This document shows, in pieces, positions 1 through 64,000 of a stretch of 64,000 bases of DNA. The DNA lies in assembly GCA_044892525.1 (NCBI GenBank), contig CM097885.1, positions 242,420,001 to 242,484,000 on the forward strand, in the 5' to 3' direction. Below the pieces are notes generated by a model. That model was given only the letters and a program-made list of their open reading frames with translations. It ran no database searches and had not been told where the DNA came from. This DNA comes from Schmidtea polychroa (Eukaryota). The translations under genes and the position numbers were made by a program. The number at the start of each line of letters is the position of its first letter. The stretch's first letter is position 1.

Positions 1-744
1 TGATGATGATAGTGATGCTATCGAAATATATAGTGAAAAAGATGTACGAATGACGATCTATACAATAGATTTGTTTTAATACTTAACTGGAAAATAACAA
101 GACAAGTTTTTGTCTGTTGTCAGTTATTAAAATTTATGCTACTGGAAAATCATGAAAATACAACTTTTAAAATTAACTGTTGAAATTTGACTACGTTTTA
201 GCAAAACAAAAAAATTGATATTTTATTAACATTTCAATAATTACTCGAGTTTTTCATGGACATAAAATGTACAAGTATACGCCTAATTTATTAGCGAGGT
301 TTCTATTATAAATGAAAAGAGAAAAAGTGTTTAAATAAAAATATAACCGAAAATAAAAGGACTGTACTAAAATACTGACAAAGCTGAAGCCTAGGGCCCG
401 ATTGGCGGGGTCCCCAAATTTTGTATTATTATTATAACAACTTATTACATCTTTTAATTATTTGCAGATTATTATATTTATGTAATATAAGTAAAGAAGC
501 ATTTAATTATATTACATATTATATTTAATATAATATATTTCTAAAGTTGCTGTTGAAGATTTCACAGACAAAAATCTAGAAGAAAATGTATTTTTTATTT
601 ATGAATTGTACTTCATTTTTATATCTTTTATATATAAATAAATGTAATATTATTTTCAAAATTAAACTATTATTTAAACTATATAACTATGTAATAAGAA
701 AATGTTTTTATTTACTTATTTAATATTAAATAAATATTTTATAC

Positions 745-1002
745 CTTTATCACAAAATGTTTTTTTGCAAGCTGTGCATAAAACTCGTTTTTTCGACCTT
801 GTGAAACTGTTAATTGTTACAGAAGATGAGCCTATCAAGGGTTTTTCGCCGTTGAATGTTTGATTTTGATTGACGCTCAAACATTTAGAACTTTGACTTG
901 ATTCGGAATCAGACAAATTTTCTGGTTGATTGCTTTTATTTGACTGGATTACGTAATCCATTGAACAATTCGATGATGCGTCATTTATAATTTTGCGTTT
1001 TT
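745..1002 (-). CDS. BNC2: Basonuclin/disconnected-family gene, exon carrying the start of the first C2H2 zinc finger (gene continues toward or beyond base 1)
   Basis: Translation KKRVLCTACKKTFCDKG matches the disco/basonuclin finger KKRVxCxxCxKTFCDKG; acceptor ttctag at 1003-1008 (minus) and GT donor at 744; phase 1 matches the upstream exon ending at 3823. Symbol denotes the family, not proven orthology. Confidence 0.8.
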
Positions 1003-3822
1003 CTAGAAGAAATTTGGAGTTAAAAGTTCATTAATTTTTAATATTTGTTAGTCCGAAGTACTGTCAAATGTGCCAGATTTCTCAAGAATGATTCTAATCT
1101 AAGTCGCAGGTAAAATTTTATTAGGTTCACTGAGTCAGAAAAGTTCTATAAAAGATTTTGCCCAAAAATCTATGTAGCATATAATTTTAATTCAATTTAA
1201 ACACAAATTTTTCGGTGCATACTTTTTTAATTCAAGAATTACTTTAATAATAACACTAAAAGGAATATTAGAAATTGCCATGTTAAATTTCTTAAAATAT
1301 ATTTATGTGAAAACAGAGGTGATTTTATTGTGAGATGTATCCCAATCTTAATCTTTACTATAATTTGGAAGTTTGAACATTTTTGTCGTCTAGCAGTGTT
1401 ATTTTATATCTGGTGCAAAATTTACTAATAACGCTGGCCTAGAAAAAATATTTTTTCGTTGTCATAAAATATTGAATGAAATTGGGTTATTTTCGTGATA
1501 CTTATTTGAAAAATGATTTCATTTTTTATCGAATTAGCTCTAATTTTCACATAATAACTACCTTCATAAATATGATTTATATTGTATAATAACTAAAATA
1601 TTATCACTTGAAAAAGGCAGTGCTGAAAATTCGTGAATATCAAAAAAACATCGATATCATAGTCAAGCTTTTTAATAAATACAATGTCAATTGAAAAGAA
1701 ATCAGTGGTAAAAATTGAAAAAAGTTCATATAATACTAAAGATTTTAGTATTATAAGAACTTTTTTTTCAGTTCTAGTCTAAAATATTAATAAATATATG
1801 TGTATTCTGTGTCATTCATTATAAAATTATAAATAATAGCAGTTAATATAATACGCTTTATAATTTATATTTTACAGTATATTATTTATTTTATAGAATA
1901 TGGTATATTTTCTTACACTTATTTTTAATAATAATTTGAATTTAATATATTTGTTTAGCTACCTGTTTAGTTTGTGATAATTCAAAACCTGTAAACTATT
2001 ATTTATGTCATGAAATAATCATAAAAATCTTCAACTATCCATATCCATTTTACTACGAATGTGGGGAATAAAATCTTGAAGAGAACTGGAGGAATCTAGC
2101 TGATTTTGTGAAGCAATCACAATCGCATTATATTGGTCACCAAGACAATGGAAGAAAGATATTATGGTTATTAGGAGAAGCATACAATGGTAGATTACTA
2201 ATTGACTCTCAAACTCGAATCATCTGCTGTAGCATATAACAAAAATTCAAAGAAACTATTTCTTTATGCCATGAATAGTTTTTTAGTTCGTTCCCGTGTT
2301 TTCATAATACATTCATCTTGTTCTAGGAAAGCTTGGGTATATACTGTTAAAATTGTGAATTTCTATAAGTAAGAAAAATGAACCGATTTCACAAATTTTG
2401 TGGATAAAGATATAATTTTCTCAAAGAGTAAAGCCAAGCAACCTAAGCGACAGCCAGATTTAGGATTCATTGTATTAAAATTACTCAAAATAACTTAAAG
2501 ATCATCGACAATATAAGCTTTGTTCACCAGTGTAATTATTTTAATATTTTTGTAGAAATCATTATATTACACATGGAACATATATAATCTATCTTAATGC
2601 TCAAAGGGCTATATATAGGCTCGCCGACAGCAATTCAGGGCTTCTAGACCGAGAATTTCATTGGCTCCTAAACAATTGTTAATCGAACAGTACATAAAAT
2701 AACAGATGACGTTTTATTTTACGTAGTGGCTTGTGACACCCAATTAAGACAATTTCTTGTGCAGGAAAAAAAACTCCACCTAAACCAGCGTACGCGGCAT
2801 AGTTCTCCGGCCCGGGAGACATTTGGAAAAATTCATTTTGACCCGCGCTTAAAAGTATTTGCCCACCTTTGGTTTAACCCGTATTTCCCAAATTAAACTT
2901 ATGTATTAATTTATATTATAATATATGCAAAAAATATTTTTTACAATATGCACAATATCAACCAATGATCGATACTAGATGTATGTAGTAGTAAATATCG
3001 GGAAACGACATTATCATCGGTATTATTAGGGCAAAGCCAAAGTGGGAATACGTATTCGCACTCGGCACCAAAGGGTTAAAATGAATACTAATTAATCATT
3101 AGCTGTTGATTATTATTTTTATATAAAAGTTCAACATCTTTTTTATAAAAATTTTGAATATAAAAATAACTTTTGAAACGAGAATTATGCGTTTTGATTT
3201 ATGCACTGCTAGGACATAAAAACAACTAATTATTTAAAGATGAAATTTAAACAGGAAGAAGGCTGTTGTTTTGACTGGTTATAGCTAGTTAATAATATTA
3301 AAACTAAAATAATTGCACATACAACTAAAATATTTATTAAAATACTAATTTAGAGATCATTGAAAGCGCAAAAATGTCACACTGATTGCGCGTGAGTTTA
3401 TAAATGCAGTTTATTACTAACCATAAATTATCTGTATTTATTTTACATTGGAACCCCAGTGAGAATCACTAATATAACACAAAATAATTTTCCTAATCAT
3501 ATCTCTTTTCTTTTGATAAGTCATTTTATAAACGTCTTTTCTAAAATAAGATTTATTTCACTTCTGATGAAAATATGTCAATTGTGAATAAAAAATAGAT
3601 ATTTAAAATTTTAGATATTTTTAAGATATTTTATTTAAAAATTTTAAAAATTTTAAAAATAATTTTAGATATTTTAAATGATTTATTTATTAAATTTAAT
3701 CTCATGATTTTCAGTGGAGAAATATTTCAATGATGGAATATGTAAAAGAATAATTTAGTAAATCGTATTTTTATATGTTTCATAAGTAGATATCAATCCA
3801 ACATTTTATTTAAAATATTTAC

Positions 3823-4692
3823 TTTTGTTGAGATCTTTCTTTTCATAATTTGTTTGAGTGCTTTCTTTATCTCGATTATCTTCATTATCAATGAAATTTA
3901 CCATTCTATTCAAGAAAAGCATTGACGAATTGAAGGACGAATTAGCCAAGGGTCCGGCGAAATGATTGCTGTTCATAATTTTTGATTTATACATGTGATT
4001 CTGAAGGAATTTCTCTGGTGGCACGTATGTACACATTGACATGGCTGCGAGAATATCTGGACGGTTGCTTGGACCGATAAAATTCGTCGACATGTATTCT
4101 TTATAATTTGTCATCATTATTATTGCCATTGGCCGGGTTTCAGGAAACATTAAAAATTGTTTGATGATCAATATCTCAGAATCCGAAGTGCATTTATTCC
4201 AATGGGTTCTAATAGTTCCTGATTCATTCTGAAATGTAAAAATAAGTAAAAAATGTTTCATAAAAGTAAAGTTAATTCTCCTTACCATTAACATATACCC
4301 TCTACTATAGTCTTGGAAACTCCAGCCAAATTTGTGTAACATGCGAATAATATTCGCTTGTTGATGAATTGATAGCAGCCTATCAAGAAGGATTTTTATT
4401 TGAACCGCTATCGCTTGACATCCAAATAGAATCATACTCATAATTTCCTCAGTCAAACTCAATACGATATTCTCATTTTGTTCGCTGTGTGTCATAACAA
4501 TCATACTAATTCGATGAAGAACTAAAATGATATCAAAACGAAAATTATTGTCAAACGTCCTACAAAAACCGACTCACCATGAAATGGCCATTGATGATTG
4601 CAATTTACGCAAACCTGACTCAAATCCGATGACACCTTAAACGACAGACAAAAACAGTCATTAGCCATGCATCGCATTTTGTCGAATTCCAA
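3823..4692 (-). CDS. BNC2: Basonuclin/disconnected-family gene, N-terminal conserved-domain exons (4578-4692, 4286-4521, 3823-4228)
   Basis: Exons translate to MRCMANDCFCLSF..VCVNCNHQWPFH, IAVQIKILLDRLLS..LHKFGWSFQDYSRGYML and ..HW..SEILIIKQFLMFPETRPM, which follow the basonuclin N-terminal block (C-x4-C-x-C..C-x2-C-x-H-x-W; VRLKILLDRL; GWTxxDYxRGYIL; QFLRFGETK). GT-AG introns at 4522-4577 (56 nt) and 4229-4285 (57 nt) with consistent phases. Confidence 0.88.
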
Positions 4693-5336
4693 CTGAAGTA
4701 ATAATAAGAAACAATCAAAATAATAATTTAATAATTATAATAATTATTATAATAATAATCATAATTGTATTGGCAGTCCTTAAAATATCCTAAATTCCCA
4801 ACGAAAATGAACCAATCGTTTACAAAAGGATTACAAAAAGTCATATTTGACAAATTATTACTGCGTCTAGATGCTGGTTATTGAAGGAAACTTGGTTTAG
4901 TCTAGTGAAGAAAATTTCTTGTACTTGCGACACATCTTTAATCTCTCGGGGTACGAGTGGATCGAAGTCAATTTGTTATATTCAAACAATAATAATTCTT
5001 TGACAGAAAGTAATTTTTCATGGTGCCACATTCCCAAGTGTATGAAAAGTCTCAAGATCAATCAATTTTATGTGTAAATCATGATTTTAATTACCATATT
5101 TTTGTTTTTAAATTAGGAGTTTAAGGCCCAGCATTATTACAGTGAAACCAGATTTGATTTATTATCATTAACAATTCAAGGACATCGATAGGCATTTGCA
5201 GAGCATTTCCGGTAATTCCGTTTTGGAAAAGAATTCCCTGATTTCGTTGGAATGCATCTGTCATAATCTTTCCCTCAAATTAATCGTCTAATAATTTTTA
5301 ATCAGATTTTTTTCAATTTAAAAAAATATAGAACTC

Positions 5337-5338
<2 letters not shown>

Positions 5339-5377
<39 letters not shown>
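5339..5377. repeat. (TAA)n microsatellite
   Basis: Direct reading of about 13 TAA/AAT units. Confidence 0.95.
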
Positions 5378-5378
<1 letters not shown>

Positions 5379-6210
5379 TCTTTATTATTCTAAATAAAAT
5401 CAGATCTATTTAAGGTCAATTACTACAATTACTAAAAATTGCGGAAAAGGCTTACTTATTTATTTAACACGTTGAACGCCGCAATGCTAAAAACAAATGT
5501 ATTTTGCATCGTATACGATTCGCACGGCTTTCAACGTGTCAATGACGTTNNNNNNNNNNNNNNNNNNNNNNNNNNNNNNNNNNNNNNNNNNNNNNNNNNN
5601 NNNNNNNNNNNNNNNNNNNNNNNNNNNNNNNNNNNNNNNNNNNNNNNNNNNNNNNNNNNNNNNNNNNNNNNNNNNNNNNNNNNNNNNNNNNNNNNNNNNN
5701 NNNNNNNNNNNNNNNNNNNNNNNNNNNNNNNNNNNNNNNNNNNNNNNNNNNNNNNNNNNNNNNNNNNNNNNNNNNNNNNNNNNNNNNNNNNNNNNNNNNN
5801 NNAAATATTCATTAAAAATTAAGAATACAAAAGATTTAAAAGTACTTTTTATGTATAATTTGGAAAATGTATAATATGCAAAACATTTTAATTTTTATTT
5901 TAATTTTTAAACTAGTAAATGATGTGGAATAAATAATATAAACAGATTAGATAATAAGGATGGAATATTATTTCAATAAATCCTCCTAATTCACAACCAC
6001 TGATTAATATGACCTTATTTTTCTATTATTATTTTTTCTCAATTTAATCCTAAATATTCTCCTCGCCAAAGCTGTTGCTACCGTCACACTGCAAAAAAGT
6101 TTTGTTAAATCTCATGTAATTAACAAGTGTACATTTCTTAATTACACATGTTGAACATGTCAAGCGTATTGCTGATCATCAACCGCAACTGAAGTGGCAT
6201 CAAAAGTTTA

Positions 6211-6444
6211 TTAATTAAGTTGCCCATCTAGATTCGTTGGAGGAAAACAACGATAATTAATAGAGTGATAATCGACAATCCGACGACTGTTATCAGTCTG
6301 GTTGATCTCAGATTTTGATACTGGGTCTCTCCCCAGGTGGCATTTATCACTGGCAATGGAAACTTGAAATCGGGTTTCAATGGCATATTTCCTATCGGTG
6401 ATTGTCTCCTTATTCGACACATGACATTTACTAAGAATTTCCAC
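6211..6444 (-). pseudogene. Decayed Ty3/gypsy reverse-transcriptase fragment
   Basis: RRIVDYHSINYRCFPPTNLD resembles the RT motif RLVVDYRKLN..YPLPNID; no intact ORF. Confidence 0.5.
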
Positions 6445-8889
6445 CGCTATGCTTCGTATCGTTGCCTAATGAACATAAAATGCATCACAATATGACAAGC
6501 GAGATCGAAATATTGAAGATGCGCCATTTTCTAATAATTTCTACAAACTCACAATTTCAGACTGTGACTTTTAAATGTTAATGCAAATACAGATGCTACT
6601 TGGTTGGATTTAGACCAGTGCAATCAGCTACTGAAGCTGTCATCGTTAGTTTAATTAGTAAATTTATCAATTCAGATCAGTCGGGAATCATGAAATATTG
6701 TTTTATCCATCAGTATGATCATCAACCAGACATGGTGATCACGGATATTGCCTATTTTATAATTCGTTTATCTTTTCCGGTTAAATTCGATGATAAGTTT
6801 CTTTTATTGCTTTACGAATTTTCGTAACATATCTCTGTTATCACTTGACATAAAGATGACGACAATTTTTCATGAATATAAAATTCCACCAAATTATAAC
6901 AATAATATGATTTCGAAAATAAAATATAAAAAAAGATTTAAAATTTGTTTAAAATACATATTATATAATAAAATATATAAAATGAATTAACCAATTAAAT
7001 AATTGCAATTACAATTGACATATGTATTATTAATATTATTACAGTTATATCCTTCAGTATGAATAAAATTATTATTANNNNNNNNNNNNNNNNNNNNNNN
7101 NNNNNNNNNNNNNNNNNNNNNNNNNNNNNNNNNNNNNNNNNNNNNNNNNNNNNNNNNNNNNNNNNNNNNNNNNNNNNNNNNNNNNNNNNNNNNNNNNNNN
7201 NNNNNNNNNNNNNNNNNNNNNNNNNNNNNNNNNNNNNNNNNNNNNNNNNNNNNNNNNNNNNNNNNNNNNNNNNNNNNNNNNNNNNNNNNNNNNNNNNNNN
7301 NNNNNNNNNNNNNNNNNNNNNNNNNNNNNNNNNNNNNNNNNNNNNNNNNNNNNNNNNNNNNNNNNNNNNNNNNNNNNNNNNNNNNNNNNNNNNNCATTTT
7401 AAAATTAATTTTTTTACCTGATAATTGCTACAAATTTTAAAAATGAAGTTTATTAATTATAAAATAAATTGTATATATATAAAATTACTTGATTACATCG
7501 AAAAAATTCCAAAATAGACAAAAATAAGTTTCAAAGAACGATTTTTAAAATTTATTGATTTCTAATAAGCAAATATTTTTGATCTTTTTAATAATTCCGT
7601 AAAAGATTTCATGGTCAATTTGTGCAACGTATTAAAACAAGACCAATTTATATATAATCTTTCAATTTTTGCCACTTACATGCCTCATTAAAATGTATTT
7701 AAAAAAGAAAGGAAAAATATAGAAATCTATCATTAGTATAATCGGTTTAAATTTGTCGTAGCATGAGGATAATTAGAAAAACGATGTTCGGCATTAGTAT
7801 CTGTCAACATTTGTGACTGTCCAAGCTGTAATTAGTCTGACCCAATGTTCGTGGACAATTTTAATGATAGCTCTTGTACTAGAGATGTTATGTGTCGTTT
7901 TGATGCTGACAGTTTTTTTAAAACACTCGATATTATTGTGGGACTTTATCACGAAATTTTCAATGACATTAAAACTGTTAAAACTAAATGAAATCACGAT
8001 AAAACTTATTTCGAAATTCTTTGTTGAAAATTTAGATAATAGAAATTAACAATGCAATCTATTAAAATATTTTATATTTTGTTTCAATTTACTCAATAAT
8101 TTTGTTAAATTTTAATTGCAAAAAATTAATAAAAATATTTATAAAGATATTTAATGGAAATATTGAATTAAAGAAACAAAATATTACCTTATTAATTTGT
8201 GTCTGCATTTTGACGTGCTTCTCAAAATTGTTCTAATTTAAAATACAATTCAGGATTTATTTTCGCTTTAAAATAAAACAACCAATAATAATCGGTTATC
8301 AATTCTCTTCAGCCAATCAAATTAAATGTATTATGGAATTAAGTTTTATAATAATGAATTTTTATTGGAATTTTCATAACGTAAAATTTGACAAAATTTT
8401 TATTAAATAAATTTTCATTAAAAATCACAGATAATTTTAGTGTCAATTTTTATTTAAATATGGCTAAAACTACTGATGAATTAGAATCCTGATTCATTTA
8501 TTTAATGATTGTGATCATTTGTAAAGGCATTTAATAGATCCATGCCAATTGTTTAGAAGAAGTCTTAGCGCAGCAAAACTGTATTTATATTATGTATTTA
8601 TAACTAATAATTAAAAAGAATAAATTAGCAATTCATTATAAAATATTCAATTGTTTAAAGAATCATTTATAAAGTTAAAAAATGAATACAATATTTATAA
8701 GCATTTAGTTTTGGATGAAAAAAACTGACCAATAAATAAAATTTTTTCGTAACCAGAAAACTCTTCATGGATGACTTGCGCCTATGATTCCTTGGTCTTC
8801 TCTATCTTTAATCGTATGTATTTAGCATCTGTAAACATCGAAAAGTACATTACTGTACATAACTTGACATATTATAGTATAGATCTACG

Positions 8890-11800
8890 CAGTAGCGGAT
8901 TTTGGTCAGTTGAAGCCCGAGGTGCAGAAAAAAATATTGGGCCCCTAATAAAACGAGAGACAAAGAAAATAAAAATACGTGTTAATCAATAATATTTGAA
9001 TATAATATAGGTGTAATATAATTAACATCATAACAATAATCACAAAGTTTGTAACTGATAGTTGAACATATATATGTTTTTAAAAGTATAATTATAATAA
9101 ATTTGATAATAGTATCAGAGAAACAATCAGAAATAAGAGCGTAAAAATCATAGAATTGTATTTATATATAATAAATATTTCATAATTATAAAAATATTTA
9201 AATAATTTCTTTTCTTGCTTTTCGTTTTGCAAACTTATTAATTATCTCATCACAATCAATAATTTCGAGTAAATCATTCTCTATATATAAAATAGTCATA
9301 TTATTAAATTTTTCCTCTAACATTGAATTTCTTTTTAAACAAGAAAATGTGCGTTCTCCCGATGCATTTGAAATCGGCAAGGTTAACAAATTTTTAAAAT
9401 AATTTCCACATTTCTTTCATATCTAATGCCTTTTTGTATATATTATCAATTGATTGTTTGTCTTCTTCATCTAAAAATATTAAAAACTGTACCAACTCAT
9501 CTTTTAAAATTACTTGAATCAATGTCATCTTTGTACATTTCTATTAAATTATTAACCCTACACTGCATATTGTATCACTGGTGATACACAATTATCTTAT
9601 TAGAATAAAAACTGTCTCGCTCTTGTTCTCGGTAAATGTTCTCTCATATTACATTGTATTGGCTATATTTGCAATATAATACAAAAAAACCGTAATGTAA
9701 TTCTCAATAGTTTTTTTTTTACCAAATCAATTTTTTCTTTTCTTCTACATACAAGTTAAACACGAAAAAAACTTTAAAATTACTTATAACATTTTCAGTT
9801 CTGATATTAAATGATCGCATATTACGTAGAATGCATTATGTAGGAAAAATCTTTCGATTTTCTGTACATCTTTTCTTGCGATCATCTTCAAATGATTTAT
9901 CTGTAAGTTCTTTCACTTCTGATTCTATTTCGATGAAATTATGTCAAATTTTTTTCATTAATAAAAGTTTCTAGACTTTTCAATAATGACGCACCTTTAA
10001 CAATTGTGCAATAAATAGATTGTAAATATTTACATGTTGCATTGATTCGTTACAAAAGTTTATTCCATGGGACTGTCATAACAGCAGTTTCATAATCGTT
10101 CATTTTTTAAGTAATGATTTTGCTTCAGTAACAACAAAATTTTTTCTTTTGGGGAGTTACATATTTCATCTAAAGCCTTTTTAATATTTTTGTAACCACA
10201 TTTTAACGCTAAAACTACATCAGTCCTGGCAGACTATCCTGTATCTGGCACTTTCTTTAATGTATAAGACCCTTTATCTAATTTCTTGCATAACATATTC
10301 CATTGAATCTGTGATGCAGAGAAAAAAAAACAAAGTTTTCACGAATAAAAAATATCTGGACGCATTACTACATCTCTCCGCAGCTACATTACCAACTAAA
10401 TTAAGTGAATACCTAGAGCACGGATGGAACTGATGGAGCATGTTGTCTTATTCTTGTTTGTAGACCATTGTACTTGCCCGACATATTTGCTGCATTGTCG
10501 TACGATTGTCCACGACAATATTTAATATCTACTGGCAAATTTTTCAAGGTAGATAAAATTGTCTCTTCTAAATACTCCGCATCATATCTTTTTATAGGGA
10601 AGAACATTAAAAATCTTTCCTTAATATTCCCATTTTCTGATAAATAACGCACTACGAAGGTAAGTTGATCCACATGTACAACATCTGGTATAGAATCTAA
10701 AATGATACTATAATATTTTGCGTATTTTATTTCCTTCAAAATGTGTGCCATAAGAGAATCGGCAATTATTTTCAAAAGTTCATCACAAGTCTGATGATAC
10801 AAGTAATTTACAAGTCCGCTGCCTTGATTACTATACTTTTGTAAATGCAATTTTAAAAATTCATTGTATTCCCACAAAAAAAATAGTCAAATAATTGCCT
10901 TTTCTCGAATATGTTGCATTCTCATTATGGCCTCTAAAAGCAATGCCCAACTTTGCGAGGAATTTTATTGAGGATACAATTCTTCGCAGAACCTCAATTC
11001 AATAATTTTCTTTTTGTAAAAAAATTTGAAGATTTTCAACATCGATGCGATTTAATGAAGAAGAGCGCTTGTATAATGTACACATTGAAGCGACGTGCTC
11101 TTTTGACATTTCATGCTCGGACAAAGTTCTTCCAATATGTTTCCAATTTTAGAATCCTGTAATCAACTTAGACTTTAAGCCCGAAAACATTTTGCACGGA
11201 TAACAATAAATTGCTTTTGATGTTTCGGAAAAATTTAACCACGTCCTTTCTTCTTTTTCACCATTCGAAATTTTTCTGTAAAATTTATCTTTACACAAAC
11301 CTCTGTAGTAAATGCGATCAATGTGTTTATAGACCAATTTAAGTTTAGTTATATCGCCTATATTTATTGGTTTATTTGCAATTAAAAATTCAATAATTTC
11401 ATTAGATAAAACGTTAGGCCAGACAGCAATGTCTTGTAATGAAACTTCGAATGGTATATATTCGTTTGCGTTCCAACATTTTCTAATGGATCTACATTTT
11501 TTTCTATTGGTTTTCACCTGGTTGACTATTGAATGGTTCTTCATTTTTATTATCATTGTTGCTTTCTATACCTTGATTTTCAACTTCAACTAACTCTTTT
11601 CGCTGACTGATGGAAGCTCCTTGTTCTTCATTTTCATTGTTGCTCGAATTATGATGGCCTGAATGGTCAGGACCTGTTATAAATTTATCCAAGGCTCCTT
11701 TCTGTTGGTTGCCAGCTTGCTCGCGTCTTTTTTTAATTTGTCTTTTTTAGCTCCTGATAGATGTCGCTTTATTTTCCTGCTAACAATGAAATGAAAATAT

Positions 11801-12169
11801 AAAATTTAATAGTCTAAATGATTAGAATACTAGAGAAGGGATTTTGCGTTAAATATCAATAAATTATTGATTAATATAATTAATATTGTTTATCATTTAT
11901 CATATGCATTTTAAATAAACGAAATATTAAATGCCGTATTCAGTTATAACTTATAGCTTAAAACTTCTTTTTTCATTAAAACATTTATCATCAGTTTTAC
12001 AGATCAGTATTTATAAAATAATTTTAAATAAGTAGTATTGTATGTAATTAAAATTGCACATATGAAACCTAACTTGTCATTAAAAAAGCGTAACATTAGA
12101 TTTTTGCCCCCCCCCGTCCCTTAAATGTCGGGGTCCACACCCCTGAGCCCGTGCGTAAATCCGCCTCTG
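8890..12169 (-). mobile_element. hAT DNA transposon (ZMYM1-like/DUF4371 transposase), decayed
   Basis: TIRs CAGTAGCGGATTT / AAATCCGCCTCTG (11/13); degenerate 8-bp TSD GATCTACG / GATCCACT; broken ORFs with YCYPCKMF (11149-11556), YYSIILDSIPDVVHVDQL..CRGQSYDNAANMSGKYNGLQ (10413-10877) and hATC motif TLPISNASGERTFSCLKR (9198-9389). Confidence 0.9.
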
Positions 12170-12254
12170 GATCCACTTAATGTTGAGAGTAATTCTTATT
12201 TTTCTATTTTCGTTTCGTTTGATGGCATCCACTTGGCCTCTTTGATTAAATATT

Positions 12255-12790
12255 TGTTGGGGCTTGTTGTCGGTGTTTTATCAAATCGATAACTACTCTC
12301 TGACAATAACAACGAATTCCGAACAATATAACTTTATTGAATACCACAAGTGGTTATACCAATTACAATGACACCAATTACTCAATGCAACTCAAAAGTA
12401 TTCAAGTGCTTATAACAACTCTTCGGGAATAATATAACCTTAGAAAAACTTTAATTATACGACCACTTAACGGCTGATAGTGGCTGAAACCTCGCACAAT
12501 TGATCTGGATGCTTTCCTGACGTGACTTAGGACTTTAACAATCTCTACTTGTTACTTCGATTATCATTGGCTTATTGATTTAACAATAATATTCCATTTT
12601 CTCTTTCTCTCTGGCCGTTTCGTTTTAACTTTTATTGATTACTGTTTCAATTTCATTTCTTCCCTTTTCAACTTTTCAATATTCCGGTTCCTTTCTATTT
12701 CTGGTTCTTTAAATAAATTTTCTTCTGCTTTTTGCAATTAGACGCTTTCTTTTATTTCCCTACCATTTCTGTAGTTGCTCGGCTAATCTA
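12255..12790. repeat. Possible partial copy of the local solo-LTR family
   Basis: Starts TGTTGG and has the same pyrimidine-rich body as 18056-18856 and 21525-22271; 3' terminus and TSD not found. Confidence 0.35.
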
Positions 12791-12949
12791 TAGCAATTGT
12801 GATATCATAGCACGAGGGAATACCGATACTGGACTTATTCAGGGTATTAGGCGTTCCACCCTCCATGAAGCCTTTGTGACAGCGGCACAGAAGTTTACAG
12901 GATAAACTGAAACAACATCCAAATAGTCCGATTATGTTCATTGAGTTTA

Positions 12950-13304
12950 TCATCTTGCATGTATGGTTGTTTTCGACCGTGAGCCCGAAAAATAATGCAT
13001 TTAATTTTATCAAAAATGATTCCGAACATAGAAATGAGATCCAATCCATTTCGGCCAATATTTTTCCCAATAGTTTACAAGCTAATACCTCATTTGATTC
13101 TAGTTTGATTTTTATCGGCTGAAAAATAGTTAGCATACATTCATAACGAATCCCAAATATGGTAATAACATTTCACCTCCAGAAAACCTTTTTATTAGCG
13201 GAAATATTGAGTTTTTTATAAAAAGAAACTTTTAACAGGATCCTGGTTCCTTATTAACCTTTTAATTGTTGCTAACATGCTTAGCCAACGAGTTGGAACA
13301 TTGT
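12950..13304 (-). pseudogene. hAT transposase fragment
   Basis: HNVPTRWLSMLATIKRLI (hAT TRW motif) followed by TIFQPIKIKLESNEV; stops and frameshifts present. Confidence 0.6.
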
Positions 13305-13368
13305 GAAAAATTCATACTATTTTATTTGAGACCACTGAAAAAATCTTTTATTCACGGTGTTTCAGACG

Positions 13369-13777
13369 TTCATTAACGATTCACAAAACGCTTAATCTAT
13401 TAACTGCACAAGCATCTTTGGTTGCTTGTCTTTGACTATCATTGCAATAAGCTTGAACAGTTACAACAGCATCCTTTAATGTTTTAGCCAAGTATATTTC
13501 TGCAATTTCTTTCATTTTCCGGAACACATTTTGCTTTCATTTTTGAATTTTACTCAAATTCTTCGTCTATCATTTTCATTTATTACATCGAGTGACCAAT
13601 GTTTCATATCACTTCAAACTGATGATTGATCAAGTTTTCGACCAATCAGTCGCTTTGTTCGGTATCTGGAAATGCAACACAACTAGGTGTTGTAAGGTTT
13701 CTTGAATCATTTGCAAAAATTTCAACTTTTTCATGTTGAAATACACCAACGCATGAATAGGTAGCATTACCAGACAT
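13369..13777 (-). pseudogene. HSP70: HSP70 5' pseudogene fragment (not shown in the ORF track in this frame)
   Basis: Manual translation gives [41 protein letters not shown] / [19 protein letters not shown] / [42 protein letters not shown], collinear with cytosolic HSP70 but with internal deletions and stops. Confidence 0.92.
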
Positions 13778-15480
13778 TTGAAATTAAATAAACCAGCATT
13801 GAACTCCTGACAATTTATTTGAAGACCAATTACAGATACTCGAATAATGATCTCATATCTATATGGATCAAAACTCAAGTCTTAAAATTTACTTTAAATA
13901 AAATAAAATTAATTGAAGGCCATTTCTAAAATGGCTAAAATAGTTAAACATAAATTACATTATTTCATTAAAGTAACTATTTCATCAGAAATATCTTATG
14001 ATATACTGTAGTGACACATCTATAATTGGTTGTGCACACCAACCCGTATTATAGATGCGTTTGTTCACTGCAAACGGGTGTATTCTAGAAAAACTTAAAA
14101 CACCACATAAATTTTAATTCTTATTACATTGAATATTCAAAGTTTATAAAAACCAAAATCACCGAACCAAATTATTTTTCATAAAAGACCAGATTAAAAA
14201 TTAATTAATTAAAGTATTTTTCACAAAAATCAAATTATTGAAAAATGTTTAAAATTGATAGTGGAAAAACTTCTGTAATTATCGGCAATCAACTTTGCTA
14301 AGTGTAACATTTAGCGATTCAGAATAATTAGACTAGGATGATCTAGCATTTTTAACATTTTCTTTATTACATCTAAATTTTGGAAGTTGAGTTCACGAGG
14401 TCCCAGTGCCCCTTCAATACTAATTACTTATTAATCCACTAGTATTTTTAAGTTAATTTGATTAATAAGGTGCCCGAACAAATGCTATTTTTGCGGAAGA
14501 ACCAAATTCGTCGAATACTTTTTTCACTATCAACTTTAAGTCATATTTCAATTTGTCAGAACCTTTTTAAGTGTATATGGAAATATGGAAATAGAAACTA
14601 ACCGAAATAATTTCATTGATAACTTTTTTATAATTATCCATATACATTTTAGTTCTTTCCGAAATTAACAGAGACGTTATCTACACAATTAGATGTAATA
14701 ATCCAGTGTTTCCCAAACTTTTTTGACCGGGGCCCGGAACCGGGACACGACCTACGCTTTCAGAAACGTTGTAATAATCCATTTGATTCTAATTTCATTT
14801 TTATCGAGCAGGCTATTTGTTTTGATTATTCGCTATTTAAAGAATAAAAGTTAACTAACCAAGTTTTAACACCCATACTTTTGGTAAAATATTTCACTAA
14901 GTGGGGATGTTTTTATATTTCCTGTATTGGAAGCGTCAGTAGCAAGAGAAATAGTCAGTTAAATTTAATTTCTTCAAGCACTAACCTTTTAGAAGCTGGA
15001 CCAAGTACTTGTGTTACAATTTTTAGTTCTTCCACATTCATATTTTTTGGCAATTGTTTGAATCGGTGAATAATAAGGTACACAAAGCCCTTGCACAATT
15101 GGTGGATATGTTACACAAATGCATTTGTTGGAGCAAAAGTTTAATTTAACTCGAATTTCCTTACAAATAAGTTTGATAAATTACTGCAATTGCAATAATT
15201 TTTAAGCTTTCCGAGTGAAATTTACTTTTATTTTATCGTTTTCACCACCATATCTAACAGAAAAGAAACTTTATTACATGTTGGGGTAAAATCATCAATA
15301 TCTAGTCTTTTCGGTTGTTTTTGGTAATTACAAGCCATAACGTTAAATAAATAAAATATAAATTAAATATTAAATATTATATTATACAGAATAAATTTAT
15401 ACTCCTATATTTTAATAATATGATCTTGTTTATAAACCAAAATGATACAAATACAGATTTAAATATTTAAACAATTTGAT

Positions 15481-16217
15481 CAGTGGCGTAGCCAAAGGGA
15501 GGGGGGTTAGGAGGTTTAAACCCACCATTGGATTTTTCATGTACAAATATTTTTCGACGTCAAGTACCTAAAAGATCATCCACCTAAATAAAAAAACAAA
15601 ACACACTTTTCCTTTATTTTATTTACTGTAAATGTAATACTGTGACCAGGTGCGCCCCAAGCGGGCGTGCAACGCGTGCGTTGCACGCGGGCGACTGTTT
15701 TAAAGGGCGAAAATTTAAAATAAAAACCATTTGCAAAAAAAATTTCATTTTGTAAAATAAAAAAAATTTCATATTGTAAACTTAAAAAAAATACGACTAT
15801 TTTGTTATTGAACGCACATTATGTGTGTGTGTGTGTGGTGTCATTGAACGCACTTCAGCTTAATTTTCATATATCAGTCATTATCTTTTAAAAAAAATTA
15901 GAGAAAATACATTATGAAAAAAAGTAGAGATTAATTAATTTAATTTTTACTTTAATTAAAATGTTATTTTCATTTTGGATTATAGAAATTTTTTTTAAAG
16001 AAAGGATAGGTAGCGACAGGAAATTATTTTGCACGCAGGCGGTCTAACAGCTCGGCGCGCCTCTGACTGTGACTACTGCCTGTACTCTGTAGTCTGTACT
16101 CTCAGTACATTGTGATTATTTATTTTGTTAAATTTTATTTTGGTTATTGACGATAATATTAATAAATATTTCTCAACTCCAACCCCCCCCCCCCATAAAC
16201 AGCTGACTACGCCACCG
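15481..16217. mobile_element. hAT-type MITE (outer) containing a nested MITE
   Basis: TIR CAGTGGCGTAG / CTACGCCACCG; perfect 8-bp TSD AATTTGAT on both sides. Confidence 0.88.
15647..16065. mobile_element. hAT-type MITE nested in 15481-16217
   Basis: Perfect 8-bp TSD ACTGTGAC (15639-15646 and 16066-16073); imperfect CAG...CTG GC-rich termini. Confidence 0.8.
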
Positions 16218-16696
16218 AATTTGATATTTATAAATATATTTATTTTCAATATCGATGCGATCGCTGAAATTTTTTTAATTTAATTAATCTTTTTAGATTT
16301 AATTAATTTAAATTAATAATAATTATAAATTACAATTTTTTTTATTTTTTAATATATTTATGAAAGATTTTATTGAAAATTAAAAAATAGCTAATTAAAA
16401 GAGGAACTTTCAAGATCCATGCCAGGACAGTGGGTATCGGTTTAAAATGCAGAACAATTCAGCCTAAATCAGGATGCCTGGCAGTTAACTCAGTAGTTTT
16501 CAATAATAGTTAAAATTTATAGAAATGTTTGGACTTCTTTAAAAAGCTCTGATAATGTATATTGCGAATTCCTACTACACGGAACGTATCCCGCCTTGTA
16601 TGAGAGTTTACTGTATATACATGTATTTTTAAGGACCCTGTAATTTTTTGGGAAAAGTAATAATTGTACAATTGTGATTTAATAATTAGGTATTAA

Positions 16697-17098
16697 CATG
16701 GCCCCATTAACCATAGAGCTAATTAGGCTACAGCCCAGGGGCGCCATCGATCATAGGGCGCTAAGAAAACAAGATGGTGAAATTTAATTGCTTTTTTTTT
16801 ATTTAAAAAAAAGTAATTTTCTTTATATTTAGCGTATCTGTGATTTAAGTTAGTAATGTGTTCAATGTTATATTTTTTCTCATCCATATAAACCATGTAT
16901 GCTAATGACCTAACTTCTATAAAGATTAAATTCGACTTTGATTACATTTTAAAGTATCACAAAATTTTATTAAAATTCTTATAAAAATTACCAAAGAATA
17001 AAAATACTTTATACATAATTATTTAATCACATTTAAAACCAATTTAAAAATAAAATTTTATTTAGCCCAGGGCGCTCAAACTTATTAATACGGCCATG
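16697..17098. mobile_element. hAT-type MITE
   Basis: TIR CATGGCC / GGCCATG; perfect 8-bp TSD GGTATTAA; subterminal AGCCCAGGG(G)CGC motifs at both ends. Confidence 0.85.
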
Positions 17099-18055
17099 GG
17101 TATTAATAATTTTATTGTAAACAAAAACTTTTACTGTTACATAATTTGAAATTAATTTATAATAATGACAGAAATTTAATAAAAGCAACAGTTTATGAAT
17201 TATAAACTAAGATTACAAGGAATTTGGTTCAAGCATATATTCACGCATACGTGAGTGTTCATTTTAATCTCAAGTTTTTATTTAATCCATGAGGCCTGGA
17301 CTATTTTTTTCTCAAATCGAATTATTTTACTAACCAGATATTATATTAGAAATATTGATTACAGAAACATAACAATATTTTACCTGACTGTAAAATAAAT
17401 TTGAATCATATTATCCCAATGATACTGAAAGGTTTAAACTAATGCTATTTATTTTTATTGTTTTAAAATACAAATATTTACGTTTCACATCTTTGTACTA
17501 CTTATAAATGAAAGTAATTGATTATTTTGAAATATTAAATTTAAATGCTAAATGAATATTTTTTTATTTTAACAATTTTATTTGATGGCCTCCAGATTCC
17601 AATTAAATTTCCCTTGATAGACCCTAAGTAAAGTATGAATTTTGGCACACTCTGACCAGACTGAACTCTAGACCACTCACACCTGATACGTCACAACTGA
17701 ATGATAAATCAAACAGAACATAAAGGCCCAGAACATGCTAACGTTTTACCGAGGTAAGCCAAATTTTTTTCTTTTTTTTTATAAACTTTTATTACAAATT
17801 TTTATTACAAATTATTATGCAACATTGAAATGTTTCATTTCTTCTAGTCTCTAAAAGTCAAGCCTGTTTATACATTAAAAATAATTTTATTGCTTTAACA
17901 CTTTATTTCAGTCTTTCCTATTTTCAAGAGGCTTGGGTATGTTTTTATTAGTTTAAACTTTGAAAAACTTCCTTCAACAATTGCCAAATAGCTTGAAATA
18001 GTTAATAAAGTGCGGGTTGCAATAACTGTTTAAAAAAGGTTCCAATCAATGATTT

Positions 18056-18856
18056 TGTTAGTTTTTTTGTATAAGTCGGTATTACTGTCTGACTCCTTTG
18101 TGTTCTTTTCAAGATAAATAAACGACCCAACACAAAATCTTCATTTAAGACCGATATAGTTACACTTTAGTTACACTTTTTATTAATTCAACCACACTTG
18201 ATACAACCCTCTTTGGTCTGCACTTTTCAATAGACTATCAATCTCACACAGGGATAAATCTTCCAACGGGAGATGTCCCTTTCTGGTACGTTCGATTTTA
18301 AATTATTTATTTGTTACTAACTTTAACGTTTTCTGATCGCTCTCACTGAACTTCTTGTTTTCTTTTTCTACGACCAACTGGCAATTTTGTTTTCTTGCCA
18401 GTCGCTTTTATACCCATTTTGTAATTGATTTTATTTTGACAAATTAGTCTGGATCTAATGTTCCCCCGGGCTTCCTCTTGTAGCTCTAATTCGCTTTAAG
18501 GAAATTGCACCTTTTTCTTTGACGGCTCGCTTCAATTTGATTTTATTCAGCTAATTTAATTGGCTTTCCTAATTTGATAATCAGATTCTCTCAAATCGCT
18601 CGGGTTTTCCATTATCTCGGGTTTCCCATTAGTTAATTAATTTTTAATTTATTTTTGTTTTTTGTAATTTATTCCTTCTAGGGACCCCCATTGATTTTAT
18701 TTTATTATAGTTGAACTCGTCTCATCATTTAGCATCCGCCCATACCAGTTTCCCCCGGAAATATTCATTTTTAAATTTTTTAAATTTTTATTGTGAATTT
18801 GGTGATTTCATTAATTTTTCACCTCATTTTTGTGCCTCTCCTGTTGAACCCCAACA
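18056..18856. mobile_element. Solo LTR, local family copy
   Basis: TGTTAG...CAACA termini, 4-bp TSD ATTT on both sides, shared motifs TCTGACTCC and CTCGGGTTTCCCATT. Confidence 0.75.
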
Positions 18857-19196
18857 ATTTGATTTTTAAAATATAAGAATTTGGAAAGGCGTTTTTTATA
18901 TGACAAGATATTGACATTCATTGCATAATTCATATCCATACAAATTTTCATTCAAATTTTCAACAGACTTCAAAAAATTTCTTCTAAAAGATTGATATTG
19001 TGAGTTTTTAAAAATTTTGAAGAAATATTTAATTTTAATACTTGATTCTCCTTTCTCTTGATGCATCAGTAAATGCTGAATTCCAATATCAAAAATTGAA
19101 AACTTCTTTTATGTTTATTTATCAAAAAATCTAAATATAAAATTTCTGAAATAATTCATGACAACAGTGCAAATGATTTTTATAAGTCAACAACAT

Positions 19197-19949
19197 TCAA
19201 TCGTAATATAACCAATGAACCAAGCACAAAATAGAAAACGAAGATTTTTCATACGAATATGATACGTAATCATCATGATTTTTACTTAAGAGAGAATGGC
19301 TGGTCCAAGAGAAATCTTGATTCTTCATCTCCACAACAATTGTTTGAACTACCAGTTTATACCGAGCTTGCTTGCTGATCACTTTCTTGACTTGATTTTT
19401 AACATCATCACTTATTAATTTGCNNNNNNNNNNNNNNNNNNNNNNNNNNNNNNNNNNNNNNNNNNNNNNNNNNNNNNNNNNNNNNNNNNNNNNNNNNNNN
19501 NNNNNNNNNNNNNNNNNNNNNNNNNNNNNNNNNNNNNNNNNNNNNNNNNNNNNNNNNNNNNNNNNNNNNNNNNNNNNNNNNNNNNNNNNNNNNNNNNNNN
19601 NNNNNNNNNNNNNNNNNNNNNNNNNNNNNNNNNNNNNNNCACTATACTTATGTATCCCTTCAACAAATATTTTTATACTTTTCTCTATTATTGAAAGGAT
19701 AAAAGAATTACTGATTCTGTTGCATTCATTGGGCTCCAGAATATATGTTGGCTCAAATTTCAAAATTGGTTTTTGTTTCTCATGTTTTAATTTATAATTT
19801 TTAATTTTCTGCTTCATTTTGATTATGGTTCCAATGTCCGCAAATGATGTTCGTCGTCCAGACTGACTCGAATCCTGGTTCCCATGAGGCTTGGAAACTT
19901 TTCTATGTTTTAAATTTTCTGATGAATTTTCTTTAGATCTGCTACTCAT
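19197..19949 (-). CDS. Tctex1-domain (dynein light chain Tctex-type) protein, interrupted by an N-gap
   Basis: EPTYILEP, KLISDDVKNQVK, RYKLVVQTIV, DDYVSYSYEKSSFSILCLVHWLYYD match the Tctex-1 domain (TCTEX1D-like); the sequence missing in the gap is probably shorter than the N-run. Confidence 0.85.
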   Translation of the reverse strand: MSSRSKENSSENLKHRKVSKPHGNQDSSQSGRRTSFADIGTIIKMKQKIKNYKLKHEKQKPILKFEPTYILEPNECNRISNSFILSIIEKSIKIFVEGIHKYSXXXXXXXXXXXXXXXXXXXXXXXXXXXXXXXXXXXXXXXXXXXXXXXXXXXXXXXXXXXXXXXXXXXXXXXXXKLISDDVKNQVKKVISKQARYKLVVQTIVVEMKNQDFSWTSHSLLSKNHDDYVSYSYEKSSFSILCLVHWLYYD

Positions 19950-20570
19950 TTAAAAATTTGATTGACAAAATAATAACAGGTAATTTAATATAATATTTAC
20001 GTCGTGTAAATAATATTAATTTGTATGATATTTGATATATTTTCAGAGAATAACCATAGCTACGGACTGAAATCAAAACTCATTTTTAGATTAACTATTT
20101 GTTTTATTGAGAACACTTTTGTTTAATGTTTTAATGTAGTGAATACATAATGCAAACATATTAAATACTAAAATGATGATTAAAAAATTCAGACTACCAT
20201 TTTGATCTATGAGTCAAATGACAATAATAATTTACTACTGGCCTCATTTCATTGTAACACTCGACAGAAGATCAAAAAGAGTGTCGTAACAAGAAATTCA
20301 TTATTGTATGAAATAAAGATAATTTATTATCAGTTGTAAGAACTCAAAGTTTTTTTTATAAATTTAGAGGTTGAAATGTGAAATAGCAAAACACATTCCA
20401 ATTTATTTAAATATGTTGGTGTTATGTAAAGGAGTGTAAAAATTATTCAATTAAAATTTAATTATAAAATTTAATAAAATTTCAAAAAATATAACAGTCG
20501 GCATTTTTCCAGCAAAAGTAAGTAAGGAATGAAAATGTTGAGTTTCAGACTCAATTATATCTGGTTCTTA

Positions 20571-21196
20571 TCTAATATATAAAGATAAAAGTTTGTTTGT
20601 TTGTTACCCATAGAATTCCCCACTGTTGGACCTAGGGTGCTGAAATTTTGCATGTGACCCTCATTTGACTCGGGACAGGTCATATGCTATGTTTCATCCC
20701 CAAGTGCCCACCCCTAGGGCGCTGAAATTTTGCACGTGACCCTCATTTGACTCGGGACAGCTCATGGGCTATGTTTCATCTCCAAGTGGCCACCCTAGGG
20801 TACCCTAAGTCGGTTTGTTTGTCTGTCCGATCAGCAATTTACCATATAAATAATAATTTATTATATGCTTGCTACTTGCAGTTGAAAGTAATATAATTTA
20901 GTCAAAAGTTTTCAAAGCAGAATTCAAACATGGAGAATTTGAATTTTATTTGAATAGTAAACCAGTTTGCTATTGGAAAAATATTGCCAGTTATTTTTCA
21001 ATTTAAATTGGAGTGCGTTTTCGATTTTACAAATTGAAATTTATTTTGAAAGCTTTTCTTATTGTGAATTAAACATGTAATTGAAGCTGTTATAAAATTA
21101 ATACTGGAACGTAATAACATCATTAAACAAAAAAAATAATTAAAATGAATTATTATAATAAATGTAAACTCGGGCGAAGCCGGGTATAACTGCTAG
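20571..21196 (+). mobile_element. Non-autonomous Helitron
   Basis: 5' A|TCTAATATATAAA, (GTTT)n near the 5' end, internal ~80-bp tandem duplication (20632-20800), 3' GGGCGAAGCCGGGT..CTAG|T; inserted between A and T with no TSD. Confidence 0.85.
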
Positions 21197-21524
21197 TATA
21201 AAATAAATAAAGCTGCCCAACTGCAAAATATTTATTAAACAACAATTGTTATATACACATGTTCAACAATACAACTGATTATCTTCAAATAATTGTTTGC
21301 GATTGGCCTTTAGTTTCAAATAATATTTGTGAAGACAGGGATTGTATATTTACCGATTTTTTCATTTACCGGTAAATTAACGAGAATTTTTTTTACTAAA
21401 ATATAAAATAAAATTGACAAAAAAACAAGTTTAAATTTCCATTTCACGATTTTTATTTCAAAAATATAAAATATGAAAAATAAAAAGATGTATTATTATA
21501 AATCTAAACAAATTATAATAATAT

Positions 21525-22271
21525 TGTTGGCTTTTATTAATTAAAATCGGTAACCTCTGACTCCACGTGTCCTTTTAATTGCAAATAACAAAACAATAAA
21601 CTACCCAACGTGTATTTGAATCACAAATCTCTCACAATCCAACGATACAGTCAACGACAGAGTTTTACCAGTTTAATCGGTTCTCCGCTAGGCGCTGATA
21701 CTATGTCAAAATCTTTATCAATATTCACTTTTTAATCGAATTTTTCCTATTTGATCTGGTCCGCTTCCAATTCAAGTTTCTTCTCACATTTCAATTATTT
21801 CCTAACTCTATCCGTTCATTTCCCTAACTTCCTGATTACCCTAAGCTCAGTTTCTTGTCCGTAGCTGAGGCAAAATGCTGGTTTGCTCTGATTCTCCCAT
21901 TTCTTATATACTCTTCGAAATCGAGATGATAAATGGTTATTGCCGAGCCCATCTCTTTCTTGACATTCGATTCCACATATCTGCTTCGGCTGTCACCCAG
22001 AATAGTCCATTAACAAAGATAATTAATAGCCCTCTCTCAGGCCTTTCTGCACGCACTATTTGTTTCTTGGTCTTCTCCCATTAATCATTGTGACACGATA
22101 ATGGGCTCAAATCTTCCTTCTGTTTACTTTTCTCTTTGTTTACCCAACTCGAGATTTCTTTCTACTAGCTAATTAATTAATTAATTAATTAATTAATTTC
22201 ATTTTCTTGTTTTTCCTCTTTTAATTCAATAATAATTCAATTTTAATTTTAATTATTTTATAATCCCAACA
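21525..22271. mobile_element. Solo LTR, local family copy
   Basis: TGTTGG...CCCAACA termini with a perfect ATAT TSD. Confidence 0.8.
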
Positions 22272-23568
22272 ATATTTTAGAAACAAATAAAAATAAAGTA
22301 AAAAAAATAATGACACAGAAATAGCTTTATTAGCTAATAGTTTTCTATTTATTAACATTTTTTAAAATATAGCTCCTCAAAAAACTTAAATTATTTAAAG
22401 TCCTATCCCCTAATTTTTGTTTTTATTTTTGTACAAAATAACCCAGAGCCCGAGAATACCCTTTCTGAATCAACACTTGTTGGACGAATTGTTATCAAAT
22501 AATAATATACCATTTGAATATACTTTACTCGTACTTTCTCTTTGCGGAAGTATTCCAATTCGTTTTTCACAATATATTGCCAATTTTTTAGTTTTTTTGT
22601 TGTGAAACTGATCCTTCCTGGCATTCTGTTTTTTGTTTTTTCAGATAGTATAATTTCTGCTTCATAGGCATTTCTATATTAACTGTAGAAGTGTCAATAT
22701 TTATATTATTTGACTCTAAACTGGTATCAAAATCAGGATGATTTAACTGAATCTGACTATCAACAACAATAATCGAAAGTATTTCCCTAATACTTTTGAT
22801 TATTGTTGCTTTATTGGTGATATGAAAAATATCGTCGTTTGCTTGATTCGAAAAACCAAATTAGTAATAAAAGTCAAATAATGCAGAATATCTCAATAGA
22901 TAGTCCTTCTCTCATTTATGCTGCATATTAAAGTTTTTTTAATTCAGTGCTTAAAAAATTATTTCGTTTAGACAATTCATCCAACATAAATTTTAACGTT
23001 ACATCGGCTACATATAAGTATTAGCATTTTCTTTAGAAAAGGTTTCCACAGCTAGATTGAAGGGTAAAAGTCAGAATAGTCGAATATGGAAGTAAAAAAA
23101 AAAGTCGACAGATCGTGAAAAATAATCCGACTGCAAACTCAAAAAAATCGTCGACAATTTAATTCAAATTATTTTGTGGAAAAAGTTAACTAATAAAAGT
23201 TAGTTATTATACATTTTCCGTACGGTCGGGAGGTGCGGGTGTTGAATGTACATATACCCTCGTGACCTATACCCTTAGACACTGTACCCCTAGGGGAAAA
23301 AATATCCTGTCGGATAGTCTACTACTATATAAGGTAAGACTTTTGTATCTCCGCAACTATATATTTTTTCGTAAATTTTTTCAACGGAATCTAAGTAAAA
23401 AAGTAACGGACTACTTCTCTGCAAAGTTTCAATTTAAAATTCCATCGGGAACACATAGGAAAAACTATTTTTTTAGGATTTAATATTGTCAGCTATTTTT
23501 TTGTACTACATTTTCGACGATTTTTTCGGGTTTCAACATTGGCGACGATTTTAACCAATTAAAGCTAT

Positions 23569-24632
23569 TGTTGAGGTCTGTAAATTAAAATGAATTTAAA
23601 TGAAATTTAGGTTGAAAATCTAAATAAAAAGTAAGTGAAGAAAAAAGAGAGACAAATAAAAGCGTGATCGGGCACAGAAGTGATAGTAAAGAAAAGTGTG
23701 ATGGAAGCAGTACTAGAAAATGCCAAAAGCAATTGCGAAAGGCAAGAATCCGGAAATCCGAGAAAAATCAATAAATTGTAAAATCATCGAAATCGAATTG
23801 GGAAAACGGGACAGGTATAGATTAGCTAATGGTCAAGAAGATGATGATTAGGGATTTATCAGAAAATGGTTAGGAAGGGTCGAAAAACATTCAAATGTGT
23901 AAAAACAGAAAACGTTAATTAATTAATTAATTGGCTAATAGAAAACCCGAGCTATTGGGAAACCCGAGCCAATGGAGAACCCGAGATATGAAGGAAACCG
24001 GAGCTGGGTAAAGAAGAAGAAAAGTAAACAGTAGAAAGATTTGGGCCCATTAGCTTGATACAATGATTAATTGGAAAAGAGCAAGGAGAAGATAGTGCGT
24101 GTAGAAAGGCCGGACGGGCCATTAATTATCTTTGTTCGTTGGACCATTTGGGTGACAGCCGAAGCAGATACGTGAAAGCAAATGTCAAGTGAGAGATTGG
24201 CTCGGCAATAACCATTTGTCATCCCGATTTCGAAGAGTATATAAGGAAGGGGAAAATCAGAACAAACCGGCATTTTGCCTCAGCTAGGGTTAGAAGAAAC
24301 CGAGTTAGGGATAGGTAAAACGAATTAAGGAGATTAGGGAAAAGAAGATATAGAATAGGAATACGGAAAGGTGAAAAAGAATCAAATCAAACAGAAAAAG
24401 AGGGAAACGTGGGTCAAGAGAATCTAAAGAAATAAAAGGTGAATATTATCTTTTGTTAAAGCATCAACGCCGTGCTGAGAATCGATCAAACGTAACTTTC
24501 ATTATTGATTGTAAAGTGCTGAGAAAAGATTGTGAATTTTGTTATTTCAATATACGTTGGATCGTTATTGTTTTGATTTAAAGGACACGAGGAGTCAGAG
24601 GTAACCGACTTAAATTAATTAAAAACCCAACA
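23569..24632. mobile_element. Solo LTR, local family copy in opposite orientation to 21525-22271
   Basis: TGTTGAGG...CCCAACA; flanks CTAT/CTTT (3 of 4); reverse-complement similarity to 21525-22271 over several hundred bp. Confidence 0.75.
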
Positions 24633-25239
24633 CTTTTTTTCTTTGGCCACGATTTTTTTGGCTTACATATTCGACTATCCCCACCGATTGATGGGTTGCA
24701 AACTTGTGATTATATGTCACAATAATTTTAATTCTCTGTCATTAAAATCAAACTTCAATTTTAAATCAATCAAACTTTTTCGGACAGCATCTTTAAGTAA
24801 TAAAAATCTCTCCAAAATATTTAATAAACTATTCCACCTGGTTTTACAATCTAAAATTAAACAAAGCTCTTTCCCAATGATTTCTTTTACATATTTTTGT
24901 AAAAAATTATTTTTGGTTGCCGGTTTTCTATAAATTCTTACTATCTGCAGTATTTTTGTTATTAAACAATTTATTTCAGCATTTTGAAGAACAAGTTGAA
25001 AAGATTCAGTTGCTTTTTGATATATATAAAAATGATCATATTCACTATCGGAAATATCAGAATAAAATTTCAGAATAAAAATTTATATTAAGGATTTTTA
25101 ATTTACCGAATTTACCGGTAAACCGGTTTACCGGTATACAATCCCTAGTAAATTGTATAATAATGAAAAATCTTGTAGCAAGAGTGGATATTGTTCTGGG
25201 ACTACGCAATTTTGAAAAGAGTGAGTGCAGTTTGGAGAA

Positions 25240-26100
25240 TTTCCTTTCTCATCAGTGCAAATAGTAAAGCATGATCAAGTGAGAATTGAAAATGATGATT
25301 TTGCAGCGTTATTCGATGGGAACAAATGGTATGTATCCTAGAAATTGAAAAAAAATCCTGCTATACTGAAAAATCGTTTCACAAAATATACAGTGAAACT
25401 AGAAATATGGCAGGGATATAAAAATGAGATAGAGCGATAGATCAAGAAAGACTGGTTGATTCCAGTGAACGGCAATTATCATGGTGTTTTGACCTTGTTA
25501 GTAGGAGTGTAAAAAACAAAAGGAAAGTGTGATATGTAATTACGTTGGGGCTCACGTTTGTGACAATGATGTATGTGGCGAAAGTTTGAAAAGATGACGA
25601 AAAATGGGAGATCAGGTAGCAATGCTCAATTTAGAGAATACATGTCAAAGATTTTGGGAAATATTAAAAATTGGATACAAATGTGTTGAGGTCTGTAAAT
25701 TAAAATTAAAAATTTAAATAAAATTTAGGATAATAATTCAAATAGAAAGTAAGCGAAGAAAAATGACAAATAAAAGCGTGATCGGGCACAGAATCAATAG
25801 TAAAGGAAAGTGTGATGGAAACAGTATTGGGAAATGCTTTTCTCAAAACTTCTCTCCAAAAATAATGTCTCTGGTGCTCAGAAAAGTGTTGAACTCAATC
25901 CCAGAATCCATGATACGGCAGATCACTACATCGAGGACATCAATGTTACCAAGAGTTTACAATGCTGTGATTCACTTGGCTCAATATAGCTTGACTACAA
26001 AACCAGCAGAGTCAAACAAAAATGGAAAATATTTTGGGCTCAGAATAAAACGTCCTGTCGTTGATCAAAGAAATTTATATAGTTGCAATCGAAAATGAAG
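25240..26100 (+). pseudogene. Decayed Ty3/gypsy pol (RT) fragment with an inserted solo-LTR piece (about 25682-25835)
   Basis: FDGNKWY..PAILKNR..KDWLIP and FSPKIMSLVLRKVL..VIHLAQYSLTTKPAES resemble invertebrate gypsy RT segments; many stops. Confidence 0.55.
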
Positions 26101-26832
26101 TCACTCGTCTTATGCTGTTCTCTATATGCAGAAAGCATGTCGGACATTAATAAGTTGCGGTTAATAAGTAAGCTGGTTGAAAACAAAAAAATTAATAATG
26201 AAAGTGGAACACGAGTCCATGGAATTTAAAAAATGCTAGTTATATGCTAGTTATACCGCTTATCAAGGGTCTCATAGCCGACGGTAGTATGTCTATTTCT
26301 GTACGCTTGACGAAGTCAGGAGACCAACCGAGCAGATGTCCTCACTCGTGTACCGCAATAAGTGTAGGGTTAATACTTACGCGGAGAACCCTAGTACGCA
26401 AATGTGATTGATCTATCAATCAATATTATATCAACATTGGTCAGTCAACCAATCCCATAAAATCCACATTCAATACTCAACATCAATTCAACCTATAACT
26501 ATCCCTCTTTTGATTTCAATCAACCAATTTCAATCACAACTTGCTAAATTTCCCGATTAAATAATTAACAATCTCAGAAGACGACGACTGCGGTTCGCGA
26601 TATCCCAATTAAATAAGGTCTTTTAGTTTAATAAAAGTTTGAATTGTAGTTTGTTAGTTGTATTTGGTTAATTTAATATTTCATTCTTATTATTATTTAT
26701 ATTGTATTACGCAATATACACACAGACCCCGATATCTAGTATAATTTTTATTGGTTTATACATACCGCATATATACAACATACAAGCACGCCAACTGTCC
26801 CAAACGATTTTCTAGTATCTAGTACTCTATCA

Positions 26833-29800
26833 CAGCGGTTGCCAAACTTTTTGACCTCCCGGACCAGTTAATTCATAATTCAAATCCCGCGGACCACTAA
26901 TAGATTTTTTAAGTGCTAAATATATTTAGAAAAAAAATTTGATCAAAGAACACATAAAATGTACCTAGTTAGTAAAACGAATCTATTAATAATAAACCAT
27001 AATAAAATAAATTAAACAAAAACTGTACAAACAAAACAATTGAAAGATGGTTTAAATATATCAAACCTTTAGTGTTATACATTCCTAGTGTGATGGATGT
27101 TCCTGCCTACTTGAAATAAAATTATGGATATTTGGATCCAATGTTGTTACTGCAAGACGGAGAACTGCATTTATTTCAAGCCGAGATCGGTACCGCGTTT
27201 TGATAACTGTGAGAGACGAAAAGGCCTTTTCGCACAAATAAGTTGTGGAGAATTCTATCAAAATTTTCATCCCATGTTCACTAAGCAAAAGACTTTTTAT
27301 GGAAAGCCAAAACTGAGATCTTGATAAGGATGCTTGAAATTTAAATTTAAGAGTTTCATCGGACGATAGGTCGACGAGGCTTTCTTTTAGATACATGCTT
27401 AACTACTATCCTGAATTTTCGCTGCAAACGGATCTATTATCCACATATTGCCATTTCTGGGATCTTCATTCTTTGGGTAATAACGAGCAAAAGATTCTGT
27501 GAGTGATTCCAAGTGCTTTTTAACTAGGGTCACCACTTGCCGGTTAACATCATTCTCGCTCATGTAATCATCAAAATTAGAAAACATTTGCAGATCGTCT
27601 TCAACCAAAAGCGTTTGCCACAGTAATATTTTCTTTTGAAACGCATCCATTTTACTTCGTAGTGTGAACACGTCCTTAAGTTGTCCTTGCAAAGATATGT
27701 TTAGTTCATTTAACAGGGAAAAAATATCTGCCAGGTATGCAAGCTTTGCTAGCAATTCATTGTCTGACAAGCATTTTTGCAATTTCGGATTATGTTGCTG
27801 CTGGAAAAATAATTTGACTTCTTCCCGCAAGGCAAATAGTCGGGTCAATATTTTGCCCCTAGACAGCCATCTCACCTCAGCATGCCGTAGAAGATGAGTA
27901 TACTCGGAACCCATGTCTTCACAAAGAGCCTCAAATATTCGATAATACATTTGATAAGACATTTGATAATACTTCGTGTAGTTCTGGGGACATTTGTTTC
28001 GCCGCAAGTTGTTCTCGATGTATAATGCAGTGTGTAGATAAAATGTCTGGGTGACCAAAATTCTTCACCTTTACAACGATTTCTGAAAGATGTCCAGTCA
28101 TATTTGCGGCACCATCTGTGCAGATCCCAATACATTTTTTCCAATCAATTTCATGTTCCCGGAAATAACCATTAAGCGCTTCGAAGATCTCAGAGCTGGT
28201 TGTTCTACCCGGCAAATTAAGGGCACATAATAGTTCTTCATGTAACTCTCCTTCACACTCAACCCTCACAAAACAAAGAAGAAGTGCTTTGTTTTTAATG
28301 ACCGTAGATTTGTCAAGTTGGATTGAATAAAATGAAGAATTTTTCACCATTTTTATTATCTGATTTTCAATGTCTTCGGCCATATCTTCGATTCTGCGCT
28401 TGATAGCATTATTAGACATAGGAATTGCTTTCAATTTATGAACAGCCTGCATTCCTAAAATCTGTTCACAGGCTTTTAACATGAATGGCTTAATTAATTC
28501 TTCTCCAATCGTGAACGGCTTTTTGCATTTCGCGATCTGATTTGCTATGAGATAGGAAGCCTTTAGTGATGATTTATCTTCCATGGTCATTTTTCTTAAA
28601 GCAAATACTTGCTTTTGCATATTTTCATGCATTCTTTTAAAATATTCTAGCGGTTTTTCTGCTAAATCCGGGTGTTTTGAATTCAAGTGTCTTTCTAGTT
28701 TTGAAGGTTTTAATGCATCGTTAGATAGGCTTTCAGAACATACAACACAGAGAGGCCGTGGACCCAGCTCACTGCCAGGTTTTTCAACGAATCCAAATTT
28801 TAAGTAGTGGGAATAATATTTCCTTGATAAATTGTGTTTTTTCTTCTCTCCACCTTCCGTTCCAACTTGTTTCCTTATGGTGCCCGATGAAGACTGTGGA
28901 ATTGCTGATTTATTGATCATTTCACGGTTAGGTTCTGTATTATTAACGTTATTATTATCGTTCTCATTACCTTTTGCACTACTAAAGAAATGAAAAATAT
29001 TCTTTTGCTTTTTTTCACTCATTATGGGGTTAATTTATTTGAATCTAAAATAAAATGAAAAGAAATTTAGAAAAGTCAAACTTATTTTATCACATTAACT
29101 TAAATCAAATCAAATAAAAGAAAAGATTAAATTATATTTTTACACAAAATTAAGTAAACTTACACAAATTTAAGTGGATTTACAAACTGAATGGATATAA
29201 TAAACTTAAAAAAATAAAGTAGAAGAGCGGCAGCAGTGATGAAAACGATATAACTTAAATAAAATAAAGCTATATACTTAAAATTTAAAACAAACTAAGT
29301 ATACTTATAGAAAATTAAGTTATTAAAAAATATAATGGCGAAATTGGAGGATTGTCCTGGTTAATATGCTAAACAGGGAGGAACTAAAATAAGAATCTCC
29401 ATACTATAGACAAAATTTTGCAAATAAAACTTAATAATAAATTTATTTTCTTTTTTCTGCTTTTTATAATTTTATGTTTTTATTGATATTTGTGTAAAAT
29501 TACTTAATTTTGTGTAAGATTACTTAATTTTGTGTAAACTTACTTAATTTTGTGTAAATTTACTTAATTTTGTGTAAATTTACCAAATTTTTTGTAAGTT
29601 TATTAACTAAACTAAAAGAAAATATGTACATGGTAAAGATTTAATATCATACCTGTTTTAAACCTATTGTCAATGTATAAAAGTCCGAAACGAAAGAGTT
29701 CAGCATGGAACGATATTAGTTATTAAAAATAAATATTATGAAGCGCAAAATTGAAGTTATGTATTGACGTAACCGTGTTATTATTAATATGAAAAGTTTA

Positions 29801-30136
29801 GTACTTATGGTGTGTTCTATTGTTTAATGTAGATACGCAGCAGCATACTAATATTGAAACTGGCTTCAATAACTCATATTAAAAAACTTGAAACATTCAT
29901 CAGCGGTATCACCTAAACCGCGGCGTTATTCTACGCGCAGGAAGAGTACATTCTGCGTGACAGAGATTGAAGGCCGATTGTCCAATGGCCAGTGCACAGT
30001 AAACGATAGAAGTTTTTATAACTTGTCACCTATTTTATGAATTGAATCATGTTTTAATGCATCTTAAAACATAACTTCGCATGACAGGTAAGTATATTCA
30101 AAATTTTTCTGCGGACCACCATTTTGGAAACCGCTG
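26833..30136 (-). mobile_element. hAT (Buster/ZBED5-type) transposon, structurally complete, transposase broken
   Basis: TIR CAGCGGTT(G/T)CCAAA; perfect 8-bp TSD CTCTATCA with central TA; ORFs 27931-29022 (BED finger CVVC..LKPSKLERHLNSKH; CTDGAANMTG), 27399-28058 (HAEVRWLSRG) and 27085-27396 (FSTTYLCEKAFS). Confidence 0.95.
29491..29590. repeat. Five 20-bp subterminal tandem repeats in the Buster element
   Basis: Unit TGTGTAAANTTACTTAATTT read directly five times; related inverted copies near 29130-29170. Confidence 0.9.
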
Positions 30137-33100
30137 CTCTATCATACTANNNNNNNNNNNNNNNNNNNNNNNNNNNNNNNNNNNNNNNNNNNNNNNNNNN
30201 NNNNNNNNNNNNNNNNNNNNNNNNNNNNNNNNNNNNNNNNNNNNNNNNNNNNNNNNNNNNNNNNNNNNNNNNNNNNNNNNNNNNNNNNNNTTGGAGTTTC
30301 GACTAAATNNNNNNNNNNNNNNNNNNNNNNNNNNNNNNNNNNNNNNNNNNNNNNNNNNNNNNNNNNNNNNNNNNNNNNNNNNNNNNNNNNNNNNNNNNNN
30401 NNNNNNNNNNNNNNNNNNNNNNNNNNNNNNNNNNNNNNNNNNNNNNNNNNNNNNNNNNNNNNNNNNNNNNNNNNGAGCCTGTAGTGCCTCTGACTTCCAA
30501 ATTAATAAATATATTAATTTAATAATAAAATTGCAAATACATTATTAAATTAAGATACATTGTTTTAATATTCTTATATATACACTTTTCTTTCAAACAT
30601 CTCCACCTTTTTAATAATATAAAATGTGATCCAAACTCTCGAATTGAAACAATTTATGGATAAACGAAATGCATCGCCTATATATCCAATGCACATTACA
30701 AAGGATACACCTCGTACTGCTCTTACTTGTCGTCAGATCACAGAGCATGCAGCCGATGGATGTGTCAAGTTCAGATTAATAATAACGCTTGGATAATGGA
30801 GACTACACCATTATAACTGAACTTCCTAACAATCAGAAATTAGGAGTCGTAATCAATGAAATGTAATGTCATTCCTAAATTCGCAAATACCTGATACACT
30901 GTGTAGAAAGATGTGTAATTCAATAAATATATTTTACCAAATAGTCTTATATTATAACTTACTCGATCCTTTTATAAAATGTACGGAGTATTGAACTAGG
31001 ACTCTCAGGGCCCTTTGTAAGTATTTTGTTTAAATCGATCATCAGATCAAAATCTTGATTACTTTGTCTAAATTCCTTACACAATTTACAATAGCAGTTA
31101 AAGGGCATTTGTAATTAATTGTCAGTAACTAATAAAAGTTTAGGGACAAAGTTCTTGAAAATTGGCATAAAATTTGGCATAAAATAATTAAACTATAGTC
31201 TTTTTTAAGTGTATTAATTAGTGTGTTAAAACGAATTCAAATTATTTTTAATCACTTTCTGTTTTGATTATTTAGTTTTTTTCAAAAATTATATATTTTA
31301 TTATTTGGTATATTACTCTTCAATGGATTTCACATATTTTCTTGAATTTTTAATTATTTTTCTATAATTTCTATTTCTTTTATTTTTCTAATTCTTATTT
31401 TATACTTTGCCATGAGTTTTAATGTATTATTTATTTATCAATGTTTGTGTTTATTTCGTGCTCTAATTCTTGCATTTGTTAATTATTTATAATATACGTT
31501 TGTTTTTGATTTTGTGTTATGTTCATTCATTTTTTTGTCTTAGTGGTATTTTCCGTGTGTTTGAATTTAACTCAAATTATTATTATGTCTATGTTATTAT
31601 TGACGCATTTCGATCAAAATTCACGTTAAATCTAGGTCAAAAGTTAGTTTTTGCTCTACAATAATGACGAAGCCAGGATTGAATCACATCAATTGTCAAG
31701 GACAATATTAAGTCAACAGTCACAGTATTTGTTGATAAAAAGAAAGACATGATATTGGTTGGATAGTTTTATTGAAAAGAACGCATGGAGCTAGATTAGT
31801 TTATTAAACTTAACAAAAATAAATAAAATGGTAATTGACAAAATTATCCAGAAATATTTGTTACAATTTTTTTAGGTGCTTGGCTAATTGAATTTTTTTT
31901 ATTTTTGAAGATTTTAAAAAGATTTTTAAATAATTGTTATTGAAGGAATTGTAATTTTTACTGACCAATTCAATAGAAAAATATAACTCGATACCTGAAT
32001 TACCTGGTACATACCCTCGTAATAGAAATCGGATTTCCCTTTTTAATTTATTTTTGTTAAAATAACAAGTATTTAATTTTTAGTTACCATGGTACCAAAT
32101 TTCTATTTTTAATTAATAAATTACTATTTTAAGAGTGCAAGTTTTATTACAAACTTAGAAACTGTTCATATAAGGACGTCCGCACATACATGGCTCTTTT
32201 CATTACAATGCCTCCCGATTTAAATATATTTTTTCATGTTTCTCTTGTTGGTGTTGATAATATAGCAATTTGACCTTCACCAATTTTACAATATTTAAAC
32301 AAATAATAATAATTTCCTAAATTATTTCAGATAATAGTTATACAATTAACAACATTCTTTAATCAAATATCATTGACATAAAATTCGTAGTAGCGTTCAA
32401 CGAGAGGTGACTATTTATCAGCCCTATATGTTAGGATTGATCTTGTGGACAAAAATATCTAACACAATTTCTGATTTATCTGACTCCGAAAGATAAATAT
32501 AGTGTAGGTAATGATAAAGGATATAGATTAAATAAGACAACACTTATTTCTGTTTTAAAATTATATGTAGTTATGCACAATAATCACACCATGCAAATAT
32601 TTGTAAGCCCAAAATGCCACTACTAAATCAAGTACAGATATCGGTTATACAAACCGTCCTCAGAAAAAGATTGCACAAGCAGGGTCTAATTGTCTCACAG
32701 CGCTGTATTAATAAGAATGGTCTGAGATGGAGGGAGAGTCTCGAAATTTGCTCGATCGAATAGAACCAGATTGATCTATCGTTCCTATCCCTTCTAAAAT
32801 GTAATCCAAGCAAGTAAATCAATCAGAAATATTGATACCTGTGGTCGGGTGTGCTTTATTTAATTATTGAACCAATAAATAAATAAATTAACCTTATGGT
32901 AAGGATCAAATTTTCGATAAAATTATCTCATTTAGAATTCTCTTTTAACTACTTTTTAATCACTAGTTTTCTGTTCAAAATCTGCTTTTCATCACCAGCT
33001 AAATTCTTTACTCTCTAGTCACAGTAGGAGAAATAATACTTTTCAATCCTTTCAATCAGTACTGATTAAGCTTGGTAATCGAATTTTGACTTTTGTGATT

Positions 33101-33236
33101 ATTATACTTCCTTTTATATTATTTTATAAATTACTATATTTAGTATATAGTTTATACATAGTAATTATTTATTTATATTTATTATTTCATGCTTAACCCT
33201 TATGGCTATTGTTTTAACGAAACCAACCCCAACATA

Positions 33237-34716
33237 TATAGCATTTTCGCGTTAAATTAGACACTTTCGAATTTGAATTGGACACTTTAAAAGTTTAATT
33301 GGACATTTTAAAAGTTAAATTGGACACTAGTTATAAAACTGTAAAAGACGTGAATTTATATTTCAAATAAGACGACTTTAATCAAACATGATCTTTCAAA
33401 TTTTAAATCGCTCTCCTGCAACTGCTTTTGAAATGTTATTCATCATATGCATAACATATCCACAACAATCACCCGGGTTAATATTGTTCAAGCCATTACA
33501 GATAATTTCCCGTAGATTTACATTATCCACATTCGATGATAAAATATTCTTGACGAAACTCTTCAACTTACTCCATGCATTTTCGATGGGATTCAGCATG
33601 TATGAATAGGGTGAGAGAAATTTCAATACAAATCCGGTATCGGTAAAGATGTTTCGTATATAATCAGTTTTATGAATTTGAGCATTATCTAAAACTATCC
33701 ATGCACCATTGTAAATCTCATCGCGTTGAATAATCGCAATTAGCTCCATTAAAAAATCACCGAATATTGAACTTGTACAAGTACTGTCGTCAACAATACG
33801 GCTATGAATAATTTTGTTTGAATTCATTGCTGCAATAACAGTTACATTTCGACCTCTCACTGTTGGCATCACGATATTTGCCCTTGTTCCAATTTTTGAG
33901 CGGGCGGTAGTTCGACGAATATGTCGATTAAAACCACATTCGTCTAAAAAAATGCATTTCTCTTTCAGCGTGGGAGCATTTCGGTCAAAATCCAATGCGT
34001 TTCGTCGTCTCTATTCAACGGTTTCTGGTAAATTTACTCGTTCAAGTTCACGAGAAGCCTTTTTACATGTAATACGAAGCTTCTCAAGACATTTAGACAC
34101 AGACGTGGTTGATAAAGACACTCCTTCGGCTTCAAGTTTGTTTTTTATCATTTTTAAAGTAGTTTGATTATGGTTCTCCACAAAAAATTCAATTCGGTCT
34201 AGTATATTATCCGTAATTTTTGTTTTATTGTTACCACCTCTTTTTCCTACAATAAAAGTTCCTTTACGCTTGTAGTTGTTTATTATCGTTCTCGCGGTGC
34301 TCTCATTAATTCTGTAAGCAGCTGCTGCTTCCCTTATTGTTTTCCCGTCTACTGTGACCATGCTTATTAGCACTATCTTAACGTCCCGGGTGGATTTGGC
34401 ATACGATTTCTTTATAGGAGATTCGCGATTCTCATGCACATCCGCACCATCAATTTCAGTTTCTTCAATGTTTGATTCGTCTGAAAATCCATAATATCGG
34501 CCATTTGACATGATTAATGATTTCAAACGATTATATATATTTGGGCGGGAATTTAGTTGCTATGTTCTGTATATAAAGTATTTCTATAAAAACACATATA
34601 TTAAATAGTAGGGGTGTTATAACTAATGCCCAATTCAAATTTTAAAGTGTCCAATTCAAATTCGAAAGTGTCTAATTTAAAATGGAAAGTGTCTAATTTA
34701 ACGCGAAAATGCTATA
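33237..34716 (-). mobile_element. Tc1/IS630-type DD34E transposon with one premature stop
   Basis: TA duplication; long TIRs TATAGCATTTTCGCGTTAAATTAGACACTTTC with internal AATTGGACACTTT repeats; ORFs 34011-34526 and 33396-33995 share a frame separated by one TAG; catalytic FLDE, LDNA, NPIE with 34 residues between D2 and E. Confidence 0.93.
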
Positions 34717-34727
34717 TACGATGAGTC

Positions 34728-35430
34728 TGTTGGGTTTATGATACCAAGAAGTCGATCGTTGGTTACTCTGACTCCACGTGTCCAAAAAATTGATAAACAC
34801 AAACTCCCAACGTATATTTGTTTTATAGCAAATTTACAATTTTCAATAAATAATTACAACTTTTAGTTAACCACGATTTTGCTCGCAATTTCTGATCAAA
34901 CTTCACTCTGAAAAGTCTCGAGCTTGTGCGATTTAAAAATAAATTTCACCTTTTTTATTTGATTCCGTTCCCTGATCCGAACTCTTTTAATACTCCTTTT
35001 TATAACTCTTCAGTTCTTCTTATAATTCCCTTTAAGTTCTTAGCTTTGTTCTTCAAACTCCTATTGTCAGTTTCTTCTTCACTACCTGAGACTACTGCTG
35101 ATTATCTGAATTTGAAGTTTCCTTATATACTCCCATAATCGTTGTAACTGCCCCGTTTTTGACCTAATTGGTTGACTTTCTTACTTATCGTTCTCTAATT
35201 AGTTATTTCTGTTGACCGTTTTAGTAATTCCCCTTCTTTTGCTAACCCTCGTTTATCCGACTGTTTAGAAAATTGTCCTCTAAATTCCCAGTTTGTTTAT
35301 TCTCCCAAATTGCCGCGCTCGGGTTCTCCATTGGCTCGAATTTCCCATTAGCCAATTTATTAATCAATTAATAGACTGTTTTTCCATATTTGCCTGTTTT
35401 CGACCCGAATTTTTTTGAATTAAATCTTCA
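34728..35430. mobile_element. Solo-LTR family copy abutting the giant element
   Basis: Starts TGTTGGG, carries CTCTGACTCCACGTGTCC and CTCGGGTTCTCCATTGGC; right terminus degenerate. Confidence 0.6.
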
Positions 35431-35763
35431 TATTGTTGGGCTGAGCCGAAGGGTAACTGGGAAATCAGGTTAAACTTAACTAAAATAAAATAAAAAAATT
35501 AAAATAAATAGATTGACGAAAAAAATAAAATAGAATATAAGAAAAAGCAATAATTAGAAAATAAGAATTAAAACAAAAAATATAAAAATAAGAACAATTA
35601 AATAGGACAATAGAATGACGAAAAATAACGTAAAATGTAGCAGATAACAAAGAAATTAAGGAAAATAAATAAAAACACAATAAAAATAAAGAAAATAGGA
35701 AGAAATAACTCAAAAACAAGAAAAATAAATTAAATTAATAAAATAAGGCGGTACTCAATTCTG

Positions 35764-35851
35764 ATTGGTCCGCATAAACGAAAAATACCTATATAAGTAA
35801 ACCGCAAACTCACTATAGTCAATGTTAAAACCAAACCAATTACAGGTAAGA
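35764..35851 (+). promoter_or_regulatory. Putative LTR promoter and first splice donor
   Basis: ATTGG (reverse CCAAT) at 35764, TATATAA at 35790, CAG|GTAAGA donor at 35846 (second CAG|GTAC at 35903 after a 25-bp duplication). Function inferred. Confidence 0.55.
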
Positions 35852-37901
35852 AATAGTATTAAGTAATGTTAAATGTTAAAACCAAACCAATTACAGTTAC
35901 AGGTACTCGACAATCCAGACAATCAACCGACACTCAGACGACTATTAGGAACAGTTCTATCGACGATCAATTCATATAACCGATTTGATTAGTGTTTATT
36001 TCGGCTCAGCCTTTGGAATCACCGAATTTTTCAAACGATAAGTAAGGATGTGTTGCTATTGTAAAATTTGGTAAATGTTTTTCAAGGATTAAATATCTTA
36101 TTATATTAACGTAACATTTGAATAAAACTTCTCCATTCAATCTAAATTTTTTAATGGTAATATAGTTTCGTGAGTTAATTTAAAAGCTAATGATATATGA
36201 ATATTTATGATATGTTTTGTCATCGAACGTATTGATTATGATAAAATTATATTTGAGAAACGTGGAGTTGAGGAGACCCACGCCATGGTGTGAGGAGCCT
36301 TCGGGAGCTCAGCCGGCGGGTGTGGATCTCTTCAATCACGCAGCTGACGTGGGCCGGAATGTGGGGGTTTCCTCACGGGTCCGTCGCTGAAGGAAGTAAA
36401 ATGCTGCAAGCACGAGTTTAAAGTATAGAGGAATGCATTCCAATATTGAAAAGTAGAGTAATCTTAATTGAAAATGACTGAGGTGGCTACAAATTCTTAT
36501 TAGACATCACACTCTGAAATTTCACCCGACATCAGAAATCGTATACTTGCATCAACTGACACTCTATCTTCTAGTGGCAAAATATTCTTCTATCAAAACT
36601 CACGTCAATAGAGAAACTGAGTACTAATATGTTCATTAAGTGTAAAATCATAATATAGGAAGCATAAACGAAGATTTATTCAACAAAAATTTTAGTGCGA
36701 ATATATTTTTCAACAAACCCTTTAATTTTTTTTCATTTCTCCTGAAAATCTACAATAGTGGCAACATGAAGTTCTTTCTGTAAACGACACTTTCGACCAA
36801 TATAGGTGAAACTCTTTTGAATGAGTTGCTGTAAATATCCACGAAATCATAACATCCAAATTGAAAACGGAGGAAACTGCACATCATGAGAATAAATTCC
36901 AACGTCCATGCTCGATGAGAACTAATCATAGGTAGCATATTGAATAAACGAAATAAATCTAACTCGCTGTGTGAGATGATCAGCTGTAACCCTTTAACGT
37001 AGATAATGAGAGAGCATACGAGACCAGTCACACGCATTACTACACATAAATACACGCTTACATATGCCACATGCATTATTTTCCCAGTCAGCTAATGACG
37101 CTGAGAATAAAAGTTGAAGTACACGCACACGACGTAATTAACTCCGATCGATATCTAACTTTCAGATTCATGTTATTAATGATTTCTACGAGTGAGCTAT
37201 GCATTACCGGATGACTGTTATCAATTAGCTAGATTTTATAGATTAATTGCACAAGTAAATTCCATAACAAAAATGAATAGATCGATTTTTAGGATAGGAA
37301 TAAAATTCTAATCATACTCGAATCCTTAAAAATCTAATGGTAGCACAGTGATTGAATAGGTTTTCGATTTTCATATACCAATATGAGTTACGATTTGAGG
37401 TAATTAATTTAAGGAGCATTCCCGCGGCACTAGAGAACTTTGTTTTTACGTTTTTAAAGATAAATATCTGTATTCGAAAAGTTATATGTAAAAATGAATA
37501 TTAATTATTTAATTATGCAAACATTCTAATGTTTCCTAAACAATTTCTACGAAAACGATAACTCTAACGATCACTGGGTCAATACATTTGCGAGTCATCT
37601 TTCCCCTAAATATTTGAGAATCTCAGATAACAATAGGTAACGAATATTCTAAGTATAATCATAAAATTTTGGCAAAGTATTAATCAGATGTTAATTTCTC
37701 TTGCAACCCCAAATAGACATCCGAGAATTCACTGAGTGCAATTATAAAACACTATTTCTAACGGAACCATATCATTGACCTTTTATCCATTTTACTTAAT
37801 TTTTCGAAATTAATAAATGATCATGTCCCATGCTGGTTCAGTAGAAATCGCTGATCTTAATTCTTATTCTCATTGTTTTTTCTTTGTTACAGTTATCAAA
37901 A

Positions 37902-38645
37902 ATGTTGCCAAGCTCGAAGCCGTCGCTCAAACCCTGTTTCTCCTGTGCCGACAAAAACACCGTAATCCGAGAATTACAGGCCCAGATCGGTCGATATAGA
38001 AAGAAGATCGACGATCTGGAAGGTACATGGTTTAGCCCAGTACAAATGAAGGAGGTACAAAAGAAATTGTACCACAGCGAGCATTGTCGCGATGCTTTGA
38101 TAAGCGAAAGTAGAGCTCAGCGTAGCCTAATCAAAGAGCAGTCCGAAGCTTTACATAAAGTTTACGTTCAAGCCGCGACAACCCGGAAGATCGTTGGTAT
38201 CCCGATTAAAGAAGCGGACAATATCTTCCCCGTCCACCATGAACCTTCATTTAGTTCATCACCCTTATCAAAAAGATCTTGTCGTGAATGCGTGGAAGCC
38301 GACCTCTCCCCCAGGCCAACGGACGTACCTACTCCCGCCACCGGCAAGGTATTGCCATCAACCACGACGTCCTCAGAAATCTTGTCGGCCAACCCTTCGA
38401 AACCTAAACGTCGCCAATTATCCAGAGCGGAGCGTAAGAAGCGTCAACGTGAACGAGCAATCGTCAAACAATGGGAACTATCTTCCAACCACCCAAGTAC
38501 TTCGAATGATTCCCCCGTAACGATCGATCTAACTGTAGGGATCCCAGGGCGAATCATGTCTGCCGCTGGTGTGACGTGGGAGGAGAATGCCTCCGAGTTT
38601 TTTGATCTGGATGAACTATTGGCGGATGCAGAATGGGAGAAGTGA
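37902..38645 (+). CDS. LTR-encoded ORF (247 aa from ATG; 253 aa in track): CxxC + coiled coil, basic NLS-like tract, acidic/aromatic C-terminus
   Basis: Open in both LTRs; preceded by polypyrimidine acceptor TTGTTTTTTCTTTGTTACAG (AG at 37891-37892); followed by AATAAA at 38782 and a GT-rich tract. Confidence 0.75.
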   Translation: MLPSSKPSLKPCFSCADKNTVIRELQAQIGRYRKKIDDLEGTWFSPVQMKEVQKKLYHSEHCRDALISESRAQRSLIKEQSEALHKVYVQAATTRKIVGIPIKEADNIFPVHHEPSFSSSPLSKRSCRECVEADLSPRPTDVPTPATGKVLPSTTTSSEILSANPSKPKRRQLSRAERKKRQRERAIVKQWELSSNHPSTSNDSPVTIDLTVGIPGRIMSAAGVTWEENASEFFDLDELLADAEWEK

Positions 38646-39236
38646 GAATCGCAACACAATACAACCGTGCAGAGTGTTAATGGACAAATAAACTATCATG
38701 ACTCCTTTTCCTCTTAATCCATTTTCCACTAAGTGTACTCGTTATATAGTGCCATAATTATCTAGTGTATTATGATAATAGAATAAAGAAATTTGTGGGT
38801 TATTTCTTGTGGTTGTTTTGATTTAAATAGTTGCTAGAAAGGTTCAGAGTAGTGTTCACAAAGTGATTCATAAAGCGAGAGTAAATTTTGAGTTCGAGAG
38901 GCAATAGTCAATTTTGTGTCGAATTATGGGACAGGGTAGAGAGAGAATCTGATGGGGTAAACAGACGTAAGTCCTTCCATCGGCAGTCAGAAAGGGAAGT
39001 CGAGGCCTCAGTAAGGAGTAGTCCTAAGGTAGGGGCTCACCTGCTTACTGGAGTCTCGCCTGCATAGCACATTTCCAACGTGAAGCAATTCGCGGGTGCT
39101 ATGTTGGAGGGTAAGTTGTGCGGGGTCCTGCTCCGGGTTGACACGGGCGTATGTAGCGTGATGATATGGGCACGCATCCCCTAGACAAAGACGTAGATTG
39201 AGCAGAGTCAACCGAGCGCTACCCCAGCATAATTTT

Positions 39237-39254
39237 TGGGGGCTCAGCCGGGAT
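39237..39254 (+). promoter_or_regulatory. Primer-binding site, tRNA-Pro type
   Basis: TGGGGGCTCAGCCGGGAT matches the classical tRNA-Pro PBS TGGGGGCTCGTCCGGGAT at 16/18; lies 7 nt after the LTR end. Confidence 0.85.
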
Positions 39255-39521
39255 AATATGGAATTTCTGTCGAATAATGTGAATTAACCGGGATTATCGA
39301 TTTCAATTAGTGGGCGAATGCAAATTGACTAATGCCTATCGAATCTTATTATAAATCACGATTAGAAAATAATAGAATTAAAGATATAAATAAAGTAAAT
39401 AATAGGGAAATAGGATAAAAATAAAATAAATTATAACGATTTAAAAAGAAAAATGTTTAATGAAACAACCATTAATTAGCTGTATATTATTAAAAAAATT
39501 TTTTTTCTTTTCGCAATAGAC

Positions 39522-40007
39522 ATGACGGAATTCGCAGAACAGATGCAACAATTAATTAATTTCATTAATATAGAAAACGACCCTATTAGAACACTCATAC
39601 AAAAAAGAAAGCGAATCAACAGCATTCTACTCCAAGCAATCGGACACACACCAGTCGTACCTAATCACGTGTTATTGGCCGCAGGTTTAAGCCACTCAGA
39701 TGAAAAGATAAATCACGAAACAGTATATCAATGGTACCTAAAACGACTAAAAAACCCGGCCCTAAATCTAGAATACGAGCGAATAAAAGATCAACTACAT
39801 ACAATATCAGAGGCAATCGAACAAAAGATACAAGAGAAACTCACCAAATTACGAACCTGTCTGTCTTGCAATCTTCGCCCTATACGCATACTATTCTTAC
39901 CTTGTGGACACCTCAGTCATTGTGAAGAATGCGTGAAAGATCTGAAACGATGTACAATATGTAAAAATGGGATAAAAGAAACCCATATGGTTTATTATGG
40001 TGATTAA
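39522..40007 (+). CDS. IAP-type C-terminal RING (C3HC4) protein without BIR domains
   Basis: C-x2-C-x11-C-x-H-x3-C-x2-C-x6-C-x2-C at the extreme C-terminus (CLSC..LFLPCGHLSHCEEC..CTIC), the spacing of cIAP/XIAP-class RINGs; strong acceptor TTTTTTCTTTTCGCAATAG two nt before the ATG. Confidence 0.85.
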   Translation: MTEFAEQMQQLINFINIENDPIRTLIQKRKRINSILLQAIGHTPVVPNHVLLAAGLSHSDEKINHETVYQWYLKRLKNPALNLEYERIKDQLHTISEAIEQKIQEKLTKLRTCLSCNLRPIRILFLPCGHLSHCEECVKDLKRCTICKNGIKETHMVYYGD

Positions 40008-40572
40008 AACGACTAACCAGATGCAGTGACGTATATGCGCATTAAATTGATAAAAGACCTTTGAATACGAATATATGTACTTTTAAGTGTGAAGTAACTT
40101 TAATGTTTAATTTTAGTCTCAGGATAAAAAAAAATTTTTTTTTTGTTATGAATTAGATATTTTATCTCTTTTAATTACATCTTTGTTTATGAGATCGAAT
40201 GAAGAAGAATAAAACTAACGTGGAATTAGTCCCAATATAGGATATAAGAGTATAAACCGAGCCACCTTCGGGCGGTACGTTCTATCATAAGACAAACCAA
40301 TTGGGAGGGGATAACTGATCAACCCAAGTAAGAAGCGTAGGGCGGGGTACCACCGCAAATGATGAGAAGTTTCTACGACATGACTGATCACCATGCCAAT
40401 GTAGAAATGGATCATCGCGATCGTCGTGCGTTTTGAGCAAGGGGGGAAAGGGGAAACACTCTCAAGCGGTAAAGATTAAGTCGACAAATTAAAAGTAGAC
40501 AGAGAAAATGGTAATCTTGAGTAAAAGAGGAAAAGAGAAGTAGAATCATGCAGAGTGAGGAATATTAAAGCC

Positions 40573-40870
40573 GAGCTGTTAAATAGTCCAGCCGGTCAAG
40601 GAAAATGAAAACTGAGCTGTGAAAAGTCCAGCCAGTTCGGAGATATTGAGACCGAGTTGTTGAATAGTCCAACCGGTCAGAAGGAAGAAGATTGAGCTGT
40701 TGAATAGTGCCAGCCAGTCGTAAGATCGAGTTGTTGAATAGTCCAACCGATCAGAAGGAAGAAGATTGAGCTGTTGAATAGTGCCAGCCAGTCGTAAGAT
40801 CGAGTTGTTGAATAGTCCAACCGATCAGAAGGAAGAAGATTGAGCTGTTGAATAGTGCCAGCCAGTCGTA
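40573..40870 (+). repeat. Leader tandem array: 8 subunits of 34-41 bp forming a 74-bp higher-order repeat
   Basis: Core GAG(C/T)TGTTGAATAGT(G)CCA(G/A)CC starts at 40573, 40614, 40654, 40694, 40728, 40768, 40802, 40842. Confidence 0.92.
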
Positions 40871-41707
40871 AAGGCCTAGAAAAGCGAGAAATAGCAGTTA
40901 AGCTACAATGAGATAATATTTAAATTAATAGCGAAATGGAATATTAAAGCTAGCTAGAAACAAATTGAATGTAATTACGAAATTTGAGTTTAGAGAGGAA
41001 ATAAACGAGCTCGTGGAAAAGATGATGGATTATAGTGAAAGAGGGAGGGGAAAAAGGAAATGAATTAAAGAGATAATGGATAATAACGAATAGGTGAAAT
41101 GATGATAATGAGTAGAAGAGGAAAGTAACTAACTAATTAAAGGGATCCCAGTGAAGTAGAGAAACTCTACGGAATATTTTTTTGGTTGAACCGGGAAAAT
41201 ATATTTTTATTGGTTCCAGAGTAGAACCGAGTGAGATAATAGTAAATACGAAAAGTAAAATAGCGACAACAGCGCAAAAGGAATAGGAAAACGAAAGGGG
41301 GTAATAAGCAGAGACCGACAACGACCTATTTATACTATAATTGATAAAGATAGATAATTATTATGACTTTATAGATAATTGTTACTACCCCATATAGATA
41401 ATTTAAAATCGACAAAAAATATGGGCTGATGGGAAATTATAACCCGCGGAAAAGATTTCACAAAAGATAGGGGAAAAACAAACAGAAACCTAAAAGGTGT
41501 CTGTGTTTGAATGTTGCAGAAAGAATGATGAAGTCGTGTAAGCAGATGCAACACGAGATCATTCTTTCATTTTAGATATCAAATCAAGCCAGCCAATCAA
41601 GCCAATCCAGAACCTGCACAAAAGGAATTCGAGGAAATCGACAATCGACCAAGAATAAATCCATTCAGAACCCGCACCGAGAAACACAGCAACCGGAAGA
41701 CTCCAGA

Positions 41708-42825
41708 ATGGAAGAAGATACAGATAGCGACATCTCCAACTTCGAACGAATCACCGATATATTCAACCTCATAGTATTAGCAGCCATCTGTCAAGGACTA
41801 GTAAATCTCCTCAGAATCGCAGTAGCAGACTCATACCGAACAATTTACGAAGGAAACTTCATCAGAACCCAATCCACCCAATTCAGTAGCCGCTAATTAC
41901 AAGGAAGCGTAAGAAAAGAATCACGGATAAACCCCATCTCAGATCATCGAGTAAGTCAGGCGACGTATTATTTTCAGGAGACGAATTACAACAACTCAAA
42001 AGAGGACGATCTATTAAACATCAAAGAGGAATATCACAAGGAGCAAGAAGAACCAATCAAGTACCCATATTTGACCAAGAAAATCCCGGATATACCCCTA
42101 GTCGATCTCGAAGCAGAGAAAGTCTGTCCGATATCACTAATAGTTTAGCAACGTCAACCGAAGAATTATCAGCCCAAAGTTTAGTCACATCGTTAGATAA
42201 TTTAAAAGAAACAGACGAATCTAGAACACCAATCATGACGAATGTCGTAAAAACCGACGAGTATAAAGAGAAGTTCAGAGGAGAACCGTTCAATGGAAAT
42301 GCAAACAAGTTAGCAACGTTTATAACTAATTTTGAAGTTTATATCACGGTGTGTGGATGGACACCCGAAGCAATTAGCAAAAGGATGCCGTTGTTTTTGT
42401 GCGATAGCGCATTAGAAGTATATTTAGAAGCTAAAGAGAGAGATACGAAATTAGAGAAGTGGGAAGATATCAAAACATTCTTGAAGAAAACCTTCGGAGC
42501 CAGTAAGCCAATCAACCAGGCGTTGGGCGAACTAGCAAATAGGAAACAAAGAGCAAACGAATCGATAACATTATATGCCAGTGAATTACGGAGATTAGCG
42601 AAGAAAGCAATGAATGGAAAATTACCCGAGGAAAATTTGATCGGCTATTTCATAGAAGGATTACGCCGAGAAGAAGTAAGAGCCTCAGTAGGTTGTCAAA
42701 TGTGCAAAACGTTAGAGGAAGCCATAGATTGGGCTACAAGATGCGAGCTCCACCTTCCAGCTCAAATGAATATTATGCAAGAAGATGGGAGGAGAGCGAC
42801 AGCAACAATCAGGAACCGAAAATGA
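41708..42825 (+). CDS. gag: Gag N-terminal region and capsid domain (5' part disrupted)
   Basis: FNGNANKLATFITNFE..W..F..RKQRANESITLYASELRRLA..FIEGL fits a Ty3/gypsy capsid; the capsid frame is open from 41890, and an upstream ATG ORF at 41708-41896 is in another frame. Confidence 0.85.
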
Positions 42826-44807
42826 ACCAATTTATACCAGGAGCGCATCAAATTTTCAAACCACCACAAGGACGATCAAATGGGAATAATGGTAATCGTA
42901 ACAACCTGAATAATGAGAACAATTTTAATAATCGACGAAATTTGAACGATAACAAGCAATGCCGAACATGCGGTAAACCAGGACACTGGGACAGAGATTG
43001 TTATAGAAATGCAAATTGTAATCGTTGCGGACGGCGTGGACATACGGAAAATGTATGCCAATTGAGAGGTTGTTTTAACTGTGGTCAGCCAGGTCACATC
43101 TCCAGAGACTGCCGAGAAAGGGGCCAACCACAACGACCACCACAGCGAAATACTAATTACATGTCGAATCCGCAACGACAAAGTAACCCTAGTGAAGGAA
43201 AACAAATGAACGTTATGCAGGAAATCTCACAAATGAAACAGATGATGCAACAAATGATGAGACCAAGACAAGAACCAGCACCACAACAAACCCAGAATAT
43301 ACGTATGATGAGGAGTACCGAAAATCTCAACAGTTACGAAGTACATCAACATGTACAAGAATGGCAAAGACTACAGGCCGAGGAAGAGAGGATAAAACAA
43401 GAACGCAACCAACAACGACAAGAACAACCATTGCGAATAAATATGATGAAGTTAGTAAAAGACATGAAAAGCCAGTACTGTTACAATTACGGGAAAAACC
43501 CAAGGGTAGTACCCATGACTGAACCAGAAAAGGTAAAAGAAACAACAACGGAAAGGAAAACAGAGAATTCAACCACGATCCTAAAAGGGAACCAGAGAAT
43601 TCAGAAAATATTCTGGAAAAAGATAAAAGATAAAATAGAAAAGAAACATGAAGAAACGGAAATAAGAATAAAAGAGGAAAACAACCAAAACAAGGAGCAA
43701 ATCAGTCAGCTAAACCACCAAATGCTACAAGAATTGGAATCAGAAGAAACAACGATATTCGAAAGAAGGAAACTAAAGCGAGTACCACGGATGAGGAATC
43801 TGCGAATCAACATGATGAAAAGGACAAAAGATGCGACATCGTCAGACGAAGAGGTAGACTATGTGAGCAGTTTGGGTGGAGAAATACTACAGCTAAACGA
43901 AACTAGGGAACCTCCAAAGGGGGAAATCAAAGAGGAAGAAAGCGAAAGCGAGATAACCAGTGAAAGTGAAGACGAGGATATCGAAATAAAGTTGAGAAAA
44001 GCGAGGGAGGAAGCGATAAAACAAGTAGCTGAAATACTCCCGGTGGTAGTGAGAAACCAAGAGTTCATCGATGTAATACCATTCAGGCGATTCGTACAAA
44101 AAGTGATGAAATTGGAAAGAAACGAGAAAGATTTAATACCAAGCGAAGAAAAGTTGATAATAAAAAAGTATATGGAAAAAATGAAGCAGGTCGATACCAC
44201 TCGATATGTAATAAAGATCGGAACGAGTAAAGGACTTGAGAGAATATGGATTAAAAACACAGTCACCGACGAACTTTTCGATTGGATACGAGAACACTTA
44301 GGTAGCTCGAGGAAAACGGAGTACCTATACCAATATCAAGGAGAGCAAGTTAAACCAGATATGCACTTAGTAGACGCACTGATCTGGCCAGGAGAAACGC
44401 AAATACTAAAGTTGCACAAAGAAAAACAACCAGCCAACCTTTACGATTGGGCTAAAGATGCCAAGGCAGAATATGATTTTAATATCAAATTGAAATTAGA
44501 ACAAATAAAACAATGTACTCTGAGACGAAACCTGGACAAGCTGATCAAACAAATTCAAGAACAAGTAGAAGACAACTGGGATTTACTCATCACCAGACGA
44601 GCCCCAGCCATATACGAACTAATGAGCCGATTGCGAGATACAGAATTGCTCCGAATGAGTGATTGGAGAACCATAAATTTGATTCACAAATATGGAAGGT
44701 TAAAAGAAACCCAGCCACAGAAGTTAGAAATAACCATATGGTTACCGAACGAAGAGAAACGACGAATAAAAAAAAGGTACGTAGCGAAAGTAGTGATGGT
44801 ATGGTAG
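42693..44807 (+). CDS. Gag continuation: three CCHC zinc knuckles, Q/E-rich coiled region, ubiquitin-like domain 1 and start of domain 2
   Basis: CRTCGKPGHWDRDC (42960), CNRCGRRGHTENVC (43017), CFNCGQPGHISRDC (43071); joins the capsid frame by a -1 shift near 42790. Confidence 0.88.
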   Translation: MSNVQNVRGSHRLGYKMRAPPSSSNEYYARRWEESDSNNQEPKMNQFIPGAHQIFKPPQGRSNGNNGNRNNLNNENNFNNRRNLNDNKQCRTCGKPGHWDRDCYRNANCNRCGRRGHTENVCQLRGCFNCGQPGHISRDCRERGQPQRPPQRNTNYMSNPQRQSNPSEGKQMNVMQEISQMKQMMQQMMRPRQEPAPQQTQNIRMMRSTENLNSYEVHQHVQEWQRLQAEEERIKQERNQQRQEQPLRINMMKLVKDMKSQYCYNYGKNPRVVPMTEPEKVKETTTERKTENSTTILKGNQRIQKIFWKKIKDKIEKKHEETEIRIKEENNQNKEQISQLNHQMLQELESEETTIFERRKLKRVPRMRNLRINMMKRTKDATSSDEEVDYVSSLGGEILQLNETREPPKGEIKEEESESEITSESEDEDIEIKLRKAREEAIKQVAEILPVVVRNQEFIDVIPFRRFVQKVMKLERNEKDLIPSEEKLIIKKYMEKMKQVDTTRYVIKIGTSKGLERIWIKNTVTDELFDWIREHLGSSRKTEYLYQYQGEQVKPDMHLVDALIWPGETQILKLHKEKQPANLYDWAKDAKAEYDFNIKLKLEQIKQCTLRRNLDKLIKQIQEQVEDNWDLLITRRAPAIYELMSRLRDTELLRMSDWRTINLIHKYGRLKETQPQKLEITIWLPNEEKRRIKKRYVAKVVMVW

Positions 44808-46030
44808 ATGATGTAGTCATGATGTACGATAAAATAATATTACGAGCGGAGGACGACACCTCGTTGAGCGAAATGGGTATGTGGGACGATCATCAGATAA
44901 TCAGGATAGTACCAATGGATGAATTTCGAACAAGAGACGTAACATATCAAAAAGAAATACGAGACCGGATGAAAACGTTATATCAAAAATCTACAGAAAT
45001 AATTGAAATTCACCAACAATGGTTAAAAGAAAAGGAACTACAAGGAAAAATCACGAAACTAAGTACCAGATCCTGCAGACGAACCCCATGGGAAAGAGTG
45101 TGGAATACAGAAAATAAGGAATGGGAAATCCGGAAAGGAATCTTCGTAGAAACAGACATTGGTGAGACAGGAAGTGAATCGGAGGAAGAAGAAGAGGAAC
45201 CTCCAGAATATGAAGAGGAAGCAAGGGGACAGACATCAGATGACGAAAGCGAGACGGACGTCACGTCAGAAAGCGAAAATGAAGCGAGACATATTCATGC
45301 AATGCGGAAAAAGGAACGTGAATATGCCGATATGGACGGCGAGGAAGCGATAAAAGCAAGAGAACGAGAAGAGAAAGAAAGATATAAACAATTAGGCGAT
45401 ATCTTAGCAATGGGAGCAAAAAATCAAAAACGCCAAGTAGTAGCATTGGCTAACATCATCTTAAAGACATCAGAGAACATCCACAATCTGAGAGGAATGG
45501 GAAAGGCAATAGAGGAATACCGGCAATATAATGAATGGTATCCAGAACAGCTAGAACAAATTATTCGAAAATGGAGAAATCAGGAATGGGCACAAGACAC
45601 CCAGGAGAGGTATCACATCCGAATCAAGTATCCGGACAAGAGCATCGAGGAACTAGAGGTGCATCCAACAACAAAGATTAGAGAATTAAAAAAGAAATTA
45701 GCATATGAAACTCCATTCCATCTGCAACTATTCGGAAAATCACTAGACGATAATGCAGACGTCGGAATAACACCCATGAGATTGGAAGAGACGAATGTGT
45801 TAACAATGGCGGAAACGTTGGGAAAACCGTTGAAAAGGAAAAGCAAAATTAATAAACCAACAAAAGGCAGTTTGAGTACTCCAAGTCCGAACAAAGCACC
45901 AAGTAAATCTAATGAAACTGAAGAAGTCGAAGAGATTATCCTCGAAGATAGCGACGATGAACCAGGAGAAAGATCACCGCTATTAGTGAGATGGCCGACA
46001 GGAGCCGAAATCATCAGATGGATCATGTAA
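44663..46030 (+). CDS. Polyprotein continuation: rest of Ubl2, acidic PPEY region, ubiquitin-like domain 3
   Basis: IRIKYPDKSIEELEVHPTTKIRELKKKL..LFGKSLDD aligns by eye to ubiquitin [36 protein letters not shown]; -1 shift from the previous ORF near 44770-44800. Confidence 0.75.
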   Translation: MENHKFDSQIWKVKRNPATEVRNNHMVTERRETTNKKKVRSESSDGMVDDVVMMYDKIILRAEDDTSLSEMGMWDDHQIIRIVPMDEFRTRDVTYQKEIRDRMKTLYQKSTEIIEIHQQWLKEKELQGKITKLSTRSCRRTPWERVWNTENKEWEIRKGIFVETDIGETGSESEEEEEEPPEYEEEARGQTSDDESETDVTSESENEARHIHAMRKKEREYADMDGEEAIKAREREEKERYKQLGDILAMGAKNQKRQVVALANIILKTSENIHNLRGMGKAIEEYRQYNEWYPEQLEQIIRKWRNQEWAQDTQERYHIRIKYPDKSIEELEVHPTTKIRELKKKLAYETPFHLQLFGKSLDDNADVGITPMRLEETNVLTMAETLGKPLKRKSKINKPTKGSLSTPSPNKAPSKSNETEEVEEIILEDSDDEPGERSPLLVRWPTGAEIIRWIM

Positions 46031-47470
46031 CGGAGGTACATATACGATCCGAGGCGAGGTGATATCAGGAGTAGTAGTGATTGAGTCCTATACGGTTGAA
46101 TTAAAAGAATACGAAGCGCAATTCGACGCAAATAATTATCAAATGAAGACCAACCCAGCATGTAGAGCTACGGAAAATGTATGCAAGACAGGAGTATCAA
46201 CTATAATCTATGAAGCTAATACCCAAAAATGCCGACTTCAACTGTTAAAAAGTGCTTTGTTTAACGAAGTAAAAGGAGAAATTTACGAGAACGAAAATGA
46301 CGAGGATGGAAACGAAAGAGTGAGAATGCGAAATGGAAAACCAATGCCACCATCTCCCAGAGAAAAAAGACTCTCAACGCAGAAAACACCAACAGCACTA
46401 ATCACCGACGATCCAGATCTAGGTATGAGATTTATCAATGAGAAAGAAACCACCAAATGCGACAGTATAGTATATAAAACCAATTACGCGGGTATCTATA
46501 TGTCGAGACAAATAATCGATAGAGCAGTGGGAAAGATAGCAACGGAGGACGTAAAACTATACTTATATGCAAATAATAAAATGGACTTTCTGTTTCATCG
46601 TGGCCAGACGACGTTGCAAAAAGTATATTACGATCTTATACAAAACGATTGTTCATTGAATAAAGAAATACTGAAAACAAAGCTGGCTATTGCGATAACG
46701 CACCCAGATAACACGATGCCATCACTCCCCTTACCAGATGGACATTTTGGTAGAATGGTAGGAGAAGTGATGTACACATACCAGTGTACCAAGACGTATG
46801 CACGAATGCCCGAAAAATCCACACTACCCGAAAAGAAATGTGCAAATGAATTAGAGATTCGTTATAAAGGACAAAATCGATTCGTCCAACCAGTCACCAG
46901 AATTATGAACCCAGTAGGCTTCTACCCAAATCTATTTAACTGTTCTAATGCGTACGGACCATTGTATGAAAGACCAGATGGAAAATGGGTAATGTTACCA
47001 GTAAAGTCTGTAACTGAGGAACCCAAAAAGTTCGGATTAATAGAACTCGCCACAGAGTTGGATTTCAAACCTATAGACGTGTCAAACGGTGGTATGTATT
47101 CGGCAGAAGATTTAGAAACGGCTCGGCTTAACGTATTATTCCCAGCAAGGCGAGAATCTATATTGTCGAACATGGTCACAATAACTGGGGGAACGAATTA
47201 CCAATCAGGCCCAAACTATGAACTACTGCTGTCACCAGACCATTTTCAACAAGCAACCTCAAATATGATGAAAGCAATGTGGGGAAGATTCTTAGTTTTT
47301 GGACAAATGATGGCCGGAATATTGGGGATCATACTCATAATTCAGATAGTCAGAGTAATACTAACACAAATGTTAGCTTGTTTTGATATATACAAGCGAG
47401 AAAAGAAAGTGAATTGGAAAATGATAGTAGGATTTCTACCATTCCTAGCTAAAACTATGGTGTTACATGG
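45990..47470 (+). CDS. env: Chuvirus-like (class III, gB-related) fusion glycoprotein domain, N-terminally truncated, in frame with pol
   Basis: Collinear motifs GSCNGGTY..GVVV, C..TENVC..STIIY, KLYLYANNKMDFL, LIQNDCSLNKEIL, GEVMYTYQC, CANEL..RFVQPVTRI, GGMYSAEDL..VLFPA and WGRFLVFGQMMAGILGIILII(TM), as recalled for chuvirus-type glycoproteins. Confidence 0.82.
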
Positions 47471-49805
47471 TCACTCAAAGGACATTCATCGAATAAAACG
47501 ATTGATTAAAATATTAACGAAGATTAAAGGAACCGACGAAGAAGTAGGCAGACGATTCCGGAAAGTAATGTACGATGAAGCAACAAGACGACAACTGAAA
47601 AAGAATAAGCCAAAATTTTTGGACCGATTCAGAAGTCAATCATCTAACAGCGATAGTGACGACGATGATAACGGGAACGATAAATGTCTATATCCAAACA
47701 GAAACCCAAACGAAAAACCAATGGAAACAGCACCATATTGGGAAAAGGAAAAGACAAACCCCTGGATCGCCAATGGAAGCTATATACCACCGGATATCGT
47801 GGGACCACAAGCCGCTTTGACCATGACACAAAATATGTATCCGCAATTACCGAGTCAACCCGGTATGCATTATATGCCAACGCGACGTACCAAAAGCGTA
47901 GATCAAGCAGATGACGTACGAACAATAGCAGCAATGAATTTACCTGGAGGTCCAGCAGTGACAGTCATGATTCAAATCAATGGTAAAGAAACCAATGCTA
48001 TGATAGACACAGGAGCTAATGTATCAGCGATAGCGATTAATCAAATTCCCAGTAAGCACTGGAAAGATATCGAATCAACAACAATCCACATCATAGCATG
48101 TAGTAAAGAAACAGTGGACGTGGTCGGAAGATGGTGGACTACATTGAGATACCAGGACAACGAAATTGAAACGTATTTGGCAGTAATACCAAAACTTAGC
48201 GTACCATGCATAATCGGAACGGATTTGATGCCAGAATTATTAAAAGAAGTGGTAATTGACTTAACAACCATGTGCTTAAAAGACAGAACAGGCAGAATAT
48301 GCAAAATGAATGCCATAATCAGATGTCCAGAGAAAATTGTGGTACCAGCAAAATCGCAGATGATTTGTCAAATAAAAGTGGATACGGGTATGGAAGGAGA
48401 AGTTATCTTTGAGCCAAGCAAATCATTCGAAAAGCGACGAGAGTTACCCCTCGCCAGAGAAATAATAACAATAAACCCAGAAGGGGTGATACCGATCAAC
48501 ATCACAAATTTTGAAGAGGAAGACAAAATCATCTACGAAAATGAAAGATTGGGAAAATTAACTCCAATGATCAATATCGAATTACCAAAAGTGACCAACG
48601 AGATGACCAAAGACGACGAATTATGGACAATCGACAGTACATTGTTAACGGATGCTGAAAGGAGAAAATTGCACCGATTATTAGTAGAATATAAAGATAT
48701 ATTCGCCATCTCAGATTTAGATTTGGGTACATGCGATGTTACCCTACATGCAATACCACTCATAGACGAAACCCCAATTGCATTGAGACCATACAAGCTA
48801 GCAGAAATGCAAAAAGAAATAGCCGAAGCAGAAGTACAAAAAATGTTAGACGCAAAAGTGATCGAACCAAGTTGCTCACCTTGGCAATTCCCAGTGGTCA
48901 TGGTGAAAAAGAAAGATGGCACCCAACGATTCTGTATCGATTATCGAAAGTTAAACGCAGTAACCAAGAGAGATACCTATCCATTGCCGGACATCAATGA
49001 AATGTTACTCATGTTGCAAGAGGCAGCATATTTTACTTCTTTAGATTTAAAAAGTGGATACTGGCAGATTAAAGTCAAAGATGAGGACAAAGAGAAAACA
49101 GCTTTCACGTTGGGACGAGATCTATATCAGTTCAGAAAAATGCCATTCGGACTGACCAACGCACCAGCATCATTTCAAAGGTGTATGAACTTTGTCACTC
49201 ATGGAATCAAACAATGTATGGTATATATTGATGATTTGTTAATCTATTCAGCGACATTTGAACAACATCTGGAGGATATCCGAAACGTATTTATTAGATT
49301 AAGACAATGGAAACTCAAGCTCAAACCCTCAAAATGCGATTGGGCAAAGGAAAAAGTCACGTTTTTAGGACACATAGTGTCAGCTAAAGGAAAGGAGCCA
49401 GATCCAAGAAACATTGAGAAAATAAAAACATGTCCAGCACCGAAAACTGTCACCCAAGTTCAGGAATTTCTAGGATTATGCGGATACTACCGCAAATTTA
49501 TCAAAAATTATGCAGGAATTGCAAAACCAATCCAGGAATTAGTAAAGAAAGACATTTCGTTCATTTGGGAAAAGGAACAACAAGAGGCGTTTGAAACGCT
49601 GAGAGACAAACTAATCGAAGCACCAATCCTCGTACACCCAGATTTCAAGAAGCCATTTCTATTAGCAACGGATGCAAGCGGGTACGCGGCAGGCGCGATT
49701 CTGGGACAATTAGACGACGAAGGTAAAGAGAGAGTAATCGGGTATTACAGTCGAACATTCAAAAAGCACGAGAAGAACTATTCGGTAACAGAACGAGAAG
49801 CATAG
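46059..49805 (+). CDS. pol: Env-PR-RT-RNaseH(5' part) continuous ORF ending at a premature TAG
   Basis: Protease IDTGAN at 48003-48020; RT PWQFPVVMVKKKDG..RFCIDYRKLN, MPFGLTNAPASFQR, YIDD at 49224; RNaseH LATDASG..ERE; TAG at 49803 replaces L of EREALA. Confidence 0.97.
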   Translation: MISGVVVIESYTVELKEYEAQFDANNYQMKTNPACRATENVCKTGVSTIIYEANTQKCRLQLLKSALFNEVKGEIYENENDEDGNERVRMRNGKPMPPSPREKRLSTQKTPTALITDDPDLGMRFINEKETTKCDSIVYKTNYAGIYMSRQIIDRAVGKIATEDVKLYLYANNKMDFLFHRGQTTLQKVYYDLIQNDCSLNKEILKTKLAIAITHPDNTMPSLPLPDGHFGRMVGEVMYTYQCTKTYARMPEKSTLPEKKCANELEIRYKGQNRFVQPVTRIMNPVGFYPNLFNCSNAYGPLYERPDGKWVMLPVKSVTEEPKKFGLIELATELDFKPIDVSNGGMYSAEDLETARLNVLFPARRESILSNMVTITGGTNYQSGPNYELLLSPDHFQQATSNMMKAMWGRFLVFGQMMAGILGIILIIQIVRVILTQMLACFDIYKREKKVNWKMIVGFLPFLAKTMVLHGHSKDIHRIKRLIKILTKIKGTDEEVGRRFRKVMYDEATRRQLKKNKPKFLDRFRSQSSNSDSDDDDNGNDKCLYPNRNPNEKPMETAPYWEKEKTNPWIANGSYIPPDIVGPQAALTMTQNMYPQLPSQPGMHYMPTRRTKSVDQADDVRTIAAMNLPGGPAVTVMIQINGKETNAMIDTGANVSAIAINQIPSKHWKDIESTTIHIIACSKETVDVVGRWWTTLRYQDNEIETYLAVIPKLSVPCIIGTDLMPELLKEVVIDLTTMCLKDRTGRICKMNAIIRCPEKIVVPAKSQMICQIKVDTGMEGEVIFEPSKSFEKRRELPLAREIITINPEGVIPINITNFEEEDKIIYENERLGKLTPMINIELPKVTNEMTKDDELWTIDSTLLTDAERRKLHRLLVEYKDIFAISDLDLGTCDVTLHAIPLIDETPIALRPYKLAEMQKEIAEAEVQKMLDAKVIEPSCSPWQFPVVMVKKKDGTQRFCIDYRKLNAVTKRDTYPLPDINEMLLMLQEAAYFTSLDLKSGYWQIKVKDEDKEKTAFTLGRDLYQFRKMPFGLTNAPASFQRCMNFVTHGIKQCMVYIDDLLIYSATFEQHLEDIRNVFIRLRQWKLKLKPSKCDWAKEKVTFLGHIVSAKGKEPDPRNIEKIKTCPAPKTVTQVQEFLGLCGYYRKFIKNYAGIAKPIQELVKKDISFIWEKEQQEAFETLRDKLIEAPILVHPDFKKPFLLATDASGYAAGAILGQLDDEGKERVIGYYSRTFKKHEKNYSVTEREA

Positions 49806-50950
49806 GCTATAATACAAGCTATCAAACACTTCCGATATTTACTATGGGGACATGAGATATGTATAACCACAGATCACCAACCATTAGTGTGGTTAGGGCA
49901 ACATAAAGAAGCGTCCAGTAGACTGATGAGATGGGCCATGCAATTGCAAGAATACTCCCCATTTATAAAATTCAAAGCGGGAAGAGCAAATGCCAACGCC
50001 GATTGTATGTCAAGATTTATTTTTCCAGATTTGGTGGATTCAGAAATGCAACGCATATGCTTAATAGTAGCGGAAGATTTAGATTTCTGTCAATTGCGAA
50101 AGGACCAACAAGAGGACGCAGAATTAAAACAAATTATCGATTATGTAAAAACCGGAAAGACGGAGGTATATGCGAAAGATCAAAAATTAAAAGAACATAT
50201 GGATAAACACCGACACCGATATATTATAGAGAAAGATTGGTTGCTGATAATGGATGGAGAAAAACGATTAATGTGTATACCGGAAAACCGACGAAAAGAG
50301 TTACTAACGCAATATCACGATGGGAGATTGGGAGGACATATGTCATCAAAAAAGACGTTAGCAAGAATGAAACAGAAATATTTTTGGCCAACCCTAACGG
50401 AAGACGTAACCGAATGGGTGAAAAACTGCCTAACCTGTGCAACAAGGAAAAACACTGGATCGAAATGGAAAGCACCTTTGACGCCAATGCCGGTACCAAT
50501 AGAGCCGATGACAATGATATCAATGGACGTAGTTGGTCCATTACCGGAATCGGATAGAGGAAACGTTTATATTTTAGTGATTACAGACTTTCTCACGAAA
50601 TTTCCAGAAGCATTCGCGATGCCAGACCAAAAAGCTAAAACAATCGCAAAAATCTTAGTCGAAGAGATATGTTGCCGTTACGGAACACCGAAGCAAATCT
50701 TGACTGATCAAGGAACTAATTTTATGAGTGAGATAATGAGCTAAGTAACAAACTATTTCAAAATCGCAAAACTAAGAACATCTCCATATCACCCTCAAAC
50801 CAATGGGATGACGGAAAGATTTAATGGAACACTTATACAAATGTTATCAAACTACGTCGATCGTCACCAACGAGATTGGGATGAATACATAAATATATGT
50901 CTTATGGCTTACAGAATGTCAATTCATGCATCAACGAAAATGAGCCCATG
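49806..50950 (+). CDS. pol: RNaseH 3' part and integrase HHCC + DDE core (internal TAA at 50742, small deletion near 50949)
   Basis: TDHQPL; H-x6-H..C-x2-C (HDGRLGGH..CLTC); MDVVGP, TDQGTNF, GMTERFN; the frame continues past the stop into TSPYHPQTNG. Confidence 0.95.
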
Positions 50951-53900
50951 AGAGAGTGCAACATGCCAATGGACCTGGAATACCAACCACCGATATCGCA
51001 ATACATGGAGATAGATGATTATGTTACGAAATTCAAGGAAAGAATGCAGGAGATTTGGGAAACTGCGGGATTAAATATCAAGTTCTACCAGGAAAGTTAT
51101 AAAGATTTACACGATCGAAAGAAAAACGTGAAGCAACATACGTTTCAAACAGGCGATTGGGTGATGATCGAGACCCCAGAATTAATTCCCGGAACCACAA
51201 GAAAGTTACAACGGAACGGAAAAGGGCCATATGAGATCTTGTTCGTAGGCGAAACCAATGTAAGAGTAAAATTGGTAAATAATCCATTCACCAGGCCAAT
51301 ATACGTAAACGTGGCACGATGCAAATCAATTCCAAAAACAGCCACCAGTCAACCAGAAGGCCGTACATTAACCACACGTTCGCAAACCTACAGAATGAAC
51401 ATGATGCAACAACTCGCAGAACCTATCACTGGACGATTGGGCATACAACCATCGGAAGCCGAAAAAATCGTACGAGAGGTAAAGATAAAATTACCCGGAT
51501 GGGCAAAAGATCGATTAGATTTCGAAATATTAGGAGGATTATTGACGATGATCGAAAACTATGCAAACAGAGAGAGGACACATCCGTTATTGCGAGTAGT
51601 TAAAAGTCAATGGCCAATATTATTTACAATAACAGATCATTATGGAGACACACCATTACACAAACTCATGAAAGTAGGTAACAACGAGCAAATACTAGAA
51701 ACAATAGAAGTATTTCACGACTGCAAGCGATCAACAGAACAAGAAAACAACCAAGGCTACACACCATTAATGATAGCAGCAAACAGAGGCAAAACAAAAG
51801 ACATTATAACCGCATTACTTGATACTGGATCAAAAATAACTACACAAGACCACGAGCGGAAAAACGCACTACATCATGCTATCGAAGGGAAAAGTACCGA
51901 GGCGTTCACGTTGTTGATGGAACTACTATCATATGAGGACAATCGAGAAGTCGGAAACATGTATGATGGATTATTAACAGCGATCAAAGAGAAACTGACA
52001 ACAATTACCGGAGTATTAATCACTTGGAGAAACCCAATTAAAAATAATTATATGGTCAACGTAAACGAAGCATTCACGAGAGGAGAGAACACGCTTATGA
52101 GAGAAGCTATGAAAGGACATCATTTATTCGAAATCCCGAATCAATTACTAGAACGAGGAATAACCTTCACAAATCATAAGGATGAGCAGTTATTAAAAAA
52201 GCGAATTGACACATTCGAAAAATCAATATTCCAATTCATTACTCAGGTACGAAATAAATATTGGGAAACGGTAAGTGTGTTATACATGATGGACACGATG
52301 AACAACATCCGCGAGAATTACCTAGATATTATCCAAATACTTACCGCAGAGGAACGAATCAATAATCCAACCGGAAAGAAAATGAAAATAAGGCATGGGA
52401 AATCAAGAGAACCAAAGTCGCAAACGAACCAAACGATCGCAAATAAAGTCATCGAAACAAAATCAATGAGTGTAGATCAAAGAGCAATAATATGCAAAGC
52501 GAAAGAAGTGTTCTTTGAGGAAATGCTAGAGCTCTCAGATGAAATAATATTATCAGAAATAATAAAAACCGTGCATACATATGCAAGAGATCAAACAACG
52601 AATTTGGACATCGGTAAAATCAAAACCTTCTTGCCCCGAGCATTTACGATGGTAACGAAGGATTTCAGAACACCACTACAACAGGCAATATTAGCAGCGA
52701 AAGAAAATAGAGCAATAACGATCATGAGAATCCTTAGGGATATGGGCGAGGAAACCAACACGAAAAATGAACAAGGCGAAACCGCCATGATGTATGCAGC
52801 TATAACGAAAATACACCCAAAAACCCTCCACATACTACATCAATCAGGATCGAGACTAGACGAAAAGTCAAACGAAGGGAACTCCACTATGGACTGGGCA
52901 ACCATACAGCCTAATTTAGAAATGATCAGATTTATTTGCAAAAATGCGACAAGAGAAGAAGTTGAAAATATATGCAAAAACACAGCTCAATTTCAATGGA
53001 ATACGGTACGGAAAAATCTAGAAGCAATGAAATTATTATTAACATGGAGAGTACCACAAAATAATAAATATGCGATAAATGTAAACGAATTCTACGAAAA
53101 CGGAGAAAACGCGATGGTAAAGAATACATTAACTAAAGGGGGGACACCAAAAATTATTTTAATAGTATTAAACAGAGAAGACCTCAAATTCACGCAAAAT
53201 CAGAACGAGCAACAACGAATTGGAAAACATCGTCGTATTCAATTGAGAGAATTAGTCAAAGAATGGAATAGAAAGAGACATGCTGCAACGGGTAGAAAAG
53301 AGTTTGAATTCGAAGCAAAATTAGCAAGGAACAGAGTGTTAACAGCATATCGCAGATTATTGAACGATATAAATGTCGAGGACGACATTTTAAACGACAG
53401 CGGGGGAGATAAACACGATGACAATGACGGAAAAGGCCGAAAGGAGGATAAAGGGAAAAGAGAACCGGAAGAGGATAAACCGGAAAACAAGGATTCGGGT
53501 ACGAGAAGAGAGGGAAACAGCCCGGGAACCAAGACCAAAGAGGAGGAAAAACCGAATAATGGAAAACAGAGGGTATGCCTACCTTTCACTAACAAAGAAA
53601 TAGAAACAAATATGATCATAATGATAATCATGCTAACCATGATAGAGTTAGTAACAGCTCATGGAGGGACGAGAACGATAAAAGAAACCAAAGAAGCGGA
53701 GAATCAAGATAGCAAAGAGGAAGAACTAAAACAAGAAAAGAAAAAGCAAGCACAAGAGCAGCAGTGGGATTTAAAGGAAGAATGGGGCCTAAAGAAAAGG
53801 TGCATACTAGGAAGATGTATGTCTAGAGCGTATCAGAGATTAGTACTGATAAATGAGGACACAGAACCGATAACAGAAGTAAGAATACAAGAAGTATACC

Positions 53901-54613
53901 GAAATCGAGACGGGAAGAGAATAACGAACGTTAAAGGAAAAGAGGTGCACCTAGGAAAAGGTGGTGAAGTAGTAATAACGCAGCTCCAACCAAGAAAAGA
54001 ACACAAAGTCTGTATTTCAAGATTAGGACCAGGTGAGAGATGCCATCAATATGTGACGCAGCAGCAGCCCCCGAAAGAATACACGGTTTGTATCTGGAGG
54101 AACGAATCAAAAAGGGAATGCCGACGATACCCGGGGAAAAGAGGGAAGAAAAGAAAAAACCACGACGAAAAGGACGAAGGAGGAAAGCACAAGAAAACCG
54201 GCGAGGAAGCTCAGGACAACTATGTTTCGGAGGAAGAGATGGGAAAAATACAAAAGATGGCAAAGGAGGGTATGAACGAGGAAATAGCAAGAATACGAGA
54301 GATGATGAAAGGAAATGGCAAAAGAGGAAACGAGAAAAGTACAGAAGCGATATCAACATTAACAAACAAGGAAAAACCAGAGAGTATAAGCGTGAAGCAG
54401 ATGATGTGGATCAGCGGGATAATAATAACAGGGGCATTCCTAATCATAACGGGGGGAACAATAAAAATAATTAAAGATAAACGACATCGCGGAGAACTAG
54501 AGATGACCCGAATCAGAAATTTCCAACATCGAGTGAAACGACCAAGTGATATCAAACAAGAACAGTGGGTGGAGGCCTGGAACGCTCAGCGCCCTCCAAA
54601 CTCACGTATATAG
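50897..54613 (+). CDS. Integrase C-terminus (GPY) fused to two ankyrin-repeat modules, a signal-peptide-like segment, an FN3-like domain and a C-terminal TM
   Basis: KGPYEI; GDTPLH, GYTPLMIAA, KNALHHA (51632-52160); RTPLQQA, GETAMMYAA, GNSTMDWA (52655-53180); MIIMIIMLTMIELVTA (53612); VVITQLQPRKEHKVCI; MMWISGIIITGAFLIITGGTI (54401). Confidence 0.88.
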   Translation: MSYGLQNVNSCINENEPMRECNMPMDLEYQPPISQYMEIDDYVTKFKERMQEIWETAGLNIKFYQESYKDLHDRKKNVKQHTFQTGDWVMIETPELIPGTTRKLQRNGKGPYEILFVGETNVRVKLVNNPFTRPIYVNVARCKSIPKTATSQPEGRTLTTRSQTYRMNMMQQLAEPITGRLGIQPSEAEKIVREVKIKLPGWAKDRLDFEILGGLLTMIENYANRERTHPLLRVVKSQWPILFTITDHYGDTPLHKLMKVGNNEQILETIEVFHDCKRSTEQENNQGYTPLMIAANRGKTKDIITALLDTGSKITTQDHERKNALHHAIEGKSTEAFTLLMELLSYEDNREVGNMYDGLLTAIKEKLTTITGVLITWRNPIKNNYMVNVNEAFTRGENTLMREAMKGHHLFEIPNQLLERGITFTNHKDEQLLKKRIDTFEKSIFQFITQVRNKYWETVSVLYMMDTMNNIRENYLDIIQILTAEERINNPTGKKMKIRHGKSREPKSQTNQTIANKVIETKSMSVDQRAIICKAKEVFFEEMLELSDEIILSEIIKTVHTYARDQTTNLDIGKIKTFLPRAFTMVTKDFRTPLQQAILAAKENRAITIMRILRDMGEETNTKNEQGETAMMYAAITKIHPKTLHILHQSGSRLDEKSNEGNSTMDWATIQPNLEMIRFICKNATREEVENICKNTAQFQWNTVRKNLEAMKLLLTWRVPQNNKYAINVNEFYENGENAMVKNTLTKGGTPKIILIVLNREDLKFTQNQNEQQRIGKHRRIQLRELVKEWNRKRHAATGRKEFEFEAKLARNRVLTAYRRLLNDINVEDDILNDSGGDKHDDNDGKGRKEDKGKREPEEDKPENKDSGTRREGNSPGTKTKEEEKPNNGKQRVCLPFTNKEIETNMIIMIIMLTMIELVTAHGGTRTIKETKEAENQDSKEEELKQEKKKQAQEQQWDLKEEWGLKKRCILGRCMSRAYQRLVLINEDTEPITEVRIQEVYRNRDGKRITNVKGKEVHLGKGGEVVITQLQPRKEHKVCISRLGPGERCHQYVTQQQPPKEYTVCIWRNESKRECRRYPGKRGKKRKNHDEKDEGGKHKKTGEEAQDNYVSEEEMGKIQKMAKEGMNEEIARIREMMKGNGKRGNEKSTEAISTLTNKEKPESISVKQMMWISGIIITGAFLIITGGTIKIIKDKRHRGELEMTRIRNFQHRVKRPSDIKQEQWVEAWNAQRPPNSRI

Positions 54614-54773
54614 AAAGGAATATGACTGTATATAATTGTAAAAAGTAAGTATATCTTATGTATATAACAGTACTATATCTTTATATAAGCGCGGTATCAA
54701 TATTATACAATAACGGGAATCATAAAATAAAATTAAATTTAGATAAGAGTTGAAAAGTGTATATAAATTAAGA

Positions 54774-55133
54774 ATGGAGCAAGGAAATAACGAAATGAAC
54801 CACAACACAGTAACCGAAGAATTATGGAAGCAACAATGTGCCGTATTAGCACAATTAGTGTCTAATTTGCAAGAACAAGGATTGACGATGCAAAAGAACC
54901 TAATCGAGAGTATGAACAGAGGATTTAGTTATTTGAAGATAATTGAAGACCAGAGGTTAAAAATCGAACAAATGCAAAGAGAAATAGAGAGGATAACCCA
55001 ATATAGCCGAAGACAGGAAATCGAATTGGACAGAATGATGGAGGAAGCAGAACAGACAGAAATAGAAGACTGGTCAGAATGGCTTATGAGTAGAGAGGAG
55101 GGCGGACACGAAGCCGACTCTTCCGAACCATAA
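54774..55133 (+). CDS. Accessory coiled-coil ORF A (about 119 aa)
   Basis: ATG at 54774, heptad-like Q/E/L pattern, acidic W-containing C-terminus, same codon style as the polyprotein. Confidence 0.65.
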   Translation: MEQGNNEMNHNTVTEELWKQQCAVLAQLVSNLQEQGLTMQKNLIESMNRGFSYLKIIEDQRLKIEQMQREIERITQYSRRQEIELDRMMEEAEQTEIEDWSEWLMSREEGGHEADSSEP

Positions 55134-55218
55134 ACCAAACCTAGCTTAAAATGTAAATAATTGTAAATAAAATATCGAACCTGTATCGATAAGAACTATA
55201 TGTATATATAATTATAGA

Positions 55219-56607
55219 ATGGATAAACGACAAAGAGAAGAGTTCAGAGAAATTGTCGAACAAGTCCGAAAATCTACAACGATCAGAGTACACAAACATG
55301 TTATGTGCGGAATATGTGAAAAGTTGCTAAAAGAACCCCACCAAACCCTATGTGGATGCAGATTATGTAAGGAATGTATCAGTGAAGCAATAAAGAATAG
55401 ACCACAGTGGTGCCCGGTGTGTAAAGAGACACTAATATCGAGTTTAGAAGACACTAACGAGGATAAAGCCGCAGTGAAAGACATGTTAAACACCAATCTG
55501 GGATGCAAAAATACCCCATGCGAATGGAAAGGAGTAATATGGAAAGTAGTGCAACATATGGGAGAATGTATGTACAGAATCGGCCAGTGTGAAAGGTGCC
55601 ATAAAACCATTCGAGCAAGCGAAGAAAAAGAGCATCAAAGCCAGTGTGAAGAGAGACTAGAAAGATGTAAACATTGTGGAGAAATAGATACGTGGAAAAA
55701 TCTCACCAGCAAACATCACAATGTCCAAGAGGAAAAGGTATGTGCAGAGTTCAGTGGGGAATGCCCGAACGGATGTGAGGAAGGGAGAATAATAAAAATA
55801 GCCCAGCACCTAAAAGAATGTGAGAAGAAAAGAATGATATGTGTACTAGGTAAATGGGGCTGTCAGAAACTACTACACCGAGGAGAGTTACCACATCATT
55901 TAGTAGAAAATGCTTCAACTCACGCAGAAAGGTGGTCGACTGCGCTACAAGAAAGTGAAGAGAAAGTAAAACAAATGGAGATAGAGATAACATCGTTGAA
56001 AGTGTTAGTCAAAGAACTACTAGAAGAAAGAGAAGCGTTCGAAGAAGCCCGAGCTAACATAAAGATGCAAATAAATCGTATAGAAATCAGCAATAATCAG
56101 GCCAAGGTGCTACATCAAAAGATAACTGAGATAAATCTAAATGAAGTAATACCAACAGCACCCTACGTGTGGAAAATAACGGGAGTGAAAGAAAAAATAC
56201 GAAAAGCCAAAACCGGAGAAGAGACAAAAATAACGAGCCCCGCATTCCAGTCTTGGAAAAATGGGTACAAAATGAAAATGAAGATATATCCCAACGGGGA
56301 CGGAACCGGATTAGATACACCCTTTTCGGTTTTCTTTCTTTTATGCAAAGGAGAATACGACGAAATAATAGAATGGCCGTTCCAGGCGAAGATCGACATC
56401 GCACTAATGAATGACCGAAACATCCACGAACAAAGCTTCAAGACAACGGGAAACCAAATGTGTTACCAGAGACCTACGGAAGAAGAAGGATCAGCAACGG
56501 GAGCACCTACGTTCATCCTACAACAAAAAGTAGAGGATATGGCGAGAAATAACACAGTATATATCAAGATGACTGTGAGGAAAGAGGGGAAGGGTAGAAC
56601 GGAGTAA
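55219..56607 (+). CDS. TRAF: Full-length intronless TRAF-family protein (RING - TRAF zinc fingers - coiled coil - MATH)
   Basis: CGICEKLL..CGCRLCKEC..CPVC; repeated C-x2/3-C..H..C fingers; coiled coil; MATH YVWKI..SPAF..GYKMKMKIYPNGDG..KGEYD..WPF..YQRP..G.PTF. Confidence 0.96.
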   Translation: MDKRQREEFREIVEQVRKSTTIRVHKHVMCGICEKLLKEPHQTLCGCRLCKECISEAIKNRPQWCPVCKETLISSLEDTNEDKAAVKDMLNTNLGCKNTPCEWKGVIWKVVQHMGECMYRIGQCERCHKTIRASEEKEHQSQCEERLERCKHCGEIDTWKNLTSKHHNVQEEKVCAEFSGECPNGCEEGRIIKIAQHLKECEKKRMICVLGKWGCQKLLHRGELPHHLVENASTHAERWSTALQESEEKVKQMEIEITSLKVLVKELLEEREAFEEARANIKMQINRIEISNNQAKVLHQKITEINLNEVIPTAPYVWKITGVKEKIRKAKTGEETKITSPAFQSWKNGYKMKMKIYPNGDGTGLDTPFSVFFLLCKGEYDEIIEWPFQAKIDIALMNDRNIHEQSFKTTGNQMCYQRPTEEEGSATGAPTFILQQKVEDMARNNTVYIKMTVRKEGKGRTE

Positions 56608-56746
56608 CCCATCGAATAATGTTGTATATAATAATCTGTATATATCGGTGTATATATCCAATAAAATATTATATAATAATAGTATGAAAAACCCTAAATA
56701 CGAAAACCCAAAAATGATGCGAAAATTTCCGAAAAAACAGTAACTA

Positions 56747-57544
56747 ATGAATAAAAATTTTTCCATGATAAAAAGATTGATCGATATCTATGATTTAGAA
56801 ATGACACAAGAGAAAATAACCGAAACTACGATAGCCCCAACCAATATCAACAAGACACAAATTCCCCGAGAATATAACGAAAAATGGAACAAAGTAATGT
56901 TCCAACTAACTAATCTCACCCGAAATCACATCGAAGAAGCTAGAGAGGATGAGAACAGTAAATATCAATGGCTAATACACAATTTAAGAGAGGAAGCAGA
57001 AGCATGTAAAAGAGCATCAAAATGGGCGTCATTAGAAAATACCCGCCAAGAAGCGCACAGCCACTACTTAAAGCAGCTGGTGCAGGAAGCGAGAAAGAGG
57101 CTCACTGACGAAAACGCAAAACGCGAAGCGGAAAAGCAAATAGAAGGGAGGAGAATGATGCACTTATTGGCGGAAGCCAGGAAATGGAAAAGACGAAACA
57201 ATGAAATGGAAAAAGAGATGAAAGAATTGCCCATGAGACTCAGATATGAAAGTGAACAGGGAAAATGGGAGGAAAATTTAATAATAAAGGAAGAATTGAA
57301 ACGGTTGAGAAAGGTCGCCGCCCGTAGCCAAACTTGGCAAACAAAAGCCATGGAATTTGAGCGACATTTGGCAATAAAATGCGACATAAGAGAGCACGAG
57401 AACGCCGCAATGGAAGAGATGATAACCCAACAAGCAGGACGGGTTGTGGAATTAGTGAATCAGGTCGTAGAGATGAAAAGAGACCTTAATGGATTACAAG
57501 GATCGCTGGAACAAAGAAACATGGTCCTAGCTGGAAAAAAATAA
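56747..57544 (+). CDS. Accessory coiled-coil ORF B (265 aa)
   Basis: Uninterrupted E/K/R/A-rich helical ORF; no family recognised. Confidence 0.7.
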   Translation: MNKNFSMIKRLIDIYDLEMTQEKITETTIAPTNINKTQIPREYNEKWNKVMFQLTNLTRNHIEEAREDENSKYQWLIHNLREEAEACKRASKWASLENTRQEAHSHYLKQLVQEARKRLTDENAKREAEKQIEGRRMMHLLAEARKWKRRNNEMEKEMKELPMRLRYESEQGKWEENLIIKEELKRLRKVAARSQTWQTKAMEFERHLAIKCDIREHENAAMEEMITQQAGRVVELVNQVVEMKRDLNGLQGSLEQRNMVLAGKK

Positions 57545-57566
57545 AAAATTAGAAAACGAGAGGAAA

Positions 57567-57857
57567 ATGTATACCGAAAATATTAAAAACTTGGAAATAG
57601 AAATTGAAAAATGGAAGGGCGACGAGAAAATCAAGGCCCTAGACAGACAAATAGAGGCGAAAGACGAAGAGACAAGGTACCTCACCTATCTGCTCGACGA
57701 GGAATTGAATATCACTAGAGCATTAGGAGATGAAGTCCATGAGTTGAGAGCCCAAATTCCCCAATATTACATACCTTATGACCCTATTGCTATCCAGCTG
57801 CAGGCATCGGTCGAGAGCGATGAGGGATACGTGGGCCAAGAGGAAACCTTCGTATAA
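57567..57857 (+). CDS. Accessory coiled-coil ORF C (96 aa)
   Basis: Short helical ORF 22 nt after ORF B; no family recognised. Confidence 0.55.
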   Translation: MYTENIKNLEIEIEKWKGDEKIKALDRQIEAKDEETRYLTYLLDEELNITRALGDEVHELRAQIPQYYIPYDPIAIQLQASVESDEGYVGQEETFV

Positions 57858-57978
57858 AAGGGATCAAAAAGATAAAAAACTAAAAATCGGGACGTATATC
57901 CCAAACAAAAAAAAAAAAAATTAAAGTATTGTAAAAGTATTCAAGGGATTGTAACCCAAACTATTAAATTTTATATAA

Positions 57979-58743
57979 ATGTATATGTATAAGTCGCACT
58001 ATAGCGCACCATTAACTGTACATATTATAGATATGAAAATCGAGGAAATAATAGAAATTATGAGCGACGTAGAAGAGGGAGAGATTGAGGCAGAAACAAC
58101 AGAAACACAAACGTTAAAGGCCGAGTTACAGGAAGAGAAGTACGAAAACGAGAGACTTGTAAACAAATATATAGAAGACCGAAAAATGATTAAAATACTA
58201 AAGAAGGAGTGCGAAGTGCTAGGAGAAGTAAAAAGAGAAGCAGAAGAAGAAAATGAATGGCTACAAGAACAACGAACACGAGGAAGAAATTGGGAAAAGA
58301 TTGCAGAGGAACTATGGCAAGAGAGGGCAAGCTTCAAAGCAGAGGAAGTAATCCAAGACTATTGGAAAACAGAGGCGAAGGAACGCCAAATAACTATAAA
58401 TAAATTAAATCGACAATTGGAAGAAAAACAACGAGAAAGTGAGGAAATGAAGAAATGGATTCGCAAATACCAAGAGATCGAGAGAAAACAACAACAACAA
58501 CAACGAAACCTTTCGCAAGAAAACGAACAAGATTTCCTACAAATCGAACTAAAAAGGAATCTCGATAACAAACGGGAAGAAATTAGAAGACTGGAGAAGG
58601 AAATAAGGCGCATGAAAAGGGAGGCCCGTGAAAAGGACAGACAGTTGGAAATGCTGCCCGAGTTAAGACACAGGGTCATTAAAGCGGAATCCACCTTGAT
58701 GAGAATCGCCGAAAATAACCCAAAATCAGAACCATTAAATTAA
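57979..58743 (+). CDS. Accessory coiled-coil ORF D (254 aa; start may be ATG 58033)
   Basis: Long E/K/Q/R heptad-rich ORF; no family recognised. Confidence 0.7.
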   Translation: MYMYKSHYSAPLTVHIIDMKIEEIIEIMSDVEEGEIEAETTETQTLKAELQEEKYENERLVNKYIEDRKMIKILKKECEVLGEVKREAEEENEWLQEQRTRGRNWEKIAEELWQERASFKAEEVIQDYWKTEAKERQITINKLNRQLEEKQRESEEMKKWIRKYQEIERKQQQQQRNLSQENEQDFLQIELKRNLDNKREEIRRLEKEIRRMKREAREKDRQLEMLPELRHRVIKAESTLMRIAENNPKSEPLN

Positions 58744-58779
58744 GGGTCACTAAAACCAATTGTAAATAAAACATAATGA

Positions 58780-59448
58780 ATGTATAATAGTATCATGCGA
58801 GGCGAGATGATGATAACAATGATGGTATTGATGATCCTGATGGAGAGCAAACAAATAAACGCCCAACCGAAAATCGTACGAGATTACCGAAATCAAAATC
58901 AAGAACCTAAACAAGAATCCGGCCAATGTACATGCCCTATGACAGTAAAAACCCATATCATCCAAACCATTCAATCAACCCGATCACACATCAACAACAT
59001 CCAAACAATGTGTAAAAAGAATCCCATTTGTAAAATGATAAACCAACAAATCCTCGAACAAATCCAACAATTCGACCAGTTGGAACAACAAATACAACAG
59101 GAGAATTTTGGAAATCTTGTAGAAAAGCCAAAAACAATTCCCGAAATCAATGACACCCATTACCTCATATATATAGTGATCGCAGAGACCCTCCTCCTAT
59201 GTCTACCAATACTCATGAAAATTTACGAAGTTAGAAATAGATGTAGAATCTCGACATCAATAAGAGTAACCTCAAACCAGAATCCTCAAGAAGTGCCCCT
59301 GACAAATCGTAACCCAACCCCATTCCGACCTCGAACCCCGAGTAATCAACCAATCCAGCCGAATTCCTATAGTCAGACCTATCTCAACATCAATACCCAA
59401 ACCAACCAACAGCCGCCAGCAGAAGCATCAATGGTTAACAGTTCATAA
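58780..59448 (+). CDS. Accessory type-I membrane ORF E (signal, CxC, coiled coil, TM, P/N/Q-rich tail)
   Basis: MMITMMVLMILMESKQINA (58807), QCTCP, Q-rich coil, YLIYIVIAETLLLCLPILM (59161). Confidence 0.75.
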   Translation: MYNSIMRGEMMITMMVLMILMESKQINAQPKIVRDYRNQNQEPKQESGQCTCPMTVKTHIIQTIQSTRSHINNIQTMCKKNPICKMINQQILEQIQQFDQLEQQIQQENFGNLVEKPKTIPEINDTHYLIYIVIAETLLLCLPILMKIYEVRNRCRISTSIRVTSNQNPQEVPLTNRNPTPFRPRTPSNQPIQPNSYSQTYLNINTQTNQQPPAEASMVNSS

Positions 59449-59665
59449 ACTCTAAGTCAAACATTTGTGTTATTATATGTGGAAACTTTTATTGTATGTA
59501 CAAACTATCACCTTAAGTGATACTTGCTTGGTCTTGATTTGACCTATATCTTAGAATAAAATTTTTTTTTGTGGTATAATTGTTCGATATATCCTTTTTA
59601 TGAATGCATGAAGTAAGATAACTATGCAATTGCGGGACGCAATTTTGATGGGTCCCCGAGTGATT

Positions 59666-62600
59666 TGTTGGGCTGAGCCGAAGGGTAACTGGGAAATCAG
59701 GTTAAACTTAACTAAAATAAAATAAAAAATAAAATAAATAGATTGACGAAAAAAATAAAATAGAATATAAGAAAAAGCAATAATTAGAAAATAAGAATTA
59801 AAACAAAAAATATAAAAATAAGAACAATTAAATAGGACAATAGAATGACGAAAAATAACGTAAAATGTAGCAGATAACAAAGAAATTAAGGAAAATAAAT
59901 AAAAACACAATAAAAATAAAGAAAATAGGAAGAAATAACTCAAAAACAAGAAAAATAAATTAAATTAATAAAATAAGGCGGTACTCAATTCTGATTGGTC
60001 CGCATAAACGAAAAATACCTATATAAGTAAACCGCAAACTCACTATAGTCAATGTTAAAACCAAACCAATTACAGGTAAGAAATAGTATTAAGTAATGTT
60101 AAATGTTAAAACCAAACCAATTACAGTTACAGGTACTCGACTATCCAGACAATCAACCGACACTCAGACGACTATTAGGAACAGTTCTATCGACGATCCA
60201 TTCATATAACCGATTTGATTAGTGTTTATTTCGGCTCAGCCTTTGGAATCACCGAATTTTTCAAACGATAAGTAAGGATGTGTTGCTATTGTAAAATTTG
60301 GTAAATGTTTTTCAAGGATTAAATATCTTATTATATTAACGTAACATTTGAATAAAACTTCTCCATTCAATCTAAATTTTTTAATGGTAATATAGTTTCG
60401 TGAGTTAATTTAAAAGCTAATGATATATGAATATTTATGATATGTTTTGTCATCGAACGTATTGATTATGATAAAATTATATTTGAGAAACGTGGAGTTG
60501 AGGAGACCCACGCCATGGTGTGAGGAGCCTTCGGGAGCTCAGCCGGCGGGTGTGGATCTCTTCAATCACGCAGCTGACGTGGGCCGGAATGTGGGGGTTT
60601 CCTCACGGGTCCGTCGCTGAAGGAAGTAAAATGCTGCAAGCACGAGTTTAAAGTATAGAGGAATGCATTCCAATATTGAAAAGTAGAGTAATCTTAATTG
60701 AAAATGACTGAGGTGGCTACAAATTCTTATTAGACATCACACTCTGAAATTTCACCCGACATCAGAAATCGTATACTTGCATCAACTGACACTCTATCTT
60801 CTAGTGGCAAAATATTCTTCTATCAAAACTCACGTCAATAGAGAAACTGAGTACTAATATGTTCATTAAGTGTAAAATCATAATATAGGAAGCATAAACG
60901 AAGATTTATTCAACAAAAATTTTAGTGCGAATATATTTTTCAACAAACCCTTTAATTTTTTTTCATTTCTCCTGAAAATCTACAATAGTGGCAACATGAA
61001 GTTCTTTCTGTAAACGACACTTTCGACCAATATAGGTGAAACTCTTTTGAATGAGTTGCTGTAAATATCCACGAAATCATAACATCCAAATTGAAAACGG
61101 AGGAAACTGCACATCATGAGAATAAATTTCAACGTCCATGCTCGATGAGAACTAATCATAGGTAGCATATTGAATAAACGAAATAAATCTAACTCGCTGT
61201 GTGAGATGATCAGCTGTAACCCTTTAACGTAGATAATGAGAGAGCATACGAGACCAGTCACACGCATTACTACACATAAATACACGCTTACATATGCCAC
61301 ATGCATTATTTTCCCAGTCAGCTAATGACGCTGAGAATAAAAGTTGAAGTATACGCACACGACGTAATTAACTCCGATCGATATCTAACTTTCAGATTCA
61401 TGTTGTTAATGATTTCTACGAGTGAGCTATGCATTACCGGATGACTGTTATCAATTAGCTAGATTTTATAGATTAATTGCACAAGTAAATTCCATAACAA
61501 AAATGAATAGATCGATTTTTAGGATAGGAATAAAATTCTAATCATACTCGAATCCTTAAAAATCTAATGGTAGCACAGTGATTGAATAGGTTTTCGATTT
61601 TCATATACCAATATGAGTTACGATTTGAGGTAATTAATTTAAGGAGCATTCCCGCGGCACTAGAGAACTTTGTTTTTACGTTTTTAAAGATAAATATCTG
61701 TATTCGAAAAGTTATATGTAAAAATGAATATTAATTATTTAATTATGCAAACATTCTAATGTTTCCTAAACAATTTCTACGAAAACGATAACTCTAACGA
61801 TCACTGGGTCAATACATTTGCGAGTCATCTTTCCCCTAAATATTTGAGAATCTCAGATAACAATAGGTAACGAATATTCTAAGTATAATCATAAAATTTT
61901 GGCAAAGTATTAATCAGATGTTAATTTCTCTTGCAACCCCAAATAGACATCCGAGAATTCACTGAGTGCAATTATAAAACACTATTTCTAACGGAACCAT
62001 ATCATTGACCTTTTATCCATTTTACTTAATTTTTCGAAATTAATAAATGATCATGTCCCATGCTGGTTCAGTAGAAATCGCTGATCTTAATTCTTATTCT
62101 CATTGTTTTTTCTTTGTTACAGTTATCAAAAATGTTGCCAAGCTCGAAGCCGTCGCTCAAACCCTGTTTCTCCTGTGCCGACAAAAACACCGTAATCCGA
62201 GAATTACAGGCCCAGATCGGTCGATATAAAAAGAAGATCGACGATCTGGAAGGTACATGGTTTAGCCCAGTACAAATGAAGGAGGTACAAAAGAAATTGT
62301 ACCACAGCGAGCATTGTCGCGATGCTTTGATAAGCGAAAGTAGAGCTCAGCGTAGCCTAATCAAAGAGCAGTCCGAAGCTTTACATAAAGTTTACGTTCA
62401 AGCCGCGACAACCCGGAAGATCGTTAGTATCCCGATTAAAGAAGCGGACAATATCTTCCCCGTCCACCATGAACCTTCATTTAGTTCACCACCCTTATCA
62501 AAAAGATCTTGTCGTGAATGCGTGGAAGCCGACCTCTCCCCCAGGCCAACGGACGTACCTACTCCCGGCACCGGCAAGGTATTGCCATCAACCACGACGT

Positions 62601-63459
62601 CCTCAGAAATCTTGTCGGCCAACCCTTCGAAACCTAAACGTCGCCAATTATCCAGAGCGGAGCGTAAGAAGCGTCAACGTGAACGAGCAATCGTCAAACA
62701 ACGGGAACTATCTTCCAACCACCCAAGTACTTCGAATGATTCCCCCGTAACGATCGATCTAACTGTAGGGATCCCAGGGCGAATCATGTCTGCCGCTGGT
62801 GTGACGTGGGAGGAGAATGCCTCCGAGTTTTTTGATCTGGATGAACTATTGGCGGATGCAGAATGGGAGAAGTGAGAATCGCAACACAATACAACCGTGC
62901 AGAGTGTTAATGGACAAATAAACTATCATGACTCCTTTTCCTCTTAATCCATTTTCCACTAAGTGTACTCGTTATATAGTGCCATAATTATCTAGTGTAT
63001 TATGATAATAGAATAAAGAAATTTGTGGGTTATTTCTTGTGGTTGTTTTGATTTAAATAGTTGCTGGAAAGGTTCAGAGTAGTGTTCACAAAGTGATTCA
63101 TAAAGCGAGAGTAAATTTTGAGTTCGAGAGGCAATAGTCAATTTTGTGTCGAATTATGGGACAGGGTAGAGAGAGAATCTGATGGGGTAAACAGACGTAA
63201 GTCCTTCCATCGGCAGTCAGAAAGGGAAGTCGAGGCCTCAGTAAGGAGTAGTCCTAAGGTAGGGGCTCACCTGCTTACTGGAGTCTCGCCTGCATAGCAC
63301 ATTTCCAACGTGAAGCAATTCGCGGGTGCTATGTTGGAGGGTAAGTTGTGCGGGGTCCTGCTCCGGGTTGACACGGGCGTATGTAGCGTGATGATATGGG
63401 CACGCATCCCCTAGACAAAGACGTAGATTGAGCAGAGTCAACCGAGCGCTACCCCAGCA
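59666..63459 (+). repeat. 3' LTR (3,794 bp)
   Basis: Direct repeat of the 5' LTR, followed by ATAT. Confidence 0.98.
62132..62875 (+). CDS. LTR-encoded ORF, 3' LTR copy
   Basis: Same ORF as 37902-38645 with five amino-acid differences (R>K, G>S, S>P, A>G, W>R). Confidence 0.75.
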   Translation: MLPSSKPSLKPCFSCADKNTVIRELQAQIGRYKKKIDDLEGTWFSPVQMKEVQKKLYHSEHCRDALISESRAQRSLIKEQSEALHKVYVQAATTRKIVSIPIKEADNIFPVHHEPSFSSPPLSKRSCRECVEADLSPRPTDVPTPGTGKVLPSTTTSSEILSANPSKPKRRQLSRAERKKRQRERAIVKQRELSSNHPSTSNDSPVTIDLTVGIPGRIMSAAGVTWEENASEFFDLDELLADAEWEK

Positions 63460-63789
63460 ATATTGTTATTTTTTTTATTGAATCATAAAGTACATAGAAT
63501 AGACAATGTTATGGAATTACACATCGGGCAAATGGCCTTCACTGCTTTGCTGCCACATACGCACTCTTTTGTTGAAATTTTCCATGACCATTCAATATAA
63601 ATGTGGATGAATTTCGTTTGATTCAGTGTTTAATTTCCTCCTGTAATGCACGGGTGGTTGTGTGCCTGTTGACATAGACCTTTGACTTCAAATAACCCCA
63701 TAAAAATAAATCTAATGGTGTTAAATTACACGATCTGGAGGTCAATTCTGATCACCGAGAGAGTACATGACCAGGAAATGCGCCATGTA

Positions 63790-64000
63790 GTAATTGCATT
63801 GTTTCAAGGGAGTTTATGGCATGTGGCACCGTCTTGTTGAAACCACATATTGGCCACATCAACATCACCCAATTTCGGCAGAAAGAACTGTGTTTCCATG
63901 TCGTGATATCGAGCACCAGTAATAGTCACTGCTTGACCAGCCTCATTTTGTCCCATAATTAACGCAAAATTTGAATTTGCCGCCATGCGTGCAGGAAATT
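63790..64000 (-). pseudogene. mariner/Tc1-superfamily transposase fragment running off the window end
   Basis: NEAGQAVTITGARY..FFLPKL..MWFQQDGATCH contains the second catalytic Asp motif FQQDGA. Confidence 0.85.

Follow-up and report, generated by a model that had tools for sequence, protein, structure and literature searches.

A recently inserted, now broken copy of a giant Ty3/gypsy family in Schmidtea polychroa, most likely a member of the planarian Burro group

We conclude with good confidence that the element at 35434-63459 of the window (the whole stretch of 64,000 nucleotides analysed here) inserted recently and has since been broken. It belongs to a multi-copy Ty3/gypsy family that shares its gene order with a Burro1-like family of the same genome and most likely ranks among the planarian Burro elements as a sister family. 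The layout of envelope, cell-death and signalling genes that it displays is already published for Burro elements, and since giant env-bearing elements with death and ubiquitin cargo have been known since 2007-2019, the finding is a modest one.

RESULTS

Borders and terminal repeats

The element is a Ty3/gypsy LTR retroelement of 28.0 kb in this copy, its deletion included. Alignment and an 18/18 match to tRNA-Pro confirmed both LTRs, the primer-binding site (PBS), the ATAT duplication and the 20.4-kb internal region (39230-59665) listed in a preliminary description of this DNA.

35430..35433 and 63460-63463: target-site duplication ATAT, 4 bp, left and right; both flanks match
35434..39229, + strand: 5' LTR, 3,796 bp, TG...CA ends
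near 35791 (TATA-like box), after 35845 (splice-donor-like site), 37892 (acceptor-like site), 38687 and 38782 (AATAAA): signals of the 5' LTR
37902..38645, + strand: LTR gene, 247 aa, N-terminal half coiled-coil-like, with a basic patch of 11 K/R in 20 residues
39237..39254, + strand: PBS for host tRNA-Pro(TGG), 7 bases past the LTR, 18/18 complementary
40554..40871, + strand: tandem repeats in the leader, 74-bp unit, 3 copies, 40-bp sub-period
59626..59665, + strand: conserved 40-base element at the place of the polypurine tract, an inverted repeat of 7 bp around a 3-base spacer, followed by a GC-rich block
59666..63459, + strand: 3' LTR, 3,794 bp, holding the second copy of the LTR gene (62132-62875)

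As aligned, the two LTRs differ by 11 substitutions and one 2-bp indel, and the roles of the TATA-like, splice-like and AATAAA signals in the LTR are putative. All 18 bases of the PBS pair with the 3' end, CCA included, of tRNA-Pro(TGG), and genes for this tRNA sit in tandem arrays in the host genome. The TG...CA LTRs, the PBS and the short target duplication are those of a Ty3/gypsy element, as is the order of Gag followed by PR-RT-RH-IN, with catalytic motifs. The neighbourhood of the element is crowded with other transposons.

Copies of the family and decay of this copy

Collection of genomic copies, which the preliminary description had recommended, showed that the family comprises at least 184 copies in the genome, the whole elements measuring 29.4-30.3 kb in 10 of 10 sisters examined. 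RT, TRAF and RING probes gave 865, 298 and 184 candidates, respectively (40 scored for each), and many of the scored matches are collinear. Paired LTRs, 98.7-99.95% identical over the aligned part, and 4-bp duplications were found in all 10 sisters. The present copy carries four frameshifts and two stops and lacks 1.37 kb, so that it cannot make a working polyprotein, and these breaks are private to it. It still has open frames for the RING and TRAF proteins, for two small coiled-coil proteins, for the membrane protein and for the LTR gene product.

Purifying selection was detected on every ORF tested, with dN/dS of 0.00-0.42 against three subfamilies (39 values, 2 of them undefined through saturation). 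All accessory ORFs, whose absence from other copies had been considered beforehand, recur in sister copies, and gene order is kept in the sisters and in two more distant subfamilies. The subfamily of this copy is 6% distant from the main one; hypermutation was considered as the source of this distance and rejected, since the changes are symmetric and mostly silent; this is a separate subfamily.

The polyprotein region

The polyprotein region (41890-54613) comprises about 4,240 codons, near the roughly 4,300 first estimated, and lies in six pieces because this copy is broken. The sisters have a single frame of ~4,730 codons (sister coordinates) in the order Gag, ubiquitin-like, Bcl-2-like, class III envelope, Pol, ankyrins and membrane tail. 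This frame is open in 10/19 of the 5' stretches and 11/20 of the 3' stretches of sisters, and of 17 copies with both stretches taken, 6 have both open.

41890..44807, + strand: part 1, Gag capsid, three CCHC knuckles, linker and first ubiquitin-like-looking unit
44663..46030, + strand: part 2, ubiquitin-like units and acidic linkers, ending at the deletion near 46010
45990..47900, + strand: part 3, class III fusion glycoprotein of chuvirus-like/gB type (C-terminal two thirds), with its transmembrane anchor and tail
47901..51400, + strand: part 4, protease (DTGA), RT (LPD, YIDD), RNase H and integrase (HHCC, core)
51400..53500, + strand: part 5, two ankyrin-repeat blocks (Pfam Ank_2, E 1.3e-19; dN/dS 0.10-0.15)
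53600..54613, + strand: C-terminus, predicted second type I membrane protein

Part 1 matched Retrotrans_gag and zf-CCHC in Pfam, the ubiquitin-like look of its first unit being judged by eye only, and it carries frameshifts near 42.8 kb and 44.8 kb, both seen against 19/19 sister stretches. The ubiquitin-like domains proposed earlier gave a Pfam match that is weak and under the cut-off, both here (E 0.012) and in a related family (5.5e-4). According to the sister alignments, the 1.37-kb deletion near 46010 takes out the Bcl-2-like domain and the envelope start, and because of it the envelope lacks its N-terminal part here. In a sister copy, the Bcl-2-like domain gave Pfam E 0.013 (6e-5 in a related family; both below Pfam cut-offs), the best PDB match of a 6-row profile was Bcl-xL (E 0.003, BH2 region only), and the model is a helical bundle with pLDDT 65. 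This evidence, from profiles and a fold model, is weak but concordant and suggests that a Bcl-2-like domain is present in the family.

The envelope, in frame with the protease, matched the Monjiviricetes fusion glycoprotein PF24664 with E 6e-50 here and 1.7e-71 in a sister. It has a hydrophobic anchor, its cysteines and furin-like site are kept, and its dN/dS is 0.04; its signal stretch was spotted by eye and falls under the hydrophobicity threshold. Pfam matches bear out the fusion glycoprotein, ankyrin arrays, TRAF and IAP-type RING of the preliminary description, the RING also by PDB matches. In part 4, protease, RT, RNase H and integrase all have Pfam matches; the in-frame stops at 49803 and 50742 are sense codons in 20/20 sister stretches, and a frameshift near 50.95 kb is seen against 19/20. 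A 100-aa spacer domain is present between PR and RT, for which Pfam and phmmer against PDB gave no match.

The C-terminal protein is predicted to have an internal signal-like stretch, a Cys-containing ectodomain, a transmembrane helix and a short tail. Two hydrophobic segments are found in the sister frame, dN/dS is 0.08-0.16, and the Burro1-like family described below has a positional counterpart. For the ectodomain, the fold model reached pLDDT 37 and the Atlas gave no usable match. A cleavage-like motif, its pattern fitted after viewing the sequence, occurs at 10 places, mostly domain borders, with a shuffled mean of 1.7.

Accessory genes

Besides the polyprotein, the internal region holds six accessory genes rather than the seven or so first counted: 56801-57857 is one gene in the sisters and is split here by a frameshift.

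39522..40007, + strand: accessory gene 1, 161 aa, C-terminal IAP-type RING (C3HC4) without BIR
54774..55133, + strand: accessory gene 2, 119 aa, coiled-coil-like
55219..56607, + strand: accessory gene 3, 462 aa, full-length TRAF with RING, zinc-finger region, coiled coil and MATH (Pfam)
56801..57857, + strand: accessory gene 4, coiled-coil protein, about 350 aa in sisters, dN/dS 0.07-0.10
58033..58743, + strand: accessory gene 5, 236-aa coiled-coil protein, dN/dS 0.09-0.16
58795..59448, + strand: accessory gene 6, predicted small type I membrane protein with a signal-like start, Cys pairs and one transmembrane helix

Accessory gene 1 matched PF13920 (E 6.6e-11), its best PDB matches being cIAP2 (E 7e-11), cIAP1 and XIAP; it is stop-free in 8/10 sisters, with dN/dS of 0.09-0.18. 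Pfam found no BIR in any ORF of the element. Accessory gene 2 is stop-free in 19/20 sisters, and its positional counterpart in the Burro1-like family is 33% identical to it. The best PDB matches of accessory gene 3 are TRAF3, TRAF1 and TRAF2 (E about 1e-24), and a TRAF homologue search gave one match, at 37%; the gene is stop-free in 15 of 20 sisters (dN/dS 0.09-0.13). The frameshift of accessory gene 4, near 57.55 kb, is seen against 18/20 sister stretches. Accessory gene 6 has a hydrophobic segment and is stop-free in 8/10 sisters, with dN/dS of 0.11-0.42. The accessory genes are preceded by operon-like spacers with spacer motifs.

Presumed-RNA contigs were compared with 50800-63459 of the window (four runs) and with a related subfamily copy (two runs); the matches listed for these two loci include neither a GT..AG joint starting in the LTR nor a shared leader, a result that is neutral as to splicing. 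One such contig begins at an AG ahead of accessory gene 4, for which chance suffices as an explanation.

The LTR gene and the conserved 40-base element

One ORF in each LTR had been noticed earlier, and both are confirmed (37902..38645 and 62132-62875). The gene is whole and stop-free in 19/20 sister LTRs, with dN/dS of 0.09 and 0.16 and a third comparison saturated. A homologue lies in the Burro1-like LTR (30% over 115 aa, E 7e-8). The LTR gene had no Pfam match, and an Atlas search gave no match of 0.9 or above, only lower scores.

A polypurine tract before the 3' LTR is usual in Ty3/gypsy elements, if not strictly universal. Here, the 400 bases ahead of the 3' LTR hold no purine run of 7 or more, and the conserved 40-base element occupies that place. 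Its form in this family has 184 exact matches in the genome and its Burro1-like form 364, reversed controls giving 0 in both cases; the absent polypurine tract and the 40-base element are common to both families. A second tRNA contact at this element was considered and rejected: the duplex energy was reached by 122 and 168 of 300 shuffles in this family and, marginally, by 13 of 300 in the Burro1-like family.

Comparison with a Burro1-like family

A second family of this genome has a MATH domain in its polyprotein and carries a BIR-RING gene, both of which have been described for Burro1/GYPSM1; we call it Burro1-like on the basis of a match to the domain list in a review, the curated Burro1-4 sequences lying outside the comparison. 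The two families are syntenic from the LTR gene and upstream RING through to the 3' cassette, with identities of 25% in the upstream RING, 38-40% in Gag, 60-64% in env, 75% in PR-RT, 72-74% in IN, 27-29% in the ankyrins and 29% in TRAF. They also have the same tRNA-Pro PBS, LTR start and pre-LTR element. Two features of the Burro1-like family are absent from this one: the MATH domain of its polyprotein, and a BIR-RING gene of 393 aa that sits between TRAF and the coiled-coil genes. The LTRs of the Burro1-like family are longer and do not align with those of this family beyond short A-rich patches, and it is more numerous (364 versus 184 motif matches). The BIR-bearing loci examined (2 of 150 scored matches) belong to the Burro1-like family.

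In the RT phylogeny, which had been proposed as a check, this family and the Burro1-like one group as sisters (SH-aLRT 100), which serves as a proxy for a placement against Burro references, and other env-pol elements join them in a clade of 16 rows (SH-aLRT 99); this tree is a quick search without bootstrap or outgroup. The earlier thought that the element might fall inside Burro with the same gene map has largely come true through the syntenic Burro1-like family, the BIR-RING gene and the in-frame MATH being the differences.

DISCUSSION

Previous studies support the placement in the Burro group. According to section 7 of PMC6431247, planarian Burro elements carry an in-frame env with mononegavirus-like fusion homology and MATH/TRAF, BIR, BCL2, Ubi/SUMO-like, ankyrin and coiled-coil modules, and have already been proposed as proviruses; BIR is named there for Burro1-4, and a dUTPase-like domain between PR and RT, found by HHpred, is also described. 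In that section, Burro1/GYPSM1 and Burro2-4 of Schmidtea mediterranea and a Burro-like element of Dugesia tigrina are ~30 kb long, as are the sisters of the present copy, and their polyproteins of about 4,900-5,100 aa (4,700-5,100 aa with this family included), with three CCHC knuckles in Gag and a Bcl-2-like module before the in-frame env and PR-RT-RH-IN, resemble that of this family; the ubiquitin-like module that they carry ahead of Bcl-2 has a tentative counterpart here. The ankyrins and the TRAF/MATH, RING and coiled-coil (Smc-like) ORFs described there are likewise common to this family. The Burro-group features of ~30 kb size, in-frame env polyprotein, Bcl-2-like domain and ankyrin, TRAF/MATH and coiled-coil cargo are all found in this family, whereas Burro1/GYPSM1 itself differs by its polyprotein MATH and its BIR-containing IAP gene. 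Judged against the same section, TRAF is a full-length downstream gene in this family and an upstream ORF in the D. tigrina element, the polyprotein MATH of Burro1 and the Burro BIR are absent here, and the dUTPase-like domain was not found here by Pfam or phmmer.

Other env-bearing elements are also comparable. The available part of PMC13524379 lists Smed_errantivirus_1-6, six GAG-ENV-POL gB-type elements from a planarian with Ty3/gypsy Pol, class III env between gag and pol and many near-identical copies, as here; judged by eye, it is Smed_errantivirus_5 and 6 whose env segments most resemble those of this family and its Burro1-like sister. For these six, neither LTRs nor primer sites are given in that part of the source, and accessory genes and Burro elements go unmentioned there. 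The errantivirus arrangement, in which class III env follows gag and precedes gypsy pol in several near-identical open copies, is present in this family, the class being assigned by sequence. Mosquito elements with a chuvirus glycoprotein carry the same fusion-protein class in an LTR element, but those in the part of PMC7642597 available are small and of BEL/Pao type, whereas this family is gypsy. Lee et al. 2026, as cited in the accessible part of PMC13465017, reported that the Burro1 BIR-RING protein (B-IAP) protects stem cells. It resembles accessory gene 1 as an element-borne IAP-type RING with a likely anti-death role; the RING of this family differs in lacking BIR and in lying upstream of gag.

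We hypothesize that one long RNA from the LTR promoter would yield a single polyprotein of ~4,730 residues, Gag, Env and Pol being translated without any frameshift from the one frame that the sisters show. According to our prediction, this chain passes through the ER membrane two times: the signal-like stretch would place the class III envelope in the lumen, the anchor would bring the chain back to the cytosol, where PR-RT-RH-IN and the ankyrins would lie, and a second signal and anchor would make the C-terminal membrane protein. The protease of the element probably cuts at the recurring motif at domain borders. Reverse transcription would be primed by tRNA-Pro at the site identified above, integration leaves the 4-bp duplications observed, and the accessory genes are likely expressed from spliced subgenomic RNAs. 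The TRAF, IAP-type RING, Bcl-2-like and ankyrin modules would likely damp host cell-death and immune signalling, so that element-carrying cells survive.

Whether such an element leaves the cell is a separate matter. We give nearly even odds to the same identity with intracellular copying only, the envelope and cargo being kept for cell-to-cell spread or host benefit rather than for free infectious particles. A one-to-one output of Gag, Env and Pol and a membrane-tethered Pol, as predicted here, would be unusual for a budding retrovirus, and the protection of stem cells ascribed to the Burro1 BIR-RING protein in PMC13465017, as far as that source is available, fits a benefit to the host. Against this stand the strong purifying selection on the envelope, with cysteines, furin-like site and anchor kept, and the lack of a BIR gene in this family. 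It is rather unlikely, in our judgement, that the Burro group represents true infectious complex retroviruses of flatworms, with a polyprotein passing twice through the membrane, Pol on the envelope tail, a second surface protein last, plus strands primed from the 40-base element without a polypurine tract, a spliced operon-like cassette and an LTR-encoded basic regulator.

It seems improbable that the copy is whole and that its breaks stem from assembly errors. One shift does lie in an A run (57.5 kb), where long reads err, but two in-frame stops and a 1.37-kb deletion are atypical of read errors, the 11 LTR substitutions exceed those of any of 10 sister pairs (2-9), and 11 of the 17 sisters for which both stretches were taken are also broken, at other places.

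Still less probable is a categorically new complex virus with an undescribed gene set. The preliminary description was right to see a complex, virus-like element, inasmuch as this is an env-bearing LTR retroelement with real cargo whose accessory ORFs are recurrent and selected; its suggestion that the full architecture is undescribed has to be given up, given that PMC6431247, in the section available, presents almost the whole module list with the in-frame env. The absent polypurine tract, second membrane protein, LTR gene and operon-like spacers with their motifs go unmentioned in section 7 of PMC6431247, this family has no BIR, and its best public RT relatives are just 54-58% identical, all of which would favour novelty. 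However, the Burro1-like family also has the LTR gene, the upstream RING, the PBS and the pre-LTR element, the six gB-type planarian elements in the accessible part of PMC13524379 are of similar make, and the features left over may be described in Grohme 2018, Lee 2026 and Rossi 2014. It is scarcely credible that captured host genes came to lie between two LTRs in a one-off nested or chimeric assembly: the six pieces of the polyprotein region and the transposon-rich neighbourhood might suggest it, but the gene order is the same in sisters and two more distant subfamilies, the breaks are private to this copy, and sister copies share its LTR gene and its six accessory genes, all of them under purifying selection. 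The element is therefore no chimera.

The value of finding a sister family within the Burro group is comparative. Two sister families in one genome that differ by a BIR-RING gene and an in-frame MATH domain form a natural pair for the study of cargo function, and a polypurine tract that is missing across families with non-alignable LTRs points to an unusual, testable mode of plus-strand priming.

The element and its family

The LTR retroelement lies where the preliminary description had placed it, as confirmed by its LTR pair and by the ATAT that borders it on either side:

35434-39229, 5' LTR, starting with TG and ending with CA
39237-39254, primer site
59666-63459, 3' LTR, starting with TG and ending with CA

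Between the two LTRs there are 11 substitutions and a single 2-bp indel. The primer site is perfectly complementary to the final 18 bases (CCA included) of tRNA-Pro(TGG), and the matching tRNA occurs as tandem arrays in the same genome, a 22-base piece of it giving 2,307 genome-wide matches at one mismatch or fewer. This arrayed tRNA is the primer tRNA both for the element's family and for a second giant, Burro1-like family of the genome; long arrays with a 475-bp period were seen on C1 at 130.90-130.95 Mb and from 133.14 Mb onward (locus L165).

The DNA directly left of the insertion (35317-35406) is 78% like an inverted piece of another repeat further upstream (23877-23969), so an older transposon was probably the site into which the element inserted. 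The window also holds a Tc1/IS630-type DNA transposon (33235-34718, minus strand) with inverted ends of 105 bp and a transposase (HTH and DDE_3) split by one stop near 34011; decayed hAT/Buster-like pieces (DUF4371, Spin-doc zinc finger) at 10413-11565, 21517-25082 and 27085-29034; a 640-bp inverted pair (21517-22150/24001-24640); and an intronless-looking host ORF (19197-19949, minus strand) with a C-terminal Tctex-1 domain, its middle masked by N.

The element is one copy of a family. RT, TRAF and RING probes gave 40 scored matches each, out of 865, 298 and 184 candidates, many of them keeping order and spacing, and there are 184 occurrences of a motif that each element carries a single time, immediately ahead of its 3' LTR. 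Paired LTRs and 4-bp duplications were present in all ten sister copies examined, which are 29.4-30.3 kb long. From Gag to the membrane tail the sisters carry one frame, of about 4,730 codons by coordinates. It is uninterrupted in 10 of 19 5' stretches, after exclusion of a twentieth (L050) that lacked element sequence, and in 11 of 20 3' stretches; of the 17 copies for which both stretches were taken, 6 have it open in each. The single frame, primer site, duplications and domain order were observed directly.

Some seven accessory ORFs had been described; the internal count is six, with one further gene inside the LTR, and each of them is retained in most sisters. Purifying selection was found in 13 of 13 segments tested against three subfamilies (dN/dS 0.00-0.42, with 2 of 39 values undefined). 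This conservation, together with the retained accessory genes, excludes a one-off chimeric assembly. Along 41000-58000, compared with L031, L045, L051 and L063, the two closest sisters vary from 89% to 99% in their identity to the element, a pattern suggestive of recombination among subfamilies.

Domains and damage in the window's copy

Pfam matches comprise Gag, zinc knuckles, protease, RT, RNase H, integrase, ankyrins and a Monjiviricetes fusion glycoprotein (chuvirus-like, class III), and, among the cargo, one RING+MATH protein and one RING protein. The best solved relatives of the RING protein are cIAP2, cIAP1 and XIAP, and those of the TRAF are TRAF3, TRAF1 and TRAF2.

The window's copy is broken and dead. 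Its frameshifts, near 42.8, 44.8, 50.95 and 57.55 kb, stand out in comparison with nearly all sisters (18 to 19 of the 19 or 20); its in-frame stops, at 49803 and 50742, are both sense codons in 20 of 20 sisters. It also lacks 1.37 kb at 46010, a piece that comprises a Bcl-2-like domain and the envelope start. That domain matches Pfam Bcl-2 at E 0.013 (6e-5 in a related family), a six-row profile of it has Bcl-xL as top match in the solved structures (E 0.003), and it is modelled as a helical bundle at pLDDT 65.

Predicted polyprotein topology and putative expression signals

One strong hydrophobic segment follows the env ectodomain and two lie near the C-terminus of the polyprotein; a signal-like stretch before env, seen by eye, falls below the hydrophobicity threshold. 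From these segments the polyprotein is predicted to pass the membrane twice, its C-terminus forming a second surface protein, for which fold prediction and an Atlas search gave no resolved fold. The C-terminal ectodomain (53660-54397) contains short Cys-paired beta-like units, and in the Burro1-like family (L117:1202-2629) the ectodomain unit appears to be present twice. A short motif occurs at ten places in the polyprotein, including the CA/NC, env-tail/PR, RH/IN and IN/ankyrin borders, against a shuffled control (mean 1.7, maximum 6 of 1000) that flatters it, because the pattern was fitted by eye.

The LTR carries the following putative signals:

near 35791, TATA-like box
after 35845, one donor-like site
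38782, AATAAA

Both the LTR gene and the gene for the RING protein have an acceptor-like site ahead of them, and these positions together suggest that U3 is short, that R is long and that transcripts share a first exon. An exact 25-base direct repeat (35821-35845 and 35872-35896) duplicates the putative first exon at the tail of a short stretch after the donor site. In every 3' accessory gene an AG stands 1-4 bases ahead of the ATG, a spacing that chance may give. TGTA(A/C/T)ATA, a motif picked after inspection, occurs 11 times in 883 spacer bases (shuffled mean 0.27) against 0 in 4,169 coding bases, and the spacers of two other subfamilies and of the Burro1-like family hold it too. Judged from sequence, the simplest reading is that the accessory genes would be expressed from spliced subgenomic RNAs.

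No purine run of seven precedes the 3' LTR. At this position both giant families, whose LTRs cannot be aligned with each other, conserve a 40-base element containing a 7-bp inverted repeat; no printed account of the absent run or of this element was found in a search that did not reach the two primary Burro papers.

Relationship to Burro elements

The combination of modules had been thought undescribed, a view that the literature contradicts. Planarian Burro/GYPSM1 elements exceed 30 kb; their polyprotein, 4,873 aa long, combines Gag, MATH, Ubi/SUMO-like, BCL2, PR-RT-RH-IN, ankyrin, BIR and Smc-like coil modules with an env in the same frame whose relatives are fusion proteins of mononegaviruses, and these elements have already been suggested to be proviruses (PMC6431247). 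Six planarian GAG-ENV-POL elements with a gB-type env are catalogued in PMC13524379, of which numbers 5 and 6 are, judged by eye, nearest to the element's family. Lee et al. (2026), as cited in PMC13465017, reportedly found that the Burro1 BIR-RING protein protects stem cells.

In the same genome, a BIR probe gave 150 scored matches, mostly within 392-393-aa frames, and the two loci inspected carry MATH inside the polyprotein, with TRAF, BIR-RING and coiled-coil genes downstream. This Burro1-like family is syntenic with the element's family. Identity between the two is 75% in PR-RT, 72-74% in integrase, 60-64% in env, 38-40% in Gag, 33% in gene 2, 30% in the LTR gene, 29% in TRAF, 27-29% in ankyrins and 25% in the upstream RING. 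For the final two accessory genes tblastn gave no match in the Burro1-like family, though counterparts occupy the corresponding positions there. An RT phylogeny recovered the two families as sisters (SH-aLRT 100), inside a 16-row clade (support 99) that contains env-pol proteins; its 57 rows, of which this genome supplied 12 and the best-ranked part of 126 usable public sequences the other 45, were analysed by a quick search with SH-aLRT only and a midpoint root. Two smaller GAG-ENV-POL families of this genome (L121-L123 and L126-L127), with LTRs of 0.6-0.8 kb, carry before env a ubiquitin-like domain in one and a Bcl-2-like domain in the other; PF24664 has 2,581 candidates genome-wide.

Two Burro1 features, a MATH domain within the polyprotein and BIR, were looked for and found absent from the element's family, so we regard it as Burro-like and not Burro1, the Burro references being compared by published description. 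It may still correspond to Burro2, 3 or 4. The element, a dead copy in the window, most likely belongs to a sister family, new or not yet named, of an already published kind.

Follow-up and report, generated by a model that had tools for sequence, protein, structure and literature searches.

Does the long terminal repeat (LTR) of a giant planarian retroelement hold a complete spliced gene, and what would the product of such a gene do for the element? The question is raised by a window of 64,000 nucleotides from Schmidtea polychroa (assembly GCA_044892525.1, contig CM097885.1, positions 242,420,001 to 242,484,000), for which the original prediction had proposed that each LTR of an element carries a self-contained gene with one intron, encoding a transactivator-like protein. 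All positions given here are those of the window, and all features lie on its forward strand.

The host element and its LTRs

The window contains a 28.0-kb Burro-like Gypsy element (35434-63459) flanked by the 4-bp target duplication ATAT (35430-35433 and 63460-63463). Its two LTRs are 99.6% identical and about 3.8 kb each. The 5' LTR (35434-39229) is 3796 bp long with TG..CA ends, and the 3' LTR (59666-63459) holds the same gene, with a TATA box at 60020, donors at 60076 and 60272, a hairpin at 60485-60628, an acceptor at 62122 and the open reading frame (ORF) at 62132-62875. Seven nucleotides past the end of the 5' LTR, the sequence contains a primer-binding-site-like 18-mer (39237-39254), which we take to resemble tRNA-Pro. 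The interior encodes Gag, CCHC zinc knuckles, protease, reverse transcriptase (RT), RNase H and then integrase (order PR-RT-RNase H-IN), together with ankyrin, TRAF/MATH and RING cargo domains. A Monjiviricetes-type fusion glycoprotein (PF24664, aa 79-418 of its ORF) lies between gag and pol, in the same frame as protease and RT; in the window copy the internal polyprotein is split into several ORFs. The element thus resembles the planarian giant Gypsy elements Burro/GYPSM1 (PMC6431247), which are near 30 kb and have long LTRs, a Gag with CCHC knuckles, a fusion glycoprotein before the protease in one frame, the order PR-RT-RH-IN and ankyrin, TRAF/MATH and RING cargo, although its 28.0 kb is slightly below the >30 kb quoted for Burro. 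The section on these elements in PMC6431247 describes no LTR-internal gene.

The individual signals of the original prediction were found where it had placed them: a reverse CCAAT box (35764) and a TATA box (35790) in a block at 35764-35797, a donor GT at 35846, an acceptor AG ending at 37892, an ATG at 37902, nine nucleotides past this acceptor, that opens a 247-aa ORF, an AATAAA at 38782 with a GT/T-rich tract downstream of it, and the AG of a RING acceptor ending at 39519. These LTR signals exceed chance expectation. Sixty copies of the family were fetched for comparison, and the CCAAT/TATA block was recognised inside the fetched 3.5 kb in 49 of them. As the proposed spread of the gene by solo LTRs would have it, 31 of the 60 consist of a solo LTR flanked by a 4-bp duplication.

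Selection on the LTR open reading frame

The 247-aa ORF (37902-38645) had at least 150 matches in a genome search (the best 150 of 6616 candidates), with 73-100% identity. No internal stop was present in 134 of these best 150 matches, which as top-scoring rows are biased toward intact copies; the openness of the 60 fetched copies is not an independent result, because all of them were drawn from rows without stops. More informative is the pattern of substitution. Pairwise dN/dS among 58 distinct full-length sequences, calculated after dropping 60 of 1653 pairs as saturated, fell from 0.31 at dS<0.05 to 0.10 at dS 0.5-2 (1042 pairs, which are not independent of each other). The ratio pN/pS was lowest in the helical core (0.04), the acidic tail (0.07) and the basic stretch (0.12) of the predicted protein, and the linkers were at about 0.5. 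The other five reading frames of the region contain 4-14 stops on average.

A second family (B, the window family being A) shares 35-40% identity with the window family, has the same layout and at least 150 matches, and shows a dN/dS of 0.08 (15 copies, 92 of 105 pairs). Older, more decayed relatives of the ORF are present in the genome as well. The original prediction had made conservation in diverged LTR copies decisive for its gene, and indeed the basic and acidic motifs are kept down to about 30% identity.

Could the ORF nevertheless be a passenger that is open only since the family is young, next to splice signals that arose by chance? The two LTR ORFs of the window element differ by five substitutions, all of them amino-acid changing, and dN/dS among near-identical copies is 0.31, as such a passenger would show. 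This young-pair pattern is, however, also the expected outcome of decay after insertion, with which the five differences fit, and a passenger does not account for a dN/dS of 0.10 at dS ~1.2, the stops in the other frames, a second family with the same layout, or the exact loss of an intron described below. We regard this explanation as largely refuted already and give it very little credence. Purifying selection on the ORF thus argues that it is a genuine gene under selection, contained entirely in the LTR, as had been proposed.

Two likely introns in the LTR gene

The proposed single intron, which joins 35845 to 37893, did not fare as well: an exact-match pattern search of the genome found no copy with this junction. 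(Genome pattern searches reported here required exact matches unless stated, so diverged copies are missed.) A second donor is present at 36042, and it is kept in 48 of the 49 copies with a recognised promoter, as compared with 43 of 49 for the first donor at 35846. The sole exception is the locus L063, a 1874-bp LTR that has both U3 and U5, lacks a poly(A) tail and is flanked by a 4-bp duplication; here position 36041 is fused exactly to 37893. This locus is best read as reverse-transcribed spliced RNA, because shifting the cut by one base in either direction fails to reproduce the observed letters. No partner LTR was found in the 40 kb before it or the 10 kb after it, and a strict genome-wide pattern for the 36041>37893 junction returned L063 as the only copy. 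The large-intron junction is therefore seen in the DNA of one genomic copy, from which we infer splicing in RNA. Contigs from seven sequencing runs showed no joint at the predicted splice sites among those listed; the runs that reached the LTR resembled DNA or were of presumed type, and this carries no weight for or against splicing.

The exact fusion in L063 makes two introns, and not a single one, the most likely structure of the gene. In this sequence-based model, exon 1 (35821-35845, 25 nt) is followed by intron 1 (35846-35896, 51 nt), exon 2 (35897-36041, 145 nt, without an ATG and with its 3' end fixed by the L063 junction) and intron 2 (36042-37892, 1851 nt, GT..AG), which is exactly absent in L063. 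At the end of intron 2, a YAG stands 7-11 nt upstream of the ATG in 57 of the 60 copies; in the 25 copies that have diverged most, a large part of the intron cannot be aligned. The predicted mRNA comprises 25 + 145 + ~910 nt (1.1 kb) and ends near 38800. Short, partly spliced Burro transcripts that start in the LTR were reportedly described by Grohme et al. 2018, and LTR splicing may be in print already.

Intron 1 is absent in six of the 49 copies, spread over at least three clades. We rejected these losses as proof of splicing, because a deletion between the direct repeats of intron 1 yields an identical product. In family B, both LTRs of one element and a third locus are missing precisely a GT..AG segment of 103-104 nt downstream of donor 2; this is weaker evidence, because the segment ends share a 3-base homology. 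A search for the family-B junction between exon and ATG, allowing one mismatch, gave five matches, none of them that junction: two were unrelated and three represented another intron loss.

Donor 2 and the short intron 1 had no place in the earlier description of this LTR, nor had two features of intron 2, a hairpin at 36258-36395 and a second AATAAA at 36121.

The exon-1 duplicate and the likely transcription start

Intron 1 ends in a 25-nt copy of exon 1 (35872-35896). A duplicate with at least 90% identity is present at this position in 42 of the 43 copies with donor 1, with a mean identity of 0.99 as compared with 0.37 and 0.29 in the 15 nt flanking it on either side. Exon 1 occurs in 17 different forms, and the duplicate matches it nonetheless. 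In most copies the duplicate starts at TATA+29 to +31, and it ends at AG. Family B repeats this geometry with unrelated sequence at 18 of 22 loci. Immediately before the duplicate stands a base that does not match the original in 17 of 41 cases in family A and in 10 of 15 in family B; in 8 of these 15 family-B cases it is G, although this base could also be inherited.

The position of the duplicate likely marks the RNA start at 35821 (TATA+31). If so, the genomic RNA would start at 35821 with intron 1 spliced out, and minus-strand cDNA would run to the cap, might gain an extra base there and would land in the 3' LTR at the end of intron 1. Exon 1 would thereby overwrite the end of intron 1, and intron 1 would survive copying. 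This extra base might be untemplated or copied from the cap. Untemplated base addition is described for Tf1 RT in part of PMC3185545. An alternative origin of the duplicate is gene conversion between close repeats, which does not predict its two boundaries (TATA+29 to +31 and AG). Because the putative start precedes the gene, the gene would lie in R/U5 and not in U3.

Candidate poly(A) signals and a covarying hairpin in intron 2

Two AATAAA words follow the putative start. The first (36121-36126) lies within intron 2 and is a candidate promoter-proximal poly(A) signal. Of 48 family-A copies, which share ancestry, 43 have it 67-86 nt past donor 2, with 0.06 occurrences expected per 25 nt. In family B, an AATAAA is found at TATA+299-364 in all 18 loci listed. 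The second, at 38782, forms with its downstream GT/T-rich tract (38782-38830) the candidate 3' end of the ORF mRNA; 54 of the 61 aligned sequences retain this AATAAA. Exact-match genome patterns detected no poly(A)-tailed genomic copy ending at either signal. If the 3' LTR transcript ends at the 36121 signal, R is ~0.3 kb long and the ORF lies in a 3-kb U5; if it ends at 38782, R is ~3 kb long. Retroviral R regions are 15-250 nt according to a section of PMC12789967. Before it gets to the primer-binding site, genomic RNA has to read through one or two AATAAA signals in the 5' LTR, so the read-through that had been postulated for this LTR still holds.

The best conserved part of intron 2 is a 138-nt double hairpin (36258-36395), a candidate response element. 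Its predicted pairs are formed in 99.1% of alignment cells, two-sided changes occur in 8 of 48 pairs, and its folding z is -3.6. Nine of 500 shuffles reached eight two-sided pairs, and none of 500 reached its covariation score. Rfam gave no match over 35400-42300. In family B, the final intron upstream of the ORF contains a hairpin, found by pattern in 20 of 21 loci, with two-sided change in 10 of 24 pairs (0 of 500 shuffles). Its sequence is unrelated to that of family A, and the family-A model does not detect it; because of this, the resemblance between the hairpins of the two families is one of position and shape.

Further downstream, U5 contains a highly conserved structured block (38960-39135) with a donor-like GTAAG at 38968, which is kept in 58 of 61 sequences. 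Another donor-like site, at 39112, was rejected because it is mostly not conserved, and so was an additional promoter close to the distal poly(A) site, because its TATA-like word at 38743 is kept in just 12 of 61. Beyond the LTR, a pyrimidine tract and the acceptor AG (39519) precede the RING ORF (39522-40007; whole block 39490-40007), and this acceptor is kept in 7 of 7 copies with a 5' LTR. The RING acceptor could be served by donor 1 but equally by donor 2 or by the GTAAG at 38968; an exact-match genome pattern found no copy in which exon 2 is joined from donor 2 to RING.

The predicted protein and its possible targets

The 247-aa protein contains a CxxC motif and a predicted helical hairpin (~13-99), a disordered linker, a basic helix (166-195) and an acidic hydrophobic tail (232-247). 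A structure model built from 41 sequences had a mean pLDDT of 64, with a confident helical hairpin (13-40 and 46-99), a basic helix (175-195) and the rest disordered. Families A and B and all older relatives keep the helical N-terminal domain together with the basic stretch, and the sequence of the basic helix differs between A and B. The terminal pattern D-hydrophobic-x-x-hydrophobic-hydrophobic-x-D/E is present in both families and in most older copies.

Pfam gave no match for the window protein and scattered weak matches only for the 41 family members, and PDB sequences gave no match. No homologue was detected among 5.8 billion proteins, queried with the single sequence and with the alignment and also at longer lengths, or among 1.84 billion representative proteins. 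Fold searches returned generic coiled coils only, with no match at E<=0.001, and an Atlas search gave a best score of 0.85 to an unnamed entry, which is a lead only. Taken together, the protein, domain and structure databases searched contained no homologue or specific fold match outside this genome. No description of the ORF was found in the literature searched, the primary Burro paper lying outside that search.

According to the sequence, one possible role is that of a promoter-acting transactivator of the foamy Tas or HTLV Tax type, close to the original prediction, which would reach U3 through DNA or a host factor and activate by its acidic tail while the hairpin serves some other use. The conserved terminal acidic-hydrophobic pattern speaks for such a role, as do the nine D/E among the last 25 residues, the tail pN/pS of 0.07, the basic NLS-like stretch and the absence of any match in the window protein to six consensus patterns for a leucine-rich CRM1 export signal. 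The conserved tail looks more like an acidic activation motif. However, the domain, fold and PDB searches found no DNA-binding fold or family, the retention of intron 2 and the position of the hairpin are left unexplained, and an activating tail is equally compatible with an RNA-tethered, Tat-like role. We consider a promoter-acting protein rather unlikely, yet the main rival of the reading favoured below.

Comparison with known regulatory systems

The intron-2 data point to another class of regulators. Only one of 49 copies lacks intron 2, which indicates that the replicated RNA normally keeps this intron, though the protein needs its removal. The problem of a retained intron next to a spliced protein mRNA is solved by Rev and by CERV, as described in parts of PMC12789967 and PMC10309623. 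CERV of the C. elegans Gypsy/Ty3 element Cer1 is a novel nuclear protein made from a spliced mRNA, with a helical hairpin, a candidate NLS and cysteines like the LTR protein, whose own nuclear location is a prediction, and it is needed for export of unspliced Cer1 genomic RNA, as reported in parts of PMC10309623. The LTR protein differs in having 247 aa and in being encoded entirely within the LTR. Homology to CERV found no support: the H, M and G domains were not found in the model, which shows a helical hairpin and two short helices only, and a search among proteins of 463-2000 aa gave no match, which weighs little.

Rev, Rex, Rem and Rec are small regulators from spliced RNA with a basic helix and a structured RNA in intron-retaining transcripts (sections of PMC12789967), features that the LTR gene, as read from its DNA, appears to share. 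The intron spliced for the protein is exactly lost in L063 and kept in 48 of 49 genome copies (DNA only), and the structured RNA in the retained intron covaries in families A and B, as a candidate response element. In contrast to these proteins, the LTR protein has no canonical export-signal pattern and no sequence homology to them, and gene and candidate element both lie within the LTR, near the 5' end. With Tat/TAR, Tax and foamy Tas it shares basic and cysteine motifs, a candidate activation tail and possible positive feedback on the LTR; their genes lie in the internal region, and TAR stands at the start of R (same sections), whereas the LTR hairpin is intronic, some 440 nt past the putative +1.

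The precedent that had been offered for an LTR-encoded regulator, MMTV sag, proved a poor fit. Sag and HIV nef, as treated in PMC12789967 in part, are indeed coding sequences within retroviral LTRs, but both are located in U3, before the transcription start, and sag is a membrane protein of type II. In the window element the ORF lies 2.1 kb downstream of the TATA box and putative +1, and promoter, introns, ORF and poly(A) signal are all in one LTR. Xenopus Xretpos/1A11, considered as a further LTR-ORF precedent, was rejected, being unconfirmed in the relevant part of PMC4585706.

Discussion

The best reading of the LTR gene is that of an RNA-bound autoregulator of the Rev/CERV/Tat type, because a basic helix is found beside a hairpin confined to an intron; on balance we give it an even chance. 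The sequence evidence for it includes the lowest dN/dS in the helical core (0.04), the tail (0.07) and the basic helix (0.12), a covarying hairpin in the last pre-ORF intron of both families, and the divergence of both hairpin sequence and basic helix between the families. The protein would oligomerise by its coiled coil, bind the hairpin via its basic helix and recruit a host factor via its acidic tail. RNA that keeps intron 2 would thereby gain export or poly(A) read-through, so that the likely nuclear product would promote the full-length, intron-retaining RNA of the element. Full splicing would remove the hairpin and the proximal AATAAA and give the 1.1-kb mRNA.

Against an autoregulator stand the missing export-signal pattern in the window protein and the resemblance of the tail to an activation motif. 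The conserved predicted basic helix may be an NLS alone. By analogy, the hairpin could bind a host factor by itself, like the MPMV CTE, which works through a host factor alone (part of PMC12789967).

This last point leads to the possibility that the gene is real and has its effect elsewhere, by countering host silencing or by working on a host pathway, as the RING, TRAF or ankyrin cargo might, the hairpin being a constitutive transport or stability element used with host proteins. The element does carry host-modulating domains (PMC6431247), Burro transcripts rise upon knockdown of SMEDWI-2 in a planarian (reported in part of PMC8532177), and constitutive transport elements need no viral protein (part of PMC12789967). 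On the other hand, the protein had no likeness to any host family in the searches, and the gene, unlike the cargo, comes first in the transcript and adjoins the cis-elements. We consider action elsewhere improbable, more so than action on the promoter.

In the most far-reaching reading, these planarian-type proviruses would have their early/late switch packed entirely into the transcribed LTR. One promoter would give a short RNA that stops at the intronic AATAAA as well as a spliced mRNA encoding an orphan Rev/Tat-like protein and, after binding of the hairpin by this protein, read-through genomic RNA; intron 1 would be rebuilt each cycle by strand transfer at the cap, and solo LTRs would be autonomous regulator genes acting in trans on intact elements. 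We put this forward tentatively, as less likely than not.

The gene encodes an orphan protein, and the candidate RNA target of this protein lies in the LTR as well. LTRs are usually treated as non-coding control regions, whereas here one appears to hold a complete, intron-bearing, selected gene downstream of its likely start. Every solo LTR could express this gene, since a start at 35821 puts it in R/U5, and what are usually regarded as inert scars, the solo LTRs, would then represent many copies of a regulator gene. Genomic fossils yield base-level predictions of the start site and junctions. CERV is the one demonstrated case found for the invertebrate Gypsy group in the literature searched, and the LTR gene offers a concrete protein and a candidate hairpin for how invertebrate Gypsy elements may pass intron-containing genomic RNA beyond splicing, early polyadenylation and nuclear retention.

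Other open reading frames in the element, the window and the genome

The Burro-like Gypsy element carries a Monjiviricetes-type fusion glycoprotein (window 46143-49805) in frame and upstream of the protease, an arrangement already known from Burro. Two further ORFs in the window are DNA-transposon-like, at 27085-29022 and, between 110-nt inverted repeats, at 33230-34723; they may be related to hAT and Tc1/IS630. Elsewhere in the host genome, an LTR-like repeat of another kind was found at two loci (L102 6490-8803 and L101 1786-2859). It has two small ORFs, one with a similar basic stretch (weak profile matches, E 0.001-0.008), and the region also carries a remnant of the ORF of family B, the second LTR family.

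Variant copies of the LTR

The intron-less LTR L063 (G000:C3:38413100-38419600, minus strand) is preceded by a polypurine-tract region of ~30 nt that opens with the first 7 bases of the LTR. A 4-bp duplication encloses this region and the LTR together, and the copy looks like an insertion with an internal deletion. At G000:C2:173675587-173709393, an LTR fragment has become a tandem array: its 2.8-kb unit, which contains the conserved intron hairpin, is present in at least 13 copies. Four family-B loci (L115, L117, L124 and L137) seem to have an additional exon of ~250 nt at about TATA+370 to +625, apparently with a 103-nt intron on one side and a third donor on the other. The ends of this exon appear to be self-complementary.

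Candidate RNA elements of the LTR

A structured U5 block at window 38960-39135, with a core 93-99% conserved in 61 sequences, is predicted to fold into three hairpins (z -4.06) and had no match in Rfam. Since contig coverage over it is very deep, the block is probably common to other LTR families; it may serve in packaging or read-through. Exon 2 (~36000), the intron hairpin (~36305) and the primer-binding site (39237-39254) all contain the motif GGCTCAGCC or a variant differing from it at one base, and the first bases of the LTR (window 35434-35450) are complementary to this motif. Such pairing could bring the two RNA ends together.

Follow-up and report, generated by a model that had tools for sequence, protein, structure and literature searches.

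Does a planarian retroelement that carries TRAF, IAP-type RING, ankyrin and ubiquitin-like (Ubl) modules use them as one machine directed at a single host pathway? The question arises from a window of 64,000 nucleotides of Schmidtea polychroa DNA, in which the preliminary description saw all four module types within a single retroelement and read them as a coordinated kit. The first of these statements holds: all four lie inside one LTR element, on the forward strand, in a stretch (39522..56607) bounded by the start codon of a RING ORF and the stop codon of a TRAF ORF.

Structure and kinship of the element

The element is a Ty3/gypsy LTR retroelement, 28,026 bp long in this deleted copy. Its LTRs (35434..39229, 3,796 bp with TG...CA ends, and 59666..63459, 3,794 bp) are flanked by a 4-bp target-site duplication, ATAT, at 35430-35433 and 63460-63463, and they differ from one another by 11 mismatches and 2 gaps, by which sign the copy is very young. 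An LTR-internal ORF (37845..38645, 266 aa with an N-terminal hydrophobic stretch; second copy at 62075-62875) matched no Pfam family. Next to the 5' LTR is a probable primer-binding site (39237..39254), which may be tRNA-Pro-like; a 19-mer matching this site is abundant, and ARAGORN found a tRNA at none of four loci of the matching 19-mer.

The polyprotein is broken at several places in the window copy. Gag capsid and CCHC zinc knuckles (42235..43115) lose their frame near 42800, three Ubl domains follow, and at 46007..46011 lies the junction of a deletion of ~1.37 kb, where sibling copies have a BCL-2-like domain and the env N-terminus. The env remnant (46014..47396), placed between gag and pol, matches a Monjiviricetes-type fusion glycoprotein (6e-50), has a transmembrane stretch and shares one frame, through its C-terminal part, with protease and RT. 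The segment for protease, RT, RNase H and the N-terminal part of integrase (47964..50744) has an in-frame stop at 49803-49805 and its frame ends at 50744. Two ankyrin arrays come next, and then a polyprotein tail with two hydrophobic stretches (53582..54613), which has no Pfam family and is possibly a second surface protein. From gag through Ubl1-3 and the BCL-2-like domain to the start of env, a single open frame is present in 20 of 30 sibling copies. Around the TRAF ORF are further accessory ORFs (54774-55133, 56747-57544, 57531-57857, 57979-58743 and 58780-59448), mostly coiled-coil-like, to which no family was assigned.

The element belongs to the Burro class of planarian retroelements, as a young member of an env-bearing family with many copies: it is near 30 kb, has multi-kb LTRs and a target-site duplication, encodes a single polyprotein in which env comes after gag and before PR-RT-RH-IN, and carries Ubl, ankyrin and TRAF/MATH cargo together with, in siblings, the BCL-2-like domain. 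In Schmidtea mediterranea, Burro1/GYPSM1 and Burro-2 to -4 are described as gypsy-like LTR retrotransposons of giant size (PMC6431247), and the same account already gives both the cargo list (Ubl/SUMO-like, BCL-2-like, ankyrin and TRAF/MATH) and the hypothesis of a link to apoptosis and ubiquitination. As described there, Burro1-4 resemble the window element in size (~28-30 kb), long LTRs, a giant polyprotein and an env between gag and pol. Unlike Burro1/GYPSM1 proper, the window family has no MATH in its polyprotein and no BIR at all; judged against the published descriptions, it is set apart from the Burro elements by a TRAF that forms a separate downstream ORF and by a BIR-less IAP-type RING ORF upstream of gag, the latter being new here. 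Compared by description only, it may correspond to Burro-2, -3 or -4. A Burro-like element described from Dugesia tigrina (PMC6431247) likewise has no MATH in its polyprotein and has TRAF/MATH on an accessory ORF, although that ORF is described as upstream whereas the window TRAF lies downstream of pol.

Two further families were seen in the same genome. One has a TRAF followed by an adjoining full BIR+RING IAP, with a MATH inside the polyprotein; the other has Ubl, BCL-2-like and env, and the one copy scanned in full gave no TRAF, ankyrin or IAP match. That the three families carry different subsets of modules fits piecemeal capture, and homologous modules have been kept between families whose Ubl regions are only ~33% identical.

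Selection on the cargo

Neutral evolution across copies, one of the outcomes that the preliminary description named as refuting its reading, is excluded. We computed dN/dS on variants common to copies, using 35 copies (31 for the BCL-2-like domain) and leaving out two truncated copies (L019-021 and L025-027) and the protease segment, which five copies covered. All cargo modules lie between 0.01 and 0.16, with upper bootstrap limits of at most 0.34: the RING ORF gave 0.15 for its N-terminus and 0.06 for the RING, Ubl1, 2 and 3 gave 0.03, 0.06 and 0.01, the BCL-2-like domain 0.08, the ankyrin arrays 0.08 each, and TRAF 0.11-0.16. The core genes gave 0.01 (RT), 0.02 (env) and 0.02 (gag), and the strong constraint on env is what one would expect if the element is retrovirus-like and carries accessory genes. 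Shifted frames gave 1.1-12 where computable, and non-coding controls 0.40-2.08 in 11 of 12 readings, the twelfth (0.29) having a wide interval. Every cargo module is under purifying selection, and these per-module estimates are new here. The stand-alone ORFs have also stayed intact (RING N-terminus in 35/35 copies, RING in 34/35, parts of TRAF in 32-35/35), both of them in the otherwise broken window copy as well.

The per-module values and their controls refute the proposal that the cargo is neutral hitch-hiking host DNA, to which we now attach practically no credence. The partial decay of the window copy would suit it; what speaks against it is that dN/dS is far below 1 for all modules, with controls close to 1 or higher, and that families as diverged as these have kept homologous modules.

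Purifying selection means that the proteins matter, but says neither what they do nor for whom. One candidate beneficiary is the host: the cargo could be kept mainly for its benefit to host stem cells, following the precedent of Burro1, whose BIR+RING protein (B-IAP) reportedly shields stem cells against caspase-mediated death (Lee et al. 2026, cited in PMC13465017). The intact RING and TRAF ORFs of most copies, including the broken one, would agree with such mutualism. We give it only a slim chance, because selection was measured among replicating lineages and benefit at the level of the element explains such selection; because in a very young copy intact cargo is expected without host selection; because the window family has no BIR; and because de-repressed BURRO1 was seen, in one study, in differentiated intestinal cells (PMC8532177). 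Among Burro cargo only the Burro1 BIR+RING module has a reported function, and a high-copy family that has no BIR can serve as a natural control for asking whether Burro elements in general protect stem cells or Burro1 alone does.

RING, TRAF and ankyrin modules

The stand-alone RING ORF upstream of gag (39522..40007) encodes 161 aa with a helical N-terminus and a C-terminal IAP/IDOL-type RING. Its best PDB matches are the cIAP2 and cIAP1 RINGs (7e-11 and 2e-10), then XIAP, ML-IAP and MYLIP; Foldseek agrees with the IAP-type RING class through matches that cover the RING only, and the cIAP/XIAP-type RING sits at the C-terminus, a feature of that class. An IAP ancestry is likely from these matches, with MYLIP/IDOL scores close behind. 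The RING is 34% identical over 41 residues to that of the BIR-bearing family in the same genome. Like Burro1 B-IAP as reported, it is a retroelement-borne IAP-type RING; unlike B-IAP, which has BIR and RING, the ORF is confined to 161 aa and lies at the opposite end of the element. The protein contains no BIR (the first Cys is residue 113, and Pfam is negative for BIR), and the BIR zinc motif was found nowhere in the window element and in 0/60 sibling stretches, against 14/14 control loci. A degenerate BIR or UBA in the N-terminus was considered but finds no support in a low-confidence model (pLDDT 65), in the RING-only Foldseek matches or in Pfam, which has nothing credible. Between subfamilies the N-terminus is variable at 51 of 100 sites, and pairwise BLAST gave no alignment of it to the IAP linker of the BIR-bearing family. 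Separately, hhalign extends weakly from the RING ORF into that linker. Outside the genome, no homologues of the RING or TRAF ORF were found in libraries that cover animal proteins poorly, so that the blank is no sign of novelty.

The intronless, full-length TRAF ORF (55219..56607) has the complete architecture of its class, with a C4C4-type RING, zinc fingers, a coiled coil and TRAF-C/MATH (Pfam MATH_2 2.5e-24; best PDB match TRAF3, 4e-25). In the alignment to TRAF3, the element protein has Gln-Met-Cys where the peptide groove of TRAF3 has Ser-Ser-Ser. In a MATH tree comprising 29 of the 30 host loci (one being too short) and one row from the window family, the element domains form one group apart from the 29 host TRAFs (support 96/86) and share ~31% identity with the closest of the sampled host TRAFs; an element origin of the host TRAF expansion is not supported for these 29 loci. 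Nor is positive selection on the groove: MATH has more variable sites (38/154 against 38/308), but its dS is raised too, leaving dN/dS unchanged (0.12), and the extra variable sites are attributed to deeper ancestry through recombination.

Ankyrin arrays 1 and 2 (51557..52204 and 52502..53284; Pfam Ank_2 1.5e-17 and 3.3e-8) sit in frame behind integrase as polyprotein domains, RT through both arrays being in frame in 26 of 30 copies. They contain no match to the IkB degron DSGxxS, no PRANC or F-box was found on their frame, and the best 60 of their 199 PDB matches include no IkB, a weak test in which repeat number drives the score.

These modules bear on the claim that the cargo converges on one TRAF2-cIAP-IkB pathway, which finds no support in them. 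cIAP binds TRAF2 through BIR1, the BIR being the part that binds TRAF2 and caspases, and its absence from the RING gene makes a single TRAF-IAP-NF-kB machine unlikely. A coordinated mimic, acting as one complex on TNFR/NF-kB signalling, has in its favour that all four module classes occur together in one element, that at 68 of the 91 sibling TRAF loci listed a same-strand RING ORF lies 10-21 kb upstream (a lower bound, based on 69 of the 149 RING hits in siblings, chosen by hand), that TRAF adjoins a full IAP in the second family, and that S. mediterranea is reported to have seven divergent RHD factors (PMC13563047). The window element also shares the TRAF domain order and the cIAP-like RING class with mammalian TRAF2/3-cIAP1/2, but differs from these proteins and IkB in having no BIR1, an altered peptide groove and degron-less ankyrins fused to pol. 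The Ubl domains, moreover, are no part of a TRAF-cIAP-IkB complex, the families carry different subsets, and in S. mediterranea the same report found no clear homologue of NF-kB (PMC13563047). We consider the mimic very improbable. Scans of the host genome gave 0 hits for RHD, with a control that was also silent, and for TNFR one sub-threshold hit among nine candidates, again with a silent control.

Ubl and BCL-2-like domains and the use of the cargo

Ubl1 (44199..44420) and Ubl3 (45605..45817) are intact in the window copy; Ubl2 (44715..44920) is broken there near 44770 and intact in 34/34 siblings. Whole-ORF Pfam scans gave no Ubl match, and a profile of eight Ubl repeats from three families matches ubiquitin/ISG15. 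The predicted model of Ubl3 is a beta-grasp fold (pLDDT 88.5; Foldseek to ubiquitin, SUMO and ISG15 with TM 0.74-0.89), the assignment of Ubl1-2 to that fold coming from an Atlas lead of 0.90 and the joint profile. The C-terminal Gly-Gly of conjugatable modifiers is absent after Ubl1, after Ubl3 and after the Ubl2 of a sibling. For the BCL-2-like domain of the siblings, the best 60 PDB hits of the profile are all Bcl-xL/Bcl-2 (best E 0.0055), and Pfam gives 0.038 for the window family. Its BH2 GGW is invariant, and the motif is found in 28/30 siblings and deleted in the window copy; BH1 (NWGR) is replaced, and this, with the weakness of the BCL-2 match, makes BH3 binding doubtful. A search of the Ubl-BCL-2 region against 1.84 billion representatives returned no homologues, from libraries poor in animal proteins and hence with no sign of novelty.

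The BCL-2-like domain of the siblings strengthens a reading of the cargo in terms of cell death and ubiquitin signalling. Of the supposed anti-apoptotic or innate-immune kit, then, the part that stands is a cargo under selection that points at these two processes, and the part left unsupported is its coordination on one pathway. We lean, with modest confidence, to the view that the selected modules are separate accessory effectors with which the element dampens the host's cell death and innate signalling to favour its own spread. Mitochondrial death control would be the target of the BCL-2-like domain, and TRAF would serve as a decoy or a re-targeted adaptor/E3 in host TRAF signalling, with the TAK1/p38/JNK or TBK1 arms known from planarians as likelier targets than NF-kB. 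For the BIR-less RING we envisage a dimeric E3 that selects substrates by its fast-changing N-terminus, or one that pairs with other IAP RINGs, and the ankyrins and Ubls, made within the polyprotein, would be docking modules. Capture of the modules was apparently piecemeal, over a long time, and not as one complex. It counts against this explanation that BIR+RING, the sole module with a published anti-death function, is not complete in the window family, and that the window copy has a broken gag-pol and has lost the BCL-2-like domain; besides, a RING without BIR might just as well promote death as prevent it.

The cargo might instead serve the element's life cycle or direct counter-defence (budding, trafficking, integrase tethering or ubiquitin-dependent removal of restriction and silencing factors), with little role in host-cell survival. 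This is unlikely, though it merits a hearing: Ubls and ankyrins are polyprotein domains in the frames given above, Ubl dN/dS is as low as that of the core genes, the RING N-terminus is as variable as a host-facing substrate adaptor might be, and Burro elements are reported to be PIWI-silenced (PMC8532177). Against it, BCL-2-like, IAP-type RING and TRAF proteins are death and stress regulators by family, and the IAP of the sister family is reported to be anti-apoptotic (PMC13465017).

Returning to separate effectors, a bolder version would have the family swap Burro1's BIR-bearing IAP for a BIR-less RING E3 with a new, fast-changing substrate-adaptor N-terminus, which would pair with host or Burro1 IAP RINGs, or work with the element TRAF, and degrade host restriction or death proteins. 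We rate this conjecture as improbable; if true, it would give a gypsy element an accessory E3 of the Vif/Vpu kind, and different Burro families would be rivals or partners in acting on one stem-cell survival pathway.

Large DNA viruses carry accessory anti-death genes such as baculovirus iap and poxvirus ankyrin and Bcl-2-fold proteins. The window element likewise has captured host-like regulators beside its replication genes, but here the carrier is a retroelement and the cargo lies partly inside a gag-env-pol polyprotein, and Burro elements show more clearly than any other retroelement a virus-style set of accessory genes. Selection on TRAF, ankyrin, Ubl, the BCL-2-like domain and the BIR-less RING turns a list of domains into five proteins open to testing in an animal amenable to RNAi. 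In contigs from four sequencing runs guessed to be RNA (DNA is possible, there being no silent-stretch control), 30, 22, 13 and 4 of 30 element bins were covered.

The element and its cargo

The cargo lies entirely within an LTR retroelement of 28,026 bp (35434–63459), bounded by LTRs of 3,796 and 3,794 bp that start with TG and end with CA, and flanked by a 4-bp duplication, ATAT. Between them the two LTRs show 11 mismatches and 2 gaps, which marks a very young insertion. Read along the plus strand, the first LTR is followed by a 161-aa RING ORF, gag and its zinc knuckles, three ubiquitin-like (Ubl) domains and, as env, a fusion protein of Monjiviricetes type. Next come protease, RT, RNase H and integrase, then the two ankyrin arrays, a polyprotein tail, TRAF as a separate full-length ORF (55219–56607), several coiled-coil-like ORFs and the second LTR. 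The polyprotein is broken in this copy near 42800, 44770, 46010, 49805 and 50744. Its tail past the ankyrins (53582–54613, plus strand) contains two hydrophobic stretches, one signal-like and one transmembrane-like, has a dN/dS of 0.10 and is a possible second surface protein.

The preliminary description had placed four module types in a single retroelement, and this is borne out. TRAF is complete (top PDB matches TRAF3, TRAF1 and TRAF2), RING is matched best by cIAP2 and cIAP1 with XIAP, ML-IAP and MYLIP close behind, and both ankyrin arrays pass Pfam. A Ubl profile built from 8 repeats in three element families matches ubiquitin and ISG15; Ubl3 is predicted with confidence as a beta-grasp fold with structural matches to ubiquitin, SUMO and ISG15, and Ubl1 and Ubl2 each have a strong ubiquitin/SUMO-like Atlas lead. 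None of the three Ubls ends in Gly-Gly, and hence they are integral domains.

Burro/GYPSM1 shares with this family an env between gag and pol and MATH_TRAF, ankyrin, BCL2-like and Ubi2/SUMO-like cargo; it also carries BIR, and has been proposed to meddle with apoptosis and ubiquitination (PMC6431247, as far as consulted). The window cargo is a genuine set under selection, borne by an element of a known class, and the general hypothesis is already known. The variant features of the window family are its gene order and a RING without BIR, whereas Burro1 is reported to encode a BIR+RING protein. In the literature searched, neither a RING ORF that lacks BIR and lies upstream of gag nor module-by-module selection estimates are described, with the proviso that the supplements of Lee et al. 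2026 and Grohme 2018 may already describe the window family.

Several minor features accompany the element. Each LTR contains a plus-strand 266-aa ORF without a Pfam match (37845–38645 and 62075–62875), and a similar-length ORF is kept in other subfamilies at about 67–73% DNA identity. The leader that separates the RING ORF from gag holds a 74-bp tandem repeat (40554–40871) whose copy number varies between siblings. The probable primer-binding site (39237–39254) is complementary, over about 9 bases, to the start of the LTR (35434–35448); a 19-mer that matches its tRNA-side complement occurs 1,676 times genome-wide, counting those in a 475-bp tandem array on contig C1 near 130.9 Mb, and ARAGORN found no tRNA at the four dispersed 19-mer loci tested. 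Just upstream lies a Tc1-like DNA transposon (33230–34723) with DDE_3, HTH and terminal inverted repeats, and the minus strand at 19197–19949 and 27399–29034 holds an exon of the Tctex-1 family as well as ORFs whose Spin-doc zinc finger is characteristic of hAT-type transposons.

Family copies and selection

Across the 781 Mb of genome surveyed (four large contigs), at least 92 TRAF copies were scored among 2,100 candidates and at least 150 RING N-terminus copies among 700. The RING ORF lies 10–21 kb upstream of TRAF at no fewer than 68 of the 91 listed sibling TRAF loci, a count that used 69 hand-picked of 149 sibling RING matches. Siblings also contain about 1.37 kb that is missing from the window copy and codes for a BCL-2-like domain together with the N-terminus of env. 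Because of this deletion the preliminary description lacked the module most directly tied to cell death. The best 60 PDB matches to a four-sequence profile of the domain are all Bcl-xL/Bcl-2 but weak (best E 0.0055), with BH2 retained and BH1 replaced. Some element copies stand in tandem about 26.2 kb apart (C4:46.24–46.29 Mb, C4:69.87–69.91 Mb and C2:177.68–177.73 Mb), consistent with arrays sharing an LTR.

Codons were compared across 34 siblings and the window, counting variants present in at least two copies; the copies were chosen for intact-looking TRAF and RING matches, which biases intactness counts upward, and are mutually non-independent. In the 35-copy set the RING N-terminus had a dN/dS of 0.15 and RING one of 0.06, while the three Ubls had 0.03, 0.06 and 0.01, the BCL-2-like domain 0.08 (31 copies), each ankyrin array 0.08 and TRAF 0.11–0.16. 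Gag capsid, env, RT, RNase H and integrase gave 0.01–0.03. Frame-shifted controls gave 1.1–12 where computable and non-coding controls 0.40–2.08 in 11 of 12 readings, the other being 0.29 with a wide interval. Neutral evolution, which the preliminary description held would tell against its proposal, is not what these codon comparisons indicate: the cargo (0.01–0.16, upper bootstrap limits at most 0.34) is plainly not neutral, and the reading of it as neutral hitch-hiking DNA is scarcely credible.

Subfamilies are mosaic, with RING and MATH types in several combinations, and synonymous divergence among copies is 0.67–0.82 for the RING ORF (39522–40007) and 0.40 for MATH (56143–56604), against 0.13–0.17 for gag, env and RT. 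From this we infer that recombination is shuffling old cargo alleles among subfamilies.

One pathway or separate effectors

The proposal that the cargo converges on one TRAF–cIAP–IkB pathway does not hold up. cIAP docks on TRAF2 through BIR1, and BIRs bind caspases. In the RING protein the first cysteine is residue 113, and the BIR zinc motif is absent from the window element and from all 60 sibling stretches searched, while being found at 14/14 control loci. In 26 of 30 copies the ankyrins share a reading frame with RT and integrase. They lack a DSGxxS degron, and IkB is not among the best 60 of their 199 PDB matches, a weak test. At the positions of the three serines in the TRAF3 peptide groove, the element TRAF has Gln-Met-Cys. 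A single complex of this kind is thus very unlikely. Genome scans in which the controls too were silent gave no host Rel domain and, for TNFR, one sub-threshold match among nine candidates. In S. mediterranea, the portions of the sources consulted report no clear NF-kB homologue and just seven RHD factors, all divergent, together with TRAF induction that depends on TBK1 (PMC13563047); planarian immune genes include TAK1, p38, JNK, XIAP and TRAFs (PMC7958881), and PMC11463336 offers nothing further on planarian TNFR.

Beyond the architecture, folds, retention and selection, which are established here, we favour a retrovirus-like element whose several separate accessory effectors would damp host death and innate signalling, to the benefit of its own spread. 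That the cargo instead serves the life cycle of the element itself, or counters host defence directly, seems unlikely; PIWI is reported to control Burro elements (PMC8532177). Mutualism at the level of the host is more doubtful again. The Burro1 BIR+RING protein is reported to protect stem cells (Lee et al. 2026, as cited in PMC13465017).

Probable capture history and host relatives

A second, Burro1-type family in the same genome is high-copy (at least 150 scored BIR matches) and places MATH within the polyprotein, then ankyrins, TRAF and a 393-aa BIR+RING IAP, in agreement with the published Burro1 layout. It shares homologous Ubl, BCL-2-like, ankyrin and TRAF modules with the window family. 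In a third family, more distantly related, env is accompanied by one Ubl and a BCL-2-like domain, and the one copy fetched end to end gave no TRAF, ankyrin or IAP match. The modules thus appear to have been captured piecemeal. Three element MATH sequences cluster apart from 29 host TRAFs (support 96/86) in a tree with long branches, no outgroup and host entries drawn from the top 30 of 150 matches; this fits one old capture of the element MATH, and the tree gives no sign of an element origin for the 29 host loci.

Outside the elements, the genome holds several small ORFs of the Bcl-2 family in repeated copies (loci L117–L126, L141 and L142), some near parvovirus- or helicase-like ORFs. The host TRAF family is large (L143–L172); many of its loci cluster on contig C2, and the tree separates it from the TRAFs of the elements. 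TRAF expansion in planarians has been reported (PMC6109357, in the part consulted).

Follow-up and report, generated by a model that had tools for sequence, protein, structure and literature searches.

Giant gypsy-like LTR elements of planarians are known as Burro or GYPSM1. They are described as about 28 kb long, with multi-kilobase LTRs, an env gene between gag and pol, ankyrin, MATH/TRAF and RING cargo, and accessory ORFs, and the accessible part of this account mentions no cis-acting signals in the spacers (PMC6431247). One accessory gene, the counterpart of a BIR gene, reportedly protects planarian stem cells (PMC13465017, second-hand). A position-dependent shield against NMD has been demonstrated for the RNA stability element of Rous sarcoma virus, in which binding sites for an RNA-binding protein lie right behind a stop codon with kilobases of genes downstream (PMC4764554, sections available to us). 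The Pumilio response element reads UGUANAUA (PMC7962487, PMC8384837). In the portions of the sources at hand, Pumilio is mainly a repressor that degrades its targets via CCR4-NOT (PMC7962487), and stem cells express one planarian Pumilio (PMC1896013).

The window (the whole stretch of 64,000 nt analysed here) contains a Burro-like LTR element of 28,026 bp, whose two LTRs show 11 differences in 3,794 aligned nt and which has a 4-bp ATAT target duplication. Like Burro, it exceeds 25 kb, has long LTRs, carries env between gag and pol, with PF24664 preceding protease and RT, and includes ankyrin, MATH/TRAF and RING cargo. Unlike Burro1 proper, it shows neither a BIR domain nor MATH inside the polyprotein among the 14 ORFs tested in the window, which yield no Bcl-2 Pfam match either. 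Eleven TGTAHATA sites sit between its accessory ORFs. We compared 21 copies of this family (family A) and a second, distantly related family (family B). The features are listed below, with plus signs before site positions denoting the distance behind the upstream stop codon.

35434..39229, + strand: 5' LTR (TG...CA), 3.8 kb
near 35790-35850, + strand: TATA-like box with putative short leader and CAG/GTAAG donor-like site, the latter two predicted from the sequence
39522..40007, + strand: RING ORF upstream of gag, without stop-proximal TGTAHATA
42235..54613, + strand: gag, Monjiviricetes-type fusion glycoprotein, protease, RT, RNase H, integrase and ankyrin region; split into several pieces here and free of + strand TGTAHATA
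54614..54773, + strand: spacer S1 with three sites, at +14 (54627; conserved in 19 of 21 copies), +46 (54659; 19 of 21) and 16 nt ahead of the ATG (54758; 16 of 21)
54774..55133, + strand: accessory ORF1, 119 aa, no Pfam match, 33% identity to family-B ORF1
55134..55218, + strand: spacer S2 with three sites, at +19 (55152; conserved in 21 of 21 copies), +29 (55162; 19 of 21) and 18 nt ahead of the ATG (55201; 18 of 21)
55219..56607, + strand: TRAF-like ORF, 462 aa, with RING and MATH Pfam domains
56608..56800, + strand: spacer S3; sites at +16, +30 and +42 (56623, 56637, 56649), kept in 20, 21 and 17 of 21 copies
56801..57857, + strand: ORF3/4, whose frame is interrupted here at about 57545-57566; other copies encode about 351 aa
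57858..58032, + strand: spacer S5 with a variable oligo(A) tract and a single site (58017), which lies 16 nt ahead of the ATG
58033..58743, + strand: accessory ORF5, no Pfam match, 24% identity to family-B ORF5
58744..58794, + strand: spacer S6; site at +18 (58761), present in 20 of 21 copies
58795..59448, + strand: last accessory ORF, ORF6, with conserved start at 58795
59555..59560, + strand: AATAAA retained by 19 of 21 copies, its downstream flank rich in T (54%); the accessory mRNAs may share it as their poly(A) signal
59666..63459, + strand: 3' LTR; its 247-aa ORF (62132-62875) lacks a stop-proximal site

The 11 sites reported in the initial annotation all match at their coordinates and all lie on the + strand; the reverse strand of the six gaps drawn there (613 nt, 72-79% AT) has none. 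Its estimate of under one expected site holds, as per-spacer dinucleotide shuffles give 0.58 ± 0.74 and 0 of 20,000 reach 11, and the enrichment thus persists under the dinucleotide-matched null that had been named as a possible refutation. One gap, 57545-57566, had been counted as a spacer but is an interruption of the reading frame specific to this copy, because 18 of 20 other copies have ORF3 and ORF4 as a single open frame. In the corrected spacers (664 nt), 11 sites are seen against 0.57 expected (0/3,000 shuffles). The remainder of the element holds one + strand TGTAHATA per LTR, with none in the 12.4 kb of gag-env-pol and none on the + strand of the 3 kb non-coding internal leader.

The spacer sites are under purifying selection, with the core conserved in both families, so that conservation across copies, proposed earlier as a check, is borne out. 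Among the 21 family-A copies, core site positions differ at a rate of 0.041 compared with 0.118 elsewhere in the spacers (p=0.00035, which is optimistic because the copies are kin and recombine). Columns with a variant common to at least two copies amount to 7/77 in sites versus 175/562 elsewhere in family A, and to 0/49 versus 91/597 in family B. Position 5 of the site is tolerant in family A (difference rate 0.099), as it is in the Pumilio element, and invariably A in family B. Thus, the site at 55201 reads TGTATATA in 8 and TGTACATA in 10 of 21 copies, and that at 58017 reads TGTACATA in 14 and TGTAAATA in 6. In S6, the sequence ahead of the site varies by subfamily, while the site itself remains at +16 to +23.

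Family B carries the same motif although its accessory proteins are only 24-39% identical and its spacers unalignable. Its spacers hold 7 sites against 0.70 expected (0/3,000 shuffles), distributed as 1, 2, 1, 0, 1 and 2 per spacer, with near matches only in spacer 4 and no scaling with downstream length. The gapped word TGTA.ATA, with the fifth position free, is the top word common to both families. Family B further contains a 4,791-aa frame with MATH and a separate BIR ORF, which is the one without a strict stop-proximal site; by these features it is the best fit to Burro1.

The first site in a spacer is anchored to the upstream stop codon, a new feature that the initial annotation had not noticed. 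In 9 of the 11 spacers of both families, the two on which stop anchoring and the accessory comparison rest, the first strict site begins at +14 to +19; for a stop-anchored 6-nt window the null is 3.2 spacers (0/2,000 shuffles), whereas the ATG-anchored equivalent captures a strict site in only 3/11. No TGTA occurs at +1 to +13 in any of the 11 spacers. A second TGTA often lies 14-18 nt ahead of the ATG (8/11 in one 6-nt window; 27/2,000 shuffles). Sites occur only where the next ORF begins within 51-193 nt, and none of the 7 terminal ORFs of the two families (last, pre-gag and LTR ORFs) has a stop-proximal site. Behind ORF6, no copy has TGTANATA within 44 nt past the stop, and 4/21 have one at +49 to +56. 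S5 lacks a stop-proximal site in all 21 copies despite 1.7 kb downstream. Among host genes, TGTAHATA is found in the first 60 nt of 0/40 3' ends tested. The anchoring to stop codons suggests that the sites act on translated mRNA.

The host encodes a cognate eight-repeat PUF protein with canonical code, whose repeats, read exon by exon (G000:C4, about 75.195-75.209 Mb), are SRQ NYQ CRQ NHQ CRQ NYQ SNE NYQ. According to the repeat code as given in the available part of PMC8384837, these spell UGUANAUA. The spacer sites resemble the Pumilio response element in their exact consensus, sense strand, untranslated and tandem placement and cognate host protein (PMC7962487, PMC8384837, as far as accessible); as candidate sites, they differ from it in lying between retroelement ORFs at a fixed distance from stops. 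The identity proposed by the Pumilio interpretation of the initial annotation is well supported, though indirectly, by the shared, conserved 8-mer and the host code, while its CFIm/poly(A) and sponge branches fare poorly (see below). The spacer TGTAHATA copies are probably cytoplasmic PUF-type binding sites.

As the main reading, to which we assign a probability of roughly 0.38, we propose that the stop-anchored sites are bound by host Pumilio on nested mRNAs, most likely protecting each of them from NMD. One LTR leader would be spliced onto each AG to give the nested mRNAs. An AG lies shortly ahead of each ATG, YAG occurs in the last 9 nt before the ATG in 9/11 spacers (null 1.6) and a TTNYAG acceptor in 5/11 (null 0.09); S2 ends in acceptor-like TTATAG, and TAG and CAG interchange among copies ahead of ORF5 and ORF6. 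All messages would extend to the shared 3' end, so that the 3' UTR of each internal ORF would consist of downstream ORFs spanning 0.8-4.9 kb. Pumilio would bind just outside the terminating ribosome, 14-19 nt behind internal stops, and a protein directly behind the stop would block UPF1, as PTBP1 does on the Rous sarcoma virus element. Like that element, the sites lie directly 3' of stops with a long downstream region, presumably 3' UTR. In contrast to the 400-nt viral element with its pyrimidine-rich PTBP1 sites behind one stop, they are A-rich 8-mers behind most internal stops, and the window spacers have an A content of about 48% and a C content of 6-14%. We know of no case of Pumilio blocking UPF1. 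Counted against the shield are Pumilio's known repressor role, the exceptions S5 and family-B spacer 4, the lack of length scaling, the family-A RING ORF, siteless although the AATAAA nearest to it has no T-rich flank (22% T), the invariant position 5 in family B and low predicted accessibility; the predicted unpaired probability of the 11 sites is 0.09 against a spacer mean of 0.19, in weak AU pairs.

Alternatively, Pumilio on the same sites might deadenylate or silence the messages, with site number grading the effect. TGTAHATA sites downstream of each stop, from the polyprotein to the last ORF, number 11, 8, 5, 2, 1 and 0, and Pumilio-rich stem or germ cells would therefore damp the replication genes most. 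The family-B BIR ORF, whose counterpart is reported as stem-cell-protective, lacks a strict proximal site. MicroRNA sites in 3' UTRs are most effective at least 15 nt from the stop and near the UTR ends, which also favours graded repression. It agrees with what the accessible sources say of Pumilio's action and of its presence in planarian stem cells (PMC7962487, PMC1896013). However, any downstream site would suffice, so this reading does not call for sites after almost all internal stops, and selected self-repression in a selfish element requires an additional benefit. We regard graded repression as possible but doubtful, and for Pumilio on nested spliced mRNAs we would prefer the NMD shield.

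The promoter, forkhead, CFIm and sponge readings fit less well. In an operon-like arrangement, tandem UGUA (bound by CFIm25) and AAUAAA would direct RNA cleavage within every spacer, and the ORF that follows would acquire its leader by cis- or SL trans-splicing. A host CFIm25 gene is present, UGUA lies upstream of AAUAAA, most spacers contain tandem TGTA at intervals of 9-14 nt, and this tetramer is conserved even outside the 8-mer. All 11 spacers are shorter than 200 nt, within the flatworm SL operon range of up to 300 nt, and 5/11 have the exact flatworm-type UUNYAG. AATAAA is present in 8/11 spacers and kept in 13-19 of 21 copies, but neither the hexamer nor its variants are enriched; the nearby hexamers of the initial annotation exist, beginning at 55166 and 58765, at no more than the expected frequency (5 seen, 6.1 expected). 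Flanks of spacer hexamers contain 24-36% T compared with 46-54% at terminal and LTR signals, so the U-rich cleavage and downstream flank is missing. Planarian cleavage sites are reported as U-rich and without upstream UGUA, with CFIm59/68 undetected (PMC5068929, part available). A stop codon, moreover, cannot be sensed by nuclear processing. To our knowledge, CFIm25 does not read the final ATA of the 8-mer. This branch of the initial annotation is thereby weakened, and we consider it unlikely. Contigs of runs X1, X2, X3, X5 and X6, of which X1 and X6 are only presumed RNA, contain among the matches listed no leader-acceptor joint, spliced leader or spacer poly(A) end, which is uninformative either way; a contig end in X3 is, we take it, a transposase adapter.

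On a single polycistronic RNA, the sites could pass terminating ribosomes on to the next ATG or block them, in keeping with their occurrence only ahead of a closely following ORF and with the second TGTA near the ATG, but the conserved YAG and the TAG/CAG interchange favour splicing, we know of no PUF precedent, and this termination-reinitiation appears very improbable. The lncRNA NORAD likewise carries many Pumilio elements on one RNA, and 11 sites in 4.1 kb, with at least 150 copies scored per search, could form a similar sponge or condensate scaffold; here, in contrast, the RNA encodes proteins and its sites are placed behind stop codons, an anchoring that this branch of the initial annotation leaves unexplained, and with the 3 kb internal leader siteless we give it very little credence. 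BURRO1 has been called highly abundant (PMC8532177, part available).

DNA-level signals are equally remote: TATATA lies inside TGTATATA and every family-B site contains GTAAATA, which matches the forkhead consensus, but TATAWA is not enriched (13 vs 8.8; 4 vs 4.8) and position follows the upstream stop rather than the ATG, contrary to the TATA-like start sites considered earlier, the 11 spacers contain neither GTAAACA nor a reverse-strand forkhead word, and an AT-repeat artefact is rejected by the dinucleotide null and by selection on the sites.

The findings bear on how retroelements of 28-35 kb express a row of accessory genes. More tentatively than the NMD shield itself, we suggest that stop-anchored Pumilio sites punctuate the accessory genes of giant planarian retroelements, whereby a stem-cell repressor would become an NMD shield; this would allow six or seven genes to be expressed on nested RNAs from a single promoter and would tie their expression to Pumilio-rich stem cells. 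If the shield is true, it would be a first instance of NMD protection by a PUF protein; if repression is true, the retroelement would be subject to graded control by a stem-cell repressor. The literature covered on Burro and on Pumilio with retrotransposon or viral RNA contains nothing describing these sites; two primary Burro papers (Grohme 2018, Lee 2026) lie outside this coverage and may bear on it.

Searches for a third family gave no new accessory region at 20 loci upstream of diverged LTR-ORF matches, one of which is a family-A fragment, and no TRAF protein at E<=1e-30. A tandem-motif pattern search returned 113 matches versus 143 for the control. Look-alike windows were not found in other genomes, and four metagenome loci gave integrase-level matches only. 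Two smaller env-bearing families (7 of 11 retrieved loci examined) have no strict stop-proximal site, and one of the two has a near match at +21. Within the window, S3 holds a short ORF beginning at 56684; this ATG was dropped as the start of ORF3, whose conserved start in the copy comparison is 56801.

The spacers between accessory ORFs belong to the following element, whose two LTRs differ at 11 of 3,794 positions:

35434–63459, young giant LTR element, 28,026 bp, with an ATAT target duplication

Pfam assignments across 14 scanned ORFs comprise gag, zinc knuckles, a Monjiviricetes-type fusion glycoprotein ahead of protease, RT, RNase H and integrase, and ankyrin repeats after these, together with a separate RING ORF and TRAF ORF. 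This domain layout is the same as in planarian Burro elements (PMC6431247). Many copies of this family (family A) occur in the host genome (781 Mb), with at least 40 scored among 443 candidates and at least 150 among 1,449 in another search. The internal leader carries three tandem repeats of 74 nt each (40649–40871). Directly before the 3′ LTR, the stretch at 59627–59665 (GCAATTGCGGGACGCAATT region) is almost invariant between subfamilies and similar to its counterpart in family B, a second family described below; it is possibly a polypurine tract or packaging signal.

All 11 TGTAHATA sites listed in the initial annotation are present on the + strand, and their proposed enrichment withstands a dinucleotide null (11 sites in 613 nt, 0.58 expected; reached in 0 of 20,000 shuffles). 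Elsewhere on the + strand, each LTR contains one TGTAHATA, while none occurs in the 3.0 kb internal leader or the 12.4 kb gag-env-pol region. By comparison with other copies, the gap at 57545–57566 is a frame break in the window's copy (18 of 20 others have a single open frame), which leaves five true spacers: S1, S2, S3, S5, and S6.

Conservation was assessed in the window plus 20 copies, picked from 150 hits to cover the range of 76–95% identity to the window; one copy is non-homologous across part of S1. Every site is retained in 16–21 of the 21 copies. Difference rates are 0.041 for the seven fixed positions and 0.099 for position 5, compared with 0.118 in the rest of the spacers (p = 0.00035 by block permutation, an optimistic value because the copies are related). 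At two sites, position 5 alternates between T, C, and A with the remaining letters unchanged. Variants common to at least two copies occupy 7 of 77 core columns versus 175 of 562 elsewhere. The copies have a recombinant look along the accessory cassette.

Searches with MATH and BIR located family B, which is Burro1-like with a frame of 4,791 aa. Identity between the accessory proteins of the two families is 24–39%, and blastn between the accessory regions yields a single match of 21 nt. The six family-B spacers hold seven sites versus 0.70 expected, and TGTA.ATA is the top gapped word common to both families. Among the reference and 20 copies picked from 150 BIR hits (one partly deleted, one partly non-homologous), retention per site ranges from 17/19 to 21/21; shared variants affect 0 of 49 core columns versus 91 of 597 elsewhere.

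The sites are anchored to the upstream stop codon. The first strict site begins at +14, +19, +16, and +18 in family A; the family-B values are +17, +18, +17, +19, and +18. S5 of family A has no site near the stop, and S4 of family B has near matches only (+18 and +27). A single 6-nt window measured from the stop covers 9 of 11 spacers (null 3.2; 0 of 2,000), versus only three when measured from the ATG. Of the 42 TGTA words, not one begins between +1 and +13. In S6, after ORF5, the stretch preceding the site varies by subfamily, yet 20 of 21 copies keep the site itself between +16 and +23. A ribosome at a stop codon covers about this length of downstream RNA, a match that suggests action on translated RNA. 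No stop-proximal site follows any of the seven terminal ORFs of both families. Among 40 host 3′ ends (20 GPCR, 20 TRAF; the first in-frame stop past the domain was used), none has the 8-mer within 60 nt, and the first 150 nt contain one in 6,000 nt.

The spacer sites are a real, selected cis-signal. Element class and motif are each already known; what is apparently undescribed is that the two occur together, with stop anchoring conserved over deep divergence, as judged from titles and abstract openings, although Grohme 2018 and Lee 2026 may describe Burro transcripts.

The putative binder is host Pumilio. By the code in PMC8384837, the eight repeats of the host PUF gene (SRQ, NYQ, CRQ, NHQ, CRQ, NYQ, SNE, NYQ) spell UGUANAUA, which is the Pumilio element (PMC7962487). 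Stem cells and brain are reported sites of expression of a planarian Pumilio (PMC1896013). Against this assignment, predicted accessibility of the sites is below the spacer mean and position 5 is invariably A in family B. Two additional copies of one Pumilio exon (repeats 3–4) lie apart from the full gene (C4, ~88.41 and 88.55 Mb).

With Pumilio as binder, the sites may shield mRNAs from nonsense-mediated decay (NMD), to which we assign a probability of roughly 0.38. Such a shield predicts that every internal stop, but no terminal one, is followed by a site. The observed pattern matches this, and the position-dependent RSV element provides a precedent (PMC4764554). Graded repression by Pumilio would agree with the protein's known biochemistry, yet it needs no site behind every stop, and we regard it as a rather doubtful explanation.

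Improbable is a poly(A) or operon function, in which sites and nearby AATAAA would process the RNA as initially proposed. A CFIm25 gene is present in the host, but internal AATAAA is unenriched and lacks T-rich flanks, and planarian poly(A) sites are reported to be U-rich without upstream UGUA (PMC5068929). One hexamer differs:

59555, AATAAA hexamer with a T-rich flank, kept in 19 of 21 copies

Upstream of the ATGs, YAG occurs within 9 nt in 9 of 11 spacers (null 1.6) and TTNYAG, taken from the flatworm acceptor motif (PMC12582326), in 5 of 11 (null 0.09); copies exchange TAG and CAG at these ends. Together, these features point to nested leader-spliced mRNAs with a shared 3′ end and tails of 0.8–4.9 kb, predicted to carry 11, 8, 5, 2, 1, and 0 sites. 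The sequencing-contig matches listed include no leader-to-acceptor joint and weigh neither for nor against this arrangement. Reinitiation at the next ORF is very unlikely, and a Pumilio sponge or a DNA-level or artefactual origin is barely credible.

Several further features were observed. S1 contains a donor-like GTAAGT (54642–54650, kept in 20 of 21 copies) that could start a 3′ UTR intron or recruit U1 and thereby suppress cleavage. In S3, a short ORF behind an AATAG-like acceptor (56680–56720) is 10 codons long in 13 of the 20 other copies, and its stop position is conserved in diverged subfamilies. ORF6 and the start of S6 (58744–59448, compared with loci L004, L005, L013, and L017) diverge between subfamilies far more than the rest of the accessory ORFs do (0.26 at codon positions 1–2). 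An oligo(A) tract of highly variable length and start point lies in the homologous spacer of both families (57907–57920 in the window; ~8500–8545 in locus L040; behind the BIR stop in L164 and L167) and takes the place of part of the site in some family-B copies. Slippage could account for the tract, as could capture of a poly(A) tail, or it could be a shield that binds PABP. In a compact env-bearing family (L021:6196–6370), the polyprotein stop is followed at +21 by a near match, TGTATAAA; the single accessory ORF of this family has a TTTCAG acceptor that is T-rich, and an oligo(A) tract lies behind that ORF.

Follow-up and report, generated by a model that had tools for sequence, protein, structure and literature searches.

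The 64-kb window (the whole stretch of DNA analysed here) contains an LTR element of 28,026 bp at positions 35434-63459. Its LTRs are 99.66% identical and it is flanked by a 4-bp target duplication, ATAT, both of which indicate that this insertion is young. The features of the element are given below, each with its basis in parentheses.

35434..39229, + strand: 5' LTR, 3,796 bp, TG...CA, with ATAT at its left (LTR comparison)
39236..39253, + strand: primer-binding-site-like sequence after the 5' LTR (resemblance to a tRNA-Pro site)
39522..40007, + strand: upstream accessory ORF, 161 aa, with an IAP-type C-terminal RING and no BIR (ORF, Pfam)
42235..54613, + strand: polyprotein, in six pieces in the window copy (ORFs, Pfam)
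54774..55133, + strand: accessory ORF A, 119 aa (ORF; 32% identity to the ORF before the sister-family TRAF)
55134..55218, + strand: conserved spacer with two TGTAAATA motifs (55152, 55162) and an AG right before the ATG (comparison of copies and with the sister family)
55219..56607, + strand: full-length TRAF gene, 462 aa (ORF, Pfam, structure model and fold match)
55306..55422, + strand: all-cysteine (C8) RING, aa 30-68 (copy alignment, TRAF6 comparison)
55504..55923, + strand: five TRAF-type zinc fingers, aa 96-235 (Cys/His spacing)
55912..56142, + strand: predicted coiled coil (TRAF-N), aa 232-308 (structure model)
56164..56577, + strand: MATH/TRAF-C domain, aa 316-453 (Pfam, structural alignment, Foldseek)
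56747..59448, + strand: four more accessory ORFs of 265, 96, 254 and 222 aa (ORFs; no convincing Pfam family)
59666..63459, + strand: 3' LTR, 3,794 bp, followed by ATAT (LTR comparison)

The polyprotein comprises, in order, Gag, CCHC knuckles, a mononegavirus-like fusion (env) domain, protease, RT, RNase H, integrase and ankyrin repeats, and six accessory ORFs lie downstream of it, the TRAF gene being the second. Pfam revealed no BIR domain in the ORFs of the window element, and MATH is absent from the polyprotein both in the window and in the four copies that cover that region (4/4). We take the sequence at 39236-39253 to resemble a tRNA-Pro primer-binding site; ARAGORN predicted no tRNA in the 64-kb window. 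A strong polypyrimidine tract and an AG precede the RING-only, IAP-like ORF at 39522-40007, which sits between the primer-binding site and gag, and tandem 74-bp repeats occupy the leader between this ORF and gag (40559-40871). Each LTR contains a 247-aa ORF without a Pfam match (37902-38645 and 62132-62875), and there is no clear polypurine tract immediately 5' of the 3' LTR (59630-59665). Just to the left of the LTR element, positions 33230-34723 hold an inverted-repeat element, whose 166-aa ORF by eye resembles the N-terminus of a Tc1-type transposase.

Burro1/GYPSM1 and Burro-2 to -4 are giant gypsy-like LTR elements of planarians (PMC6431247). We assigned the window element to the Burro type by this published description, on the basis of its giant size, its long 3.8-kb LTRs, the target duplication, an env-like fusion domain that separates gag from protease, the PR-RT-RH-IN order and the ankyrin repeats. 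The single long polyprotein typical of the group is broken in the window copy; across copies, the protease-to-ankyrin frame is open in 19 of 40. The polyprotein MATH and the BIR ORF that characterise Burro1/GYPSM1 do not occur in the window family.

A reading of the sequence alone had described an intact, 462-aa TRAF with RING, zinc fingers, coiled coil and MATH inside a retroelement, and the ORF, Pfam, the structure model and the LTRs agree with this description. The frame at 55219-56607 (+) has no stop and no frameshift. Its MATH domain (aa 316-453) was recognized by Pfam with an E-value of 2e-24, both PF21355 and PF22486 scoring far above cut-off, and the C3HC4 RING (aa 30-68) gave a weak match slightly below cut-off (E 4e-4). 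Pfam zf-TRAF had no match at E≤0.01, and the count of five fingers is a reading of the Cys/His spacing by eye. The N-terminus aligns with RING-ZF structures of TRAF6 and TRAF5 (E 2e-14). An AlphaFold model (pLDDT 83, pTM 0.37) combines a single helix (aa 232-308) with a beta-sandwich like that of TRAF2/3 (Foldseek E 3e-17), and the helix region aligns to the TRAF3 coiled coil. The protein thereby combines the parts by which TRAFs are recognized, namely a MATH sandwich, a predicted TRAF-N coiled coil, and an N-terminal RING followed by fingers. The RING core reads CGCRLC, as the sequence-only reading had stated, and departs from the canonical C3HC4 ligand set by a Cys in place of His; the eighth ligand is a Cys, compared with an Asp in TRAF6.

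The TRAF gene belongs to the element family and not to this one insertion. A search of the same genome with the TRAF gene returned at least 92 near-full-length matches of 89-100% identity (92 of 2102 candidates scored), 84 of these 92 being free of stops, and element flanks surrounded all 30 copies that were fetched. Exact patterns of ORF A and of TRAF were found at 151 and 94 places, respectively, compared to 0 for the reversed controls. As a sample chosen without regard to TRAF we used the first 40 listed of the 151 ORF-A 20-mer places. TRAF was present in 39 of the 40 copies, in 38 of them at 95% cover or more. TRAF is a fixed accessory gene of the element family.

The contrast between a lesion-free TRAF and a broken neighbouring pol, to which the first reading had also pointed, exists in the window copy, where TRAF is unbroken and the polyprotein has five breaks, but it is no more than chance would give: given five breaks, a stretch as long as TRAF would be expected to carry 0.56 lesions (P(0) = 0.57). 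Frames were intact in 29/38 sampled copies for TRAF, 27/34 for PR-RT and 32/37 for integrase, which shows the same decay across copies and rules out that TRAF is better preserved than pol. Where the protease-to-ankyrin frame is open, TRAF was intact in 18 of 19 copies, compared to 9 of 15 where it is not (P = 0.028, Fisher's test). The lesions of TRAF and pol thus coincide, as decay after insertion would produce.

To estimate dN/dS we aligned 34 distinct TRAF rows including that of the window, after dropping those with less than 95% cover, less than 88% identity or exact duplication of another row. Shared variation gave a dN/dS of 0.21 for TRAF (bootstrap 0.16-0.27; IQ-TREE omega 0.17), distributed as 0.13 for the RING, 0.21 for the fingers, 0.24 for the coil and 0.22 for MATH, compared to 0.045 for PR-RT; the ankyrin tail and the other accessory ORFs had values of 0.14-0.21. 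The eight Cys of the RING are invariant in 34/34 distinct copies, as are 33 of the 36 Cys/His positions in aa 1-245. Judging from these alignments, the element TRAF is under purifying selection, whose target is most likely the replicating lineages of the element and not each inserted copy, with decay setting in after insertion. A counterpoint is the private-allele dN/dS of 0.39, above the shared-variation value and below 1, which is compatible with long unsampled lineages as well as with some selection per copy. Values below 1 for private alleles could also be expected if particular inserted copies acted as host TRAF genes and were selected at their own loci, and host-element mutualism has been reported for Burro1 (PMC13465017). 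We nevertheless hold such domestication to be highly improbable, given that intact frames are about as frequent for TRAF as for PR-RT, that TRAF lesions track pol lesions, and that 0/30 examined copies lie outside element flanks.

MATH is the most variable part of TRAF and a mosaic between subfamilies (mean distance 0.095 versus 0.047; correlation with RT distances, r = 0.46 versus 0.76). Its poor correlation with RT suggests recombination between subfamilies. Among copies, the MATH part (56164-56577) is about twice as divergent as the RT or RING-finger part. Variation occurs at aa 395-442, which we presume to lie near the MATH peptide groove; the serine-rich groove stretch of TRAF3, SSSF, reads QMCY in the element TRAF and varies among copies. 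A variable, mosaic MATH, taken together with the TRAF-like proteins carried by viruses, would suit an immune antagonist. Such a protein would enter the TRAF complexes of the host or compete with them, or mark a factor of immunity or silencing for degradation, and its effect would be to damp the response to element RNA and not to favour survival. This seems unlikely to us, as the dN/dS of MATH (0.22) gives no overall sign of positive selection and, unlike in a simple RING-less decoy, the RING and all fingers have been kept.

A sister, Burro1-like family, the env-pol of which is 63-66% identical to that of the window family, carries in order a homologue of ORF A, a 487-aa full-length TRAF and a BIR-RING IAP. 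The accessory TRAFs of the two families are 28% identical. The sister family (L061-L067, L068, L080; G000 C1 and C4) also has a second TRAF-derived cargo, a MATH domain inside a 4,791-aa frame; this polyprotein MATH and the BIR-RING IAP distinguish it from the window family, which lacks both. The sister family has a homologue of the RING ORF at 39522-40007 in the corresponding position, at 25-30% identity. We considered whether TRAF serves the element itself, ubiquitinating or scaffolding its own proteins (Gag polyprotein, particles) with little host signalling. A second RING ORF in the element, the MATH inside the polyprotein of the sister family and the position of the RING as the most constrained part of TRAF all speak for such a role; we find it quite unlikely because a complete receptor-adaptor architecture has been kept in two families whose TRAFs are so distant.

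Despite the low identity of the proteins, the spacer before the sister TRAF has the same tandem TGTAAATA motifs and AG-A-ATG. Tandem TGTAAATA occurs in 37/40 copies of the window family, an AG precedes the ATG in 39/39 readable copies, and identity to the window is 0.957 in the spacer versus 0.919 at TRAF third positions. We take TGTAAATA to be a forkhead-like motif; further occurrences lie ahead of the ORF at 58780 and, singly, in each LTR. The spacer at 55134-55218 is a candidate splice acceptor or promoter. Contigs from public runs, the RNA origin of which is only guessed, cover TRAF and contain no joint into the TRAF start.

The composition of the TRAF gene is that of the element, as the A-rich codon style noted from the sequence had suggested. 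At fourfold sites it has A 0.49 and T 0.12, close to the gag, env-pol and ankyrin frames (A 0.52-0.55, T 0.11-0.14) and not host-like, the T content of seven host TRAFs being 0.26-0.41. Its RSCU correlates with that of seven element ORFs at r = 0.60-0.72, compared to r = 0.08-0.50 for the seven host TRAFs.

We then compared the element TRAF with its host relatives. In a genome family search for MATH (150 of 1551 candidates scored), the top 30 of the 150 loci lacked similarity to the element at the DNA level and had 25-35% GC. In several of the top host loci the frame runs uninterrupted from RING to MATH over 450-490 aa; such TRAFs at L069 and L073-L077 often form close pairs and all have a CGC RING. 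No gag-pol-ankyrin run was found in the 10-kb contexts of host TRAFs, which contained stray fragments only, at two loci. The CGC core is present in 8/8 aligned host single-exon TRAFs having a RING, in host tandem-array TRAFs and in three Dendrocoelum lacteum TRAFs, and a Cys occupies the core in 18 of 96 database matches with a readable core (150 matches and one cluster member). The Cys-for-His RING, put forward in the sequence-only reading as distinctive, is therefore common to host and Dendrocoelum TRAFs, which rules it out as an innovation of the element. Intronlessness had likewise been taken as special; the host relatives are single-exon too, so that it cannot serve as proof of retro-capture.

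Among the host loci compared, no gene exceeded about 31% identity to the element TRAF. A word-index protein search yielded 3271 candidates, 0 of which were scored. HMMER gave best full-length protein matches at about 32% identity, and the best named full-length relatives were TRAF-2, -4 and -5 of the triclad Dendrocoelum lacteum (UniRef names; 10 of 150 matches looked up), which makes a planarian host likely. A phylogeny with host TRAFs, which the first reading had proposed as a check, placed the element TRAF inside the C8-RING group: in the main tree of 33 proteins, a subset of a 64-row set, this group unites host single-exon and Dendrocoelum TRAFs with both element TRAFs (99/97), which form one branch (99/96) and are long and compositionally odd according to a warning of the tool. 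A mixture-model tree of the 64 rows, obtained by quick search only, gave 85 and 91, with an SH-aLRT of 91 for the join of the element TRAFs. The element branches are not resolved in a MATH-only tree, and the window MATH is slightly nearer to the MATH of the sister polyprotein (44%) than to that of the sister accessory TRAF (36-39%). Independently of the trees, the position and spacer shared with the sister family point to one old capture. The likely origin of TRAF is a single ancient capture from the all-cysteine-RING TRAF group of the flatworm itself. The proposal of an old captured host gene is thus borne out by a gene fixed in its family, about 30% identical to its best relatives and nested within the triclad C8-RING group. 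The opposite case, a TRAF confined to this copy and nearly identical to an intron-containing host gene, is excluded by the copy number and the identity ceiling. Recent passive capture of a gene without function, which we rate as practically negligible, disagrees with the distance to the best relatives, with fully element-like codon usage and with a dN/dS of 0.2, and is refuted by at least 92 family copies and presence in 39/40.

Element amplification also bears on the size of the TRAF family. Exact matches to the three element-borne MATH classes occur at 94 + 240 + 232 places, those to the two TRAF-derived cargos of the sister family being 232 and 240 (exact 18-mers), so that elements contribute heavily to MATH counts at the genome level. 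The suggestion that elements inflate the apparent family size thus holds for genomic loci but not as the whole cause, since the host has a tandem expansion of its own. Large arrays of short host TRAFs lie at L037-L060 and L121-L125 (G000 C2, about 1-5 and 105-124 Mb); these genes are intron-bearing, with a CGC or CSC RING, few fingers and MATH on a separate last exon. They form a separate clade (100/98), which rules out elements as the sole cause of the expansion. Published planarian counts, 121 domains (PMC6109357) and 282 contigs (PMC7586133), both derive from transcripts, and near-identical element copies would partly collapse in transcript-based counts. Given at least three element-borne MATH classes at over 550 exact-match places in this genome, anyone counting TRAF/MATH genes or designing RNAi in planarians should check for Burro elements.

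We propose, with a probability of roughly 60%, that the element TRAF is a pro-survival signalling adaptor and ubiquitin ligase, a role predicted from its sequence and by analogy, fixed in the family and stemming from one old capture. Its mRNA would be sub-genomic and would depend on the conserved spacer. The protein would form trimers through the coiled coil and MATH, present a changed peptide groove in MATH, and recruit an E2 by its RING, which retains an Ile and a Pro aligned with those of TRAF6 that we presume to have an E2-binding role. As adaptor and ubiquitin ligase it would tilt the host cell to survival while the element is expressed. The pro-survival direction is drawn from analogy with the IAP of the element group and from host TRAF knock-down phenotypes: the Burro1 IAP is reported to protect stem cells (PMC13465017, citing Lee 2026), and regeneration in planarians requires TRAFs, as does, according to the title of the report, cell survival (PMC7586133). 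Against this direction, one characterised viral TRAF promotes apoptosis (PMC3352826), and the window family lacks a BIR-bearing IAP.

A bolder extension, which we regard as rather doubtful, is that two Burro families each keep a complete, catalytically competent TRAF on a dedicated sub-genomic RNA by means of a cis-element older than their split, and that their hundreds of loci constitute a parallel TRAF repertoire rewiring planarian wound, immune and survival signalling. If so, some of what is studied as a TRAF expansion in planarians, certain RNAi phenotypes among it, would be retroelement biology. In the extreme form, the host single-exon C8-RING TRAFs may themselves derive from earlier retroelement traffic; the base of the group is not resolved in the tree.

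No account of a full-length TRAF kept under selection by an element came up in the literature covered; one may be given in Grohme 2018 or Lee 2026, which lie outside that scope. Passages of PMC8532177 and PMC13238120 add nothing on TRAF. MATH_TRAF_C cargo in Burro elements is already in print, including one instance on an upstream accessory ORF of a Dugesia tigrina element (PMC6431247), and, with cargo of this domain type noted in Burro elements since 2007, the finding is of limited surprise. The window element shares with the published Burro elements a size of about 28 kb, Gag with CCHC knuckles followed by an env-like fusion domain and then PR-RT-RH-IN, ankyrin repeats, cargo of the RING and TRAF types and accessory ORFs (PMC6431247). 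It differs from them in that TRAF is full length and lies downstream of the polyprotein, with no polyprotein MATH and no BIR.

Triclad host TRAFs (L069, L073-L077; Dendrocoelum lacteum) have the same domain order, a length of 450-490 aa, the CGC core and a place in the same tree group, but are only 25-32% identical to the element TRAF and have neither the A-rich strand skew nor the element context. Fold and domain order are likewise those of vertebrate TRAF2/3/5 (MATH) and TRAF6 (RING-ZF). ORF111L of the megalocytivirus ISKNV is also a host-derived TRAF in a genetic parasite; it belongs to a large DNA virus rather than an integrated retroelement and is reported to be pro-apoptotic (PMC3352826). 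The iridovirus TRAF-like entries in our viral fold search are shorter than the element TRAF (206-296 aa). The best match to the TRAF model in the viral library was an unnamed 368-aa protein, A0A346G469 (E 1e-26, 22% identity), ahead of the iridovirus TRAFs. In maintaining an entire TNF-receptor adaptor/E3 ligase, the retroelement resembles a complex virus with an accessory gene. The nearest parallel is B-IAP of Burro1, a captured cell-death regulator on a Burro element (PMC13465017); in the sister family an IAP lies directly behind TRAF. B-IAP is a different gene, absent from the window family, and its function has been tested (PMC13465017), whereas the element TRAF is known from sequence. Beside this reported anti-apoptotic IAP, TRAF offers a second testable handle on the life of such elements in regenerating animals.
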